Shown here: positions 1 through 64,000 of the stretch, in pieces
How the letters are laid out: every line of letters begins with the position of its first letter
Numbering within the stretch: position 1 is the first letter of the stretch
Source of the DNA: Carcharhinus amblyrhynchos
Taxonomy: Eukaryota
Assembly (NCBI GenBank): GCA_965287045.1
Contig: OZ336876.1
Location: 63,922,001-63,986,000 of the forward strand
DNA length: 64,000 nucleotides
Direction of reading: 5' to 3'
Made by a program: the position numbers and the translations under genes
The notes under the pieces: generated by a model
What the model saw: the letters and a program-made list of their open reading frames with translations, nothing else
Databases searched by the model: none
Told to the model about the DNA's origin: nothing

Positions 1-712
1 GAGATACTTTTCTAAGATTACCATTGAACCAAAGGAGTGGGCATTTTAAATGTAACTATGTTAGATCTGCCCTATGGAAAAGTGTTCTGTTCCTCCATGT
101 AGATATCCTCACTTTCTTGAGCCAAAAAAACTGTAAAACAGAAACGGAGGAATTTTCTGTTTAACTTCCTTCATATGTTATATTCTAAAAGACCACAGCC
201 AAATGTCTTACCATGTTGTCAAGGTTTTATTCAGAAATGCACAAAAGGAAGAGGTTTTCTTAAAGGACACACACTTACAAAATACACATTGGAACCCAGT
301 TTTGGTTCAGATTTATCAAATGTTTAAGGAGCTGATGTAATGCATTAGAAATAGTGTGTCCTCAGATATTTCGAAAATCCTCTATTTTCTAAATTGATGC
401 CTCTATACAGACTACTGAAATTATTTTATGTGACAAGGAATAATCAGTATTATTTCAAATAGGGGAGAGGATAATGAATGAGAAAGGTAGCTTAAAGACA
501 AATTCACCAATTTCTCTCTTGATGTGAGGAGGTGTTTTCAATGATATTTCTTTGCATCTACAGTGAAATTAATCTTTCTTTAGTGTCATGTTTTCTTACT
601 CTTTAATTTTCTTGTTATCACTCTAAATGACCTTCACCTCTCCCATTCTACAATTTAGACCAACTCACAGTAACAGGCAATGTAGATTAAAGTGACAACT
701 GAAGTCAACAGC

Positions 713-1540
713 TGCTATTTTTCTCTTTGGCAGCGACCTAAATTCAACTTTGTGGAGTTGGTTTCAAGGTCTATGACAGAATTGTTCTGTAAATTAAAAA
801 TTAATATCATTTGATCAATTTCTGAATCATTGTAAGGGAAGTTCTTCATGGCCCATTGAGTTTTTTACTTGAATTCTCAATATACATGGGATGCAAACTT
901 AACCTCACATTTGAATTATCTTATAAATGTCTTAATGTGTTATCAAGCCATTACATGTTATTTTCACTCAGATGTCCTTTCATATTGGAGGTCTTATGGT
1001 GCTATAGGTAGTGTCCCTACTCTCTGAGCCAGAAGCTCCGGGTTTGAATCTCAATCCAAGGCTGGGAATGTCTGGTTCTGCCTGTGGCAGGAATCATCAC
1101 GGGCAGGACAGAGGGTTTGACAGGCCAGCCATAACTCCATTGATTTTGGGTGGGATTTCTGGTCTCTTAGTGGCCATGTAAAGTGCATTTGTAATGTGAT
1201 CAAACAGGTTGATTATCATCCTGTAAATCGAAAATACCTTTAGCAGGTAGTAAGAGTGGAGGAATCTACTGATCAGCTTTTCTTGATGTGGAGTGATGCC
1301 CCTCAAGCGATAACCTCTGACAACAAAATCACAGCCTCTCTATCCCCTGTGGGCCCCACGGTCTTTCCATCCCCTGTGGGCCCCACACACTCTCCATCCC
1401 CCGTAGCCTCACTAGTGAGTCTATCTGCAGCAATCATAGATGAGAAATGGCCTGTGATAGGAGAAGCAGCACCTTGCTATTTTTCCCTTTGGCAGCGACC
1501 TAAATTCAACTTTTTGTGGAGTTGGTTTCAAGGTCTATGA
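713..1540 (+). repeat. About 65-bp direct repeat (713-776 and 1475-1540)
   Basis: tgctattttt..ctttggcagcgacctaaattcaact..tgtggagttggtttcaaggtctatga occurs twice, nearly identical. Confidence 0.9.
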
Positions 1541-2539
1541 AACCTTTATAGCCTCAGCTTCAGTTAACTGTCTGATCAGCAAGTGGCTCCAGAGGACGTA
1601 ATCTGACTCTTGGTCTATGTGTTAGACAAGGCTATGCTATATGGGATATTAATTTTAATTTCATCAGCTGTCACATGGAGCCTTCTGTAATGAAAAAGTG
1701 TTAAACAAAGGACAATGACTTGAAGTAGTTAATTTGCACCTGTGAAGTCACGTTCCATACCTTACAGATGCAAAATCAATGGAGACACTGGCAGAAAAAT
1801 TGACATTCCTGCTGGTGTGAACATTTCCTTCCTATTTCATCAAGATGGAGAATGGGTTGTTCAGAGTTAATGACTGGAAAATTTTCAAAATGAATTACCT
1901 CAGCTATAAAACAATGGTTAGAGGGAAGTTATACGAATCATTAGCTAGTCCTTTGTATTCTTTGGAATATACAGCTGACATGAAGAGAAGTCATGAGATA
2001 CAACCTTTCTCTTCTGCCACTGCCAGGCCAGGTCTCAATCTGAAAGGAGAAAAACATTAGGATGATTTTGTAGTAAGAGGAGAGGGTAAAGCAAGACAGG
2101 CATCTATAGCTTGTAAATTAGAAGAGATTGTGATCCAGATGAAGGGATGAAGGGAAGTGCATTATAAGAAGGAGAACATATACCATCACCTTTAACGGTT
2201 TCTGCCCTGCCACTGGTCATGGCTTCAGTCACTGACACTCCAATCATTGTGATTACTCTGTCCACCAATCAAGGTGAGGACATGCCAGTGTGCTACCTTG
2301 TACTTCGAGAGAAGAGGAAGTATGTTGATTGATGTGCCCAAAAAGGTTGACTATCTGGTATTATGTACAAGCTGTAAGATATGGATGTCAGGCTTGCATT
2401 GATGCAAACCATGTGAGAGTGAAGTGTACTTTGTGAATGTTAAGTTCGATTAATAGACTGATGGCAGGTGAGTGATGGAAGTGTGATGCCTTGAGCAATA
2501 TGTGAGGCTAAAGGAACAGTCGGCAGGATATTGTATTTG

Positions 2540-2810
2540 GAGTGTATTCCCCAGACCTTGAAATTGTACTTCTTGTGGCACTGAGTCAAGGTCCTTGGGA
2601 TTGTGCTCTAGATGGAGATTAACCACGATGGCTATATACTTCCATTAACCTCTGAAAGATTGACTGCAGTGTCTCCTGGCACTCTGCAGATAGGTGATAT
2701 CCATCTTCCTAAGCAGCCAAGTAGCCCAGGCTTCAAGTGCAGCATCAGAAAATCTTCGAGTCTGCTTTCTGCCATATTATGCCATCACTCAGTGTTCCTG
2801 CAGCTCAGTC
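2540..2810 (-). pseudogene. Harbinger accessory Myb/SANT-like ORF relic
   Basis: Minus strand reads RFSDAALEA ... PRTLTQCHKKYN across frameshifts. Confidence 0.5.
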
Positions 2811-2934
2811 TCTCATCCCCAGCCATTTCCAGCATTTGCTCCAGATAGAATCTACCTACTTATTAAGAGGATCAATTTTAAGTATTGCAAATTAGTTTTA
2901 TGTAGTGACAACATTTCAGGATTCATGAATACAC

Positions 2935-3043
2935 AGGAAGAACATACAGACTCCACACACACAGTGACCCAGGCTGGGAATTGAACCCAGGTCCCTGTAG
3001 CTGTGAGGTAGGAGCACCAACCACTGTGCCACCATGCCACCCA
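2935..3043 (-). mobile_element. HE1-type SINE head
   Basis: Minus strand ggtggcatggtggcacagtggttgg (A box) ... gggttcaattcccagc (B box). Confidence 0.8.
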
Positions 3044-4604
3044 GAGTTGAATCCACTCAGTTCCTAGCAGCTATGATAGGTTAAATTACCCCACTGTCTA
3101 AAAGACACATAAAAATATATTGTATTGCTGCAGACAAAACCAGGTCTCTTGCAAGGTTATTAAAAACACAGGTTTGGGGAGTTATGACATAGATGTAAAT
3201 AAAACATGTAATTATAAAATAATTAATGATGCAGAGAGGGGAAGAAGATGAGATGATAAAACTCAGCCTCCGTTTCATATCATGTTTTTGACGACAGCTA
3301 TCAGCTTGTTACATGCATAAACTGTACTGTTCAATAAGAAACTGCATGTTACCAGGGTGACAGGTTGATGTTCCAACATGCTGTACCGTGCCACTGCAGG
3401 GCATTTATTTAAGCCATTCCACATTTGGCAAAGTCCTTTTGGCTGTATAATTGGAGGAGCTGCTGAGTGATGAACTATCCCATAGCGAGCAGAGCACAAA
3501 ACCAGGGGTCATCGTGTGCCGCTTTTGGCGATTGACTGAAAATTGCCACAGGCAGAAACAACACAGACACACCAACCTGTTCCCTCAGTCGAGAAATAAT
3601 GTATGTTCTCTAGAGATTCGAAGACAAAGAAGAAATACACAAAGGATGGCTAGAAAGAGTATTGTACAAATAAAGGGAATGTAATACTGCGAGATCGCAG
3701 TTGCAATAATAAAATCCTTCCATATCTCTTCTCCTAAATTGTCTGAATTGTTAAAGTAACAAAGAAGGGTTAAAGGGAACATCTTTACTGGGTCATGATG
3801 TGACAACATTGATTGCTCAGAGGAAATGAATAAGACACATGCATACAATATAAACTTTTATTTGTAATAATATATAAAAAATGCCAAGCTAAATTAGGTG
3901 TTGGATATACTTTGGCTGCTCTACAGGATCTATCAGTTCTGTTCTCTTTATCAGTTGAAATAAAATGTTACAAATAAATAACTTGTAAGTATAACACCAT
4001 GCCTGACAGTATTGCAAAAAGTTTAATACATACGTTGTCTGCTTGGTTAATTCACTATTTAAAATGTTGCTGACTGCTGCACTTGGTTGATGAGCTAGTG
4101 GGAAGAGGGTGGGAGAGTGAGGAGTGGGCGGGGTGGGGGCTGTGGTTGGGGTTTAGAGGGAGCTGACACCTGAATAATATACTGACACATAGTTAGTTTC
4201 TATCTGTCCTATTTCATTTGGATGGATGTTGGTTTATGTACTTTGTGTAGTTTGATCATTTTATTTCTTTTACGTCATGTGTTGTCTGTGACATACACCA
4301 GCTCCTCCCCCCTTCCCCACCTCCCATTTCCACCATTAAAATAATCACAATATAAAGTTGTGGTCAAGACTATAAAGGTCTCAGTTAGTACACATTATAT
4401 TTAAACTCCCAGTGAAAAATGTTTAAAAGTATGGATACATCCGCAAAGAATTGTGGGATATTCAGTTCCTATTTTATGCATAATGTCTAACAAGATGTCA
4501 AACAACGCATGAAGTGTGAAAACAAACTGGGTCAATTTAAATAATATTTTAAAGTTTATTTGGCAAAACACTTCATTGTATTGAAATTTAATATAATTCA
4601 CTGC

Positions 4605-5880
4605 ACCTGAACATGCAATGTTTCAAATGGCCCCTCTGTGTTCCATGCACAAGTGTCCCCAAGACCCTTTGTGCTGTAGCTTACTATAGTTTTTCTCCAT
4701 TTAAATACTACTCTGTTCTTTTTTCTCCCTTCCAAAATGAACAACTTTACATTTTCCCACATTATACTCCACTTGCCAATTTTTTGCCCACTTACTTAAC
4801 CTATCAATATCCCATTGTAAACTGTTTGTAACCCTCTCACAACTTGCCTTTTCATCTAATTTTGGTTATAGTACATCCACTTCCTTCCTCCAAGTCATTA
4901 ATATATATTGTAAACAGTTGTGGTTCCAGCACCGATCCCTGTGGAATCACTGTGGTTACAGATCACCAATCTGAAAAAGAACCTTTTATCCCCACGTACT
5001 GTTTCCTGCCCTTTAGTCAATTCTCTGTCCATGCTAATATATTCCCTCCAATACCATGGGCTCTTATCTTACGACTTTACCTTTTATGAGATATCTTTCA
5101 AACATTACTAGAAATCCAAGTACAATACATTTACTGGTTCCCCTCTAACAACACTGGTTGAGGTTTCTCAGAAAAATTTTAATAACTTAGTGAGTCACGC
5201 TTTTCCTTTCATGAAGCCATGCTGACTCTGCTTGTTAGATTATGATTTTTCAAATGTGCTTCTATTACTTTTTTAATAATTGGTTCCAACATTTGTCCAA
5301 CAATAAATGTTAGGCCTATAGTTGCCCACTTTTTGCCTCCCTCCCTTTTTGAATCTGACACATTCAGTTTTCCAATCCTCTGGTGCTTCTTCAGCAAAAC
5401 TACAACCAATACATCCACTACCTCTCTAGCCACTTCTTTTAGGATCCTAGGATACAAGCCAACAGGGCCAGGGGACTTATCTGCATTTAGCCCCATTAGT
5501 TTCTCTGATACTACTTCTCTAGTGATGGTCATGATATTAATTCTTCTTTCATATTCTTTAGTATTAATGGAGTGTTCAAAGTATCTTCCACCCTAAAGGG
5601 CGATACAAAATATCTGTTTAACTCCTCTGTCATTTCCTTGTTCCCTATAACTATCTCCACAGTTTCGTTTCCTAAGGGGCCTATGTTCACTTTGACCTCT
5701 CTCTTCATTTTTATATATTTAAAGAAACTCTTATTGTTCATTTGCCTATTGTTTATTTTCTCTCTCTTTATTACCTTTTTAGTCCTCCTTTGCCTGATTT
5801 TGAATTTATACCAATCTTTGGGCTATCACTGACTTTTGCGTCCTTATATGCATTTTCTTTCAACTTAATACTCTCCTTTA
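4605..5880 (-). mobile_element. CR1 LINE fragments
   Basis: DKSPGPVGLYPRILKE and KSFFKYIK motifs on the minus strand. Confidence 0.85.
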
Positions 5881-5889
5881 CACCAATCT

Positions 5890-6140
5890 GAGTTCCCTGC
5901 CTCCTTCAAGAAGCTGACCATTATCCAGGTACCAAAGAAAAGCCAGGCAGTGTGCCTTAATGACTATCATCCAGTGTCTCTGACATCCATCATTATGAAG
6001 TGCTTCGAAAGGTTAGTCATAGTACAAATCAGTTCTTGCCTAACACACTGCTTAGATCCATTAAGTTTGCATATCGCCACAACAGATGCACAGCAGGCAC
6101 CATCTCCCTGGCTCTACACTCAACCCTGGAACACCTAGAT
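5890..6140 (+). mobile_element. Rex/Babar-type LINE RT fragment
   Basis: CLNDYHPVSLTSIIMKCFERLV...LDPL. Confidence 0.7.
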
Positions 6141-6654
6141 GCCTCACGGGCCGTACTCAGAACCTAAATGGGTTGCATGTGGCCCCTGGGCTTCAGGTTG
6201 CCCATCATTATGTTACACTATTCTATCTTTTCTTTATTTTCATTAAATTAAGGGATGTTAGTGCTAGGCAATTGAACTCTTCTGTTTCAGACCCCAGGGG
6301 ATAATCTTTTCTAAATTGAGAAGATTCTCATGCATCAGGACTATACGCAGTGGGTCCCAATCCTGATGGATTCTAAGTCCTCGCCCTTAATCCCGAAGGT
6401 ATTAACAGGCCACATTTTGGAGCCCTGTCCAATTAAAATCAATGGGCAGGCTGAAGAGCCACTTGGAGCAGCCAAGGGTGTGGGCTGCTGGTAGCCGCAT
6501 TGGGAGAGGTGGGCATTGTCAAAGGAGGTTGAAGACTATGAGGGTTCCTCTTGATTGAGGCTCCTTCAGAAGTGTTCAAAAGAGGAAATTAAGGATGGGT
6601 AATAAATAATGGTTTTGCCAGTGAAGCTCACATCTAAGAATTAATTTTTAAAAA

Positions 6655-7355
6655 TTAGTGGGGTGTCCTTGTGCACCAGTCACTGAGGTAAGCATGCAAG
6701 TGCAAGAGGCGGTTAAAGAAGGCAAATGGTATGTTGGCCTTCATTGCAAGAGGTTTTGAGTACAGGAGCAGGAATGTATTGTTGCAATTATACAGGGCCT
6801 TTGTGAGGCCACACCCAAAAAGTTTTGGTCTCCTTTTCTGAGGAAGATGTTCTTACTCTTGAGTGAGTGCAGCAAAGGTTTATCAGGCTGACTCCAGGGA
6901 TGGTAGGACTGATGTATGAGGAGAGATTGACTAGGCTAGGATTGTTTTCACTGGAGTTCAGATAAATAAGGGGGCATCTCATAGAGATTTATCAAATTCT
7001 AACAAACTAGGCAAATGCAGACAGGATGGTCCAGATGGTGGGGGTGTCCAGAATCAAGGGTCACAGTCTGAGGATTTTGGGTAAGCCATTTAGGATGGAG
7101 GTGAGGAGACATTTCTTTACCCAAAGAATCGTGGACTTGTTGAATTCATTACCACAGGAAGTAGTTGAGGTCAAAACATTGAATGTTTTCAAGAGCAGTT
7201 AGACATAACATTTGGGGCAAATGGGGTCAAAGGTTATGGGGGGAAGGCAGGATTAGGCTATTGAGTTGAATGATCAGCCATGATCTTAATAAATAGTGGA
7301 GCAGGCTTGAAGGACCAAATAGCCTCCTCCTGCTCCTATCTTCAATGTTTATATG
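6655..7355 (+). mobile_element. CR1 LINE 3' end
   Basis: CR1 C-terminal motifs and 3'UTR (gatcagccatgatc...ctcctgctcctat). Confidence 0.85.
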
Positions 7356-7384
7356 TTTCCAGGTAGAATTATATGATATGGGGA

Positions 7385-8012
7385 AGCTTCTATTAGATTG
7401 GAAAATAGTAAATGTAATTCCTTTGTTCAAAAGGGAGGGAGACAGAAAACAGCAAGTTATAGGCCATTTAGCCTAACACCCATCATATGGAATATGTTGG
7501 AAGCTGTTACTGACATTAGAGCAGGGAGCTTAGATAAATTCAAGGTCGTCAAGCAGAATCAACTTGGTTTTGTGAGAGGAACATAGTGTTTAACTTAGTT
7601 ATTGGAGCTCTTTGAAGAAGTAACATGTGTTGTGGATGAAGAGGGACTGTTGGATGCATTGGACTTAGATTTCCAGAAGGCATTTGATAACCTGCAATGT
7701 CAAAGTTTATTACGGAAAATAAAAGTTCATGGCAGGGAGTAATGTACTAACATGGATGGAAGATTAGTAGGCTAACAGGAAACAGGGATTTGACATAAAT
7801 GGGTCATTTTTGGTTGGCAAGATGTAATGAGCGGTGTGCCATGGGGAACAGTTTTGGGGCATCAACTCTTTAAGATTTGTATAAATTACTTGGATGAAGA
7901 AACCAAAAGTATGGTTGCTGAATTTGCTGATGACACACGGATGGGTAAGAAAGTGAAGTCTGAAGTGAACATAAGGAGGTTACAAAAGGATATGGTTAGG
8001 TAAAGTGATTGG
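7385..8012 (+). mobile_element. Old CR1 RT segment, continuing at 10520-11275
   Basis: SYRPFSLT, LDFQKAFD and KFADDT-like motifs. Confidence 0.8.
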
Positions 8013-9500
8013 ATAAGTTTGGAATAGCAATGGCAGATTGGAAAACAGCAAATGTGGCGCCCCTATTTAAAAAAGAAGGTAGACAAAAGGTAGGTAACTA
8101 TAGGCCAGTTAGCTTAACTTCCGTAATAGGGAAAATACTTGAACCAATCATCAAGGAAGAAATAGCGAGACATCTGGATATAATTTGTCCCATTGGTAAG
8201 ACGCAGCATAGGTTCATGAGGGGTCGGTCATGTTTGACTAATTTGGTGGAATTCTTTGAGAACATTACATTGCAGTGGACAATGGGGAACTGTGGATGTG
8301 GTGTATCTGGATTTCCTGAAGGCATTTGACAAAGTGCCACACCAAAGAATGCTGCATAAGATAAAGGTGCATGCTGTTACAGGTAATCTATTAGCATGGA
8401 TAGAGGATTGGTTAACTAACAGGAAGCAAAGAGTGGGGGAAAATGGGTGTTTTTCTGGTTGGTGATCAGTGACAGTGGTGTGCCTCAAGGATCAGTGTTG
8501 CGACTGCAATTGTTTACGATTTACATAGATGATTTGGAGTTGGGGACCAAGTGCAGTGTGTTGAAGTTCGCAGGTGACACTAAGATGAGTGGCAGAGCAA
8601 AGTGTGCAGATGATGCTGAAAGTCTGCAAAGAGATATAGATAATCTAAGTGAGTGGGTGAGGGTCTGGCAGATGAAGTACAGTTTTGGTAAATGTGATAT
8701 CATCCATTTTGGTAGGAATAACAGCAAAATGGACTCTTATTTAAATGGTACGAAATTGCAGCATGCTGCCGTGCAGAGGGACCCGGGTGTCCTTGTGCAA
8801 GAATCACAAGGAGTTGGTTTGCAGGTGCAGCAGATAATTAAGAAGGCAAATGAATTGTGTCCGCCATTGCTAGAGGGATGGAGTTTAAAAACAGCGAGGT
8901 TATGTTGCAGCTGTATAAGGTGATGGTGAGGCCACACCTGGAGTATTATGTATAGTTTTGGTCTCCTTACTTCAGAAAGGGTATACTGGCACTGGAGGGG
9001 GTGCAGAAGGGATTCACTCGGTTGATTCTGGAGTTGAAAGGGTTGACTTATAAGGAGAGAGTGAGTAGACTGGGGCTATACTCATTGGAATTCAGAAGAA
9101 TGAGGGGTTATCTTATAGAAACATATAAGATTATGACGGGAATAGACAAGATAAAATCGGGGAAGTTGTTTCCACTGGCGGGTGAAACTAGAACTAGGGG
9201 GCATGGCCTCAAAATAAGGGGGAGCAGATTTAGGACTGAGTTGAGGAGGAATTTCTTCACACAAAGGGTTGTGAATCTGTGTGGAATTCCCTGTCCAGTA
9301 AAGCAGTTGAGGCTACCTCATTGAATGTTTTTAAGGCAAGGAAAGATAAATTTTTGAACAGTAAATGAATTAAGAGTTATGGTGAGCAGGGAGTAAGTGG
9401 AGCTGAGTCCACAAAAAAATCAGTCATGATCTTACTGAATGGCAGAGCAAGCTTGAGATGCCGGATGGCCTACTCCTGCTTCTTGTTCCTATGTTCTTTT
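8013..9500 (+). mobile_element. CR1 LINE nested in an older CR1
   Basis: NYRPVSLTS, YLDFLKAFDKV, GVPQGSVL, KFAGDTK and TRGH motifs plus 3'UTR. Confidence 0.9.
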
Positions 9501-9634
9501 GTAAAGATCTGACAAGTGAAATGTCAAGCTCGATTCTCCTGGCCCACTGCACTGCTCAAGTAGCACAGCTGGCCAGAAGACACCAGCCTCATCTTGAAGC
9601 CTGTCCCCTTGGACACTGTAACAGGACTCACCAC

Positions 9635-10162
9635 TGGCGATTCTGCATTGTCGTGATTCATGAAGGCCACCCTGGAGAAAGTTTACCCAAAGATCAGAGG
9701 CTGAATGCCTGTGACTACTGAAGTGTTCCCCAACAGGAAGAGAACACTCCTGCCCGGTGATTGTTGAGCGGAATAATCGCTGAGCAGAAACTGATAGCCA
9801 AGTTCTGCACGCATGAGGACGGCCTCAACTGGGATCTTGGGTTCATGTCACACTATCTGTAACCCCCATGACTTGCCTGGGCTTGCACATCTTTTTAATC
9901 TGTGCTTAACCCTCTCTCCACTCACATTGTCTGTACCTTTAAGACTTGATTACCTGTAAAGACTGGCATTCCAACCATTACCTTGTAAATTGAGTTTGTG
10001 TCTTACATGCCCTGTTTGTGAACAAAATTCCCACTCACCTAATGAAGGAGCAGCGGTCCGAAAGCTTGTGGCTTGTGCTACCAAATAAACCTGCTGGACT
10101 TTAACCTGGTGTTGTGAGACTTCTTACTGTGTTTATCCCAGCCCAATGCTGGTGTCTCTACA
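9635..10162 (+). mobile_element. Penelope-like element 3' end (GIY-YIG C-terminus plus terminal repeat), with inverted 5' piece
   Basis: AEQKLIAKFCTHEDGLNWDLGFMSHYL* at about 9779-9862; hammerhead with a mutated core (CTAATGA, 10039); 9635-9740 matches the minus-strand GIY-YIG segment at 58315-58405. Confidence 0.75.
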
Positions 10163-10164
10163 AC

Positions 10165-10510
10165 TTGGCCCAGATGGGGCAGACGGGGAGAGAAGCCAGT
10201 GATGGGAGCGGGAGGGCCTCGGATGTATTCGGGATGCCAGTGATCAGGAGGTTGGCAATGGAGAGTGGGGGGCAATGCGCAAGCACTGATCTCCTCACTG
10301 ACAAATCAGTGCATGTGCAGTAGCCTGCTCAGCACTATGCTACTGGGTTCTCGGGCAGGATTAGGCTCCGCCTCTCCTTACTGGCATAAATACCCCTGTG
10401 GCACTTTTTGTGAGTGCTAGAGATCCATTCAACTAATTACGCCCAAAAAACGGGTGTGAAAAGCTCCTGTTTTCCCACCCGTTGGGCACTTAGCTTTTCT
10501 GGGGGAGAAA
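10165..10510. mobile_element. Non-autonomous DNA-transposon-like fragment, same family as 59897-60635
   Basis: 10280-10340 (gcactgatc...cagtgcatgtgcag) resembles 60095-60150. Confidence 0.5.
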
Positions 10511-10519
10511 TGCGAATAT

Positions 10520-11275
10520 ACGAAAATGTGAAATTTTCCATTTTGGCAGGAGGAATGAAAAAGGAAGAGATTGCATCTGAGTGCCCTAGTTCATGAATCA
10601 CAAATGGTTAGTATGCAGGTTCAGCAAGTAAGTAAGAAAGCTAATAAAATGTTATTATTTATTATGGGGGAAATTGAATACAAAAGTAGCGATGATATGC
10701 TTTAGTTCTACAGGACATTGTTGAGCCTGCATCTGGAGTTCTGTGTAAAATGCTGGTCTCCTTAGTTAAAGACTGATGTAAAAGCATTGGAAGTTGTTCA
10801 GAGAAGGTTTACCAGATGAATACTTGGAATTGGCAGTTTGTCTTGAGAAAAGGCTATGTAGGCTAGGCTTATACCCGCTGGGGATTAGAAGAGTAATAGT
10901 AACTTAATTGAAACATATAAGATCCTGAGGAGTCTTGACAGGGTGGACGTGGAAAGGATATTTCCTCTTGTGAGAATATAAAGCTAAGGATCCCTGTTTA
11001 CAAATAAGGAATCACTATTTAAGTCAAAGATTAGGAGATCTTTTCTTTCTCTCAGAGGGTCATGAGTCTTTGGAACCCTCTTCCTGAAAATCTGCTGGAA
11101 GAAGAATGTTTGAATATTTTTAAGGTAATGGTAAATGGATTCTTGGTAAACAATGGATTGAGAGGTTATTGTGGATAGATGGACCTGAAGTTGAGTTTAC
11201 AATCTGATCAGCCATGATATTATTGAGCACATAGCAAGTTTGAGGGGCCAAGTAGCCGATTTGGATGTTATATGT
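10520..11275 (+). mobile_element. Old CR1 3' part
   Basis: Decayed CR1 C-terminal region and 3'UTR. Confidence 0.75.
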
Positions 11276-11604
11276 GTGGGCATAGCTGATAGGCCATCAT
11301 TCACAGAATAGTCTTTGGCTGCAGCTTTTAAATTCTGGCACTGGCAGATGCTGGGGAGAATGGTGCTAGGGGATGCAAAATTTAAAGAGGTCTGCTAGCC
11401 CTCATTTGCTGTCAGGAAGATTCCAGCAGCATGATTGAATTCCACCAAATGGGCAGTTAATTGTCACAAATTATCTACCCATTGCTGCCAGCTGACTAGC
11501 TAATACCAGTCTGACCTTTCCTTCACAACAGTGTTCAAAGGTAGAACTGTCAGCTAGACAACCTTATCTGCAACTTTCAAAAATTTGTCAGTCTCCCTCC
11601 TTTG

Positions 11605-12205
11605 TTTTTATTAATTGATGAGATGTGGGTGTCACTGGCTAGGCCAGCATTTATTGCCCATCCCTAATTACCCTTGAAAAGGTAATGGTGAGCTGCCTTC
11701 TTGAACTGCTGCAGTCCATATGGTCTACNNNNNNNNNNNNNNNNNNNNNNNNNNNNNNNNNNNNNNNNNNNNNNNNNNNNNNNNNNNNNNNNNNNNNNNN
11801 NNNNNNNNNNNNNNNNNNNNNNNNNNNNNNNNNNNNNNNNNNNNNNNNNNNNNNNNNNNNNNNNNNNNNNNNNNNNNNNNNNNNNNNNNNNNNNNNNNNN
11901 NNNNNNNNNNNNNNNNNNNNNNNNNNNNNNNNNNNNNNNNNNNNNNNNNNNNNNNNNNNNNNNNNNNNNNNNNNNNNNNNNNNNNNNNNNNNNNNNNNNN
12001 NNNNNNNNNNNNNNNNNNNNNNNNNNNNNNNNNNNNNNNNNNNNNNNNNNNNNNNNNNNNNNNNNNNNNNNNNNNNNNNNNNNNNNNNNNNNNNNNNNNN
12101 NNNNNNNNNNNGTTAGTTCCAGGATTTTAACCCAACGACAGTGAAGGAACAATGATATATTTCCAAGCCAGGACAGTGTGTGGCCCTTCAAGGAACTTGG
12201 GAGGA
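11605..12205 (-). mobile_element. LINE 3' end (family of 30470-32340), spanning the assembly gap
   Basis: Reverse complement matches 32160-32330. Confidence 0.7.
11729..12111. other. Assembly gap (383 N)
   Basis: Run of n. Confidence 1.
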
Positions 12206-14099
12206 CCTTCAATGTGACTGAAAAGATTTGGTTCCAGTGTTAGCTTTCCTAGGTGAGAATAGCATAACCTTCTATTAATCTCACCACACAGATGACAAGT
12301 CCCTACAACAGCTGTTAGGCTTTTATTTTGCATTGCCATTCCCAAGGCAAATTTGAATGAGATTTCCACATATTCAATTGTTGTTATTTAAAGAAATCTT
12401 TTTATGTTTTTACTTATTACATTAGAAAATATAGTTTCTGAGAAAAATTTTTTAAAAAATTTTAAGGTGTCATTGAACATTTTGGTAAATTCTCATGACT
12501 GGTCACTCAGGATTGGTTGTCTTAATAAATCCTTAATAGTTTTCTTTCTGTCAGTTTCTGGAGCATGTTCCTCTTGGCAAAATGTTTTAGCATACTTTCT
12601 TGATTGCACCATTTTCAGCAGCTGACACAGGAACGCATTTCTAAATTTGAGCACACATAATTTAACCAAATATAATTTTACAAATGGATTTTGAGGGAAG
12701 ATTTCAGTCTGGATTAGCTCATTGAAACTGAACATTTGTGGGTTAAAAATTAATTCTGGCCTCTAAATTAGTATTCCTCAAAGTACAGCTTTAAATTCCA
12801 GTTTTACTGTTGCACAACCACAAATTTCACAATATGGAAACAGATCATTTGGCTGAACCAGTTCATAGTAGTTTTCCCATGTATAAGATGCAGTTCTAAC
12901 CTGTTTGCCACTTCTGATTCCATATTCCATAATTCCCTTTCTCCCCTTCAACCATCCATCCAGCCTATCTTTAAATATTGATACACTTTCCACTTCAATC
13001 ACTAAAGTGCATTTTGGCAACCTCTGAACAAAGGTTTCTCCTGTTCTCTGTCCTAAATCTCTACGTCTCTTGTTCCTGTGCTGAAGTATTTGCAAGTACC
13101 TTCAGCCAAAAGTGCTAAGTTGTCAATCCTATTTAGGTTCCCTGACGATTTCACCATCATAGATAGAGGTATCCAGCCAATTTGATTTATTAGCTCCATG
13201 TATCATTATGAAACAGCAGACTAAATAGCAAAGAGTACAGGTCTTAACAATATCCCATCAGCAATGTTAAAAACCTGTATAACAAAGTTGTTCCCTGGAA
13301 ACATTAGAAAATGATATATGTCAAAAATGTGGAGTATTATCTATCTATAAATCTGACGGAGTCAGTTATCATCATAATGGCTCCCTTTCAATCATCAGTA
13401 AAGTTGTAGAAACCAGGCAACATCATTATGAAGGATATGAAGAAGTATTAAGCCCAGTAACAAAATAAGATAAATGGGTCATTTACAGTTATTGTTGCCT
13501 GACATTAATCAGACAGTAACAGCCCTAGTAACAATAATGTTGCAGCTGGCTCTTCTACAAAGGTGAACTATCACTAGATGTTTAAAGTGCTCTCCTATTT
13601 TAGCAGAATATAGTAATTAGAGTCCTTTAAGTTAAGGAGGGCTCTGATTGAAAAGAGATTTGAGTGTGCAAGTTGTAGCTCACATGGCTACGGTCATAAC
13701 AAAAGAAAAAGTTAATAGAATATTGAGCATAAAAGATAAAAAGTAATGGTTCAGGGGTCTACCTTGGCTGGTGATAAGAGTTTTCATGACAACCTGATCT
13801 TTCTGGTAATCGAATTTGATAGGACTGCACAGTTTTACTCTGAACTATTTTTTGTGGGATCTTATCTTTCTGTACAATGTGTAGGTCATCCTATGTCAGA
13901 ACATCATTAAGTTGATGACACTTTTTAATGTACACTTCGTGCGGTTTCCAGCTGGTCCATGAACATTTCACATTGAAACAAGACTGGTTTCCCTTGCAAG
14001 ATCCTGATCGGGAGTCAGGTCTTGAATGTACTGGAGATTCTAATATGAATGAGGAACATAAAATAATTAATATTAGAAGACACACATGTACTGGAGGAA

Positions 14100-14597
14100 T
14101 TAACATAGGTATAAAGGAAACAGGAGCAGCAGTGGGCATTCAGTCCCTTAAGTCTATTCCAATATTTAATTAGGTCATGGCAGATCATCTACCTCAACAC
14201 CATATCCACACTATCACCTTGATGGGTATTTACTATCTAGAAATCTATCGATATCTAACTCAACATATTCAATGTCTGAGCCTCCACTGTCGTCTGAGAT
14301 TCCAAAACTTTACCACCCTCTGAGACAAGAAATTCCTCCCCATCTCAGTCCTAAATGGCTTAAACTTTATTCTGAGAATGTGTCCCCTGGTTCTAGAGCC
14401 CCCAGCCAAAGGAAACATTCTTCCTGCACCTACCTTTTTGAGCCCTGTAAGAATTTTGCATGGTTCAGTGAGATCACCTCCCATTCTTTCAAACTCCAGG
14501 CCCTGTCTCCTCAACCTTTCCGCTTGCTGTCGTCCCAAGGATTGCTCAGGTGAACTTTCATTACATTCCCTTTATGGCAAGTATATCCTTCTTTAGG
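14100..14597 (-). mobile_element. CR1 3' end
   Basis: GRMFPLAGGSRTRGH...QRVVKFWN. Confidence 0.85.
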
Positions 14598-14598
14598 T

Positions 14599-14828
14599 AT
14601 GATGTGGAGATGCAGGTGTTGGACTGGGGTGGGCACAGTAGGAAGTGTCACAACACCAGGTTAAAGTCCAGCAGGTTTATTTGGTATAACGAGCTTTCAG
14701 AGCACTGCTCCTTCATCAGGTGAGTGAAGAGTTGGGTTCACAAACAGGGCATATAGACAAAGACTCAAGGTAATGGTTGGAATGCGAGTCTTTATAGGCA
14801 ATCAGGTCTTTACAGGTACAGACAATGT
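14599..14828 (-). mobile_element. Penelope-like terminal repeat fragment
   Basis: Reverse complement of the 9920-10160 sequence (caacaccaggttaaagtcca...); contains a hammerhead motif. Confidence 0.75.
14688..14726 (-). ncRNA. Minimal hammerhead motif, core intact, stems partly decayed
   Basis: Reverse complement reads CAC-CTGATGA-A-GGAGC-AGT-GCTCT-GAAA-GCTC-GTT. Confidence 0.65.
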
Positions 14829-14829
14829 T

Positions 14830-15620
14830 GATGTTCAGAGAAAATAGGGACAGCAAGTCAATAGGGAAATAAATTGATGTTAGCTTTTACTCCAAAGGGG
14901 TTGCAGTACAAGAGTAAAGTCCTGTTGCAATTATATGGGACATTGGTGAGGCCACAACTGGGGTACAATGAATTGTTTTGTTATCTATCTAAGGAACATT
15001 AAACTTGCTTTTGAAGGGGGGGGGGGGCAAGGAAGGTTCATTAGTGCCTATTGGGATGAGAGGGCTGCTGTATGAGAGAAGACGGAATATAGAAGAATGA
15101 GAGGTGATCTCATTGTAAAATTCTTAGTGGGCTTGATACGTTTTATGTTGATTGTTTCTTTTGGTTGGAGAGTCTAGAACTGATGGTCATAGGCTGGAAT
15201 TTTCCAGACTCTCTGTAGTTGGTTTTCCCACCATGGACATGGTGAGCCATTGGCTGCTGGCAGGATCTTCTGGTCCCATCTGCCACTTGGGAACCCACCA
15301 CCAGTGTTAACTTTCCTGGGACTGGAAGACCATGGCAGTTGAAGGGTCAGAAAACTCCACCTTTAGTCTTAGAAAAAAGGGATTAGCCATTTAGGACTAA
15401 TATCAGAAACATCTTCTTTCCACAGAAGAATGTTATGATTTGTGATGCCCAGTCATTGAAGACTAAGATTATTAAATTATTGGACACTAAGTGAATCAAC
15501 TGATTTGTGAATAGGGCGGAAAGTTGAAGTCGAGGTAGAAGTTCAGCTATGAATTTATGAAATAGCAGAGTAAGCTTTCAGCTCTATATCCTACTCTGGG
15601 TCCTATTATTGTGATGTTAC
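14830..15620 (+). mobile_element. Decayed CR1 3' end interrupted by a MITE (about 15190-15361)
   Basis: gtgaggccacaactgg, agaagaatgagaggtgatctc; ggctggaattttcc...gaaaactccacc insert. Confidence 0.65.
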
Positions 15621-15899
15621 ACATTGCAATGACATCTGCTGCTGAAAGCCCACAATGCCTAAGGGAGCGGCTAACACCACTGAACACAAGAAGAGATTCT
15701 TCGAATTTATAACACTCAGTTTTGCCACAATAATGTCAAATGCAAATGATGTCCAAATCGATGAAATGCACTTGATCGTCAATTGCCCCGTTGAAGTAAA
15801 TATTTAAAAAGTGTAATTTTACTTTCGGGATGTTCCCCTTTAAACCATACAAATAGAGACATTCAGTGTCAGACAAGGGAAAGTGGTGTGGCTGGGGAA

Positions 15900-16530
15900 A
15901 CAAAGACATTTTCCTGCATTATATATTCCGTGTCACTTCCTGCAAGGTCGCAGCAGATGTCGGGATTACCACTGGTTCCGCTGATCCAAAGCGGCGTACA
16001 AAGCACCGCCTCTTGGAGCGAGTAAGTCAGTCAGTGAAAGGTCCCTCCCTCTCCAAGTAGCTTATCTGTCTATCAGGGCAGTAGTCCTGGCAGGGGGGAC
16101 GCAAGTACAGCAGCAAGCCGAAATCAACCATGATAGCAGCACTAACCAAACACGGTGAGTCCCTTCTTCCTAAGACCTTCCGCTTGCCAAGCCAGGAGGC
16201 TCATTTATTAAACTCAATGGTGCATCTTCGCAAAGAGACGCAAAAAAAACACCTTCAGATTTTGCCAATAAAACTTCTACTTCCCTTTGACTGTTCCCAC
16301 AGATTTATTGCCGTTATTCAATGAAGAATCTCTTGTTCTTTTTTCTCAATGACTGAATTCTTCACCGGTATTACTTGTTAATTTATCCACGCTCGGTTTT
16401 TGATCGCTTTAATACCCCGGGATCTCCTGGGTGTTGAAATCTGGCTGCTACAGCACTTTGCACAATAGCGGCTGCAGAGCCTTTGCTTTATGTCCCCGCT
16501 TACAGTAAGTAATAGGACACCAAAGACAAA
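15900..16530 (+). promoter_or_regulatory. Candidate SOGA3 promoter / non-coding first exon(s)
   Basis: Repeat-free, locally CpG-retaining patch in a CpG-poor background; ETS-like cacttcc near 15935; consensus donors CGA|gtaagt (16022) and ACG|gtgagt (16155). Confidence 0.5.
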
Positions 16531-17015
16531 AAAAAATCATTTCCGCTGCTTTAGGAAATGGGGGAAGTTGGGACATTTTCCACTCGATTGTGTTTATTGA
16601 TAAAATTGCACAGCAGAAAGAGTTAAAATATTCACGTAACCTAGGATTGACTTTCTATTATGCTCAGTATCTAAATGTTCGACCCTGTATCTCCGCCCAC
16701 CGAACCGCACCCTTGTCATAACCCTGAAGCCAGATGGTTACGAATTCATTTCATGTGACATTTGTGTCCTGGACAGCAATGTCATAATTTATAAAGGCGA
16801 TTCCTGAGAAAATTGGTAACCTCTTTTGTATCTTAAGAAAACCAAGATATTTCATGCTATTCAAACTATGACACCCCAAATATCCATTTCTTATCATTTG
16901 ATAGCATTGTTAGAATTGTTGGGAATATTTGATATCTCTTAAGTATCTTCTTTAAAAAAAATCCGTATTGGCCAATGACTTAAGTAGTGGATCACCAGAC
17001 AGGCTAGCTTAGTAA

Positions 17016-17620
17016 TGATAAAAGCAAAATATTGAGGATCTGGAATCTGAAACAAAAACGGAAAACATTGGAAAATCTCAGCAGGTCTGATAGCATCTGT
17101 GGAGGGAGAATAGAGCCAACCTTTCGAGTCTGATCCTTCATCAGAACTAAGAGTAGAGAAAATCAGAAAAGGTTTATACTATGAGGGTGCGGGGGTCTGT
17201 AATAGGACAAAGGGAATGTAAATGAGGATGAAAAAGGTTGAGCGAGGTGTTAAAAGTGTCCATTAAGTGATCACAATGTGTGAATGGCAGAACGGAGGCA
17301 CAGATAGTTAAGGCAGTTGCTTTGAAAGGGGGGGGGGGGCGCAGCCGAGAAGGCAAGTGGGAATGGCAAAATGGAGAAATGGTATTGAGAAAGAATGATG
17401 ATAAAAATGCATGAATGAGATGAAAAGAAGAAACGGAATGAAACAAAATAAATGGAAATGGGGTGAAGGTGGAGAGGAGAGTGCATTGCCCTTCCCCCTT
17501 CCTCACAGTATAAATCTTTCCTGATTTTCTTTGCTCTTAGCTCTGACAAAGGATCATCCAGAATCAAAACATTGGCAGTATTCTCTCTCCACAGATGATA
17601 TCAGACCTATTGAGATTTTT
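17016..17620. mobile_element. Penelope-type insertion (second family) with about 120-bp inverted repeats and a 13-bp TSD
   Basis: 17071-17186 is inverted relative to 17501-17620; TSD g(c/t)tagcttagtaa at 17003-17015 and 17621-17633. Confidence 0.75.
17113..17148 (-). ncRNA. Minimal hammerhead motif of a second family, decayed
   Basis: Reverse complement reads AGTT-CTGATGA-A-GGATC-A-GACTC-GAAA-GG-TT-GGCT. Confidence 0.55.
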
Positions 17621-20279
17621 GTTAGCTTAGTAAAGACTTAGCTCTACAGCTGTATAGGCATATTTTTCTGATCCATTTATACGGAGATGCCCAATGGAGA
17701 TTGCTTTGGTGCTGCAGTGGTTTAACAAACTGACAGGAATGGATCTCATTTCAGGGTGTTGGATGAGTAAGTAAGGGTAGCTTTAAGCAACATGTAGAGA
17801 TGGTACATGGGGGTGGGCAGGGGTGGGGGGGGGTGTGGATATTGGCTCATATACATGGATGTTCTTCCTGATGCTGAGTGAGAATAAATTGTAGGCCAAC
17901 AGGGAGACAATGGATGTCATTGGAAAAAGTTAAAGTTTAATTATTAGTTACAAGTAGAAGTTATTGTGAAAATCCCTAGTCATCACACTCTGGCCCCTGT
18001 TCAAGTACACTGAGGGAGAATTTGGCCGAAAAGGGACAATAACTTAAACAAAAGGATTTATTGCTTATTTTTTACCGGAATATGTAAAAAGCCATCACCT
18101 CTGTCTCTGCCCCTCTCCAGAAGAAAACATCCCGCTTTTCAGGGTCCAAGGGCTTATCTAGGTTGGCTAAAGCAAAAACATAGGGAATTCAAAAGTATGT
18201 ATAAGAATGCTGCTGAATTTAGCCAAATAAAACCAGGCAGATTATTAGCACAGAGCATTAGTAAGATTTTTTTTTCTGCCTGTCATATATCACTCCTCAT
18301 TAGAACATTAGCTAAAGTTCGGGAGTTCATGGGGAACAGTCCCAATTTTCAGTGCCTGTCCTTCCAGTTTCCATAACTGAGTGAGACTGGTTACTCAGTC
18401 ACTGATAGTATCTTAGAGTAATATGGACTTACCTGGCATTGATACGAGGCTAGTGAGTCTTCCACAGATGGTTCATTTCATTTCAATCTTTTGTTACCAG
18501 GCTTGTTGTTCTGGAGATATTTAAACTGTAAAAACATAACTTACCCATCTCCCACACCAAGATAGATGTCATTAGATAAATGATAAACATCACTTTCAGA
18601 TCTCTAAAAATAGGTCCTAGCTGCAAATAATTTATTCTGAGCAGCTCAGTGAGCACCACACCTTGTGTGCACATTGCTGCTATTCTTTTGAGCACGTATT
18701 ATGCTCCATTAAATGATGACTGTACCGGTTGGAGGTATGGAGCTTTAGCAGCAACCTGTTTCTTTGCAATGTAAGGATGGTAAGCATGATTTTCTGAATG
18801 CATATCACATATTTTTTGTGCCTGGCCACCAGCTAATGCCTGCCAATAGTTTTAATCCCAAGTTTCAAAGTTTTGTCATGAACTGTATTATAGAGGTCCA
18901 CTTGTAGTATGGTGGTAGGACCTCTGCAGAACACCATTTGCCATTCCAGAAATTTGTAATTTATTCAATTATGAGTATTAAAATGTAGATATTAGATAAT
19001 GCTATCATCTACCTCATTAACTTTAAGGGAAGTTAACACGTGAAGAACTGTCATGATTGCTGTATTGCATAGAATTTTTAAGCGTGATTAGTCATTTTTT
19101 GTGAGTCATCCAGAGATAATCCTATAAATATCAAAAACTACAGAAATACTGAATCATCAACAGGACAGGCTAGACCATACAATGAAACAATTAGAAAGTT
19201 GCTTCACCCTGATGGCTCCAAAACTTGATATGTTTATTTTACATATATTCAAATGGGGAGGAATGTTTGGGTAATTTGAAGATTCAATATTTCAAACAAC
19301 TTTATTCGGGTTTTATTAGTTGTCCAGACCTAGGGGGAAAAAGTCACAATTCTATCTTACGCACAAGGACAAGTAAGGAAAAATACATGGTGGAATCCAC
19401 ATAAATGCAAGCCTAATGCAAGTAAATTTCTTTCACTGACTTGGTGCATTAAAGTTGTTTTTAAACCTCAGCCTTGCTCCATATATGATTAATGAAGTGA
19501 TACTGTTCATTGCAGATACTATGCAGGATTATATTTCTGTAGCATAACTCCTTGAATAAATTAATTTCTTACTTTAAGCAATAGGAAAATTCACCAACAA
19601 TGCACTTCCTGTGGGGAACCATGCTGAAATGAATTTGGGGCCACAACAATATTGTGCTGATTCTCTGGCCCTTTGAGTATGCCTTTGCACTAGAAGCATT
19701 GCATTTGTGAATTTACCTTAAAATTCTTCAGTTACTTCAATTTCTGCCTTACTTACATACTCACAATAGCTAAATGATGTGCATACCATTGCTACAACAG
19801 TATTTTGGGACACCCTGAGGACATGAATATTGATACTTTAACACAATTTTGTTTTCTCTATGTGACAAGGCCAGGCAAAATTGTTTAAATATTAAATTAT
19901 ATATGATTGGATTTTGTTGTTTTATAAACTCATTCACAACTTTAATTTTTCAAAAATTTCTTTCTTTCTTTAATTTTTCCCTTCTGGGGGCTTGCACCTT
20001 CACCTAATTGAAATATCAGATATGCTGTTCCAGATGATCACAAATGGTGCTCTTCACCTGTCGATAGTAATTGTATCATAGCAATCTGGGCTGTTTTATT
20101 CAGCCCTAGTATGAAAGAATTTCTCATGTCTTCTCAGATCTCTTATACATAACTCAGTGATACTGGCAATTCGTCATGTGTAGGAATCCAGGAATAAGAC
20201 AGATCTTTGATATTGTACTCAAGAATATTGGTACAGCAACACTGAATCCTCTAGAAGGTAGCAATTTTTATTAATTCAT

Positions 20280-21960
20280 AGAAACATAGAAAATAGGAGC
20301 AGTGGTAAGCCATTCACCCTTTGATCCTGCTCCACCATTCATTATGATGATTCCTGATCATCCATCCTTTGACCATCTCTGCCCCAAGAGCAAAATCTAA
20401 CTCCTTGAAAATATACAATGTTTTGGCCTCGACTGCTTTCTGTGGTAATAAATTCCACAAGCTTACCATTCCCTGGGTGAAGAAATTTCTCCTCATCTCA
20501 GTCCTAAAAGGTTTACCGTGTATCCTTAAACTATGACTTCTAGTTCTGGACACTCCTACCACTGGGGACATCCTGCCTGCATCCACCCTTTCTAGTCCTG
20601 TTAGAATATTATATGATTCAATGAGATCCCGCCCTCATTCTTCTCAACTCCAGAGAATGTAATCCTAACTGACTCTATCTCTCTTCATATGTCAGTCCTA
20701 TCAGCCCAGGAGGTCTGTTAGACCTTCTTTGCACACCCTTTATAGCAAAAACATTGTTCCTCAGATAAGGAGACCAAAATTGCACACAACATTCCAGGTA
20801 TGGCCTCACCTAGGCCCTGTATAATAGCAGCAAGACATACTCCTGTATTCAAATCGTCTCGCTATGAAGGCAGACATTTGGACAAGCTGAGTGACTGAGC
20901 AAATACATAACAAACGCAGTATGATGTGGATAAATGTGAGCTGATCCACTTTGGTAGCAAAAACAGGAAGGCAGATTATTATTTAAATGGCTATAAATTG
21001 AGAGAGGGGAATGTGCGATACGATCTGGGTGTCCCTATATACCAGTCGCTGAAGGTAAGAATTTAGGTGCAGCAGGCGGTAAAGAAGCAAATAGTATTCT
21101 GCCTTCATAGCGAGAGGCAAACATACCATTTGCCTTCTTCACCGCCTGCTGCACCTAAATTCTTACCTTCAGCGACTGGTATATAGGAACACCCAGATCG
21201 CGTTGCACATTCCCCTCTCTCAATTTATAGCCATTCAGATAATAATCTGCCTTCCTGTTTTTGCTACCAAAGTGGATCAGCTCACATTTATCCACATCAT
21301 ATTGCATTTGCTCAATCATTCAGCTTGTCCAAATCATACCAAAGCATTTCTCCATCCTCCTCACAGCTCACCCTCCCAACCAGCTTTGTGTCATCTACAA
21401 ATTTAGAGATATTACATTTAATTTACTCATCTAAATCATTAATACATACTGTAAAAGCTGGGGTCCTAGCACTGATCCCAGTGGTATTCCACTAATCACT
21501 GCCTGCCATTTGGAGAATGACTCTTTCATTCCTACTCTTTGCCAACCAGTTTTCTTTCCATCCCAATACACTACCCCCAATCCCATGTGCTTTAATTTTA
21601 CAGGCTAAAATCTTATGTGGGACTTTGTTGAAAGCCTATTGAAAGTCTAAATAAACCACACCCACTGGCTCACCTTGATCAAGTCTTATAGTTTAATTCT
21701 CAGAGAATTCCAGTAGGTTTGTTGAGCAATGATTTCCGTTTTGTAACTCTGTCTGATTCCACCATCATTTACCAAATACTCTGTCATAACATCTTTGTTA
21801 ATGAACTCTATAAGTTTCCCCACTACTTACATCAGATTGACTAGTCTATAATTCTCTGTTTTCTTCCTACCTCCCTTTTTTAAATAGTGGGGTTATATTA
21901 ACTACCTGCCAATCTGTAGGAACTGTTCCAGAGTCTACAGAATATTGGATGATGACCAGC
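20280..21960 (-). mobile_element. CR1 LINE with internal inverted duplication
   Basis: SRTRSHSLR...RRNFFTQ on the minus strand; 20876-21115 is an inverted copy. Confidence 0.85.
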
Positions 21961-22369
21961 AATGTATCATTCTGGAAGAAATAGGCACCATATAAAGAGC
22001 ACCTACATAAAGTGTTACTTAAAACAGTGAAAAAAATATGTTTTATCTTTAAGTGTTCTGTCTTGAGATGAGATAATCACATGTGATTATTGTGAAATAT
22101 TTATTATTACAATACATAACTAATAGAAAAAGTACGTTTGTAATGAAGAGGGGAACCTAGATGTAGAAGATGTAAATATAGTACAGCAATACTATAAAAT
22201 GATGATGAAATTGAGAATATAGGTGAAATAAGAGGGACCATAGGATAATTGAACAAAAGGAGACATGATTGAAAAGTCATGATATTCTGATGGCATGCAC
22301 TCACTTTAAGTAATTCATTCAATCATGATGGTGATATTCCATGTTGATGGATGTCAGAGGGGGCTGATC

Positions 22370-23150
22370 ATAATTTCAAATCCCCTTTGATATGCAAGTA
22401 GTTCTGGAGGAATGGAGAATTGCATTAACTCACTTCAATGAAGAAGGGAAGGATAAATTGGGTAACTAGACAAATTAGACTACAAAAGTTTTGCAGAAAC
22501 TCTTAGAGATTCAAGATCAAATGAATATGTTCTGAAATGTATGGAGCAATCAAGATTAACCAGCATGGATTTGTTAATGATGTTTGACTAATTGGGTGGA
22601 ACTTTTGATGTTTAGATAGGGTGTGCACAATTGATGAAAAATGTACAAATTGTCAGAACATATTTGATAAGTTATCTTACTGGACTTTTCTGCAAACTTC
22701 AGGCATATGGTGTTTGAGGAAATGCGCAGCATGGATAAAAAGTTTCTTGACAAACATAAAAGATGTTTGGGTAAATGAGTGCTGCTCAGATTAAAAAAGG
22801 GTTGGGAGTTTTATATCTGACTTTTGTTTTCAATTGATGATTTGGACTTGAGCATAGGAACATAATATCAACATTTGCTGAAGACACAAAGGCAGATGTT
22901 TTAACAAACTATGAAGAGCACTAGAATTATCTTCAGGAAGATATAGGCAGGTTTGTAGGATTGGCAGACAGGTAATAAGTACATTTTGAGAGGATAAATG
23001 AAGAATGAGAATATGCAACCAATTGAAAGGTGTGAAGGATATGGAGGAATAGAGATTCTACTGTGTGCCATACATAATTCCAAGAATGTGTGAGAACAGG
23101 TAGACTAAAACACAAAAATATCTCTATAAACTGGCATGTTAGTACACAAG
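22370..23150 (+). mobile_element. Highly decayed CR1 RT relic
   Basis: cagcatggatttgtt, tttgataagt, tttgctgaagacacaaa. Confidence 0.5.
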
Positions 23151-23349
23151 CAAAGTGGGGTTATCATTTTGCACACTGATGGTTTGATCAGATTTCAACA
23201 TTGTCAAGTGGGGACAAAAGTGGCTGATGAGTTTTGGGGCAAAGTTCCTGATTAAGCATTGAAGATAAAGTATGAAGGTAAGTTAATGCTGTGATTTTTA
23301 AACTTTGCAAGCAATTACCTACATAGATAATATCAACATATTCGTGGGA

Positions 23350-23700
23350 GAAAGAGTGGCAAAGTGGTAAAACCACTGGATTAGCAATCAGGCTAATGCT
23401 CTGGTGATGTGGTGGAATTTACATTCAGTTAACAAATCTGGAATGTAAAACTCTTAATAATGGTGACCATGGCAACTATCATCAATTGTCATAAAAACCT
23501 ATCTGGTTCACTGATGTATTTTAGGGAAGGAAATCTGCCATCCTTAACTGCTCTGGCCTATATCTGACTCCAAACCTACAACAATGTGGACTCTTAACTG
23601 CCCTCTGAAATAGCAGAGCAAACTATTCAATTCGAGGGTAATTAGGGATGGACAACAAATGTTGGCCTTGCCAGTGACACCCACATCCCATGAAAATTAA
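23350..23700 (+). mobile_element. tRNA-derived SINE with a tail shared with the LINE at 30470-32340
   Basis: Same family at 39530-39905(-) and 40345-40650(+); tail attagggatgg.caacaaatg.tggccttgccag. Confidence 0.7.
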
Positions 23701-23794
23701 ATGAATAAGCTTCTACAACTATTACCACATTTATGGCAACCCTGTACACAAACATCAAAACAATTAGTTGCAGTTCATTCATATGTCAAACATT

Positions 23795-23925
23795 GGCCGG
23801 AATTTTACCGCCCTGCCCACCACAAGAATCAATCAGAGTGGGCAAGTGGCTGACATGAGAGGGTCCATTGACTTTGGGTGGGATTTTATGGTTTCAGGCT
23901 GAGTGAGGCCGTAAAATCCTACCCA
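23795..23925. mobile_element. MITE (GGGC-type TIR, Harbinger-like)
   Basis: ggccggaattttac...gtaaaatcctaccc; related copies at about 1060-1170 and 42721-42847. Confidence 0.65.
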
Positions 23926-24918
23926 ATATTAATAACATCTGAAAATAGCAGCATACTCTCAATGATCACTGGACATACTGGCACTCTGTTTTTTCACAAA
24001 TATTGATACATTTGTGGGGATCTGCTGCCCTAACTTCCAAAAGACTCCATAGCAGTGCAATTATCAGAGAAGATGTTATTATGCAGTGATATGAATACTG
24101 AGCTATTTAGCAAATACATTTGATGGTGGAATGAAGAAATTTGATGGTTTCAAAGGAGCCACTATCATGGTCCAGGGAGGAACTCCAGTTAGCAAGATTT
24201 CAGTACTATAATTCTATAATCTTGAGGTATGGAAATCTAAAAAGGTAATTGTGAAACACCTAGGCATCAATTCTTGCGAGGAGTAACTAGGCATGTAAGA
24301 CATCAGTTTAACTTGGATTCGATGGTCCTTTTATGTCAACACAGACTTCTGTAAATTTTCAAAGGTGAAAATTTGTTTGAGGATTTTCAGTAATTTGATT
24401 CAATAAAGTCGTTTTAGGCTGTTTTCATACCTTAACTTCTTCATAGATTTATGCAACTATCATTTTGTTATTAAAATAGCAGATATTCTTTGTACCCTAA
24501 AACAATGCAGAATTGGGTTTCCACATTATTCCTGACTTTGGTGCATCTGTGAAACAGTGAAAATGGATGACTTACTATCTCATGTATAAAACCCTTAAGG
24601 TTCCTGATGTCCTGCATTATGTTACAGATTAAACAGCGAACTGGACATTACGAACAAAAGCTAGCACCGAGATATCCACCTGAAAAAAAGGAGGCAGCTT
24701 GTCCAATTTTGGCCCATTTAAGTCTCCCTGTCTGCATGTTCCTTTGAAAGTTTGCCAGAAATACGTCACATGCGATAATAGTAAGCTTTCTTGTTATTTT
24801 GTAATTACAGGGCTCTGTACTATTAGAAACTGAAATTTTCTGCAGCCCGGAAGTGGATAAGTATCTAAGTGGTATGCATGGAGCTGCCTGAGAATCGCCT
24901 TTAGATGACGATAGCACC

Positions 24919-25611
24919 ATGAACCCAGCCAGTGGCGCTGCTGAAAACAGACAACATCCTCACAACAAGAAACAGCAGCGAGCCTCATCGCCGGCCAGGT
25001 TCCGGGATATTAACTCCAGACCCTCCATAAAGACTTCCTTCGGTACCAAATCGAGCACACTCAAGCAGGGTTACCACCCGAGCCGCTTTTCCAACCAGGG
25101 GGCTGCGAATCTGAAAGAGAAAGCGAGCCGAGCCGGGGCTGCTGTCCGCTCCGCTGGTGCTGAAAGGGAGATCGCCGCGCCCGAGGAGCCCGCCAGGGTG
25201 GAGGCGGAAAGCTGCCGCTTCGCCCCGAGGAAGAACTCGGATTTTCCCCTCGCGAAGAGTGGTCGGGCGGCCGGGGACCCCCTTGAGAAAGTGGACGGTG
25301 CGGTAAAGGCAGCGCGGGGCAAAGCAGGCGAGCAGCAGCCGGCCGGAGGAGGTGGTAGTGGGGAGGCGGAGGGCAGCGGGCAGCCAGGAGGAGCGGGGAG
25401 GGGTCCCGGGCTTGGCCTCTACACTCAGAGCGCGGGGTTTGGGTCGCCGCCCGGTGCTGCGGCCGTCATGCACACCAAAACTACAGCGGAGCCCGACAGC
25501 CAGAACGAGAGAGCGGCGGGCGGATCCAACATGGAGACAATAATGACTGAGCAAGAAAAGAGCCTGCAAGAGGAGGTGGAGAAGCTGCGCTCGGAAAACC
25601 TGGGCCTCAAG
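24919..25611 (+). CDS. SOGA3: SOGA3/MTCL3 first coding exon (low-complexity N-terminus and start of coiled coil)
   Basis: ATG at 24919 in GC/CpG-rich ORF MNPASGAAENRQHPHNKKQQRASSPARFRD..., resembling the recalled SOGA3 N-terminal QQRAxSPAR motif; ends ...LRSENLGLK at phase-0 donor AAG|gtaaga (25612); probable acceptor ttacag| at 24810 gives a 5'UTR part from 24811. Confidence 0.88.
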
Positions 25612-25857
25612 GTAAGAGATATTGGCTTGTGGCAGCCTGCCAGAGACAGGGGGGGAGTAATCTCTGCTCCGGGATAGACACGGATAGAATGCAACATAAA
25701 TACCAAAACAAGCCCGCTTCTGAGAGGAAGAGGCTTCACCCTGTGTGGGCCTGCAAGCTGCAATGCTCGCACAGGAGATGCTGTTGACAATTTACAATAT
25801 GGCCATTGTCCTGGGAAACGCCTGCCGCAGATTTGAAAGAGTTTTTTTTTATTTTGA

Positions 25858-26181
<324 letters not shown>

Positions 26182-26334
26182 TGAGTTTCCTGAACTTAGC
26201 AAAGATTAAAACAGAAAACAAATCTGCATCTTTTGAGATAACGAACTTTTAAGTAATTAACAACCATTTTAAAATAGTTAAGACGTGAGTTTTATTTTCT
26301 GTGATTATTAGTATCCATTTTAAAACAGTTGTGA

Positions 26335-26661
<327 letters not shown>

Positions 26662-28289
26662 TAGTCATCCAACATTTCTCTATTTCTTTAAATGGGGTTA
26701 GGTCTGATGAAAATGGTTAAACAATTGAGTTAAACTGTCACTCAGGAATATTGACAACTGTAATTTATGAACATATTTCTTTGTTGTAAAAAAAAGTCCC
26801 CGAAGAGTAGAAATTGGCCTTGTGCCCAAAATGAATGTTAAGTCAGTGGAATGATATTCCCACATACTGTTTTTTGCTGGTGGAAGGCCATTACCACATT
26901 TAGTCACAGGGCTCATCTGCACTTAACTGGTGATCTGTGGTGCCAAGCAGATGACCATGGGAAACAACTCAGCAGTGTCAACAGCAATAGAACAAATTCA
27001 AGGTGTTTGTAGCCAAATAACTTGTGGGTAAACATGGATAATATGTCAGAAAGCCTGCTTCACACTTTCAATGTCAATCTGTCAAGGAAGATATCTGTTG
27101 ATTAGTTGACTTTGACCATTTGCTATTCCAAAGTTGTCTGGTACAAATCAAATTCTTGTCCAATAAGTCGGTACATTTAAGAAAAATGGGGAGAATTAGA
27201 ATTAACTTTAGCAGAGCAAAAAATGGGCAAAATGAAATCAGCTGATTGTATTACACCCCATGAATAGAAAATAAAGAGTGAGGTGTAAAACTCCTTATTA
27301 CCTATTTATCATCCAGTGATAAAAGTTACAATTATCCCCAAGATTTAATTTGGTAACAGTTAGATTTTACTAGGAATGTTATTGATGGGTTTAGGAGGAA
27401 ACACAACTGAAACAAGTGTGATTATAAGGACAAAGTAGATTTTTTTTCTTTTAACTATACCAAAGGAACAATGTCAGCAATTAAGAAAGAACCTTTGGTG
27501 TGTGAACAAGGGGTGATTGGTGTAGAGTACACTCTTAAATACACCAGGATTATGGAAGGCCTCCTTTAAACCGGTCAGTATGGTGCCTGAGTTCTCCATT
27601 GGTACTTGGATGAGAACCAGATTGTTTGATAGATCCATTTTCCTAGGAAATATTTCATTAAAAATAACCGTCATTGAATAGAGATTTTCAAATTATATTG
27701 TTTCTCACACAATTAACATGAGAAAGAATATTTGAGTGAATAACATAGAGATGTCATTTCTCCCGTTCATTTGCACATTTCACTGACTCCCCACTGCGTC
27801 CTTTCACGTGAGAGATTCTTTTGCATGTTAGCTACCTTTCTTTGTTTTTCTGTTCCTGCAGTATCCACCTGTATCTCTTTTTTTTCCACAGATTTCTTTA
27901 TCTGTTGATGTTTGCATGTATTTGTCTCTTTTTTCTCTTTGGTCACTCTTAATGGGAATTTTAAACTGAAACTATGTATAGCTTTGAGAGTGGGTAGGTG
28001 TTTAAAAATACTGAAATTGATGGCATGTTGGGAAGTTGACAGCACCCATTGACTTCTGTCTTTAAAATGGCATGCCTTTGTAATCTTCTGCCCACAAATT
28101 CATAGGTGACAGAATCCATGTTTGCCAAGGCAAAGAATTATGTGCATCATTAACTGATGAGTGTAGTCAAAATGAATAGGCATTTAGCTTTGTGGCTCTG
28201 ATTTGGATTTCCATAGATCCAGGGAATCATCAATTGCATGCATTAATTTGCATAATCTTAAAAAATAAGCAAATACTTGACATGTCATT

Positions 28290-29035
28290 GTGTTAGAGAC
28301 TCATGTGCATACAATTGTTCAGCTACTCTTTCTTTCTGTCCTACTCCTATTTGGTGCAATTGTGTGTGATTTCTGGCAGTTTGTGTGCAACCACAGCAAT
28401 ATTATATGTTTGTGCAAGCTTCCCAAGAACTACCATGATGCTTTTGTCCTGCACCAGTCAAGCCTCCTTAAACTCATAACATCTCAAAGCAATGTTAGTG
28501 GCTGGCTCCTTAGGGACAAGGGTTATCTATTGAAGATGTGGTTGATGACACATATTCGGAGTCCAGACAATATAGCCAAAGAAAGTAACAGTCAAAGCTA
28601 GAGACCATGACAGCTGTCATTACCAAACAAATGGGATGCTGAAGATGTGGTTTGAGATGTCTGAATAAATCTGGATTCGTCAGGCTGGATATCAAGAATG
28701 ATCGTAGTATGTTGTGCCTTTCACAACATAGTGCAACAGAGAGGACTGGATTTCTTGGAGGAAGAAGTGGTTGGGGTATGGAATGGACAGCCTGCTGTGA
28801 TAGTGGAGTCGGACACTTTAGGAACTTTCAAGCGGTTATTGGATTGGCACATGGAGCACACCAGAATGATAGGGAGTGGGATAGCTTGATCTTGGTTTCG
28901 GACAAAGGTCAGCACAACGTAGAGGGCCAAAGGGCCTGTACTGTTCTATGTTCTATGTATAGAGTGCACTTTTTTGAGTGGGAGGAAGAGGAGCAAAATG
29001 AGGTGCAGCAGGAAGAGGAACATGATGGGAACTAG
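28290..29035 (+). pseudogene. Harbinger/PIF (HARBI1-like) transposase C-terminal relic, interrupted by a CR1 3' end (about 28762-28958)
   Basis: VCNH...YHDAFVL...GWLLRDKGY..WLMT, MLKMWFRCL and IVVCCAFHN motifs, then an acidic tail. Confidence 0.8.
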
Positions 29036-29379
29036 CACTCAAGCACATAGCTGCCAGTGATAACCAGGATTGCCTAATTCTAGCTGGACTTAGAGGGAAG
29101 CAGAAAATTCATTTGGCAGCTAAATTCTGAACCAACTTGGATTATATCTTGCAACGCAAAGCAGTCCTACAATCTACAAATCATTCCTGTCAAGACATCC
29201 TTCATTCATCTTTAACTCTTGTCTTACCTCCCATCACAAATGAGAAAACTGCTTTCTTATTTCAGCTTTTCCCACTTGTGGTGGCCACAAAGGTTGATCA
29301 CCTTTCAACATCTCCACCAATCAGTCACTCAATCTTCTTCCAATCCTACTGTGTTTAAGTCTCTTACCTCTACATCCTT

Positions 29380-30410
29380 TTATCCTTTTACCTTAAGCAT
29401 TCCTCTTCTTCTTCCTGGCAGTCTTGTCTCCATCACTTGCCTGACCACATCCTCTCTCTACAACAGCTTACCATCTTATTTCTTCCTGGCTGCTTTCCTT
29501 AATTCTTCAACAGTCTTCACTGATTCCTTTATATATTGCTCCTGATCTTGCCCTTTCTTGTATCTCCACACATCTGTTTCAACATCTGCATCTCATTAGT
29601 GTTCACTCATTGTTCTCCTTGCCCTGATGTTACCAAAGTTTCTGCACTATATAACAAGGCTGTTCTCACAACTGTCTTGTAGTTCTCCCTTTCAGTTTCA
29701 GAGACTACATTGTGCTTCTTCCAATTACTCTAACCAGAGCTAATCCATTGTTAAATTTTCATTCATGTACTTCTATTAGTATCTCAAAACCAGCAACCTT
29801 GAGACAGATGCTGTGTTAGATTTTAGATCTAGTTGTATTTTGGCTCAGCAGTTCAGGCCATCGACGGTTCAGAGCAAACTGGATTAGGTGAGGTCAAGGA
29901 TCACTTGGAGTGTGGGAATAGATTGGCACTGAAGCAGCAAAGGGGATAACTAGTCTGTGACCAGACTGTGTCAATACAGTGCATAGCCAAATTGCTTAGG
30001 TAAGTCTTTTTGTACTTAATCAATTAACTTTGCATGGTACATTCCAATTTTCAGACGACTCCAAATTTTGGACATTCGGATTTGAGACACCCTAATGGTC
30101 CCACTGCTTTGTCATTTTTAATTTTTCTGCACTGTTCTGATTTCTACTGGATTGATGCTATCATTTCTTGATTTACAACTACCTTTTCTGTCTTCCATCT
30201 TAAGTTTTCTTCATTCATAAGCCAGTTAAAATATTGACCCCACTTCTCTTTGATTTCACCCTCTTTCACAAAGGTTATGCAGCCTGATTCCTTCATTTTA
30301 TGTACAATTCCCACGCCTTTTGTTAAACTACCTGTCAAAGCTGTTGAGATCCTTTCGTTACTCTTTGGTATCCAGACATTTAGATTTTCTTCTTGGCCAG
30401 GGATCTCTAG
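29380..30410 (-). mobile_element. Decayed RTE-clade LINE
   Basis: EIKEKWGQYFNWLMNEEN motif. Confidence 0.6.
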
Positions 30411-31274
30411 CGATTATTTTCTTTGCATTTCGTTTTTGGCTTTTTGTAGTGTTCTTCAGACAAATCAATTCTCTCCATGTGATATCAAGAAAGGGCTGAA
30501 GGTGCTGGATACTGCAAAAGTTATGGCTCTGACAGTATTGCAGAATAGTAGTAAAGACTTGTGTTACAGAATTAAACAGGCTCTTAGCTAAACTCTTCCA
30601 GTACAGTTACAATACTGGCGTCTACACAGCAGTGTGGAAAATTGCCCAGGTGTGTTCTATACACAAAAAGCAGGACAAATCTAACTTGGCCAATTACTGC
30701 CCAGTCTACTCTTGATCATTAGTAAAATCATTAAAACAGTCATCCACAGTACTATCAACCGACACCTACTCAACAATAACCTGCTTATTAACGCTCAGTT
30801 TGGATTCCGCCTAGGCTACTCAGCTCCTCACCACATTATGGCATTTGTCCAAAAATGGACAAAAGAGCATTTTGTGAATTGAGAGTGACTGCCCTTGACA
30901 TCAAGGCAGCATTTGACTAATTGTGGAACCAAGAAGCCCAAACAAATCTACAGTCAATGGGGCTCAGGGAAAGTCTCCACTATTTGAAGTCATACTTAGC
31001 ACAAAGGAAGATGATTGTGATTGTAGGAGGTCAAATATCCCAGTCCCAGGATATCACTGCCGGAGTTCTTCAGGGTGGTGCTCTAGGCCCAGTAATCTTC
31101 AGCTGCAGCATAAATGATCTTCTCTCCATCATAAGCCCAGAAGTGGGGATATTTGCTGGTTATTATAAAATATCCAGCATCAGTTGCAACTCAGATGTTG
31201 AAGCAGTCAGCGTCCATGTGCAGCAAGACCTGGACAACATGTTGGCATAAGCTGAAAAGTCACAAGCAACATAA

Positions 31275-31570
31275 GGGCGGCATAGTTGCACACAATGTCA
31301 GGGACCTGGGTTCAGTTTCAGGCTCAGGTCGCTGTCTGTGTGGGGTCTGCACGTTCTCCCTGTGTCTTGGTGGGTTTCCTTCGGGTGCTCTGGTTTCCTC
31401 CCACAGTCCAGGGAGGTTAGATTGCTTGACTGCGCTCAATTGCCCCTTAGAGTCAAGGGGACTAGCAGGGTAAATGGGGTTATGGGGCAAGAACCTGAGT
31501 GGGATTATGGTTGGTGCAGACTCAATGGGCCAAATGGCTGCCTTATGCACTTGAGGCATTCTGTGATTTG
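31275..31570 (+). mobile_element. HE1-type SINE inside a LINE
   Basis: gggacctgggttcag...tgcacgttctccctgtgt...ggtttcctcccacagtcc. Confidence 0.8.
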
Positions 31571-31672
31571 CACTACACAAATGCCCAGGCCATGATAATC
31601 TCCAATAAGGGAGAATCTAATCGGCTCCCCTCAACATTCAAATTACATTACCATCACTGACTGCACCCTACC

Positions 31673-31677
<5 letters not shown>

Positions 31678-31702
<25 letters not shown>
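31678..31702. repeat. (CA)n microsatellite
   Basis: About 12 CA units. Confidence 0.95.
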
Positions 31703-31703
<1 letters not shown>

Positions 31704-32379
31704 CCCACCCCCCCAATCAACATCCTGGCATTACTTTCCATCAACAACTGAACTGGGATCAGCTTTATAAATACTGTGACCACAAGAGCAGGTGGAGAGG
31801 ATGGGAATTCTGTACTGAGTAACTCACTTCCTGACTCCCTGAAGTGTCTCCAGCATTTACGAGGCTTGGGATGATGGAATACTGCCCATTTGTCTGGAAA
31901 AGTACACTCCTGCCACACTCAAGATGCTTGAAACCATCCAGGATAAAGCGGCCCACTTGATTGATACTCCGCCCACCATATTAAACATTAATTCCTCACG
32001 CAACCAATGCGCAGCAGCAGTTTGTACCATCTACAAGATGGGCTACAGTAATTCAGCAAGGCTCCTTCAGCAATATCTTCTGAAGCTTAGAAGGATAAGG
32101 ACAGCAGACGAATGGGAACACCATCAACTTCAAGTTTTCCTCCAAGCCACGCACCAATCCAATTTGGAACTATATTACCGTTCATTTACTATCCCTTGGG
32201 CAAAATCCTGGAACTCCCTTCCTAAGAGCACTGTAGGTGTACTCACATCACATGGACTGCAGGAATTCAGCGCCACCTTCTCAAGGGCAATTAGGGATTG
32301 ACAATGAATGCTGGCACAGCCAACGATGTGAAATAATAAAAAAAAAATTCTCTGACCTACATAGTGAATTGGCCAGAGC

Positions 32380-32720
32380 ATCACAACCTCCTGGGCTTCC
32401 TTATCTCTGCCACAAGAATATCTGCAAGCAAGATATGAAGATTGAAGACATTGACAACTGGGAGTCAGTTGCTAATGGTCCTAAATCTCTGGATTCTGAC
32501 TGTTTGCAGGGACATTGGACGAGACAAGCAGAAATGAAAAGTTCAGCTGGTCGAGAAGAGTGTCTAGGCCAAACAAAGGCCTGTGAATTGTGCATCTTCT
32601 CAGCCCACTGGCTTCCTATGCAGCAAATGTGGCGAAGGCTGCCGTGCCAGAGTGGAACTGTTTAACGTAGAATTGATCACTGTGACACAAATCATTGTCT
32701 CATGAGACAGAAGGCTGCAA
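32380..32720 (+). mobile_element. RTE/BovB-like 3' end
   Basis: ICKQDMKIEDIDNWESVA. Confidence 0.6.
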
Positions 32721-33439
32721 TAGAGTTGCTAATGCAGTGACTAGGGTTAAAAGTCACTGACGAGCACACTGCTGAAATTTCTGAGTTCTTCATGCACTAT
32801 TGGGCTCCATTTATTGTCGGTGCATTGAACAATTGAAGCACAATCCTTATTCTGTTTCAATTTGCTCTCATTTTTTTTATTGCTCTGATCAGCTGTTTTT
32901 TTAATTACACTTTACCTTTACCATCATCCACATCCCTTTGACATTTCACAGACTCCATTTTATGTCCAAGTTGGCCTTTTCTCGGTATCATTTTGTCTCT
33001 ATTATTCTGTTTCCCAAGCCACATTTTCTGAAGTGTCCTGTCACACTAATAAATCACACAATCTCTGCACAAAAGGAACCTATTCCGTCCACTGCATTTG
33101 TGGCAAAGTTCACTCTACATTTCCTTGTACTTTGCATTTTTTAATTTCTTTTTGTGGTGCAGTATTTCATCCAACTGGAGCACATCAAATAACTATTTTC
33201 TTTTTAATGTATAAATATATTACCTTGTCCCTGCACTATCATCAATGGGAACTTTTTTTTTCTGTCTGCCTTATCTAAATCTGTCATAATCTTGTACACC
33301 TCTATCGGAGCTCCTTTTAACCTTCTTTTCTACAAGGAAAATAATTCCAGCTTTTCTAACCTAACCTAGTAGCTATATTCCCTTATTCCTGGAACCATTT
33401 TGGTAAATCTCCTCTGCATCCTCTTTAGGACCTTCACAT

Positions 33440-34950
33440 AAATTGGAGGGATTGGGGACTGGGAACCAATTCACATCAGTGGGGACCTGTATGTTTGAGT
33501 GGGACTTCTTATAAGAAAAGATACAGTTGGCACATTATTAAATGAGCTGAGGCCTCAAGGAGGATGGAAGGGAACAAAGGAATAGATGAGGATATCAGTA
33601 GTAGACAGTTGAGTGAGTGATACAGTGGTGGTGAAAGAAGGCAATCTTAATGAAAGCACTATGAGTTTGAAGCTCAGATTAGGATCAAATGGAATTTCAA
33701 GGTTGCAAAGAAAATGAGAATGGGATGGAATTGGTGACAAGGATACAAAGTTGTGATGAGGAACAATGATGGTGGTTTTGGTCTTCCCAATTGCTCACCA
33801 GAAGAAATTGAGCCTCATCACAATTGGATGTCAGATACTGTTTGGGACCAAAGAATATTCGTTTAAGGTGAAGAGTAAATGGTTTAGAATGGATCTGAGG
33901 AAACTTTTTTTTCATCCAGAGGGTGGTGGAAATATGGAATGTGCTGCCTGAGGAAAGTGGTGGAGGCAGGTATTTTCACAACATTTAAGAAGCATCTGAA
34001 GGAGAACTTAAACCGCCAAGGCATAGTAGGCTATAGGCCAAGTGCTGGGAAATGGGATTAGTATAGATTGGTTGGCATAGACCTGGTTGCCCGAAGGGCT
34101 TGTTTCTATGCTGTCTAACTCTATGACACTATAAGCAGTGAAACAATAGAGAAGTTGAGAGATGTGATGATGAGGTAGAGCTGTACATGTTGAAGCTGGC
34201 TTCAGAGCTTTGAACATTATTAGCGAGGGACAGCATGCATATAAATAAAAGTTTATTTATTGGTCACAAGTAGGCTTATATTCACACTGTAATGAAGTTA
34301 CTGTGAAAATCCCCTAGTTGCCACATTCCGGTGCCTTTTTGGGAACACTGAGGGAGAATTTAACATGGCCGATGCACCTAACCTGCACATCTTTGGACTA
34401 TGGGAGGAAACCGGAACACTTGAAGAAACCCAGACAGACACAGGGAGAATGTGCAAACTCCACACAGACAGTGACCCGAGCTGGGAATCGAACTCGAGTG
34501 GTACTGTGAGGCAGCAGTGCTAACCACTATGCTGCCTCATATGAAGATGAGGTATAAGGAAAAGATAGATCTTGAGGTGCACTAAAATAATGGTGCAGGG
34601 GCAAGATAAGAAGCAATTGCTGGAGATGCTCTGGCATGATTGATAGGTAGGAATGTAACCAAGTTAGGGCAATTCCAGTGAGCCAGACAATGCAGTTCAG
34701 GCATTGAGGGAGGATATTTTTGATCAACCATGTCACAAGTTCCAGAGAGATTGGGAAGAAATCATTTCATGGTCACAGTTGCAGAGGATGTTATTGCTAA
34801 TTAATGCAATTTCTGTTTTGTGGTTGGAATGAAAAGCTGGTAGGAGAGATTTAAAATGGGGGGATGATTTGAAACTCAGGATCACTTGTTTGCTGTCTGA
34901 AGAATAAGTGGTTGGAAGTTGAAAATATTGGACATGTCTCAGCTTCCTCA
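33440..34950 (-). mobile_element. Decayed L2 LINE with CR1 (33830-34130, +) and SINE inserts
   Basis: AFHSNHKTEIALISNNILCNCDH, compared with L2 GFRxxHSTETALxKVTNDIL. Confidence 0.6.
34240..34535 (-). mobile_element. HE1-related SINE
   Basis: gggaggaaaccgga...tgcaaactccacacagacagtgacc. Confidence 0.8.
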
Positions 34951-35344
34951 TTGATCCCCAAGGCTTATCTGATGTAATTTTCTGATAGATTTATAAATGG
35001 GCGCACAACATTCCTGATGGGCATGCAGATATTTGTAGCAGACATTGTGCAGCCTAACTAACTGAGCTTAAAGGGACAGTTGCCCAAAATAGTGTCCTGG
35101 AAATTTTCATCTCTTCTCTTGGACCCACAACAAAATTCTGGCTCAGTGCTAGAAAGAATGATTGATGATGAGGTGGTAGTTTGCAATGATGGAACAGTCA
35201 AGGGTGTCTAATTTTAGGATGCATTGAATATTCATTTTTCTTACCTTTTCCCAAAATAAGTTCCTGTTGACTGTACTCTCTGATGAGATTGCACATTCCT
35301 AAAGCTACCTCTGTAATTCCCTCTTAAATTTTGTAATAGATTAA

Positions 35345-35690
35345 GACCATTAGAAACAGGAACGGGGTCATCCGTTTAGCCCCTCAAGCCTGTTCTGCAC
35401 CACCATGGCTGATTTGACATTTCCCACTTCCACTTTTCTGCCCTTTCCCATAACCGTTGATTCCCTTATTGATCAAAAATCCCTCCATCGCAGCCTTAAA
35501 TATACACAAGGACTCTGTTCCTACAGCTCTGTGTGCCATGGAGTTCCAAAGACTCGGAGAAGAAACTCCTCCTCATCTTAGTCTTGAATTGGCACCCCTT
35601 TATTCTGAGACAATACCCTCGACTCTACCGTGAGGGGAAACATCCTCTCAGCATTTATCCTGTCGAGCCGCTTAAGAATCCTTTATGTGA
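35345..35690 (-). mobile_element. CR1 3' end
   Basis: 3'UTR plus tcctcctcatcttagtc. Confidence 0.75.
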
Positions 35691-35989
35691 ATAACTTTAG
35701 TTTCATTAACTGTTTCATCCCCTTCATCTTCAACACTACATTGAATACACTTCTGTCACAGAATAAACAGCTTTGATCGTAAGCTCACCTACTGTTATTG
35801 GACTGGCTTAATAATATTTGACACAGATTATCAAACCTACCAATCAAATTGAAAATATAACGTGATTGTTTTGTTTAATTCTGTGGTTGATCTGCTGCGC
35901 AGTATTTAGTCTGAGCATTTTTATATTAAATATTAGGTGCTGAGGGGGTGGGGGGTGTTATTCTGTATGTTTAGAAAATCAAGAACAGG

Positions 35990-37015
35990 AAAGAACAAAG
36001 AAAATTGCAGCATAGGAACAGGCCCTTCGACCCTCCAAACCTGCAGTGACCATGCTGCCCAACTGAACTAAAACCTTCTACCCTTCCGGGGACCATATCC
36101 CCCTACTTTCATCCTATTCATGTATTTGTCCAGATGTCCCTTAGAACTCACTATCATATCTACTTCCACTATCTCCCCCGGCAGCGAGTTCCACCCACCA
36201 CCACCTGTATAAAAAAAAACTTGCCATGTACTTCTCCTTTAAACCTTGCTCCTCGCACCTTAAACCTATGCCCCCTAGTAATTGACTCTTCCACCATGGG
36301 GAAAAAGCTTCTGACTATCCACTCTGTCCATGCCCCTCGTAATCTTGTAGAGGCCTATCAGGTCACCCCTCAACCTCCGTTGTTCCAGTGAGAACAAACC
36401 AAATTTCGCCAACTTCTCCTCATAGCTAATGCCTTCTATACCATGCAACATCCTGGTAAATCTTTTCTGTATCCTCTCCCAAGCCTCCATATCTTTCTGG
36501 TAGTGTGGCGACCAGAATTGAACACTATATTCCAAGTGTGGCCTAACTAAGATTCTGTGAAGCTGCAGCCAATTGAAGACTTGCCAGTTTTTAAGCTCAG
36601 TGCCCTGGCTGGTGAAGGCAAGCATGCCGTATGACTTCTTGACTACCTTCTGCACTTGCATTGCCACTTTCAGTGACCTGTTACCTGTACACTCAGATCC
36701 CTCTGCCTATCGACACTCTTAAGGGTTCTGCCATTTACTGTATACTTCCTATCTTAGACCTTCCAGACTGCATTACCTCACATTTATCTGGATTAATCTC
36801 CATCTGCCATCACTCCACCCAAGGCTCCAACTGATCTATACCCTGCTGCATCTTCTGATGGTCCTGATTGCTATCTGTAAATCCACCAATCTTTGCGTCA
36901 TTCACAAACTTACTGATCAATTCAGTTACATTTTCCTCCAAATCATTTATATGTTACAAACAGCAAAGATCCCAGAACTGATCCCTGAGGAATGCGGCTT
37001 GCCACAGCCCTCCAT
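35990..37015 (-). mobile_element. CR1 LINE
   Basis: VRPHLEYSVQFWSPH...RRLRGDLI. Confidence 0.9.
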
Positions 37016-37769
37016 TCTATTTACATAATATTTCATATTAAATATATTTTACTCACAAAAAGTTAATATTCACATTGTTTTTTTTAAGTTTAAACAAGTG
37101 TTAGTAATATAAGTGGGATCCCATCTGCTGCTGACCCTTCAGACTTCTTTTGCTTGTCTAAATATATGGTTGTGAGAAATTAATATTTGATTTCTTAATT
37201 TCCGCAGTCTAAGCGAACTGTGGTGCTCCTAGATTACATATTATTAACATAATTTTTGTTTTTGACTGATCTGCCTTTTGTGTGTTGGGATTTGACTATT
37301 TGAGAAATATGTATAATGTTCGCATTTGTGATTCCAGCTACTGAGGAGTTTTGCACTGCTCTGATGCATCCTTAGAGGAAGCATTCTTTGATGAGTAAGA
37401 GATGAACATACCTCATTTTAATGCACCAAACTGCTAAAAGTTTGGAGCAAAGTAGTACTTGGCTTTTTTTTTTAAGCCTATCTTTGCTTACCAAAGCCAA
37501 TTAACATTCTTGATGATGAGAACACTAAGTACCTGATTTAATGGATTGAATTCTCACAAGCTCCATTGGCGTGTTTGATGGCAAGTGTGGGGGGCTGGGG
37601 CAGCAGGGGGAGAATATGGCAGGAGGCCCAGAAATTGGTTTCATGCTGGTGTGAATTTACAGTGTGAACTTCTGGTGCTTGGCGTGGTAGGTTGGAAAAC
37701 TTACCACGGGCCAGCGTAAATCTCTTTTTGCATCCTGTTAATGGGATGCGGATGAAGGCCTGACATCCT

Positions 37770-38295
37770 TGGGGCAGCACGGTGGCACAGTGGTTAGCAC
37801 TGCTGCCTCACAGCTCCAGGGACCTGCATTCAATTCCCGGCTTGGGTCACTATCTTTGTGGTGTTTGCACGTCGTAAAAGAATCATAGAATCTCTACAGT
37901 ACAGAAAGAGGCCATTTGGTCTATCAAGTCTGTGCTGACCACAATCTCACCCAGGCTCTATTCCCATAACCCTCCACATTTACCCTGCTAATCCCTCTGA
38001 CACTAGGGTCAATTTAGCATGGCCAATCAACCTAACCCATACATCTTTCTCTCCATGTCTGTATGGGTTTTCTCTGGGTGCTCCAGTTTCCTCCCATGAT
38101 CCGAAAGATGTTCAGGTTAGGTTGATTGGCCATGCTAAATTGCCCGTTAGTGTGCTGGGATATGTAGATAAGAGGGATTGGTGGGGTAAATATGTGGGGT
38201 TATGGGAATAGGGCCTGGGTGGGATTGTTGTCAGTGCAGATTTGATGGGCCGAGTGGCTTCCTCCTGCACCATAGGAATTTTATGGTTTTATGAT
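37770..38295 (+). mobile_element. HE1-type SINE containing an inverted HE1 3' half (about 37873-38047)
   Basis: ggcagcacggtggcacagtggttagc head; the internal minus-strand copy is complementary to 38103-38293. Confidence 0.85.
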
Positions 38296-39529
38296 CCTCA
38301 TGTCAGATTCACTGCAGTGCTGGTGGGAAAATATGCCGGTGTGAAACATGTTTGGAACAACATGGATTGCAGATGTTGGGACTTATCTAAAACATGTCAG
38401 GGGCTCCCCCTGAAATTTGGGGTGGAGACTGCCTGCAACCCTCCAAGAACATCTCAAGTGGACCTTATGGAGTAGGTATCCTAGAGGGGACCCTTCCTTC
38501 ATCCTCAAAGGTGGTGGCCTGCCTGCAAATTAACATAGATCTCTAGGAGCACGTTGAGACCGGAAGATAGACCTCCCGAGAATGAAGATGTTCCTGATCC
38601 AAGTTTGTGTGTTTTCCCACCAGCTGCCACAGCACTCCACCGTCCCATCCCCGCAACAGCACTTAATCTCAAAGCAGGAGAAATCCGCCACCCAATATTA
38701 CACAAACATATTTATCTCAAAGGTCAACTCTTTCCCATTTACAGATTGATTTGATTGGTTATTGGATTATTGATATGCAAAGTAAATTATAAAATGATGA
38801 AAATAGATTATTCCAGGAAAGTAAGAGTGCTAACATCTTGATCCGCGAAGGCTTTTTTTTATATAATCACTTGCCTGGGTCAGCACACAACCAGAAAATT
38901 GACAAATGGGAGAGAATCTTTCCTCAAATAAGTATTAATTGCAGGGTGGCTGTCTTCCTCTCAACTGGGTCCACTTTCTGTTCTGTATTGGCAACATACA
39001 AACCATCAAAAACAGCACGATTGGTACTTTAGATTAACAGCATTTCCAGAGAGTATATCCCTTCATTGGAGATGGATTTTCAAAGAATAACCTTGTACAC
39101 TGTTGAACTTTAGCTCACATACTATTAGCAGTTTCTATCCAAAGGTGCACTTCATTCAATAGCATAAGATAGATACCCACAGTCTATTAATAATGTGTTA
39201 AGTCACTGAAGAAAAATGGAAGAGTTTTAAAAATGATATACTCACTAAAAGTAAACCAGAAAACTTTATACAAAATTGGTCTCCACTGTCAGCCCCTATA
39301 GGGAGATCAACAGTATCTGAGATAGGTAAATACAGCTAATTCATCATGCATGAACTTCCCATGGTCATCCACAAGCCATTTTCCATTGGGTTCCTCTCCC
39401 ATCAGCCAACTTTGCTGCTTTTCTATTCATTGTTGTTGCTTGAAATACATTTCTGATCTCCGAAACTATCCTAGACTTAGGGCTGTCCCACCATACCAGT
39501 TGGTTAACTTTTCTTAAAGCATTAGTTTT

Positions 39530-39905
39530 TTTAAAAAAATTCTTTATGGGATGTGGACATCGTTGGAAAGGCGGCATTTATTGTCCATCCCTAATTGTCC
39601 TTGCACTGAGTGGCTTGCTCGACCATTTCAGAGGGTAGTTAAGAGTTAACCACACTGCTGTTGATCTGCAGTCGCACATAATCCAGACCAGTAAGGGTTA
39701 AAGATTTCCTTTCCTAAAGTACTTTAGTGAGCCAGATGGCTTTTTACAAGAATTATAGTTATCATGGTCACCATTACTGAGACCAACTTTATATTCCAAA
39801 TTTACTAATTTAATTTAAATTCCACTGATTTAAATTTGAATCCATGTCCCCAGAGCATTAGCCTGGACTTTTGGATTACCAGTATAGTAATAGTATAGTA
39901 TTATC
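39530..39905 (-). mobile_element. SINE, same family as 23350-23700
   Basis: Reverse-complement similarity. Confidence 0.7.
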
Positions 39906-40344
39906 ACTGTCTCTTCTTGAGGTGTGGATGCTGTTTTATCCACCAACAACTGTGCAGAGAATAACTGCTAAAACCTGGAGAACCACAGTATTCAAACAAG
40001 CAGGATCAATGAAGCAAGAAATAAGAAACAATTAGTATCATTGCACAGTAATGTAAATTCACATTTAAATTTTTTAGATCTGGTAATGGTATCAATTTGT
40101 GGTGGTATTTATCTCTGTAATTTGTACATCTGAGAAGTCAGACATATCAACTAAAGGTAATTTGCATGTCATGTTCACTGCGCACATTTCATTGAAAAGC
40201 CAATTCCAACATATTAATGAATTCATAAACACATTTACAAATGAATATGTTTTATATTAACATGGAGACAATCAGTGCAAGGCTATTAATAATTACGATA
40301 CTAATGTTTAAAGAGAAAGTCCACCTTAGCTGGTGTTCTGAGAA

Positions 40345-40650
40345 TGAGGGTTCAAGTTTAACCCATTCAAATTTAAATCAGTAGAATTTAAATTCAATTA
40401 ATAAATCTGGAATATAAAACTAGTCTCAGTAATGGTGACAATGATAACTAAAACTGATTGCTGTAAAAGCCTATCTGGTTCATTAAACTACTTTGGGGCC
40501 AGAAATGTGTCGTCCTTACAGCAATGAGGTTAACTCTTAACTGCCTCCAGCAATGTTCTAACAAGCCACTCAGTTGAAAGGCTATTAAGGATGGGCAACA
40601 AATGCTGCCTTTTCAACAAAGTCCACATCCCATAAAAGAACGAAGAAAAA
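40345..40650 (+). mobile_element. SINE, same family as 23350-23700
   Basis: aaatctggaatataaaactagtctcagtaatggtgac... Confidence 0.7.
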
Positions 40651-42454
40651 AAGATTAAACAAATGCATTAAACAAATAGCATGGTTAATAGAAGAATAGC
40701 CCTTACTGTTCTAGATTTAATAGTTTAGTAGGCTGAAGCCTGGATTTGTGCAGGTGGAATATCATTCAAAAGACCTGGAAGCATCCAGGCAAAGTATTCA
40801 GTTTGATCAGCACTCCTGGCACTCCTAACAAATTTAGTCATTGCACTCACCAGTACGTTATGGCTGCAGAATGTATCGTGTGCACTGTAGCAAACTGTTT
40901 GATTTATTTCAGTACTTTCCAACCTTGTAAACTTTATCTTTGAAAAGAATAAGAACAACAACATCATGGGAATGCCAACACCTGTGAGTGCCTCTCTAAG
41001 TTATAAGCCATTCTGCTTGGACATAACCTACCATTTCACTGAGTAAAGTGCAGGAAATATGTAGTACTATTGTGAGAAGACCGTCGCCACCAAGGTAAAG
41101 GCCACCATCACTACTCAAGGAAAAATGAATGGGTGATTAAAACTAGCCTTGGAAGTATTGCCCACATCCTAGAAACCAAGAAAAATGCAACAACGTTAAT
41201 GATTAAGACTAGTAAGCTAATACTTTTTTCACAAATTTCTGTATTTGAAATGTTTCTAGCTTCTTTTCAAAAGATTGTATAGACTCAGTACTCAACACAC
41301 ACCATGTAAAAGATAAGGTGACTAATTCAAGCAATCTCCTCAACATCTTTCAATCCAACTATTGTAATGTAAATCTTGATCATTTAAGGAATCAGAAGGA
41401 ATTTTTTCCAAAGCCATCCCCAATTAGTTTAGTCAGTTTTACCTATATTAATGTCTTAGACCTGAACCCTGTGGTATATTGTGAAGCCAGACTAGGCCCC
41501 AACAATTTTTTTTATTAATTTGGCATAAATGTGAGTATATTATGCTTTACACTAGGAGTAATTCCACTGAAAAATAAGGGATATTTTATGATAAAACAAA
41601 CTTTATCTTAAAACACAGTACAAGTATAATTCTAACAAATGTCACAGCTTAACTATTAACAGTTGAACAATAATTCAAAAATGAAAGGAAACAAGCTTAA
41701 TTTCTAACTTATCACGGTTTCATTTCCAAATAAGCAACATTTTCTTACAAATTTAAAATTCCACTTTAAATACAGTTAGAGACCATTAATATACTTGAAG
41801 TGTACACAACCTTGAAGCTTTGATTTTCAGAGCAGCTTGCAGATTTGTCTCAAAAAAACCCGCTAGAACTGAAAGTGTTTCTCTGCAAAAAAACCTAGCT
41901 CCTCCCATTAACCTCATTGTCACATGCCCTGTCAATCAACCTAATCAAAATCCCAGGGGAAATCTTCATCTACAAACAAATATATATTAGCTCTCCCCTA
42001 AGTAAACACTGCATGCTTAAAATGAGTAGTGTTCCACTCTCCCAGCATTTGAGCTGTATTCCGACCAGACAATGTGACTACCTGTAGAAAAAGAGCTGAA
42101 TTTTAAAACATTCCCCTTTAAACATAAAATATATCAATAGCACATTATCATTAGTACCCTAAGCATTTACTCAAAATGAAGTAATTTTTTTTTGGAAATC
42201 ATGATTACCATTACATTTATTTTCATCAGCAAAAAACTGGAGGTAAAATTATTAATATTAAAAACACTACTTTAAGACAATCTAATAGTCGTAATGAGTT
42301 AATGTCCAGCCCCAAATTCATATTTCTTGACTTTGGCGGGGACCTAAACATTTTATTTAACTTACTAACCACAATCTAGCGGTTTGGAGATATTTTTGAA
42401 GAGCAGTTGATTACAATCGTATACCTTTTTAGAAGGGAGGTCACCCATGTTTAA

Positions 42455-42715
42455 GTTAAGGGACAGGAGGGTAATAGGAGATGTGAGGAAAACCTTTTTC
42501 ACCTGGGGAGGTCTTGAGAATCTCAAACTCACTGCCTGAAAGGGTGGTAGAAGCAGAAACCCTCACAACATTTAAGAAGTATTTAGATGAACATTTGAAA
42601 TGCCATAGGATATAAGGCTTGGGCCAAGTGCTGGAAAATGGGATTAGTATGAGTATGTGCTTGATGGCCAATGCAGACACGATGGGCCGAAGGGCTTCTT
42701 TCCTTGCTGTAAAAT
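42455..42715 (+). mobile_element. CR1 3' end
   Basis: aactcactgcctgaaagggtggtag...gatgggccgaagggc. Confidence 0.75.
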
Positions 42716-42720
42716 TCAAT

Positions 42721-42847
42721 GGGCGGAATTTTACCATCCCACCTGCCACAAAAATTGTAGCAGGCAGAGCACGAATGATGCAAAGGTCCATTGACTTCGG
42801 GCAGGATTTGCTGGTCTTGGGGTAAGCGCCGCCAGAAAACCCCACCC
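42721..42847. mobile_element. MITE (GGGC-type TIR)
   Basis: gggcggaattttacc...gaaaaccccaccc, flanked by aat/tat; shared internal ggtccattgactt. Confidence 0.65.
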
Positions 42848-44687
42848 TATGTCTCTATGGCAATGTCCCAATTTTTACTCTGCTCCCTTGCACTTAGGGT
42901 GTGACTATTCATACTGTGCTTTAAAATGAATGGAATGTGCCTTTTATATTCATTATTTTGTGTTTTTCTCTTCAATGTGATTTGACAACCAGTCAAATTA
43001 ATAACCCTGACTGGATTTTTAGAAATTGAATCAGCCTCCTGTTTAAATGTTTGTGTCATTAACACAGTCAGCTATTATGCATTTTATGCCATTGTCCAAG
43101 TTTTATGCACACCATGGGTCCAAGGGCTAATTCTTTAAAATATAATAATCACCTCTTGTGAAATAAGGAAAATTACAGTGTTTCAAATTACAGGAGAGGG
43201 ATTATCCCTAGTTATTTGTTATTTTCTACATTTAATTGTAACAAAGACAGAAACTGAACAAAATTATTTTATTCAGTAATTCTTGAATTCTATTTCATGT
43301 TGATTTGTTAGTAGGAAGTCATTCTGCAAAATTTAGGGCATATTTTATTTTAATAATTAATGCTCTTATTAAGATGAGGATCATTTTGTTGAGGAATTAA
43401 ACTCTTTCAAATGACTGTCAGGATCTAATACTCTCAAACCACACATGCAAATTAGATAAAGCATCCTTCACTCTGCCCCAATACCATGCCTCAGCCCCAG
43501 CATCAGGAAAACATTTTGCATCCATTTTCTAAATTAGCTATCTGAATAACTGAAGTGGAAAATTCTAATTTGGATGCTGAATCACTTTAGAAAGTTCTAA
43601 AAAGCAACTTTGATAAGTACACTCTTGCAAAGGTAAACGAAACTCAGCCTTCAAATCGTAATAACATTTTATTGTTTTAATACTAGTTTTATTCAAACAT
43701 TGAAATGTTAGAATAAAAAATATTACAAATTAACAGTATTTAGACAAACATACAATTAAGACAAGACAAATTTGCTTCAGCCAAAAGGAAGATCTCTGAT
43801 TTCACTTACATAGCAAATGAGTTATGAGGGTTTCCCAAAAGAGCTCAGATTTCATGCCAAAAAGCAGAATGGTTATAGTTTTTGTTATCAGATTATAAAG
43901 CCCAGCATTTAATTAAAAGCAATTTCATTCATTCATTGTTCTGTCAATCTAACAATGGCATGTTCTTCAATCAATTATAGTTTGATACCTTCAAATATTG
44001 ATCTGTTATTCGTCTGTCCATTTCACTCCCAAAAATGGTTTCTTAGGATTCAGCATTTCTCTAACCAGTTTAAACCAACGCTAATACGAAATAAAGGCAC
44101 CTTTATCATTTGACATTATCCCCCAGCCTGGATATGCATGGGTAATTTACTGTGTTGCATAATTTGTGTATGACTTGTGCTGGTATTTTTTATGAATACA
44201 TCTTTTATTTTACTGGCAAATTACAAATTCATTTCTCAGAGACATTATTAGTATGTTACTTAAGTATTTTGTATTATTCTCAAACTGCATATTAAAACAT
44301 TAGCTACTAATTATCCTCACATTGGGCATTTAGAATTAATCAGAATTCTCAACTACAGTAACATTTCCAATTAGTGTCAAATGTGGCATAGTTATTTTAT
44401 TGTTGACCCATGCCCTGTAGATTTTGCATTATGACTGTACACACTCATTTCACATAGAACCCTTACAGCAAACAGATGGAGGCATCTTTCATCCCATAAA
44501 TTTAGGCTAGTGTTTTCAATCTCAGTCTCAGAACTAGAAGATTATGTCTAATCCACGATACAACCCAGTTCCCAAACAAGCTTTAATAATAGAATGTTGG
44601 TAGCTGGAGATCACTGCAGCGAGATGAATATACCATGATGATTAAGTGTTTCACAGCATTGGTGGCAAAAATGATAGATTTGGAATT

Positions 44688-45665
44688 CATAGAGTCATAG
44701 AGGCTTACAGCACGGAAACAGGCCCCTCGGCTCAACGTGTCCATGCCGCCCTTTTTTTTTTTGAAACCCCTAAACTAACCCCAATTGTCCGCATTTGGCC
44801 CATATCGCTCTATACCTATCGTACCCATGTAACTATCTAAATGCTTTTTAAAAGATAAAATTGTCCCTGCTTGTACTACTACCTCTGGCAGCTTGTTCCA
44901 GACACTCACCACCCTCAGTGAAAAAATTGCCCCTCAGGACACTTTTGTATCTCTCCCCTCTCACCTTAAACCTATGCCCTCTAGTTTTAGATTCCTCTAC
45001 TTTTGGGAAAACGTATTGACTATTTACCTTGTCTTTGCCCCTCATTATTTTATAGACCTCTATAAGGTCACCCCTCCGGCTCCTACACTCCAAGAAAAAA
45101 AGCCCCAGTCTATTCAGCCTCTCCTTAAACTTAATCCATCAAGTCCTGGTAGCATCCTAGTAAATCTTTTCTGCACTCTTTCTAGTTTAATAATATCCTT
45201 CCTATAATAGGGTGACCAGAATTACACATGGTAAGGCTGCACTTGGAATACTAATGTCTTGTACAACTTCATCAAGACATTCCAACTCCTGTATTCAATG
45301 TTCTGACTGATGAAACCAAACATGCCGAATGCCTTCTTCACCACTCTGTCCATTTGTGACTCCACTTTCAAGGAGTGAAAGGCACCCCCAGATCTCTTTG
45401 TTCTGTACCTCTCCCCAACGCCCTACCATTAACTGAGTAAGTCCTGCCCTGGTTCAAAGTACAAAATGCATTACCTTGTATTTGTCTATATTAAACTCCA
45501 TCTGCCATTCATCAGCCCACTGGCTCAATTGATCAAGATTCTGCTGCAATTGGAGATAACCTTCCTTTCTGTCCAGTATGCCACCAATCTCGGTGTCATC
45601 AGCAAACTTACTAACCATGCCCCTATATTCTCATTCAAATCATTAATATAAATGACAAATAACAA
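44688..45665 (-). mobile_element. CR1 LINE
   Basis: RGDLIEVYKIMRG...SKTRGHRFKVRG. Confidence 0.9.
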
Positions 45666-47119
45666 TTTGTGGAAATATTAACAAAGGAAGTCAGAAAATG
45701 GAGAGACTCCTTTGTGAGCTATCCAGGAATCTAGCAGTCTGTCATCAGTTGTTATGCTGCATTAATCCCACCACTGGGGAGGAAATTGCCAGAAGTAGAA
45801 TAGGTTATATCTCCTACATAGGTTATATCTCCAAATTTACACACACTGTTCAACAAGTTCAAAGTTTAAGTTGGGAATATTGATGTGGGGTTGCATTCTG
45901 TAGTGAGGCATCTTGTTTCACCCAATAATGGTTGTACTTGCAGTTCCAGTGTTGTCTTTGATATGTTTGCTTGTTGATTTTTATTACAAGCTCATTAGTA
46001 TATATTACATTGAGATTGACCAGTGTTGGTATGTCTAAAACACAATGGAGGAATTTACTGTGTCAACTGAAGCAGGAAAAGCGATGTGTAACCCGTCGGC
46101 TCCACCGTTGGCATTTCTCGCCATACTCTTTCGACACTTGCGTCTCACAACATTATGCTGGTTCAGAGCCCATCTCACCAGTATCATCGGCACCAATCTA
46201 CACATAACAAAAATAAGAAAGGGGTTCGCCTCTCAGGGACACAGGGAACAGCCCATGCATGTGGCTCTTCCGCCAGGGAAAGCCCCTCCATCCCATGGAT
46301 ACGGGAAACCATCCCCCACAAACCTCTCCATCAGAAGACTCCCTTGCCAGAAATGCTCTTGGCACTTCCCCATTGCACTGCCTGAGCATGACCCTTTCCT
46401 CCCCATTGGGGGCTGTGGCTCTGGCAGAATCTCTTCACCAAGTCCCCGTTTCTCAGAAGCTGTTGTAAACCCTGCCAAATTGATGTCATGGTCGTGGGGA
46501 AGATTAACTAATGTGAAAGCGTGGAGAGATAATAGAGTGGGGAAGTCTGCCAATGATATTATAAACTTTCATGGTGGGAACACATTACATCATTGGAAGG
46601 GTGTGAAGCAATCAGAACGGGAAACCCCAACGGCATAAAAGCTGTTTGGAAGCTGCCATTAGATTCTCCACTCCTGCCGCCATTCCCCCTGCCAAAAAAG
46701 GGGATGGAAAATTCCCCCACCAAATGTAACTCATGATGAGTTAGAAGAAATTTATCCTCCAATCAGATCACAATACTGGAAGTGCTTCATTTTGGAAGTT
46801 GCAGCTTGGAGAATCTTTGAGTACTGTTTGCAGACTTTAGAATATTTTTATTTTGCTGTGGTTGGATTGGAGAAGTAAAGAAGCTTCCTCAATATGCCTC
46901 CAGGAACACTACAATTTTCCTTGGGAGTACAGCCTGAACGCTGGTATTTGCTGCCACCCCCTGCAAATTTATGAGGTGCTGGCTTTTGATCGCAGGGGCA
47001 GTGGGAGCCCCTGAGAGCTCAGTGATGGGGTGGAGGAAGTTTTCTTTTCCTGTGATCCCTTTACAAAATGGTGTCCCAATCTCAATCCAGCCAGGCTTTG
47101 CATGTAGGCCCTGTTCCTC

Positions 47120-47675
47120 AACATAGAATCATAGAATCCCTACAATGCAGAAGGAGGCCATTTGTTTGGCCCATCGAGCCTGCACCGACAACAATCCCAC
47201 CCAGGCACTATTCCCTTAACTTCACACGTTTACCTCGCTAATTCCTCTAACCTACACGTTCCGGGATACTAAGGGGCGATTTAGTATGGCCAATCAACCT
47301 AACCCGCACATCTTTGGACTGTGGGAGGAAACCGATGTAATAACTCCATGGAGGTGAAGGTCCTATCACCAAAAATTCCTTTATTTACAAGACATACTAT
47401 AACATCAGAGTGCTTCATCAGATAGAGAGACTGACGCACTTGTTTTAAATAGGGAACATGAGGCTTCCTGATAGGGTCAGTCAGGGAGTTCATTCTTCAG
47501 CAAGCCAACCTTATTTGCTTGACTGAAGTCATCACACCAGAGCACCCAGAGGAAACCCACGCAGACACAAGGCAAAGGTGCAAACTCCACACACATAGTG
47601 ACAAGCCGGGAATTGAACCCACGTGCCTGGAGCTGTGAGACAGCAGGGCTAACCACTGTGCCATGACGGCATGAA
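47120..47675 (-). mobile_element. HE1-type SINE interrupted by a solo LTR
   Basis: catagaatcatagaatccctaca tail ... aaccactgtgcca head. Confidence 0.85.
47336..47536 (-). mobile_element. 201-bp solo LTR (Gypsy-like)
   Basis: TG...CA ends, imperfect 10-bp TIR tgtaataact/agtcatcaca, 4-bp flanks ccga/ccag, AATAAA on the minus strand. Confidence 0.65.
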
Positions 47676-48384
47676 ACACATGCCCATATTTTTCTTTTTG
47701 GGCAAAGATCTGACGAGCAAACCTGCCTGTTTCTCTGGAGGGAAGCATGCTGGTCTTCAGTCAGTCTTGACACTTTGCCATTTTTGGTAAGATTCTCCCT
47801 GTTATGTGGAATAGATTATGGGGCAATCTTACCCAAAAAAATTGAAGTGCCAAATGAACGAGAAAATGCATGAGTTTCAGATCCATTTTTGGGCGAGATT
47901 GAAAACGTAATTTTATACCACTTTGTGCAACAAAAAAGATGCACAATCTGTTTCATGCCATAGGAAGAAGGGCAGGGCTGAACTTCACCAGAAAGCCAGC
48001 TGCTCACAATAGAGGGCGCAGTCACACATGCGCAGATCTCTGTTTTGTTGCACAGAACAGAGAGGTCTGTCAGTTACCCACCCTCCTCTGGATATCGACC
48101 CCCCCCCCCCCCACCCCACCCTTCTAGATATTATCCCCCACCCACTCCCAGTTAATCATATTCACCCCACTGATTTAAATATTATTATCAGCCTCATGTC
48201 CGGGAAGAGCATCAGAATGTGCAAGAACTAAAGTTTGTCATCCTATCAAAAGCATTAATGTGGTCACCGTTGATGTACCATTTCATTTTGAACATATTTA
48301 CTTATACTTCTGTATGGTTTTGTGTGCATTTGTACACTCCAGAAATCCAAAAGAATGGTAATTGGAATGAAATGAAATGGTTAT

Positions 48385-51300
48385 CGCAGAGACATGGCTG
48401 CAAGAGGATCAGGGCTGGGATCTAAATATCCAAGGATATGTGTCCTATTGGAAGGACAGGCAGATAGGTAAAGGGGCAGGATTGCATTGTTAGTGAGGAA
48501 TGAAGTCAAATCGATAGCAAGAAGTGATATTGGATCAGAAGGCATAGAATCTCTGTAGGTGGAGTTGAGGAATTGCGAAGGTAAAAAGACCCTGATAGGA
48601 GTTATGTACAGTTCCCCCTAGCAGTAGTCAGGATGTGGAGCAGAAATAAATCAGGAAATAGAAAAGACATATAAAAAAGGCAATATTACTGTAATCATGG
48701 GGGACTTCAGTATGCAGGTGGACTGGGAAAATCAGGTGGTAGTGGATCCCAAGAAAAGGAATTTGTGGAATGTCTAAGATTTTTTTTTTGGAGCAGCTTG
48801 TGACAGAACCTACTAGGGAACAGGCAATTCTGGACTTAGTGATGTATAATGCAGCAGACCTGATTAGGGAACTTAAGGTGAAGGAACCCTTAGGGAGCAG
48901 TGACCACAAAATGATAGAATTTACCCTGCAGTTTGAGAGGGAGAGGCTGGAATCAGGTGTAATGATGTTACAATTAAATAAAGGTAACTACAAAGACATG
49001 AGGGAGGAGCTGGCTAGAGTTGATTGGAAAGGGAATCCTTTCCAGCAGGGAAGACAGTGGAACAGCAATGGCAGGAGTGTTTGAGAGTTATTCAGGAAGC
49101 ACAACAGAAATTCATCCCAAGGAGGAGGAAACATACGAAGGGGAGGACAAGGCACTCATGGCTGATGAGGGAAGTCAAGGACAGCATAAAAGCAAAAGAA
49201 AAAGCATACAAATTGGCAAGGATTAGTGGGAAGCCAGAGGATTGGGAAACCTGTAAAAGCAAGCAGAAGACAACTAAAAAAGCTATAAGAGGGGAGAAAA
49301 TGAAATACGAGTGTAAGCTAGCTAATAATATAAAAGAAGATGGGAATAATTTTTTCGACATTTAAAAGGTAAGAGAAAGGCAAAAATAGCCATTGGACCA
49401 CTGGAGAAATAATAATTGGAAACAAAGCAATGGCAGAGGAACTGAGTAGTTACTTTGCATCAGTCTTCACAGTGGAAGATACCAGTAGGATGCCAGAGCT
49501 CCAGGAAAGTCAGGGGGCACAGATGAATGTAGTGGCCATCACTAAGGAGAAGGTTCTGAAGTTGGATAAATCACTTGGACTGGGTGGGCTACACCCTAGG
49601 GTTCTAAAAGTGATAGCTGAGGAAATTATGGAGGCATTGGTGGTGAACATTCAGGAATCGATTGAGGCAGGGAGGGTACCAGAAGACTGGAAAGTAAGTA
49701 ATGTAACACCGCTGTTTAAGAAGGGAGGGAGGCAGCAGATTGGAAATTATAGGCCGGTTAGCCTGACTTCGGTCATTGGCAAGATTTTATAGTCTGTTAT
49801 TAAAGATGAGATCACAGAGTACTTGCAAGTGCATGATAAAGAAGGATTGAGTCAGCATGGCTTCATCAAGGGGAGGTTATGTCTGACAAATCTGTTTGAG
49901 TTCTTTGAGGAGCTAACAAGGAAGTTAGATAAAGGAGAACAAGTGGACGTGCAAATTGTGCGGAGGGTGTGGAGAGTCTGCAGAAGGATCTAGATAGGCT
50001 GGGCAAATGGGCCAGGAAATGGCAAATGGAATTTAATGTTGGCAGGTGTGAGGTGGTCCACTTTGGTAGCAAGAATGGTAGGAAGGACTATTACTTACAT
50101 GGCGAAAAACTGCAGCAGGTGATGGTGCAGAGGGACCTCGGGGTCCTTGTGCATGAGTCGCAAAAACCCAGCTTGCAGGTGCAGCAGGTGGTCAGGAAGG
50201 CGAATGGGATGCTGGCCTTCATAGCGAGGGGGATTGAATATAAAAGTAGGGAGGTCTTGCTGCAGCTGTATAGGGCATTGGTGAGGCCGCAGCTGGAGTA
50301 CTGTGTGCAGTTTTGGGCGCCGCACCTGCGCAAGGATATTTTGGCCTTGGAGGGAGTGCAGAGGAGGTTTACTCGGCTGATACCGGAGTTGAGGGGGTTG
50401 AGCTATGAGGAGAGGCTGAATAAACTAGGCTTGTACTCATTAGAGTTTAGAAGAATGAGGGGAGATCTCATTGAGACGTATAAGATGATGAATGGGATGG
50501 ATAGGATAGAGGTGGAGAGACTCTTCCCGCTCAAAATAGACAGTAGGACTAGGGGGCACAGCCTCAAGATAAAGGGGAGGCGGTTTAGAACGGAGTTGAG
50601 GAGGAACTTCTTCACTCAAAGGGTGGTGAATCTCTGGAATTCTCTGCCCGTTGAAGTGGTGGAGGCTACCTCGCTAAATATTTTTAAGAAGCTGGTTGAT
50701 GGGTTCTTGATAAGAGAGGGGATTAAGGGTTATGGGGAGAGGGCGGAAAAGTGGAACTGAGCCATGACAGATCAGCCATGATCTTATTGAATGGCGGGGC
50801 AGGCTCGAAGGGCTAGATGGCCTACTCCTGCTCCTATTTCTTATGTTCTTATGATTTATTTAGATTTCCAGAAGGCCTTTGGACAAGGTGCTGTATAGGA
50901 GGCTGTTAAATAAGTTATGTATTCATAGTATTAAGGGTAAGATCCTGACATGAATAAAGGATTGGCTGGCTGGTAGAAGGCAGACAGTGGGGATAAAGGG
51001 ATCTACTTCAGGATGGTAGCTGGTGACTAGTGAGTGTCAGGTGTCAGTGCTGGGACCGTAACTTTTCACAATATACACTAATGATTTGGAGGGAAGAACT
51101 GAAGGCACTATTGCTAAGTTTGCAGGTGATAGAAAGATATGTAGAGGGACAGGTAGTATTGAGGAAGCAGAGGGATTGCAGAAGGACTTGGACAGGTCAG
51201 GAGAATGGCAAGGAAGTGGCAGATGGAATACAATGTAGAAAAATGTGAGGTTAAGCACTTTGGAAGGATGAATGAAGACATAGACTATTTTCTAAATGGG

Positions 51301-51810
51301 AAAATGCTTAGGAAATCAGAAACACAAAGGGTATGGGAGTCCTTGTTCAAGATTTTCTTAAGGTTAATGTGCAGGTTCAGTCGGCAGTTAGGAAGGCAAA
51401 TGCAATGTTAGCATTCATGTCGAGAAGGTTAGAATACAAGAGCAGGGATGTACTTCTGAGGCTGTATAAGGCTCTGGTCAGCCCCCATTTGGAGTATTGT
51501 GAGCAGTTTTGGACCCCATATCTAAGGAAGGATGTGCTGGCCTTGGAAAGAGTCCAGAAGAAGTTCACAAGAATGATCCCTAGAATGAAGAGCTTGGCGT
51601 ATGAGGAACGGTTGAGGACTCTGGGACTGAACTTGTTGGAGTTTAGAAGGATGAGAAGGGATCTTATTGAAACTTATAGAAGACTGTGAGGTCTGGATAA
51701 GGTGGAAGTAGAGAGGATGTTTCCACTAGTAGGAAAAACTGGAACCAGAGGGCACAACGCAGGCTAAAGGGATGATCCTTTAAAACAGAATTTCTTCAGC
51801 CAGAAAGTGG
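48385..51810 (+). mobile_element. Older CR1 LINE (APE endonuclease plus RT, frameshifted), host of the 49952-50853 insert
   Basis: EPTREQAILDLV, LGSSDH, NYRPVSLTS, YLDFQKAF and RPHLEYC-type motifs. Confidence 0.9.
49952..50853 (+). mobile_element. Young 5'-truncated CR1 LINE (intact C-terminal ORF2 plus 3'UTR)
   Basis: Uninterrupted 263-codon ORF (WQMEFNVGRC...RPQLEYCVQFW...RGDLIETYK...TRGH...WNSLP) ending at 50760; CpGs retained; tail ttcttatg x2. Confidence 0.92.
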
Positions 51811-51849
51811 TCACAAACCAACTGGCCATTGAGCGGCTAAAAGAGTTTT

Positions 51850-52300
51850 CAGTTGACAAAGCTATCTGCATATTAAGTCAGGGCCTTTATTGTAACATGG
51901 GAGCAATCAAAACACCTTGCATCTGAAAGAAGCCTGCTAATTTGGAAAAGGCCATAGCTCTCTGCAACTGAGACAGCAAATCAATAGGGAAATTAATGTG
52001 ATCCCCTGCACAAGCAAATAGGGCATTAGCTACAGCCTTACTGGAGGTGTTTTGCTGCTGACCAGGATATACCAGACAGGTCTCCATGATGAGTCCTGGA
52101 AAAATGCTGAGGCATAGATATTAAGACCAATGGTTACCTTCACAGCATAGGCAGAGTATGGGGATGATGGATTGCGGCTAGAGTTACTGCTGGAGCATGT
52201 GACATCTACCTGTTATCACCTCACATCTTAACCTCAGCTATTTTTCACAGTGGTTTTCTGTTATTTTGAGATTTGATGACCTGCAGTGTTTTCCCAGATG
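51850..52300 (-). pseudogene. Harbinger transposase N-terminal relic
   Basis: VKVTIGLNIYASAFFQ and ALFACAGDHINFP...AMAFSKLAGFFQMQGV, compared with typical KVTVALNFYASGSFQ and AGFPxVQGVID motifs. Confidence 0.7.
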
Positions 52301-53389
52301 GTAATAACTGGTTGTCCTGCACTATCTCCTCTTCCTTCCTGATACATGTGCTGCTGCCTTTTCCTCTTGAGCAATTCCTCTCTCTCCAGCTTCCAGCTGC
52401 TCAGTGACTGATTTCTTTGGTGTCTGTGTGCGAGATGCCATTGCCTACCTTCTGTCTAGTTTTGTACAAAGTAGTATGTGCACTTCTTCAGCGCAAAGTT
52501 CTCCCTGATCAGTAGGGTAAAGTAAGTTATCCTTTGAGACCAGGAGCCTAATCCTGGTGTCTATTGGGTTAAGAGAATACAAATTGAATTTGCTTTGTGT
52601 CACTTCTGGGGTAGTGAATAAAATTTTAAAGCAATTTTCACAGGGGCATCCAGCCTCTTCAAAGGAGGTTCTCCTGGCTCTCCAAAGAAATACACCAAGT
52701 TCACCTTTGTTCTTAGTGGATCTGCTCTGCACACTTCAGTTTTCGTATTCCTAGTCTATTAAAATCCAACTTGAATGAAGGCAGCTGATGATGATTTGAA
52801 TATCCGGATTTCTTTCTAAACATACGTATATGAAACATGCCTTCCCCATTCCTGCCTTGACAAAAATGGGAAGTGCCATGTTTTGGCGGAGCGGTGGGGT
52901 GGTGGCGGTGCGGGACTTCTGCCATTTTTGCCACAACAAAGAAACTTTCCATTGTGGCAAAAATCCAGGCCATTGTTTTAAAATGGCAAATCATCACACG
53001 CTGAATGAGTCCTCTTAGATTATATAGAATCATCATATATAAAATCATCATTCAGTGTTCCTTAGGGTTCATTAGTGAACGGTATGCTTTGTCTGTATAG
53101 CGCACAAGAAACAATGCTTTTCATGAAAACATATGACAATAATCAACCAAATCATTATCAGTTTTTTTTAAATCGAATTTCTTTTTCCTTCCATTGAGTT
53201 ACCAGATTTTAAGATTTAGACTTGCTAATTTCTGATGGAGGCTATTTTCAAATGATTTAATTCATAGTTAATATGAAGTAAACTAATATTAGGAATACAT
53301 TTGGATGAGGAAAAAAGGATTTGGGAGTGAACATTTTTAGTCAAGGTGAAGTGATTATTAGTAAAGTGACAACTTTGATCACTATTATC

Positions 53390-53745
53390 ACATTTGCCTC
53401 TAAGATAGCCATGGATTCAAGCCACACTCCAGAACTTGGGCACACACTTCACGTTGACACTTCAGAGCAGTACAATGGAAGTCCACGCTCTACATGAAAG
53501 ATGGCGCCTCAGTATACAGTAAAATACAGCATTAGTATGAAAGGTCTCATGCCTGCATTTGAAGAAGTTAAGGGACTCTACTTAGTGCTCAGGTTAATAT
53601 TTATGTCCTGCCAACAAAACGTTGTTAGCTGGGATCTTCGCTCTAAGTGGGATCTTGTTGTATGAAAATTGGCTTACCTTTCAGCAGATGTTCAGGAGCA
53701 CTGGAGGACATCTTGAGGAAATTAAAGTTGCGATATAAATGTAAA
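53390..53745 (+). mobile_element. Old DeuSINE-like SINE
   Basis: tttgaagaag...aatatttat...gtgggatcttg..tatataaatg pattern; possible minus-strand relative at about 63640-63830. Confidence 0.5.
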
Positions 53746-53859
53746 TTCACACCATGAATATCTGTTTCCTGAGATCATAGTGTTGCTTAAGTTTTAAAAA
53801 GACCCTGAAGCACTGGGGAAGTTTCAAAGAAGATTGACAAGAAAATTCAGGTCAAAATA

Positions 53860-55735
53860 GTGAAAACATTAGCTAGGAGGAGACATTCCTTTGGGGAGAG
53901 GTTGCACCTCAGCTGAACTGGAATACATATCTTCACAGGGTATTTACTAGTACTTTTATGGAGGATTTAAACTAGACTGGCAGGGGGATAAGAACCTGAG
54001 CAGGGGGACACAAGCGAGGGGAAACAAATACATGAAACACAGAAAAATAGAAAGCATAAGCAGAAGGCAAAGGAAACAAGGACTAGCAGAAAATAGAGCC
54101 ACAGTTCAAAAAATGTATAAAAATGTTAAAAAGACTAATCTGAAGACACTATATTTCAATGCACAGAACATAAGAAAATAGACAAATTAATAGCACAAAT
54201 AAATGTCAACAGGTATGATATGATTGCAATAATAGAGACATGGTTGCAGGATGACCAAGGCTGCAAACTCAGTATAAGGGTATTCAGTATTTAGGAAGGA
54301 CAGACAAAGTGGAAAAGATCAGTTGGCATTGTCAGTCACAAATGAAGTCAGTACAAGAGTGAGAAGAAGATATTGGCACAAAAAAATCTAGATGTAGAAT
54401 CAGTCTCGGTAGAGCTAAGAAGCAACAAGGGAAGGAGCACACTGGTGAGAGTTGTCTACAGGCCTACACACAGTGGTAAAGTTAGGGATAGCATTAAACA
54501 GGAAAGTAGAGATGCATTCGTCAAGGGTATCTACAATAACCATGGGTGACTTTATATGTAGACTAGGTAAACCAAATTAGCAATAATACTGTGGCAGATC
54601 AATTCCTGGGATGTGATGGTGTTTTAGACCAGTACATCGAGAAACCAACTTGAACAGGCTATCCTAGATTTCATATTGTGCAATAGTAGGGGTAAATTAA
54701 TAATCTTTTTGTGCAGGATCTTTTGGTAAACAGTGACCATAATTTTATATAATTCTTCAATAGGATGGAAGATGATGAAGTCTGATCCAAAACTAGAATC
54801 CTAAATCTAAACAAAGGAAGCTATATAATTTTGAAGCATATGTTTGCAAAAATAGATTGAGGAACTTCATTGAAAGGCATGATGGTGGATAGGCAATGCT
54901 AATATTGAACAAACAGCTGTATGCATTGCAGCAGTTGGAAAGTACCTTCCTTCCTGGCTCAACAAGACTCAACAAGAAAAGCAGCCCAACCATGGCTAAC
55001 AAAAGAAATTAAGAATAGTATTAGATCCCAACGGTGAATCATAAGGAAGTGTAGCAAACCTGAGGATTGAAGCACTTTAGAATTCAGCAAAGGAGGACCA
55101 AGAGATTGATTAAAATGGGAAAAATAAAGCTTGAGAGTAAACTTTCAAGTAATATAAAAGTAGACTATTCAATCTTCCCTAAGTATGTAAAAAGAAAAAG
55201 ATTAGAGAAGACAAGTATAGATCCCTTACAGTCCAAAATAGGAAAATTTATTATAGGGAACAAGGAAATGGCAGCGCAATTAAAGAACTATTTTAGTTTT
55301 GTCTTCATGGAGGAAGACACAAATAATTTCCCAGAAATGGGAGAGAACCAAAGGCCTAGTGAGAAGGAGGAATTGAAGGAAATTAGTATTACTGAAAAAA
55401 AGTGCTGCAGAAATTATTGGGACTGAAAGTTGATAAATCCCCAAGGCCTGAGGGTACTAAAGGATGTAGCCAGGGAGATGGTTGTTATTTGCCAAAATTT
55501 TGTAGACCCTGGAATAGTCCTGGCAGATTGGAGGGTGGCAAATGTAATCCCACAATTTTAAAAAAAGAAGGAAGGAGAAAACTGTGAATTACACACTGGT
55601 TAACCTAAAATCAGTAGTCAGGAAAATGTAAGAGTATTATTAAGGATATGATAGCAGGACACCTAGAAAATATCAGTGGGATCAGAAAAAGTCAACAGGG
55701 ATTTGTGATAGGGAAATCATGTTTGACAAACCTAT
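53860..55735 (+). mobile_element. CR1 LINE 5' half (end of ORF1, endonuclease, start of RT), decayed
   Basis: YFNA, MGDF and SDHN-like motifs; VDKSP; QQGFVIGKSCLTNL. Confidence 0.8.
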
Positions 55736-55868
55736 GGATGCTAGAAATGTTCAGCAGAACTGCAGTACCTGTGGAGAGAGAAACAGCCTTAACATTTCGG
55801 ATCTGTGATCATTTATCAGATTATCTCCATAGCTGTTGCCAGTGCTGCTGAGCATCTCCAGTATTTCC
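55735..55868. mobile_element. Old Penelope-type relic (second family) with decayed hammerhead
   Basis: ctgtggagagagaaacag...tttcggatctgtgatcatttatcaga resembles 17095-17145; minus strand reads CTGATAA...GAAA; short inverted tail. Confidence 0.45.
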
Positions 55869-56526
55869 CCATTAATGTGACAGCCTGTGACTCTGTAGTT
55901 CCCCGCTGTGGTCACCAGGTGGTAACATGGGATCGAATTGGCATTCTTCCTCTGAGAATTTTTAATTTTCCCTTTTTCCTTAACTGTAGTTTCTAGTTTT
56001 CATTTTCAGGAGTTGCAGAAAATGTTTTGAAATTAAAAATAGAGTTACAGTAACAAAATGAAATTTATCTACTGCATTGTTCTTTGCGTTTTCTAATGCT
56101 TTCACTGAAGGTTTTAAGGTGCAGTCTGCCTCAAAAGGACTGGGCTTCAGCTAACATTTCTTAATTTATGAACTCTATAGCATCCTCTCTCCACTACCAA
56201 TGAGCTTTTCAGCATTCATCTAATCTTCTTTCCTTTGGCTTCCATGTTTTTGGTTACATCCCTGTGAAGCCTAATTGCAAGTTGTAGTGTAGTATAAAAG
56301 TCGGGCACATAAAGGGTTGATGTGAGCTGAGTAGCAACCACATAATGATGTAAGAGGACATGTGACCTGCACCTAGAGGTCAATATAGTATTGAATGGAA
56401 CCATGTGTAGAAGCAAGCATGGAGAGGGATTTTAGCTTGGATCTTTATTGTGCCTAAGTACATAGTTCCTAGCAGTTTATAAGTGCTTGTTGAGTTGCCT
56501 AAGACTATAAATAGTTTAATAATACC

Positions 56527-59500
56527 TAGAATCATACAGCACAGAAGAGGCCCTTCAGCCCATCGAGTCTGCAATGGAAACACCTGAACTCCCACCTAAT
56601 CCCATCTACCGGCGCTTGGCCCATAGCCCTGAATGTTGTGGTGGGCCAATTGCTCATCCAGATGCTTTTTAAAGGATCTGAGGCAACCCACCTCCACCAC
56701 CCTCCCAGGCAGTGCATTCCAGACTGTCACCATCCTTTGGATAAAGAAGTTCTTCCTCACATCTGAACCTCCTGTCCTTCACTTTGAACCTACGTCCCCT
56801 CGTGATTGATCCTTCAATTAATGGAACAGCTGCTTCTTATCCACTCTGTCCATGTCAGTCATAATCTTGTACACCTCAATCAGGCCACCCCTCAGTCTTG
56901 TCTGCTCCAATGAAAACAACCCAAACCTACGCAACTGCTCTTCATAACTTAAATGTTCCATCCCAGGAAGCATCCTGGTGAATCTCCTCTGCACCCCCTC
57001 CAATGTAATCACATCCTTCTGATAATGTAGCAATCAGAACTGCACATACTACTCCAGCTATGGCCTCACCAAAGTTTTCTACAACTCCAGCATGATTTCC
57101 CTGCTTTTGTAATCTGTGCCTTGAATGATAAAGGCAAATGTCCCATATGCCCTTTTCACCACCCTTCTAACATGCCCTTCCACTGTCAGAGATCTGTGGA
57201 CAAACGTACCAAGATCCCTTTGTTCCACAGAACTTTCTAGTGCCGTACCATTCATTAAGTGCTTTCTTGTCAAATTACTCCTTCCAAAGTGTATCACCTC
57301 ACACTTTTCAGGGTTAAATTCCATCTGCCACTTATTTGACCATTCCGTCTATATCCTCTTGTAGCCCAAGACATTCTGCCTCACTGTTAACTACACGTCC
57401 AATTAACTAATCCTGTCCCCCACAAAGTCATCAATGTAATTTATATAAATGAAAAATAATAAGGAGCCCAACACAGACCCCTGTATGCCATTGGACACTG
57501 GCTTCCAGTCACTAAAGCAGCTTTCTGGTGTCATCATCATCTCTCTCCTACACTGAGACAATTTTCAATCCATTTTATCAAATTACTCTGTATCCCTTGT
57601 GAATTTACATTCTTTACAAGTCTCCCACTTGGGAACTTGTCAAAGGCTTTGCTGAAATCCATATAAACTACATTACCCTCATCTATACATCTGTTCACCA
57701 CCCCAGAAAATTTAATCAAATTTGTTAAGCATGACCTCCCTCTGACGAAGCTATGCTGACTATCCCTATCAAGCTTTGCCTCTCCAAGTAGAGATGGATG
57801 CTCTCCTTCAGAAGTTTCTCTAATAGCTTCTACCACTGATGTGAGACTCACTGGTCTGTAGATCCCGGTTTATGTCTACAACCCTTCTTAAATAGTGGAA
57901 CTACATTAGCTGTTCTCCAGTCATCTGGCACCTCTCCAGTGAGATGTCTCACAACACCAGGTTAAAGTCCCACAGGTTTATTTGGTAGCAAAAGCCACTA
58001 GCTTTTGGAGTGCTGCTCCTTCTTCAGGTAAGTGGGAGTTCTGTTCACAAAGAGGGCATATAAAGACACAAACTCAATTTACAAAATAATGGTTGAAATC
58101 TGAGTTTTTACAGGTAATCAAGTCTTAAAGGTACAGACAATGTGAGTGGAGAGAGGGTTAAACACAGGTTAAAGATGTGTATTGTCTCCAGCTGGGACAG
58201 TTAGTGAGATTTTGCAAAGCAGGTAAGTCACAGGGGTTACAGATAGTGTGACATGAACCTAAAATCCCGGTTGAGGCCGTCTTCATGCATGCGGAACTTG
58301 GCTATCAGTGTCTGCTCAGCGACTCTGCATTGTCAAGTGTCGTGAAGGCTGCCTTGGAGAATGCTTACCTGAAGATCAGAGGCCGAATGCCTGTGACTGC
58401 TGAAGTAACTCGCATTCATTCACGTTGTCTGTACTTTTTAAGATTTGATTACTGTAAAGACTCGCATTCCAACCATTATTTTGTAAATTGAGTTTGTGTT
58501 TTTATATGCCCTGTTTGCGAACAGAAGGAGCAGTGCTCCGAAAGCTAGTGGTTTTTCGACCAAATAAACCTGTTGGACTTTAACCTGGTGTTGTGAGACT
58601 TCTTACTGTATTTACCCCTGTCCAATGCCAGCATCTCCACATCATGACCTCCCCAGTGGCCAGAGTAGAATTGAAAATTTAGATGAGAGCCCCTGCAATC
58701 TCCTCCCTGGCCTCCCATAGCAGCCTAGGGCACAATTAATCCAGACCAGGAGATTTATCCACTTTAAAGGTAGTCAACACCTCCAATACCTTGTCCTTTC
58801 CAATGCCAATTTGCTCAAGAACCTGTGTCTCTCCCTGAATTCCATACTATCATCCTCATTTTCTTGGGTGAAGGCAATGTGAAGGATACAGTCAATCGGT
58901 ATCCTGTGGCTCCACTCACAGATTGCTTCCTTGGTCCCTAATGGGTCTTACTCTTGCCCTGGTTATTCTCTTCCCACTTCTATATTTATAGAATATGTTG
59001 GGATTTTCCCTACTTTTACCAGTCACCGGTTTCTCGTATCCCCCTTTGCATTTCTAATTGCTTTCTTAAGCTCCACTCTGCACTTTCTATGCCTCACTAA
59101 TGCCTCAACTAATTTGCTCCCTTGTACTTTCTTTTCCTTCTCGTTGTATCCTGAATATCTGTGGTCTTCCATGGTTTTCTGGGCTTGTTATTTCTCACCT
59201 ATCACCCTAGAGGGAACACACTGGGCTTGCACCCTCTCCATTTCTTTTTTGAATGCTCTCCACTGCTCTTCAGTAGACTTTCCCATTTGTAGCTGTTCCC
59301 AGTCTACCTTGGCCAGATCCTGTCTTTTTTACTAAAATCCACTCTTCCCCCAGTCCAAAACTCTTTTTTTGCAGCTTGTCTATTTCCTTGTCCGTAATGA
59401 GCTTAAATTGTACCATGTTGCGATTGCTCTTACTAAAATGCTCCACTGCCACCACCTCAACCACCTGTCAGGCTACATTCCCCAGAATCAGGTCCAGCAG

Positions 59501-59600
59501 AGCTCCCTCCCTTCTTAGACCCTCCACATATTGATTTAAAAAGTTCTTCAATACACATTTCAAGAAATCTACACCATCCAAGCCATTAACACTATATATC
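56527..59600 (-). mobile_element. CR1 LINE with Penelope insert
   Basis: MEFNPEKCEVIHFG, YMDFSKAFDK and REGALLDLILGN motifs. Confidence 0.9.
57942..58646. mobile_element. Penelope-like insertion with inverted terminal segments, inside a CR1
   Basis: Minus-strand terminal repeat and GIY-YIG end (57942-58407) followed by a plus-strand terminal repeat (58410-58646); TSD acct(c/t)ccagtg-like 12-mer at 57930-57941 and 58647-58658 with one mismatch. Confidence 0.8.
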
Positions 59601-59896
59601 ACAGCTACTGTTGGAAAAATGTAAACGCAGAGATCGTGAATGCTATTATTGTGTGGAATCCACCAACACTGTTGGGGTAGATGTGATGAGATAACACAGT
59701 GTGTGGGCTGAACTGGGATAATTTGTAAATACATTGGATAAGGACTTGGCAGATTGTAGTGTAAGGATCTGGCACATAAAGGGTTACCATGGACTCAGTA
59801 TAGTACCACCTATATAAGAGAGTATGTGACCAACACATGGTGGTTGGTGTAATGTTGGACAGAGCCATGTGTGGAAGCAAGCATTGACATAGCTAT

Positions 59897-60635
59897 GGGG
59901 CGGAATTCTCCCCTCAAAAATTCGAAGTGTCAAATTTGCATGAAAACTGGAGTAATTCATGTTGTTTTTTCAGTGGGAATTTGGAGGAAAATCTCCCACG
60001 CTCTCTGCACTGCAGAGGCTACCAGCATGAATATAATTAAATTTCAGGAGGCTGGGCCTATCCCCATTGGAGAGGCTGAAATCAGCGCACTGAGCGGGGT
60101 ACTGAGAGTGCACTGATCTGTCAGTATTGAGAGAGTGCATGTGCAGAGGCTTCACACTGATGGCCTCCCGATTGCTGACCAGCTCAATCGCTGGCCCCAA
60201 GACCATTCCTGAGCCCAATCGCTGGCCTCCCTGTTTCCCCCATTGATCCCTATGCAGAGTGGCAGTAGGGCCCCCCCAAATCCCCTGTTCCCTTGGCACT
60301 GTCCCCTGGGCTTTGGCACTTTGGCAGTGCTAGGGATACAGGCTGGCACTGCCAAGATGCCAATGCCATTGGGGAACCCCCCCACCCTGAGCCCAATCCT
60401 CTAAGGGTCCCTGATTGCACCCCCACCTTCGCTCCAGTGGCATCAGGCTGCTAGCTCCCTGAAAGTGGAGAGCTACTATAATCCCCATTGGAGTGAAATA
60501 CTCTGGCGGGGTAGGAGATGCCAGTTGAAGTCTCTGAGTCTCACCATTGATTTCTGGTGCACAATAGACGCTATCGAAAATCTGATGCTGGAAGATGTAA
60601 GTGGGTACGAATCAGCTGGCGCGAGAATTTCCTGT
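59897..60635. mobile_element. Non-autonomous DNA element with GGGC-type TIR
   Basis: gggcggaattctccc ... gcgagaatttcc; GC-rich body with internal inverted segments. Confidence 0.55.
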
Positions 60636-61863
60636 AGCAAATCCAGCGCAACGGATGGCACAATTGCAGCCCCTATGTTGGATCTTTACTTCTGTAGATA
60701 GTTTCTAGTATTTAATAAATACTTGCTATTGAGTCAACTAAGGTTATGAATACCTTAATAAGACCTACTGAACTATACCTGACACTTTACAACACACTGA
60801 GCATAATTTTGATTTTGGTTGGCAATGTTAAACATTGTTATTCATCTCTCCTGATTGTCATTTTTATTAACATCCAGTAACCCTTCACCCTGTACCTTCC
60901 ATTTGGTCTCCTGATCCTCATCTGTGAGTTGCTCTGCACTCCATTCACACCCATTCCACAATACTGGCATTTAAATGAAGTTTTGTGGTTAGAATACTGT
61001 TGACCTGAAATGTGTAAATAGTCTAAACTCATACCAGTTTATATCAACCTCCTTGCTGGTGAGATAAAAGATGCTGGCCTAGAAAAAAATCAACCAGTAC
61101 TTTGGTTCTTGTAAACCTGTCAAACCAGCTGCATGCTATGAGTAATATGCTCTGAAGCATAAAATAGCAGCTGTTATTTGTCACAATGTGTTGTAGCTTT
61201 AACATTGAAAATGCACATTATAGCAATTCCTACAGGAATAGCAGGTATTGGAAGTACTTATAATGTATGTTCAATGGAGTAAATGTCTTGTTTATTGAAT
61301 TTGATACATTATATAGCTGGATATGTACAAGTCGTTAAGTTTTATGAAGGGCAGCTAAAGAAATATATGTAGGTTAGGGGGTTAAGAATGATGTAAAGGA
61401 TCTGAATGCAGTGGTGGACAAAATGCAGCCCATTTAAATATTTCACATGTACAATTGAAATATTTTTTATCATGAAACATGACAGCTAAATCAAAATAAA
61501 TACTATTTAAACATAGCCCAACTACAAAATTCACAAATGTAGCATCATGTAGGGCAACAATTGCACAATTTAGTACCATAATATTTTAAATTACGTATTT
61601 GATCTCACTAAAGTTGAGCTGAATACAAAGAAAAATGCGTTGATTTTTATTTTGCTAATTTGCTGTTAGAATCAATCTAATTATCTGCACAAAAAATGTA
61701 ACAAATGAACATCAATGGGTGTAGTACTGATGGTAAAGAGGTTGCAAAGGACTTTTCATGAATGTATCACTTGTCAATGCTAAACAGTAATGAATATTTT
61801 TCCATTCATTCGTGGTCAAATTAAAAATGACCATCTTGATAACTGATTTCTTTTCCTTTATAG

Positions 61864-61935
61864 TCTTCATTAAAGCGACGAGGAAGTAAAGACCTGCAAA
61901 AATCTGAGAAGAAATCTCAACAGGTCACTCACGAG
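61864..61935 (+). CDS. SOGA3: SOGA3/MTCL3 coding exon (24 aa), absent from the ORF track
   Basis: Polypyrimidine tract plus tttatag| acceptor; SSLKRRGSKDLQKSEKKSQQVTHE continues the recalled SOGA3 sequence (LKRRGSKD..KSEKK); donor GAG|gtattg; 72 nt, phase 0. Confidence 0.9.
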
Positions 61936-62042
61936 GTATTGTGATTATTAAGAGGTTTATAATAGATTTTTGACAGTACCATGACAATTTTTCAGGAGAC
62001 CTTTTGAAGACTAATAGTGGCCACTGTGTGGATTAAAAGGCA

Positions 62043-62363
62043 TGATGTGGGTATGCCAGCGTTGGACTGGCGTAAACACAGTGAAAAGTCTGACAACACC
62101 AGGTCTGGAGACAATACACATCTCTTTAAACTGTGATCAGTGCTCCTTCCACTCACATTATCAGCCACTTCAGGTCTTGAACAGCAGGTTAGGTGTAAGG
62201 ATTTGCATTCTAATCAGTAATCTCTAAACTGTCTGTGCTTTATATGTTCTGTCTGAGGCCAGAACTCTCCATTCACCTGACGAAGGGGCTAACCCCGAAA
62301 GCTTGTGAGTATATTATCAACTAAATAGGTTGGACTAAAACCTGGTGTTGTCAGACTTTTCAC
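62043..62363 (+). mobile_element. Short Penelope-like insertion carrying an intact hammerhead
   Basis: TSD tggattaaaaggca at 62029-62042 and 62364-62377; perfect 25-bp inverted repeat 62079-62103 / 62341-62365. Confidence 0.8.
62271..62310 (+). ncRNA. Minimal type I hammerhead ribozyme motif (Penelope-associated), apparently intact
   Basis: ATTCAC-CTGACGA-A-GGGG-CTAA-CCCC-GAAA-GC-TT-GTGAGT: core CUGANGA...GAAA...UH, 4-bp stem II, 6-bp stem I, palindromic AAGCUU in place of stem III. Confidence 0.8.
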
Positions 62364-64000
62364 TGGATTAAAAGGCACCATTTTTAATAGAAACTAAAAG
62401 ACGCAATATTTTATATGGCTTTGAGGATTAATTGTCCAAATTTGTATCAATGTGACTTATGGGGGCTTAGAATGGCACTCAAAAGTTGCAGCACTGTTCT
62501 TATTGCTGCATTCACAACCACCGCCCCCAATGGGTTCACAGGCATTGCCAGCTGGTCTTGGAACTGGACAGCCAGAGTGACTACCTGGTCCAAGCTGACA
62601 CCACATTAAGATATGTACGTAGGGGTCCCATGATGTGCAGGCATATAGGAACTCAATTCAATTTGCCAGACCTAATGAGCAGAATGAGCTCAGCACATGC
62701 TGTAAGTATTGGTACCTAAATGTAAAACAGCCTAACTACTAATCCTTAACAGGATCACTGCAGAGTAATCAGAGCTCAAAAAACGGCCCCATTAAGTTTT
62801 AAAATATTTATGGAGTCAGAAAGAACATTAGAGCTTATGCAAGTCCATCCCATTGACTATCGGGCCTTCATGTACTCATACTCAGCCTGTCCCCCAATGT
62901 ACTCCCTGTGATTGCCTCTCCTGTTGCACTTTCACTTCCATTTCACTTGCACTTTCTCAGTTCTGGGGAGAAGTCATCAAATTTTGTGTGCCTCCTTAGC
63001 TCAGTAAGCTGTTTTTGAGTGTTGTTTCGATAATGACACCTCTCTATTTCAAATGAAAACCAATCATTAAAGTGGCTTGGGCACCACATGAGGACATTAA
63101 GTGGGTGACACAGTCCCTGCCCACTGTACACCTTAAATCCACTGAAGTAAGAATCAGTGTCATGAAGTTAGAATATTACACCATCCTTAGCTTTGCATCT
63201 CTTCTAGCTTTTTTTTGATGTTCTCCACTGCTTTATATCAGCAGTGGCAGTGCAAATTCATCATTAAGCTCTGGAAGCATGATCAGAGTGGCCAACATCC
63301 ATCAAACCTATGCACTTTTATTTGGGCATGAGATCATTCGTCAGCAGCCTCACCAAAAACCAACAAGATGCTTATTGTCAGGTGGCATTGAGCAGCATAA
63401 TGGTCTCCTGAAAGCTGCATGCATATGTGCAAGTTTTGTGCAATTGACATTCATTACTTAGTGTGTAACCTTTAGGAAAATGTTAAGGGAGTGCAGATTT
63501 CCTTTCAACATAATTTTTTATTCAATCATCATCACACTAACTGCTGCAATGTTTACCTTTGGATTTATTTTCTCCAATCTCACTGTTTCTCATTGACCAT
63601 TTTTACCTGTTGGCCTTTGACACTGTTTCCTCCCAGGTTCACTCTCTCCCAAAAACTAAGTATGTGCAGAGATTAAACCTGAGTGTTATTGGTACCACAA
63701 ACTAATGAGAAACAGCACTCCTGAAGTATTGTGTTGAAGTGTCAATCTGAATTACTCTCTTAAGGCTTACAGAACAACATTTGAACTGAGAGCCTTCAGA
63801 CTCAAGTATGATCACGATGCCAGCTGAGCTAATTTGGCACTGACATAATTAATGTATTCATCAGTCCATGCCTGTAGAGCAGTGGTTCCCAAGTAGTGTG
63901 CCATGGAGATCCTCCAATTGTGTCATGAAAAAAAGATTCAAAATTCATGCAATTAAACTAACATCAACCTTCATCTTCAGCTCTGAGGTTGGGTTTTCCA

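Follow-up and report, generated by a model that had tools for sequence, protein, structure and literature searches.

The hammerhead-bearing sequences in the window, by which we mean the whole 64,000-nucleotide stretch of Carcharhinus amblyrhynchos DNA analyzed here, are best explained as dead-on-arrival, 5′-truncated retrocopies of endonuclease-bearing Penelope-like elements (PLEs) with a hammerhead at their tail ends, a reading to which we assign a probability of about 0.85. This is an ordinary finding: the copies are of known kinds rather than a new class of mini-elements, and it leaves knowledge of PLEs and ribozymes unchanged. All eight hammerhead motifs listed in the preliminary description, here named A1–A5 (family A) and B1–B3 (family B), were recovered at the same coordinates and on the same strands. 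They represent six insertions, since A3 and A4, like B1 and B2, form one head-to-head unit. The features are as follows.

9636–9770, minus strand: A1, segment of the endonuclease ORF in inverted orientation (residues 573–617 of the shark RT+EN protein P0006; tblastn identity to shark proteins P0003–P0007, 67–76%)
9776–9862, plus strand: A1, end of the endonuclease ORF in forward orientation (residues 616–643 of P0006) with the stop codon, continuing the inverted segment as in twin priming
9863–10165, plus strand: A1, 3′ pseudo-LTR (pLTR) with tail; minimal hammerhead (min-HHR) at 10035–10071, G5>A; no TSD found
14598–14839, minus strand: A2, partial pLTR with tail, CR1-like LINE on the flanks, no TSD found; min-HHR within it (C3 at 14719), core retained, stem I broken by a 7-nt deletion
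17005–17015: B1/B2 left TSD, 11 nt, exact
17016–17490, minus strand: B1 long arm, 5′ part pyrimidine-rich, 5′ boundary approximate; min-HHR within it (C3 at 17144), CUGA and GAAA boxes retained, palindrome broken
17493–17622, plus strand: B2 short inverted arm, extension absent; min-HHR decayed, with C3 at 17543
17623–17633: B1/B2 right TSD
55736–55870: B3 fold-back, about 135 nt; no TSD found
55736–55822, minus strand: B3 hammerhead arm, decayed, beginning 3 nt before C3 at 55819
55824 to about 55870: B3 short inverted arm
57930–57941: A3/A4 left TSD, 12 nt, one mismatch, within a CR1-like LINE fragment
57942–58406, minus strand: A3 long arm with endonuclease C-terminus, pLTR and min-HHR (C3 at 58027, G12>A)
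58240–58404, minus strand: A3 endonuclease C-terminus, 55 aa, one internal stop
58411–58646, plus strand: A4, inverted partial pLTR with a tail of about 37 nt; hammerhead without CUGA box (internal deletion)
58647–58658: A3/A4 right TSD
62029–62042: A5 left TSD, 14 nt, exact
62043–62104, minus strand: A5 short inverted arm, final ~26 nt of the pLTR plus tail
62105–62363, plus strand: A5 long arm, divergent subfamily, without tail
62271–62310, plus strand: A5 min-HHR, the only intact one, with 6-bp stem I, full core, 4-bp stem II and palindromic A-G-C-U replacing helix III; predicted cut after 62304
62364–62377: A5 right TSD

The Penelope origin and hammerhead identity proposed earlier were borne out, as all eight motifs fit the min-HHR type of PLEs and family A corresponds to the 3′ end of a Neptune-type PLE (see below). 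Such min-HHRs have already been described in the pLTRs of metazoan PLEs, mostly as single motifs in truncated elements or as pairs 100–700 bp apart on opposite strands, with hosts including Neptune, Poseidon, and Xena elements of fishes as well as coelacanth, Xenopus, and turtle (Cervera and De la Pena 2014, PMC4209133). The motifs found here share with them the type I core, the bulged base before stem II, the G10.1–C11.1 pair, a palindromic pair in place of helix III, and a short stem I; stem II measures 4–5 bp, as in turtle and coelacanth, whereas that of Schistosoma is longer.

With a strict descriptor of the min-HHR (the core, a bulged base, at least 3 bp in stem II, GAAA, the palindromic pair, UH, and at least 3 bp in stem I) and no more than one deviation, three sites were returned in the 64-kb window (A1, A3, and A5), one of them exact, against a background of 0.02 per window and no exact site in 100 Markov-3 simulations. 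A2, A4, B1, B2, and B3 are more decayed but recognizable by homology. A looser descriptor omitting stem I and the palindrome was dropped, its background (mean 5.6 per simulated window) equalling the signal. Profile searches of the window revealed no additional hammerheads of either family, a pattern of 31 nt from family A had no matches in viral_contigs and genome_contigs, and none of five Rfam matches in the window at E ≤ 1 was a hammerhead; that Rfam misses these motifs is relevant to annotation only. A1–A4 are mutually 85–90% identical and A5 is 74–76% identical to A1–A3; judged by sequence, A5 is a separate subfamily of family A. Families A and B displayed no local similarity outside the hammerhead (scores 16–28; one profile cross-match on the motif, E = 0.46).

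Seven of the eight motifs are damaged. A5 alone retains all core bases, the G10.1–C11.1 pair, the palindrome, and stem I, and folding recovers its stems I and II (z = −2.4); when two A5 copies were cofolded the stems were swapped, which is no evidence of activity. The full min-HHR is present in A5 and in L001, a non-shark metagenome relative, while the other seven window copies display one to four deviations or a broken stem I. Specifically, A1 carries G5>A and A3 G12>A, A4 has lost its CUGA box via a deletion of about 20 nt, and A2 combines a G10.1–U11.1 pair with the broken stem I. In family B, the palindrome is broken in all three copies, with a loss of the C-to-T type at its inferred CpG, and both B2 and B3 carry G8>A.

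It had been proposed that stem II changes in sequence but stays paired, pointing to source elements whose RNA structure is under selection. Between subfamilies the pairing is indeed kept; within individual copies it is not: A1 has a broken fourth pair, A3 a broken fifth, and B1 a broken third. At the third pair of stem II, A1–A4 have A–U, A5 has G–C, and L001 has C–G, and stem I pair 4 is U–G or U–A in the window copies and A–U in L001; these changes support the proposed selection. The pairs were counted by hand over nine motifs, because the two loci confirmed among 369 candidates in a metagenome scan are too few for a statistical covariation test, and the covariation between subfamilies appears to be genuine, though resting on few sequences. 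For the main group of family A, the loose-end consensus of four public runs contains stem II, GAAA, the palindrome, and the 3′ strand of stem I.

As had been noticed before, a GIY-YIG C-terminus adjoins two family A copies, A1 and A3, and in both it runs on into the pLTR. It is 71–80% identical to shark proteins, including the RT+EN protein P0006 (RVT_1, E = 5e-9); against the C-termini of P0006 and P0004 (GIY-YIG, E = 2e-5), the window fragments show 71–78% identity by tblastn. The part of the ORF present in the window comprises the final 55–70 residues only. The hammerhead core follows the stop codon at 176 nt in A1, 210 nt in A3, and 277 nt in L001, a relative at 65% amino acid identity in which an endonuclease precedes the intact min-HHR and a homologous segment lies downstream (nhmmer E = 1e-13). 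Searching viral_contigs with P0006 gave no confirmed loci. The relatives P0005–P0007, P0011, P0015, and P0028 possess a CX2-5CxxC linker, itself not within the window, and a CCHH endonuclease, the two features given for Neptune by Craig et al. 2021 (PMC8557442); the linker motif is also present in Nematis and hence shared beyond Neptune. Family A is accordingly placed at the 3′ end of a Neptune-type PLE with the clade assigned by motif only. Family B gave no tblastn match nearby with 13 family A-type proteins.

TSDs of 11–14 nt flank three of the six insertions (A3/A4, A5, and B1/B2), with scores of 10, 12, and 14; a score of at least 10 occurs in 0.4% of random window pairs. In each of these three head-to-head units one arm is tailed and the other tailless, so that inverted copy, one-end tail, and TSD are all present in half of the insertions. 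The A3 long arm, for instance, terminates at the first 3′ end site and lacks the tail, and the 3′ extension of B1 reaches about 53 nt past the end of B2. The TSD search gave none for B3, which is inverted, or for A1 and A2, which are tailed. Contigs of four public runs display mixed loose ends at 58606–58608 and 58643–58645 and a tail-like consensus downstream of 58609; both end sites are therefore family-wide. The second of them coincides with an ATG, a candidate start codon.

Measured from the hammerhead core, the upstream distances of the 5′ ends are about 3, 50, 120, 130, 170, 270 (plus 135 inverted), 350, and 380 nt. The earlier idea of mini-elements found no support in this distribution: the copies, spread over some 3–400 nt, lack a common 5′ end, and two of the five family A copies extend into the endonuclease ORF, one with an inversion inside it. 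For family B the argument is weak, as there are only three copies.

The presumed abundance of these ends was supported by 87,134 and 117,923 contig records in two runs on one 1.2-kb stretch, a count that includes the CR1 flanks. In run X1, depth, which is not to be read as copy number, was of one order over the endonuclease-coding bins (3.0–6.7e5) and the A3 pLTR (3.6e5–1.3e6) and far above the flanks (at most 3.4e4), in favor of truncated retrocopies. Depth was several-fold greater over the ~40 nt that lead up to the first end site than elsewhere, a point against that reading. The four public runs consist of assembled contigs, and the RNA status of X15 and X16 is a guess, so their coverage is no evidence of transcription.

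These features can be accommodated in a single scheme. The family A source would be a Neptune-type element with an RT, a CX4CxxC linker, and, at its C-terminus, a GIY-YIG enzyme which, judging from the literature, would nick the two DNA strands 11–14 nt apart, the stagger giving rise to the TSD. If priming proceeds as published, the RT would begin at one of two fixed pLTR sites, which lie about 37 nt from each other shortly downstream of the hammerhead, and would halt prematurely, at a point that varies. The insertion would often be completed by another cDNA in inverted orientation, resulting in a head-to-head unit with a tail on one arm, and the hammerhead would be carried along because it lies ~80–120 nt from the start sites. 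It would be under structural selection in active source elements, where, going by published activities, cleavage probably takes place in a dimer or with protein assistance, and it decays once inserted. L1 twin priming is a mechanism that produces inversion of contiguous sequence, which the inversion of contiguous ORF sequence in A1 resembles; a literature search for twin priming in PLEs gave nothing apparently related. Family B has the same architecture as family A, from which we infer the same origin; a counterpoint is that its extension of ~53 nt exceeds the published 30–40 bp tail, and the failure to find a TSD for A1, A2, and B3 likewise speaks against the scheme.

Arkhipova et al. 2013 (PMC3846280) and Craig et al. 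2021 (PMC8557442) describe insertions of endonuclease-bearing PLEs with an adjacent inverted, truncated copy and a tail at one end, and the units found here share with them the 5′ truncation, the inverted truncated neighbor, the one-end tail, and the TSDs (11–14 nt versus 8–10 bp in rotifer). They differ from the published units in being very short (about 135–700 nt), in the ~53-nt extension of family B, and in the inverted stretch of contiguous ORF sequence in A1. In the Anolis Poseidon element PAc, two RT start sites explain the one-sided tail (Frangieh et al. 2024, PMC11167929). Family A resembles PAc in having a min-HHR followed by two fixed 3′ end sites, one on either side of the tail, but PAc is of a different clade and its sites lie more than 100 nt inside an ORF, whereas the second site of family A is at an ATG. 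The two-start-site result obtained in vitro for Anolis fits the one-sided tail, the TSDs of 11–14 nt, and the pair of end sites seen here, which suggest that it holds for a Neptune-type element too.

There is no shark in the results text or supplement file 2 of PMC4209133, and our literature search, which covered papers, found none on shark PLE hammerheads; the supposition that these sequences are poorly described in sharks is compatible with this. The copies extend the known PLE minimal hammerhead to sharks, where such ends are very abundant, and constitute a large natural record of PLE integration.

Family B, in which none of the three copies is linked to an ORF and B3 begins at the hammerhead, could instead be a non-autonomous, SINE-like derivative: a short, self-propagating hammerhead RNA whose 5′ end is fixed and which a PLE enzyme copies in trans. 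Mobilization in trans through pLTRs is documented in rotifers (PMC3846280), and the A2/A4 length class would perhaps belong here as well, with 5′ starts within ~5–10 nt of each other, a coincidence that may mark a favored template start in place of truncation at random and so tells against the main reading. We consider such a derivative unlikely, as the B 5′ ends are unequal (upstream of the core by about 3, 50, and 350 nt), the B1 arm may just end short of an ORF, and the pattern of head-to-head arms, TSD, and one-sided extension is that of the ORF-linked family A. It is similarly doubtful, and rather improbable in our estimate, that family B, without an ORF of its own, spreads in sharks as a hammerhead-headed fold-back, mobilized in trans by a PLE enzyme that uses two start sites, each giving a single cDNA for one of the nicked strands; if true, family B would be the equivalent of a SINE for PLEs at very high copy number.

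The term retrozyme-like, also used in the preliminary description, does not suit these copies. Animal (non-LTR) retrozymes are tandem hammerhead repeats of 150–450 bp, cut to monomers and circularized, and tandem arrangement defines them (PMC7229834 and a 2026 preprint, bioRxiv 10.64898/2026.07.22.740005). They resemble the window copies in their type I hammerheads and kinship to pLTRs; the hammerheads here lie in PLE-related sequence, and the preprint has retrozymes arising from pLTRs and reports their presence in the one chondrichthyan genome it covers. However, whereas their repeats lie in tandem on the same strand and yield circular RNA, the window copies are single or inverted, and Tandem Repeats Finder gave four rows, none over the elements. 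Nearby motifs lie on opposite strands, so one transcript could not hold both in sense, and the motifs are minimal rather than canonical type I and mostly damaged. A retrozyme origin is thus very improbable, though the copies could still be decayed monomers of a tandem family located elsewhere in the genome.

There is scarcely any chance that A5 has been domesticated as an intronic ribozyme that acts on the host pre-mRNA, for although it is the sole intact motif, folds into stems I and II, and has a putative host exon (61863–61926) ~350 nt upstream of it in the same sense, it is an ordinary insertion with an exact 14-nt TSD, so its intactness is explained by youth, and single min-HHRs were uncleaved in vitro (PMC4209133), the Anolis one requiring its protein (PMC11167929). 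The host gene itself gave a Pfam match to SOGA at E = 0.016, below the cut-off, and generic coiled-coil matches only in Atlas.

A hairpin across the two end sites, seen by eye, is completely paired in L001 and largely so in A2 and A4. We treat it as a lead only, because free folding recovers it in L001 alone (z = −2.2), whereas three window copies fail to form it (z = −0.6 to −1.4).

All eight hammerhead motifs of the preliminary description, five of family A (A1–A5) and three of family B (B1–B3), lie where it had placed them. An Rfam search of the window reported none of the eight; a descriptor patterned on the published minimal hammerhead (min-HHR) found three sites at no more than one deviation, against a background of 0.02 sites per simulated window (100 simulations), and the remaining five were identified by alignment with these three or with each other. 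Profile searches across the window yielded no additional hammerhead copies, their only extra matches being short inverted arms adjoining A5 and B3. A1–A4 share 85–90% mutual identity, and A5 is 74–76% identical to A1–A3; the ribozyme motif is the sole similarity between the two families.

The eight motifs represent six insertions, three of which are head-to-head units flanked by target-site duplications (TSDs):

A3/A4 head-to-head unit: 705 nt, TSD of 12 nt with one mismatch
A5 head-to-head unit: 321 nt, TSD of 14 nt
B1/B2 head-to-head unit: 607 nt, TSD of 11 nt

Random pairs reach TSD scores this high in no more than 0.4% of cases; no TSD was detected at A1, A2, or B3. All three TSD-flanked units are extended on one side: one arm stops at the first end site and the other continues, by about 37 nt in family A, where a second end site closes the tail, and by about 53 nt in family B. 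Measured from the hammerhead core, the 5' ends lie between about 3 and 400 nt upstream. Those of A2 and A4 are ~5–10 nt apart and that of B3 falls at the hammerhead, which counts against pure random truncation.

The stretch 57700–58900 is partly present in 20 of 24 listed public runs, from 13 studies. Among the 24 loose-end rows listed (3,653 further), contigs from four runs aligned to it have mixed loose ends at 58606–58608 and 58643–58645, and a tail-like consensus behind 58609; both end sites are therefore general for family A. Contigs cover the endonuclease-coding part to a depth of the same order as the A3 pseudo-LTR (pLTR) and far above that of the flanks; the ~40 nt leading up to the first end site are several times deeper. 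Because depth on this stretch is not copy number, it lends weak support.

The GIY-YIG C-terminus said to adjoin two family A copies was recovered by tblastn as segments in A1 and A3. The A3 endonuclease fragment (55 residues, with one internal stop read as X) retrieved three proteins from five candidates at 78–84% identity, and one of these, used as a query, retrieved 41 proteins from 91 candidates. The 41 include metagenome ORFs of 881–882 aa and shark chains with reverse transcriptase (RT) and endonuclease together, the kind of autonomous parent that the preliminary description had proposed to look for. Protein matches come from Mustelus, Scyliorhinus, Heptranchias, and Chiloscyllium, which points to a shark origin of the window. 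The relatives' motifs comprise DKG, YIDD, a CX4CxxC linker, and a CCHH GIY-YIG domain. The last two, by the motif criteria in passages of PMC8557442, point to a parent of Neptune type.

When 13 of the 44 related proteins were used as tblastn queries, three window segments were matched, all within A1 and A3. In A1, residues 573–617 of P0006, a shark protein with both domains, are inverted and adjoin residues 616–643 in forward orientation; the inversion (9636–9790) affects contiguous endonuclease-coding sequence, with an overlap of ~2 codons. It follows that the template RNA carried the ORF. By analogy, the inversion looks like twin priming, a mechanism of L1 elements; a literature search found no relevant paper on twin priming in Penelope-like elements (PLEs). 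Pieces of the family A endonuclease also occur in NCBI shark gene models (P0012, P0018, P0022, P0025, P0027, P0037, P0039, P0041–P0044), including septin 5a, XRCC5, PPP1R12A-like, and USP8, among others, either through repeat exonisation or as an annotation artefact.

A metagenome scan confirmed two loci with PLE endonuclease, L001 and L002, of 369 candidates. L001 (65% identity) contains the endonuclease end and then an intact min-HHR, and its downstream segment shows homology with the end of the shark pLTR (E = 1e-13); L002, a distant PLE, has a near-intact min-HHR behind the endonuclease. Each locus holds a head-to-head pair of truncated PLE copies (L001 3–702; L002 1811–3647). Metagenome PLE ORFs (P0015, P0028, L001) are 56–65% identical to the shark element, and this closeness to a metagenome-derived, non-shark lineage could reflect horizontal transfer.

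Only one of the eight window hammerheads is intact, that of A5 (62271–62310), with a stem I of 6 bp, a stem II of 4 bp, and a palindromic A-G-C-U replacing helix III. A1 carries G5>A, A3 carries G12>A, and A4 is without the CUGA box; in A2 the core is preserved, but the closing pair is G-U and stem I is broken. The palindrome is broken in B1, B2, and B3, and G8>A occurs in B2 and B3. With seven of eight motifs damaged, single copies decay. Pair 3 of stem II is A-U in A1–A4, G-C in A5, and C-G in L001, and pair 4 of stem I is U-G or U-A in the window copies versus A-U in L001. The claim that stems stay paired despite sequence change thus holds between subfamilies but not in single copies; the inter-subfamily pairing, counted by hand over nine motifs, supports the proposed selection on RNA structure as probably acting on the source elements.

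The insertions are best explained by target-primed reverse transcription, carried out by the protein of an autonomous PLE. The protein would make staggered nicks, and reverse transcription would start internally, at two positions a short way 3' of the hammerhead, and terminate early; the second arm would be added in inverted orientation, the hammerhead being a passenger in the window copies. Parts of PMC11167929 describe cleavage of both DNA strands, a tail corresponding to two RT start sites, and protein-assisted ribozyme cleavage that is dispensable for insertion in vitro, and min-HHR activity is low, and absent as a monomer, according to passages of PMC4209133. The ORF link is seen in family A only; family B presumably arose likewise. 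The window copies resemble the PLE insertions described in parts of PMC8557442 and PMC3846280, with their inverted copy, one-sided tail, and TSD. A retrozyme-like origin, as previously suggested, is not borne out: retrozymes need same-strand tandem arrays, as stated in parts of PMC7229834 and bioRxiv 10.64898/2026.07.22.740005, whereas such arrays are absent at the window copies.

A possible hairpin, with complementary stretches of 8 and 7 nt, spans the first end site; the candidate segments are as follows:

A4, 58572–58625: candidate hairpin segment
A2, 14598–14675: candidate hairpin segment
L001, 1030–1083: candidate hairpin segment

Pairing is full in L001 and mostly kept in the shark copies, and free folding recovers the hairpin only in L001; the RT start sites may thus share a hairpin that has been conserved. 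The second end site of family A coincides with an ATG (58644–58646 in A4; 62043–62045 in the inverted arm of A5), possibly the initiation codon of the element ORF in a tandem template. The family B extension, 17016–17070 (−), contains a polypyrimidine tract followed by CAG, resembling a splice acceptor; PLEs keep introns.

Min-HHRs are already on record (PMC4209133) from PLEs of fish, coelacanth, frog, and reptile, where most occur singly or in pairs on opposite strands, 100–700 bp apart. Consistent with the suggestion that these elements are poorly described in sharks, open-access literature on shark, elasmobranch, or Chondrichthyes Penelope elements yielded no description of PLE hammerheads, and in the hammerhead and Penelope literature, parts of PMC6155905 mention shark only as a simile. 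The chondrichthyan families in parts of bioRxiv 10.64898/2026.07.22.740005 might overlap families A and B. The shark hammerheads are real and are a new host record of an already known PLE feature.

The window is repeat-rich, with a GC content of 40%, a single N gap at 11729–12111, and numerous LINE fragments, which we take to be CR1-like. It also contains a coiled-coil host gene, presumably resembling SOGA/MTCL (Pfam SOGA, E = 0.016, under the cut-off):

24892–26664, + strand: exons of the coiled-coil host gene
61863–61926, + strand: putative last exon of this gene

If the latter exon belongs to the same gene, A3/A4 and B3 would lie inside a long intron, with the hammerhead of A5, the intact one, in sense ~350 nt downstream of the exon. 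Of the LINE RT fragments in the window, the longest open one, 49933–50760 (+), is stop-free over 275 codons; a Pfam search with its C-terminal part gave no match. A CR1-like fragment forms a near-perfect fold-back at 20911–21310 (arms of 177 nt, 95% complementary, spacer of 46 nt), which caused spurious Rfam MIR2275 matches. Further inverted-repeat pairs lie at 39543–40636 (nested arms of 119 and 89 nt) and 37881–38288 (118-nt arms separated by 172 nt); some are built from a SINE-like repeat that recurs at 2915–3042, 31299–31394, 34422–34493, and 47168–47663.

Follow-up and report, generated by a model that had tools for sequence, protein, structure and literature searches.

An intact minimal hammerhead in a SOGA3 intron of Carcharhinus amblyrhynchos belongs to a recent Penelope-like element insertion and is probably spliced out uncut

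Does an intact hammerhead ribozyme that lies in sense orientation in an intron of SOGA3 cut the pre-mRNA that carries it? This question is raised by a locus in Carcharhinus amblyrhynchos, which we analysed within a window of 64,000 nucleotides (contig OZ336876.1; positions count from the first letter of the window). An earlier note, made from the letters of this DNA, had suggested that the motif could cut SOGA3 pre-mRNA with the aid of a partner copy or release small RNAs. As we discuss below, the motif is very probably a minimal hammerhead in the pLTR of a recent, 5'-truncated copy of a Penelope-like element (PLE) and, at SOGA3, a passenger that escapes cutting and is removed when the intron is spliced.

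Inspection of the sequence found every part of a minimal type I hammerhead at 62271..62310 on the + strand, where the earlier note had placed it. A 6-bp stem I, including one G-U pair (62271-62276 with 62305-62310), encloses the core CUGACGA (62277-62283), a bulged A (A62284), stem II (GGGG 62285-88 with CCCC 62293-96), and GAAA (62297-62300) followed by GCUU, with U17 at the cleavage site and the predicted scissile bond at 62304/62305. The motif has the features of PLE minimal hammerheads, namely a CUGAnGA...GAAA...UH core, helices I and II but no helix III, a palindrome at positions 15.2-16.2 (AGCU), the bulged A62284, and a G10.1-C11.1 pair. The proposal that AAGCUU stands in for stem III held in part: the palindrome is there, but only its inner AGCU (62300-62303) can pair as stem III, forming 4 bp of AGCU/AGCU in a dimer, and the outer A and U are core A14 and the cleavage-site U17. 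Pairing of all six bases would be off-pathway, tying up the cleavage site, and in folding calculations the outer-base pairs add 2.6 kcal/mol of stability. U17 is slower to cleave than C17 or A17.

A strict descriptor, which required the exact core, a stem II of at least 4 bp, a stem I of at least 5 bp, and a palindromic stem III, matched a single site on both strands of the window, that at 62271..62310, and no site in any of 200 dinucleotide shuffles of the window. Both the completeness of the motif and its standing as the one copy in the window that is fully intact, next to four damaged remnants, were thus upheld. A covariance-model search for hammerhead families gave none: the Rfam scan returned 10 matches at E<=10, none of them a hammerhead. 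Folded alone, the 40-nt motif forms stems I and II, with an unremarkable whole-fold z of -1.0.

The hammerhead sits inside a 323-bp insertion (62043-62365), a young PLE copy flanked by a 12-bp target-site duplication (TSD; left copy 62031..62042, right copy 62366..62377; 14 bp with a shared TG). The direct arm (62103..62365, + strand, 263 nt) is the 5'-truncated, non-coding pLTR/3' end of the element; mapped on locus L031, a longer copy, it begins ~43 nt past the ORF stop and finishes at the "short" end, and its identity to the best-scoring of the other copies (40 scored among 1,085 candidates) is 98-99%. The inverted short arm (62043..62104, - strand), which carries a 35-nt tail and terminates at the ORF start codon of the element, is too short for a second hammerhead and contains none; its 26 inner nucleotides pair with 62340-62365 in a predicted 26-bp stem with a probability of ~1. 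We rejected a MITE, as the inverted ends are those of a PLE doublet; a non-LTR retrozyme, as there is one hammerhead and an inverted arm but no head-to-tail tandem unit; and an assembly artefact, given the TSD and a precise empty site (see below).

The insertion lies within SOGA3/MTCL3, a gene on the + strand. Pfam and Atlas gave no name for its exons, which were named by a homolog search in which exon 25918-26151 was 92-97% identical to the 16 top-ranked cartilaginous-fish SOGA3/MTCL3 proteins. Coding exons placed by tblastn, all on the + strand, lie at 24919-25611, 25918-26151, ~26390-26556, 61864-61935, and from ~66099. The exon at 61864-61935 (24/24 amino acids in tblastn) precedes the host intron (+ strand, 61936 to ~66098; 4,163 nt), and the hammerhead begins 335 nt into that intron, in agreement with the ~340 nt past an exon donor, on the SOGA3 sense strand, that the earlier note had given.

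The other four copies of the family in the window are older remnants. One lies in sense orientation in the previous SOGA3 intron (58538..58643, + strand), with the 5' half of the core deleted and AATAAA intact. Two are antisense: 57937..58063 (- strand; site 58030), with G12 changed to A, and 14601..14755 (- strand; site 14719), in which the core is intact and stem I is broken. The fourth (10003..10152, + strand; site 10039) lies upstream of all mapped coding exons and has core G5 changed to A. The stretches 9642-10152 and 57937-58643 are older PLE doublets with remnants of the GIY-YIG C-terminus, 70-84% identical to the young family. Many C-terminal fragments of LINE-type reverse transcriptase, putatively CR1-like, are also scattered through the SOGA3 introns and upstream (49933-50760, with an open frame of 275 aa; 8009-9324; 36275-36706; 44848-45138; 51312-51689). 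A long near-perfect hairpin at 21046-21175, which scores below threshold for Rfam MIR2275 on both strands, is probably a small inverted-repeat element, and a weak tRNA-like Rfam match below the gathering score at 2965-3038 (- strand) is possibly a SINE head.

The exact 40-mer of the motif occurs 1,889 times in the genome (reversed control, 0), and a looser descriptor finds 31,453 occurrences. Of the 263 sites in the direct arm, 3 do not carry the base most common in that column among 61 other copies (two shared variants and one private), and across those 61 copies the hammerhead 40-mer is as variable as the 5' part of the arm or more so (2.3% vs 0.7%). In run X12, one 3,429-nt contig joins 62028 directly to 62364, with a single copy of the TSD and flanks that are ~1% different. 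This contig, the one of this kind in that run, is an empty orthologous site, from a close relative or another individual; contigs of the DNA runs X13 and X16 stop at the insertion edges with no bridging and were left out of the empty-site evidence. Because 1,889 copies are identical and the orthologous site is empty, the intactness of this copy reflects its youth, as the earlier note had allowed. The same two observations led us to reject a domesticated intronic hammerhead of the RECK type, which would be single-copy and conserved at the orthologous site.

Longer copies establish the kind of element. They run into a single ORF with matches to reverse transcriptase (Pfam RVT_1, E 1.1e-9) and, at the C-terminus, to GIY-YIG (E 5.2e-5, above the cut-off), which is the coding layout of an EN+ PLE. 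Locus L068 has an open frame of 897 aa, and locus L067 has the order pLTR-ORF-pLTR, with the same sequence on both sides of the ORF, the hammerhead in the pLTR, and the tail ending at the ATG. Between the reverse-transcriptase and endonuclease domains, the translation contains a C-x4-C-x2-C linker, which fits the CX2-5CxxC motif defined for the Neptune clade (PMC8557442) and present also in Nematis; by this motif, the family appears to be Neptune-type. All 22 doublets in which both outer ends were available have a long and a short arm that end ~35 nt apart, and 19 of the 22 have a TSD of at least 8 bp. Truncation at the 5' end, an inverted arm, a 30-40 bp tail at one end, and a TSD make up the EN+ PLE layout; the inverted arm plus tail is described for PLEs in PMC8557442 and PMC3846280, and PMC11167929 explains it by two start sites of reverse transcription.

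Several other loci of the family deserve mention. Two young doublets (L014:1113-1763 and L019/L033, the latter at G000:C5:75935500-75938800) lie inside older related PLE copies, at insertion points in the linker region that agree to a few bases, and both have a CAAACTA-like duplication; the element may possibly prefer its own family as a target. L031:489-4561 (G000:C12:56977800-56982900) is a 4-kb near-perfect inverted doublet with arms 99.3% identical, and doublets of this type would give long double-stranded RNA if transcribed. At L067:5788-6161, the pLTR of a sister subfamily with a 5-bp stem II lies ~120 bp upstream of the 5' pLTR of the full-length element, in the same orientation.

Is the ribozyme maintained by the family? 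We aligned 40 of 43 distinct motifs from fetched loci, dropping three with the inversion junction on the 5' side; the rows, which were chosen for an intact core, are related, and counts from them are therefore not independent. In stem II, both sides change together, from G-C to A-U, at three of the four pairs (in 15, 9, and 4 rows); pairing holds in 96.8% of cells. Stem I has two cells changed on both sides and 87.1% of cells paired in the 40 rows, and the G10.1-C11.1 pair is G-C in 34 rows and G-U in 5. The structure outscores 500 of 500 shuffles for pairing and for the covariation score; the number of covarying pairs (38/500) and the pair types (115/500) do not stand out in this way. Absence of covariation across genomic copies, which the earlier note had named as an argument against a ribozyme, is thus not what stem II shows at the family level. 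A or U occupies position 17 in 28,805 of the 31,453 copies and C in a further 2,310; G, present in 338, is rare there, which fits the UH rule and selection for cleavage. Taken together, stem II covariation and the avoidance of G at position 17 suggest that the family likely keeps a working ribozyme. T is missing at position +2 in 3,556 copies (C in 87 of the first 100 listed, by hand count), and copies with C at +2 include at least two amplified subfamilies in which an A-C mismatch in stem I lies beside the cut, one of them with a 3-bp stem II. Amplification of such subfamilies into thousands of copies fits cleavage being dispensable.

By its sequence, the shark motif would work like the minimal hammerhead of PLEs, an already known kind of which it is a new member. 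Shark copies of a PLE hammerhead were not found in the literature covered, which was mostly other than subscription papers, and the supplements of PMC4209133 may list sharks. The minimal hammerheads described from the pLTRs of metazoan PLEs (PMC4209133; Cervera and De la Pena 2014) share with it the type I form lacking helix III, the bulged nucleotide between 9 and 10.1, G10.1-C11.1, the palindrome at 15.2-16.2, the presence of thousands of mostly single genomic copies, and opposite-strand pairs 100-700 bp apart; with 6 bp in helix I and 4 bp in helix II, however, the shark motif is nearer the canonical sizes than the Schistosoma families. Like PAc, a Poseidon element of Anolis studied in vitro (Frangieh et al. 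2024, PMC11167929), the shark element has ends ~35 nt apart (the tail), uses both strands, and leaves its hammerhead uncut in genomic copies. According to the same paper, the PAc ORF begins within stem II, whereas the shark ATG marks the tip of the tail, 96 nt downstream of the cut; the shark ORF differs further in its Cys linker of Neptune/Nematis, and the shark duplications listed show no evident AT-rich target bias. Intronic hammerheads ultraconserved in amniotes (RECK, CTCL; PMC6155905) likewise lie on the sense strand of the host intron, but they are described as single-copy and conserved across amniotes, whereas the shark copy is a young, lineage-restricted repeat with no stem III.

Cleavage of SOGA3 RNA would call for the core of a partner. 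Apart from 62271..62310, the window and the 18 kb that follow it have no copy that is both in sense orientation and intact in its core, and those 18 kb yielded no further family copies of any kind; pairing in cis with the half copy at 58538 is predicted to give a duplex other than a hammerhead. In nearest-neighbour calculations, which omit tertiary and protein contributions, the active dimer has an energy of -22.3 kcal/mol compared with -26.1 for two monomer ensembles, the predicted gain from dimerisation is only ~3.5 kcal/mol, and the dimer of lowest energy is a duplex that is not catalytic. The probability of stem I falls from 0.86-0.99 in a 101-nt context to 0.02-0.06 in contexts of 263-351 nt (~0.03 at 351 nt). 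PLE hammerhead dimers have reportedly been studied by Lunse et al. (RNA Biol; cited in the review PMC6765202). In PMC4209133, monomers of minimal hammerheads do not cleave and dimers cleave weakly, and in PMC11167929 the hammerhead of PAc needs element protein in order to cut, is dispensable for insertion, and has no RNA-seq ends at its cut site. Sequencing-run data were available as contigs only, with 11 of 17 runs guessed to be RNA; in one of these probable RNA runs, X1, a spliced contig of 1,866 nt includes exon 61864-61935 with 0 differences and exits at the normal donor. With no partner core in cis, an active dimer no stabler than its monomers, and a spliced contig in hand, cutting of the pre-mRNA or release of small RNAs from it found no support.

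The 3' strand of stem I, GTGAGT (62305..62310, + strand), also resembles a consensus 5' splice donor and starts exactly at the predicted cut. Full pLTRs have a pyrimidine-rich AG 71-73 nt after GTGAGT and upstream of the ATG, and AATAAA lies between the two in 87 of 93 distinct motifs, which makes possible a candidate 73-nt GT-AG pLTR intron opening at the scissile bond and enclosing AATAAA. The G at +1 is missing in just 1,096 scattered copies, in favour of a donor. C, the common variant at +2, is the one tolerated in splice donors. Against a donor, older subfamilies have weak donor sequences, and stem I pairing alone would explain GTG. The predicted joint is not among the three joints listed for four probable RNA runs (contigs). 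In some contigs that carry the ORF, the alignment starts at the predicted acceptor or no more than 4 nt from it, but these are from diverged subfamilies and their upstream parts are not visible. Genomic copies lacking the intron gave 0 matches, as expected with or without an intron. The Penelope element of Drosophila virilis, in which no intronless genomic copy was found either, has a proven 75-nt 5'-UTR pLTR intron whose 3' end meets helix I, as described in PMC2377424 and PMC4209133, whereas the predicted 73-nt shark intron upstream of the ATG overlaps helix I and has its 5' end at the scissile bond. Neither a donor at a hammerhead cut site nor a pLTR poly(A) signal was found in the literature covered, most subscription papers lying outside that scope.

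Downstream of GTGAGT, this copy has ACTAAA (62320..62325, + strand) where the family has AATAAA. This is the sole private substitution in the 263-nt arm; the changed site is A in 60 of 60 other copies that cover it, and genomic 25-mers with ACTAAA number 5 compared with 7,000 with AATAAA. The change is suggestive, but sense AATAAA is tolerated in the previous SOGA3 intron.

These observations bear on three other accounts of the locus. That the motif arose by chance or by misassembly has a negligible probability: it lacks an Rfam match, but the shuffles yielded nothing like it, thousands of copies exist in the genome, and the insertion has both a TSD and a precise empty site. It is highly improbable, although partners in trans are in principle plentiful (31,453 genomic copies in a family abundant in probable RNA runs), that this copy is cut by element transcripts, with element protein, so as to lower or alter SOGA3 output. 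The copy is a perfect substrate site with 1,889 identical potential partners in a young family that has long open ORFs (897 aa in L068) and signs of selection for cleavage. The small dimer gain with its non-catalytic energy minimum, the lack of a partner core in cis, and the contig with the spliced SOGA3 exon nevertheless oppose it, as does the observation that introns cut slowly by hammerheads still splice (reviewed in PMC2995048).

We also think it very unlikely that the insertion acts on SOGA3 through processing signals, with GTGAGT serving as a cryptic donor and with AATAAA, since lost here by selection, directing premature poly(A) addition. The lone private change in 263 nt does fall in a 6-nt signal (~2% by position, judged post hoc), the ACTAAA form is rare, and no sense AATAAA is left in the 4.1 kb of host intron scanned. 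Five in 7,000, however, is the level of sporadic mutation, and each of the other four has a separate origin in its own copy; the previous intron has 19 sense AATAAA, one within an older copy of the same element; and the sole RNA-like contig over the exon exits at the normal donor. A broader proposal, which we regard as doubtful, is that the pLTR is an RNA-fate switch in which splicing, self-cleavage, and polyadenylation are mutually exclusive and sort transcripts into mRNA and uncut template, and that the damage done to host genes by sense-intronic copies comes from the poly(A) signal and not from the ribozyme. The donor at the scissile bond would then open a 73-nt intron that takes in AATAAA as well as one of the two ends of the tail. 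If true, this would explain the removal of AATAAA by the one private change in this copy.

An uncut passenger in SOGA3 thus remains the favoured reading, and we infer the following history. At insertion, the element protein would have nicked both strands ~12 bp apart, and cDNA primed at two RNA sites 35 nt apart would have produced the inverted doublet of long and short arms, with the RNA template uncut and the hammerhead therefore copied in full. Two motifs in element RNA would join through AGCU so that each core cuts the site of its partner, probably with help from the element protein; this reciprocal arrangement follows from the double-hammerhead geometry in PMC4209133. The lone copy in SOGA3 pre-mRNA, with no partner core, would rarely be cut and would be spliced out with its intron.

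As a feature of SOGA3, this hammerhead carries little weight, since tens of thousands of such insertions exist and this is one recent example. Its family, a young PLE in a vertebrate whose ORFs are long and open, has a modest value of its own: its ~31,000 hammerhead copies include natural variants at each position, and this set of variants could test what PLE hammerheads are for.
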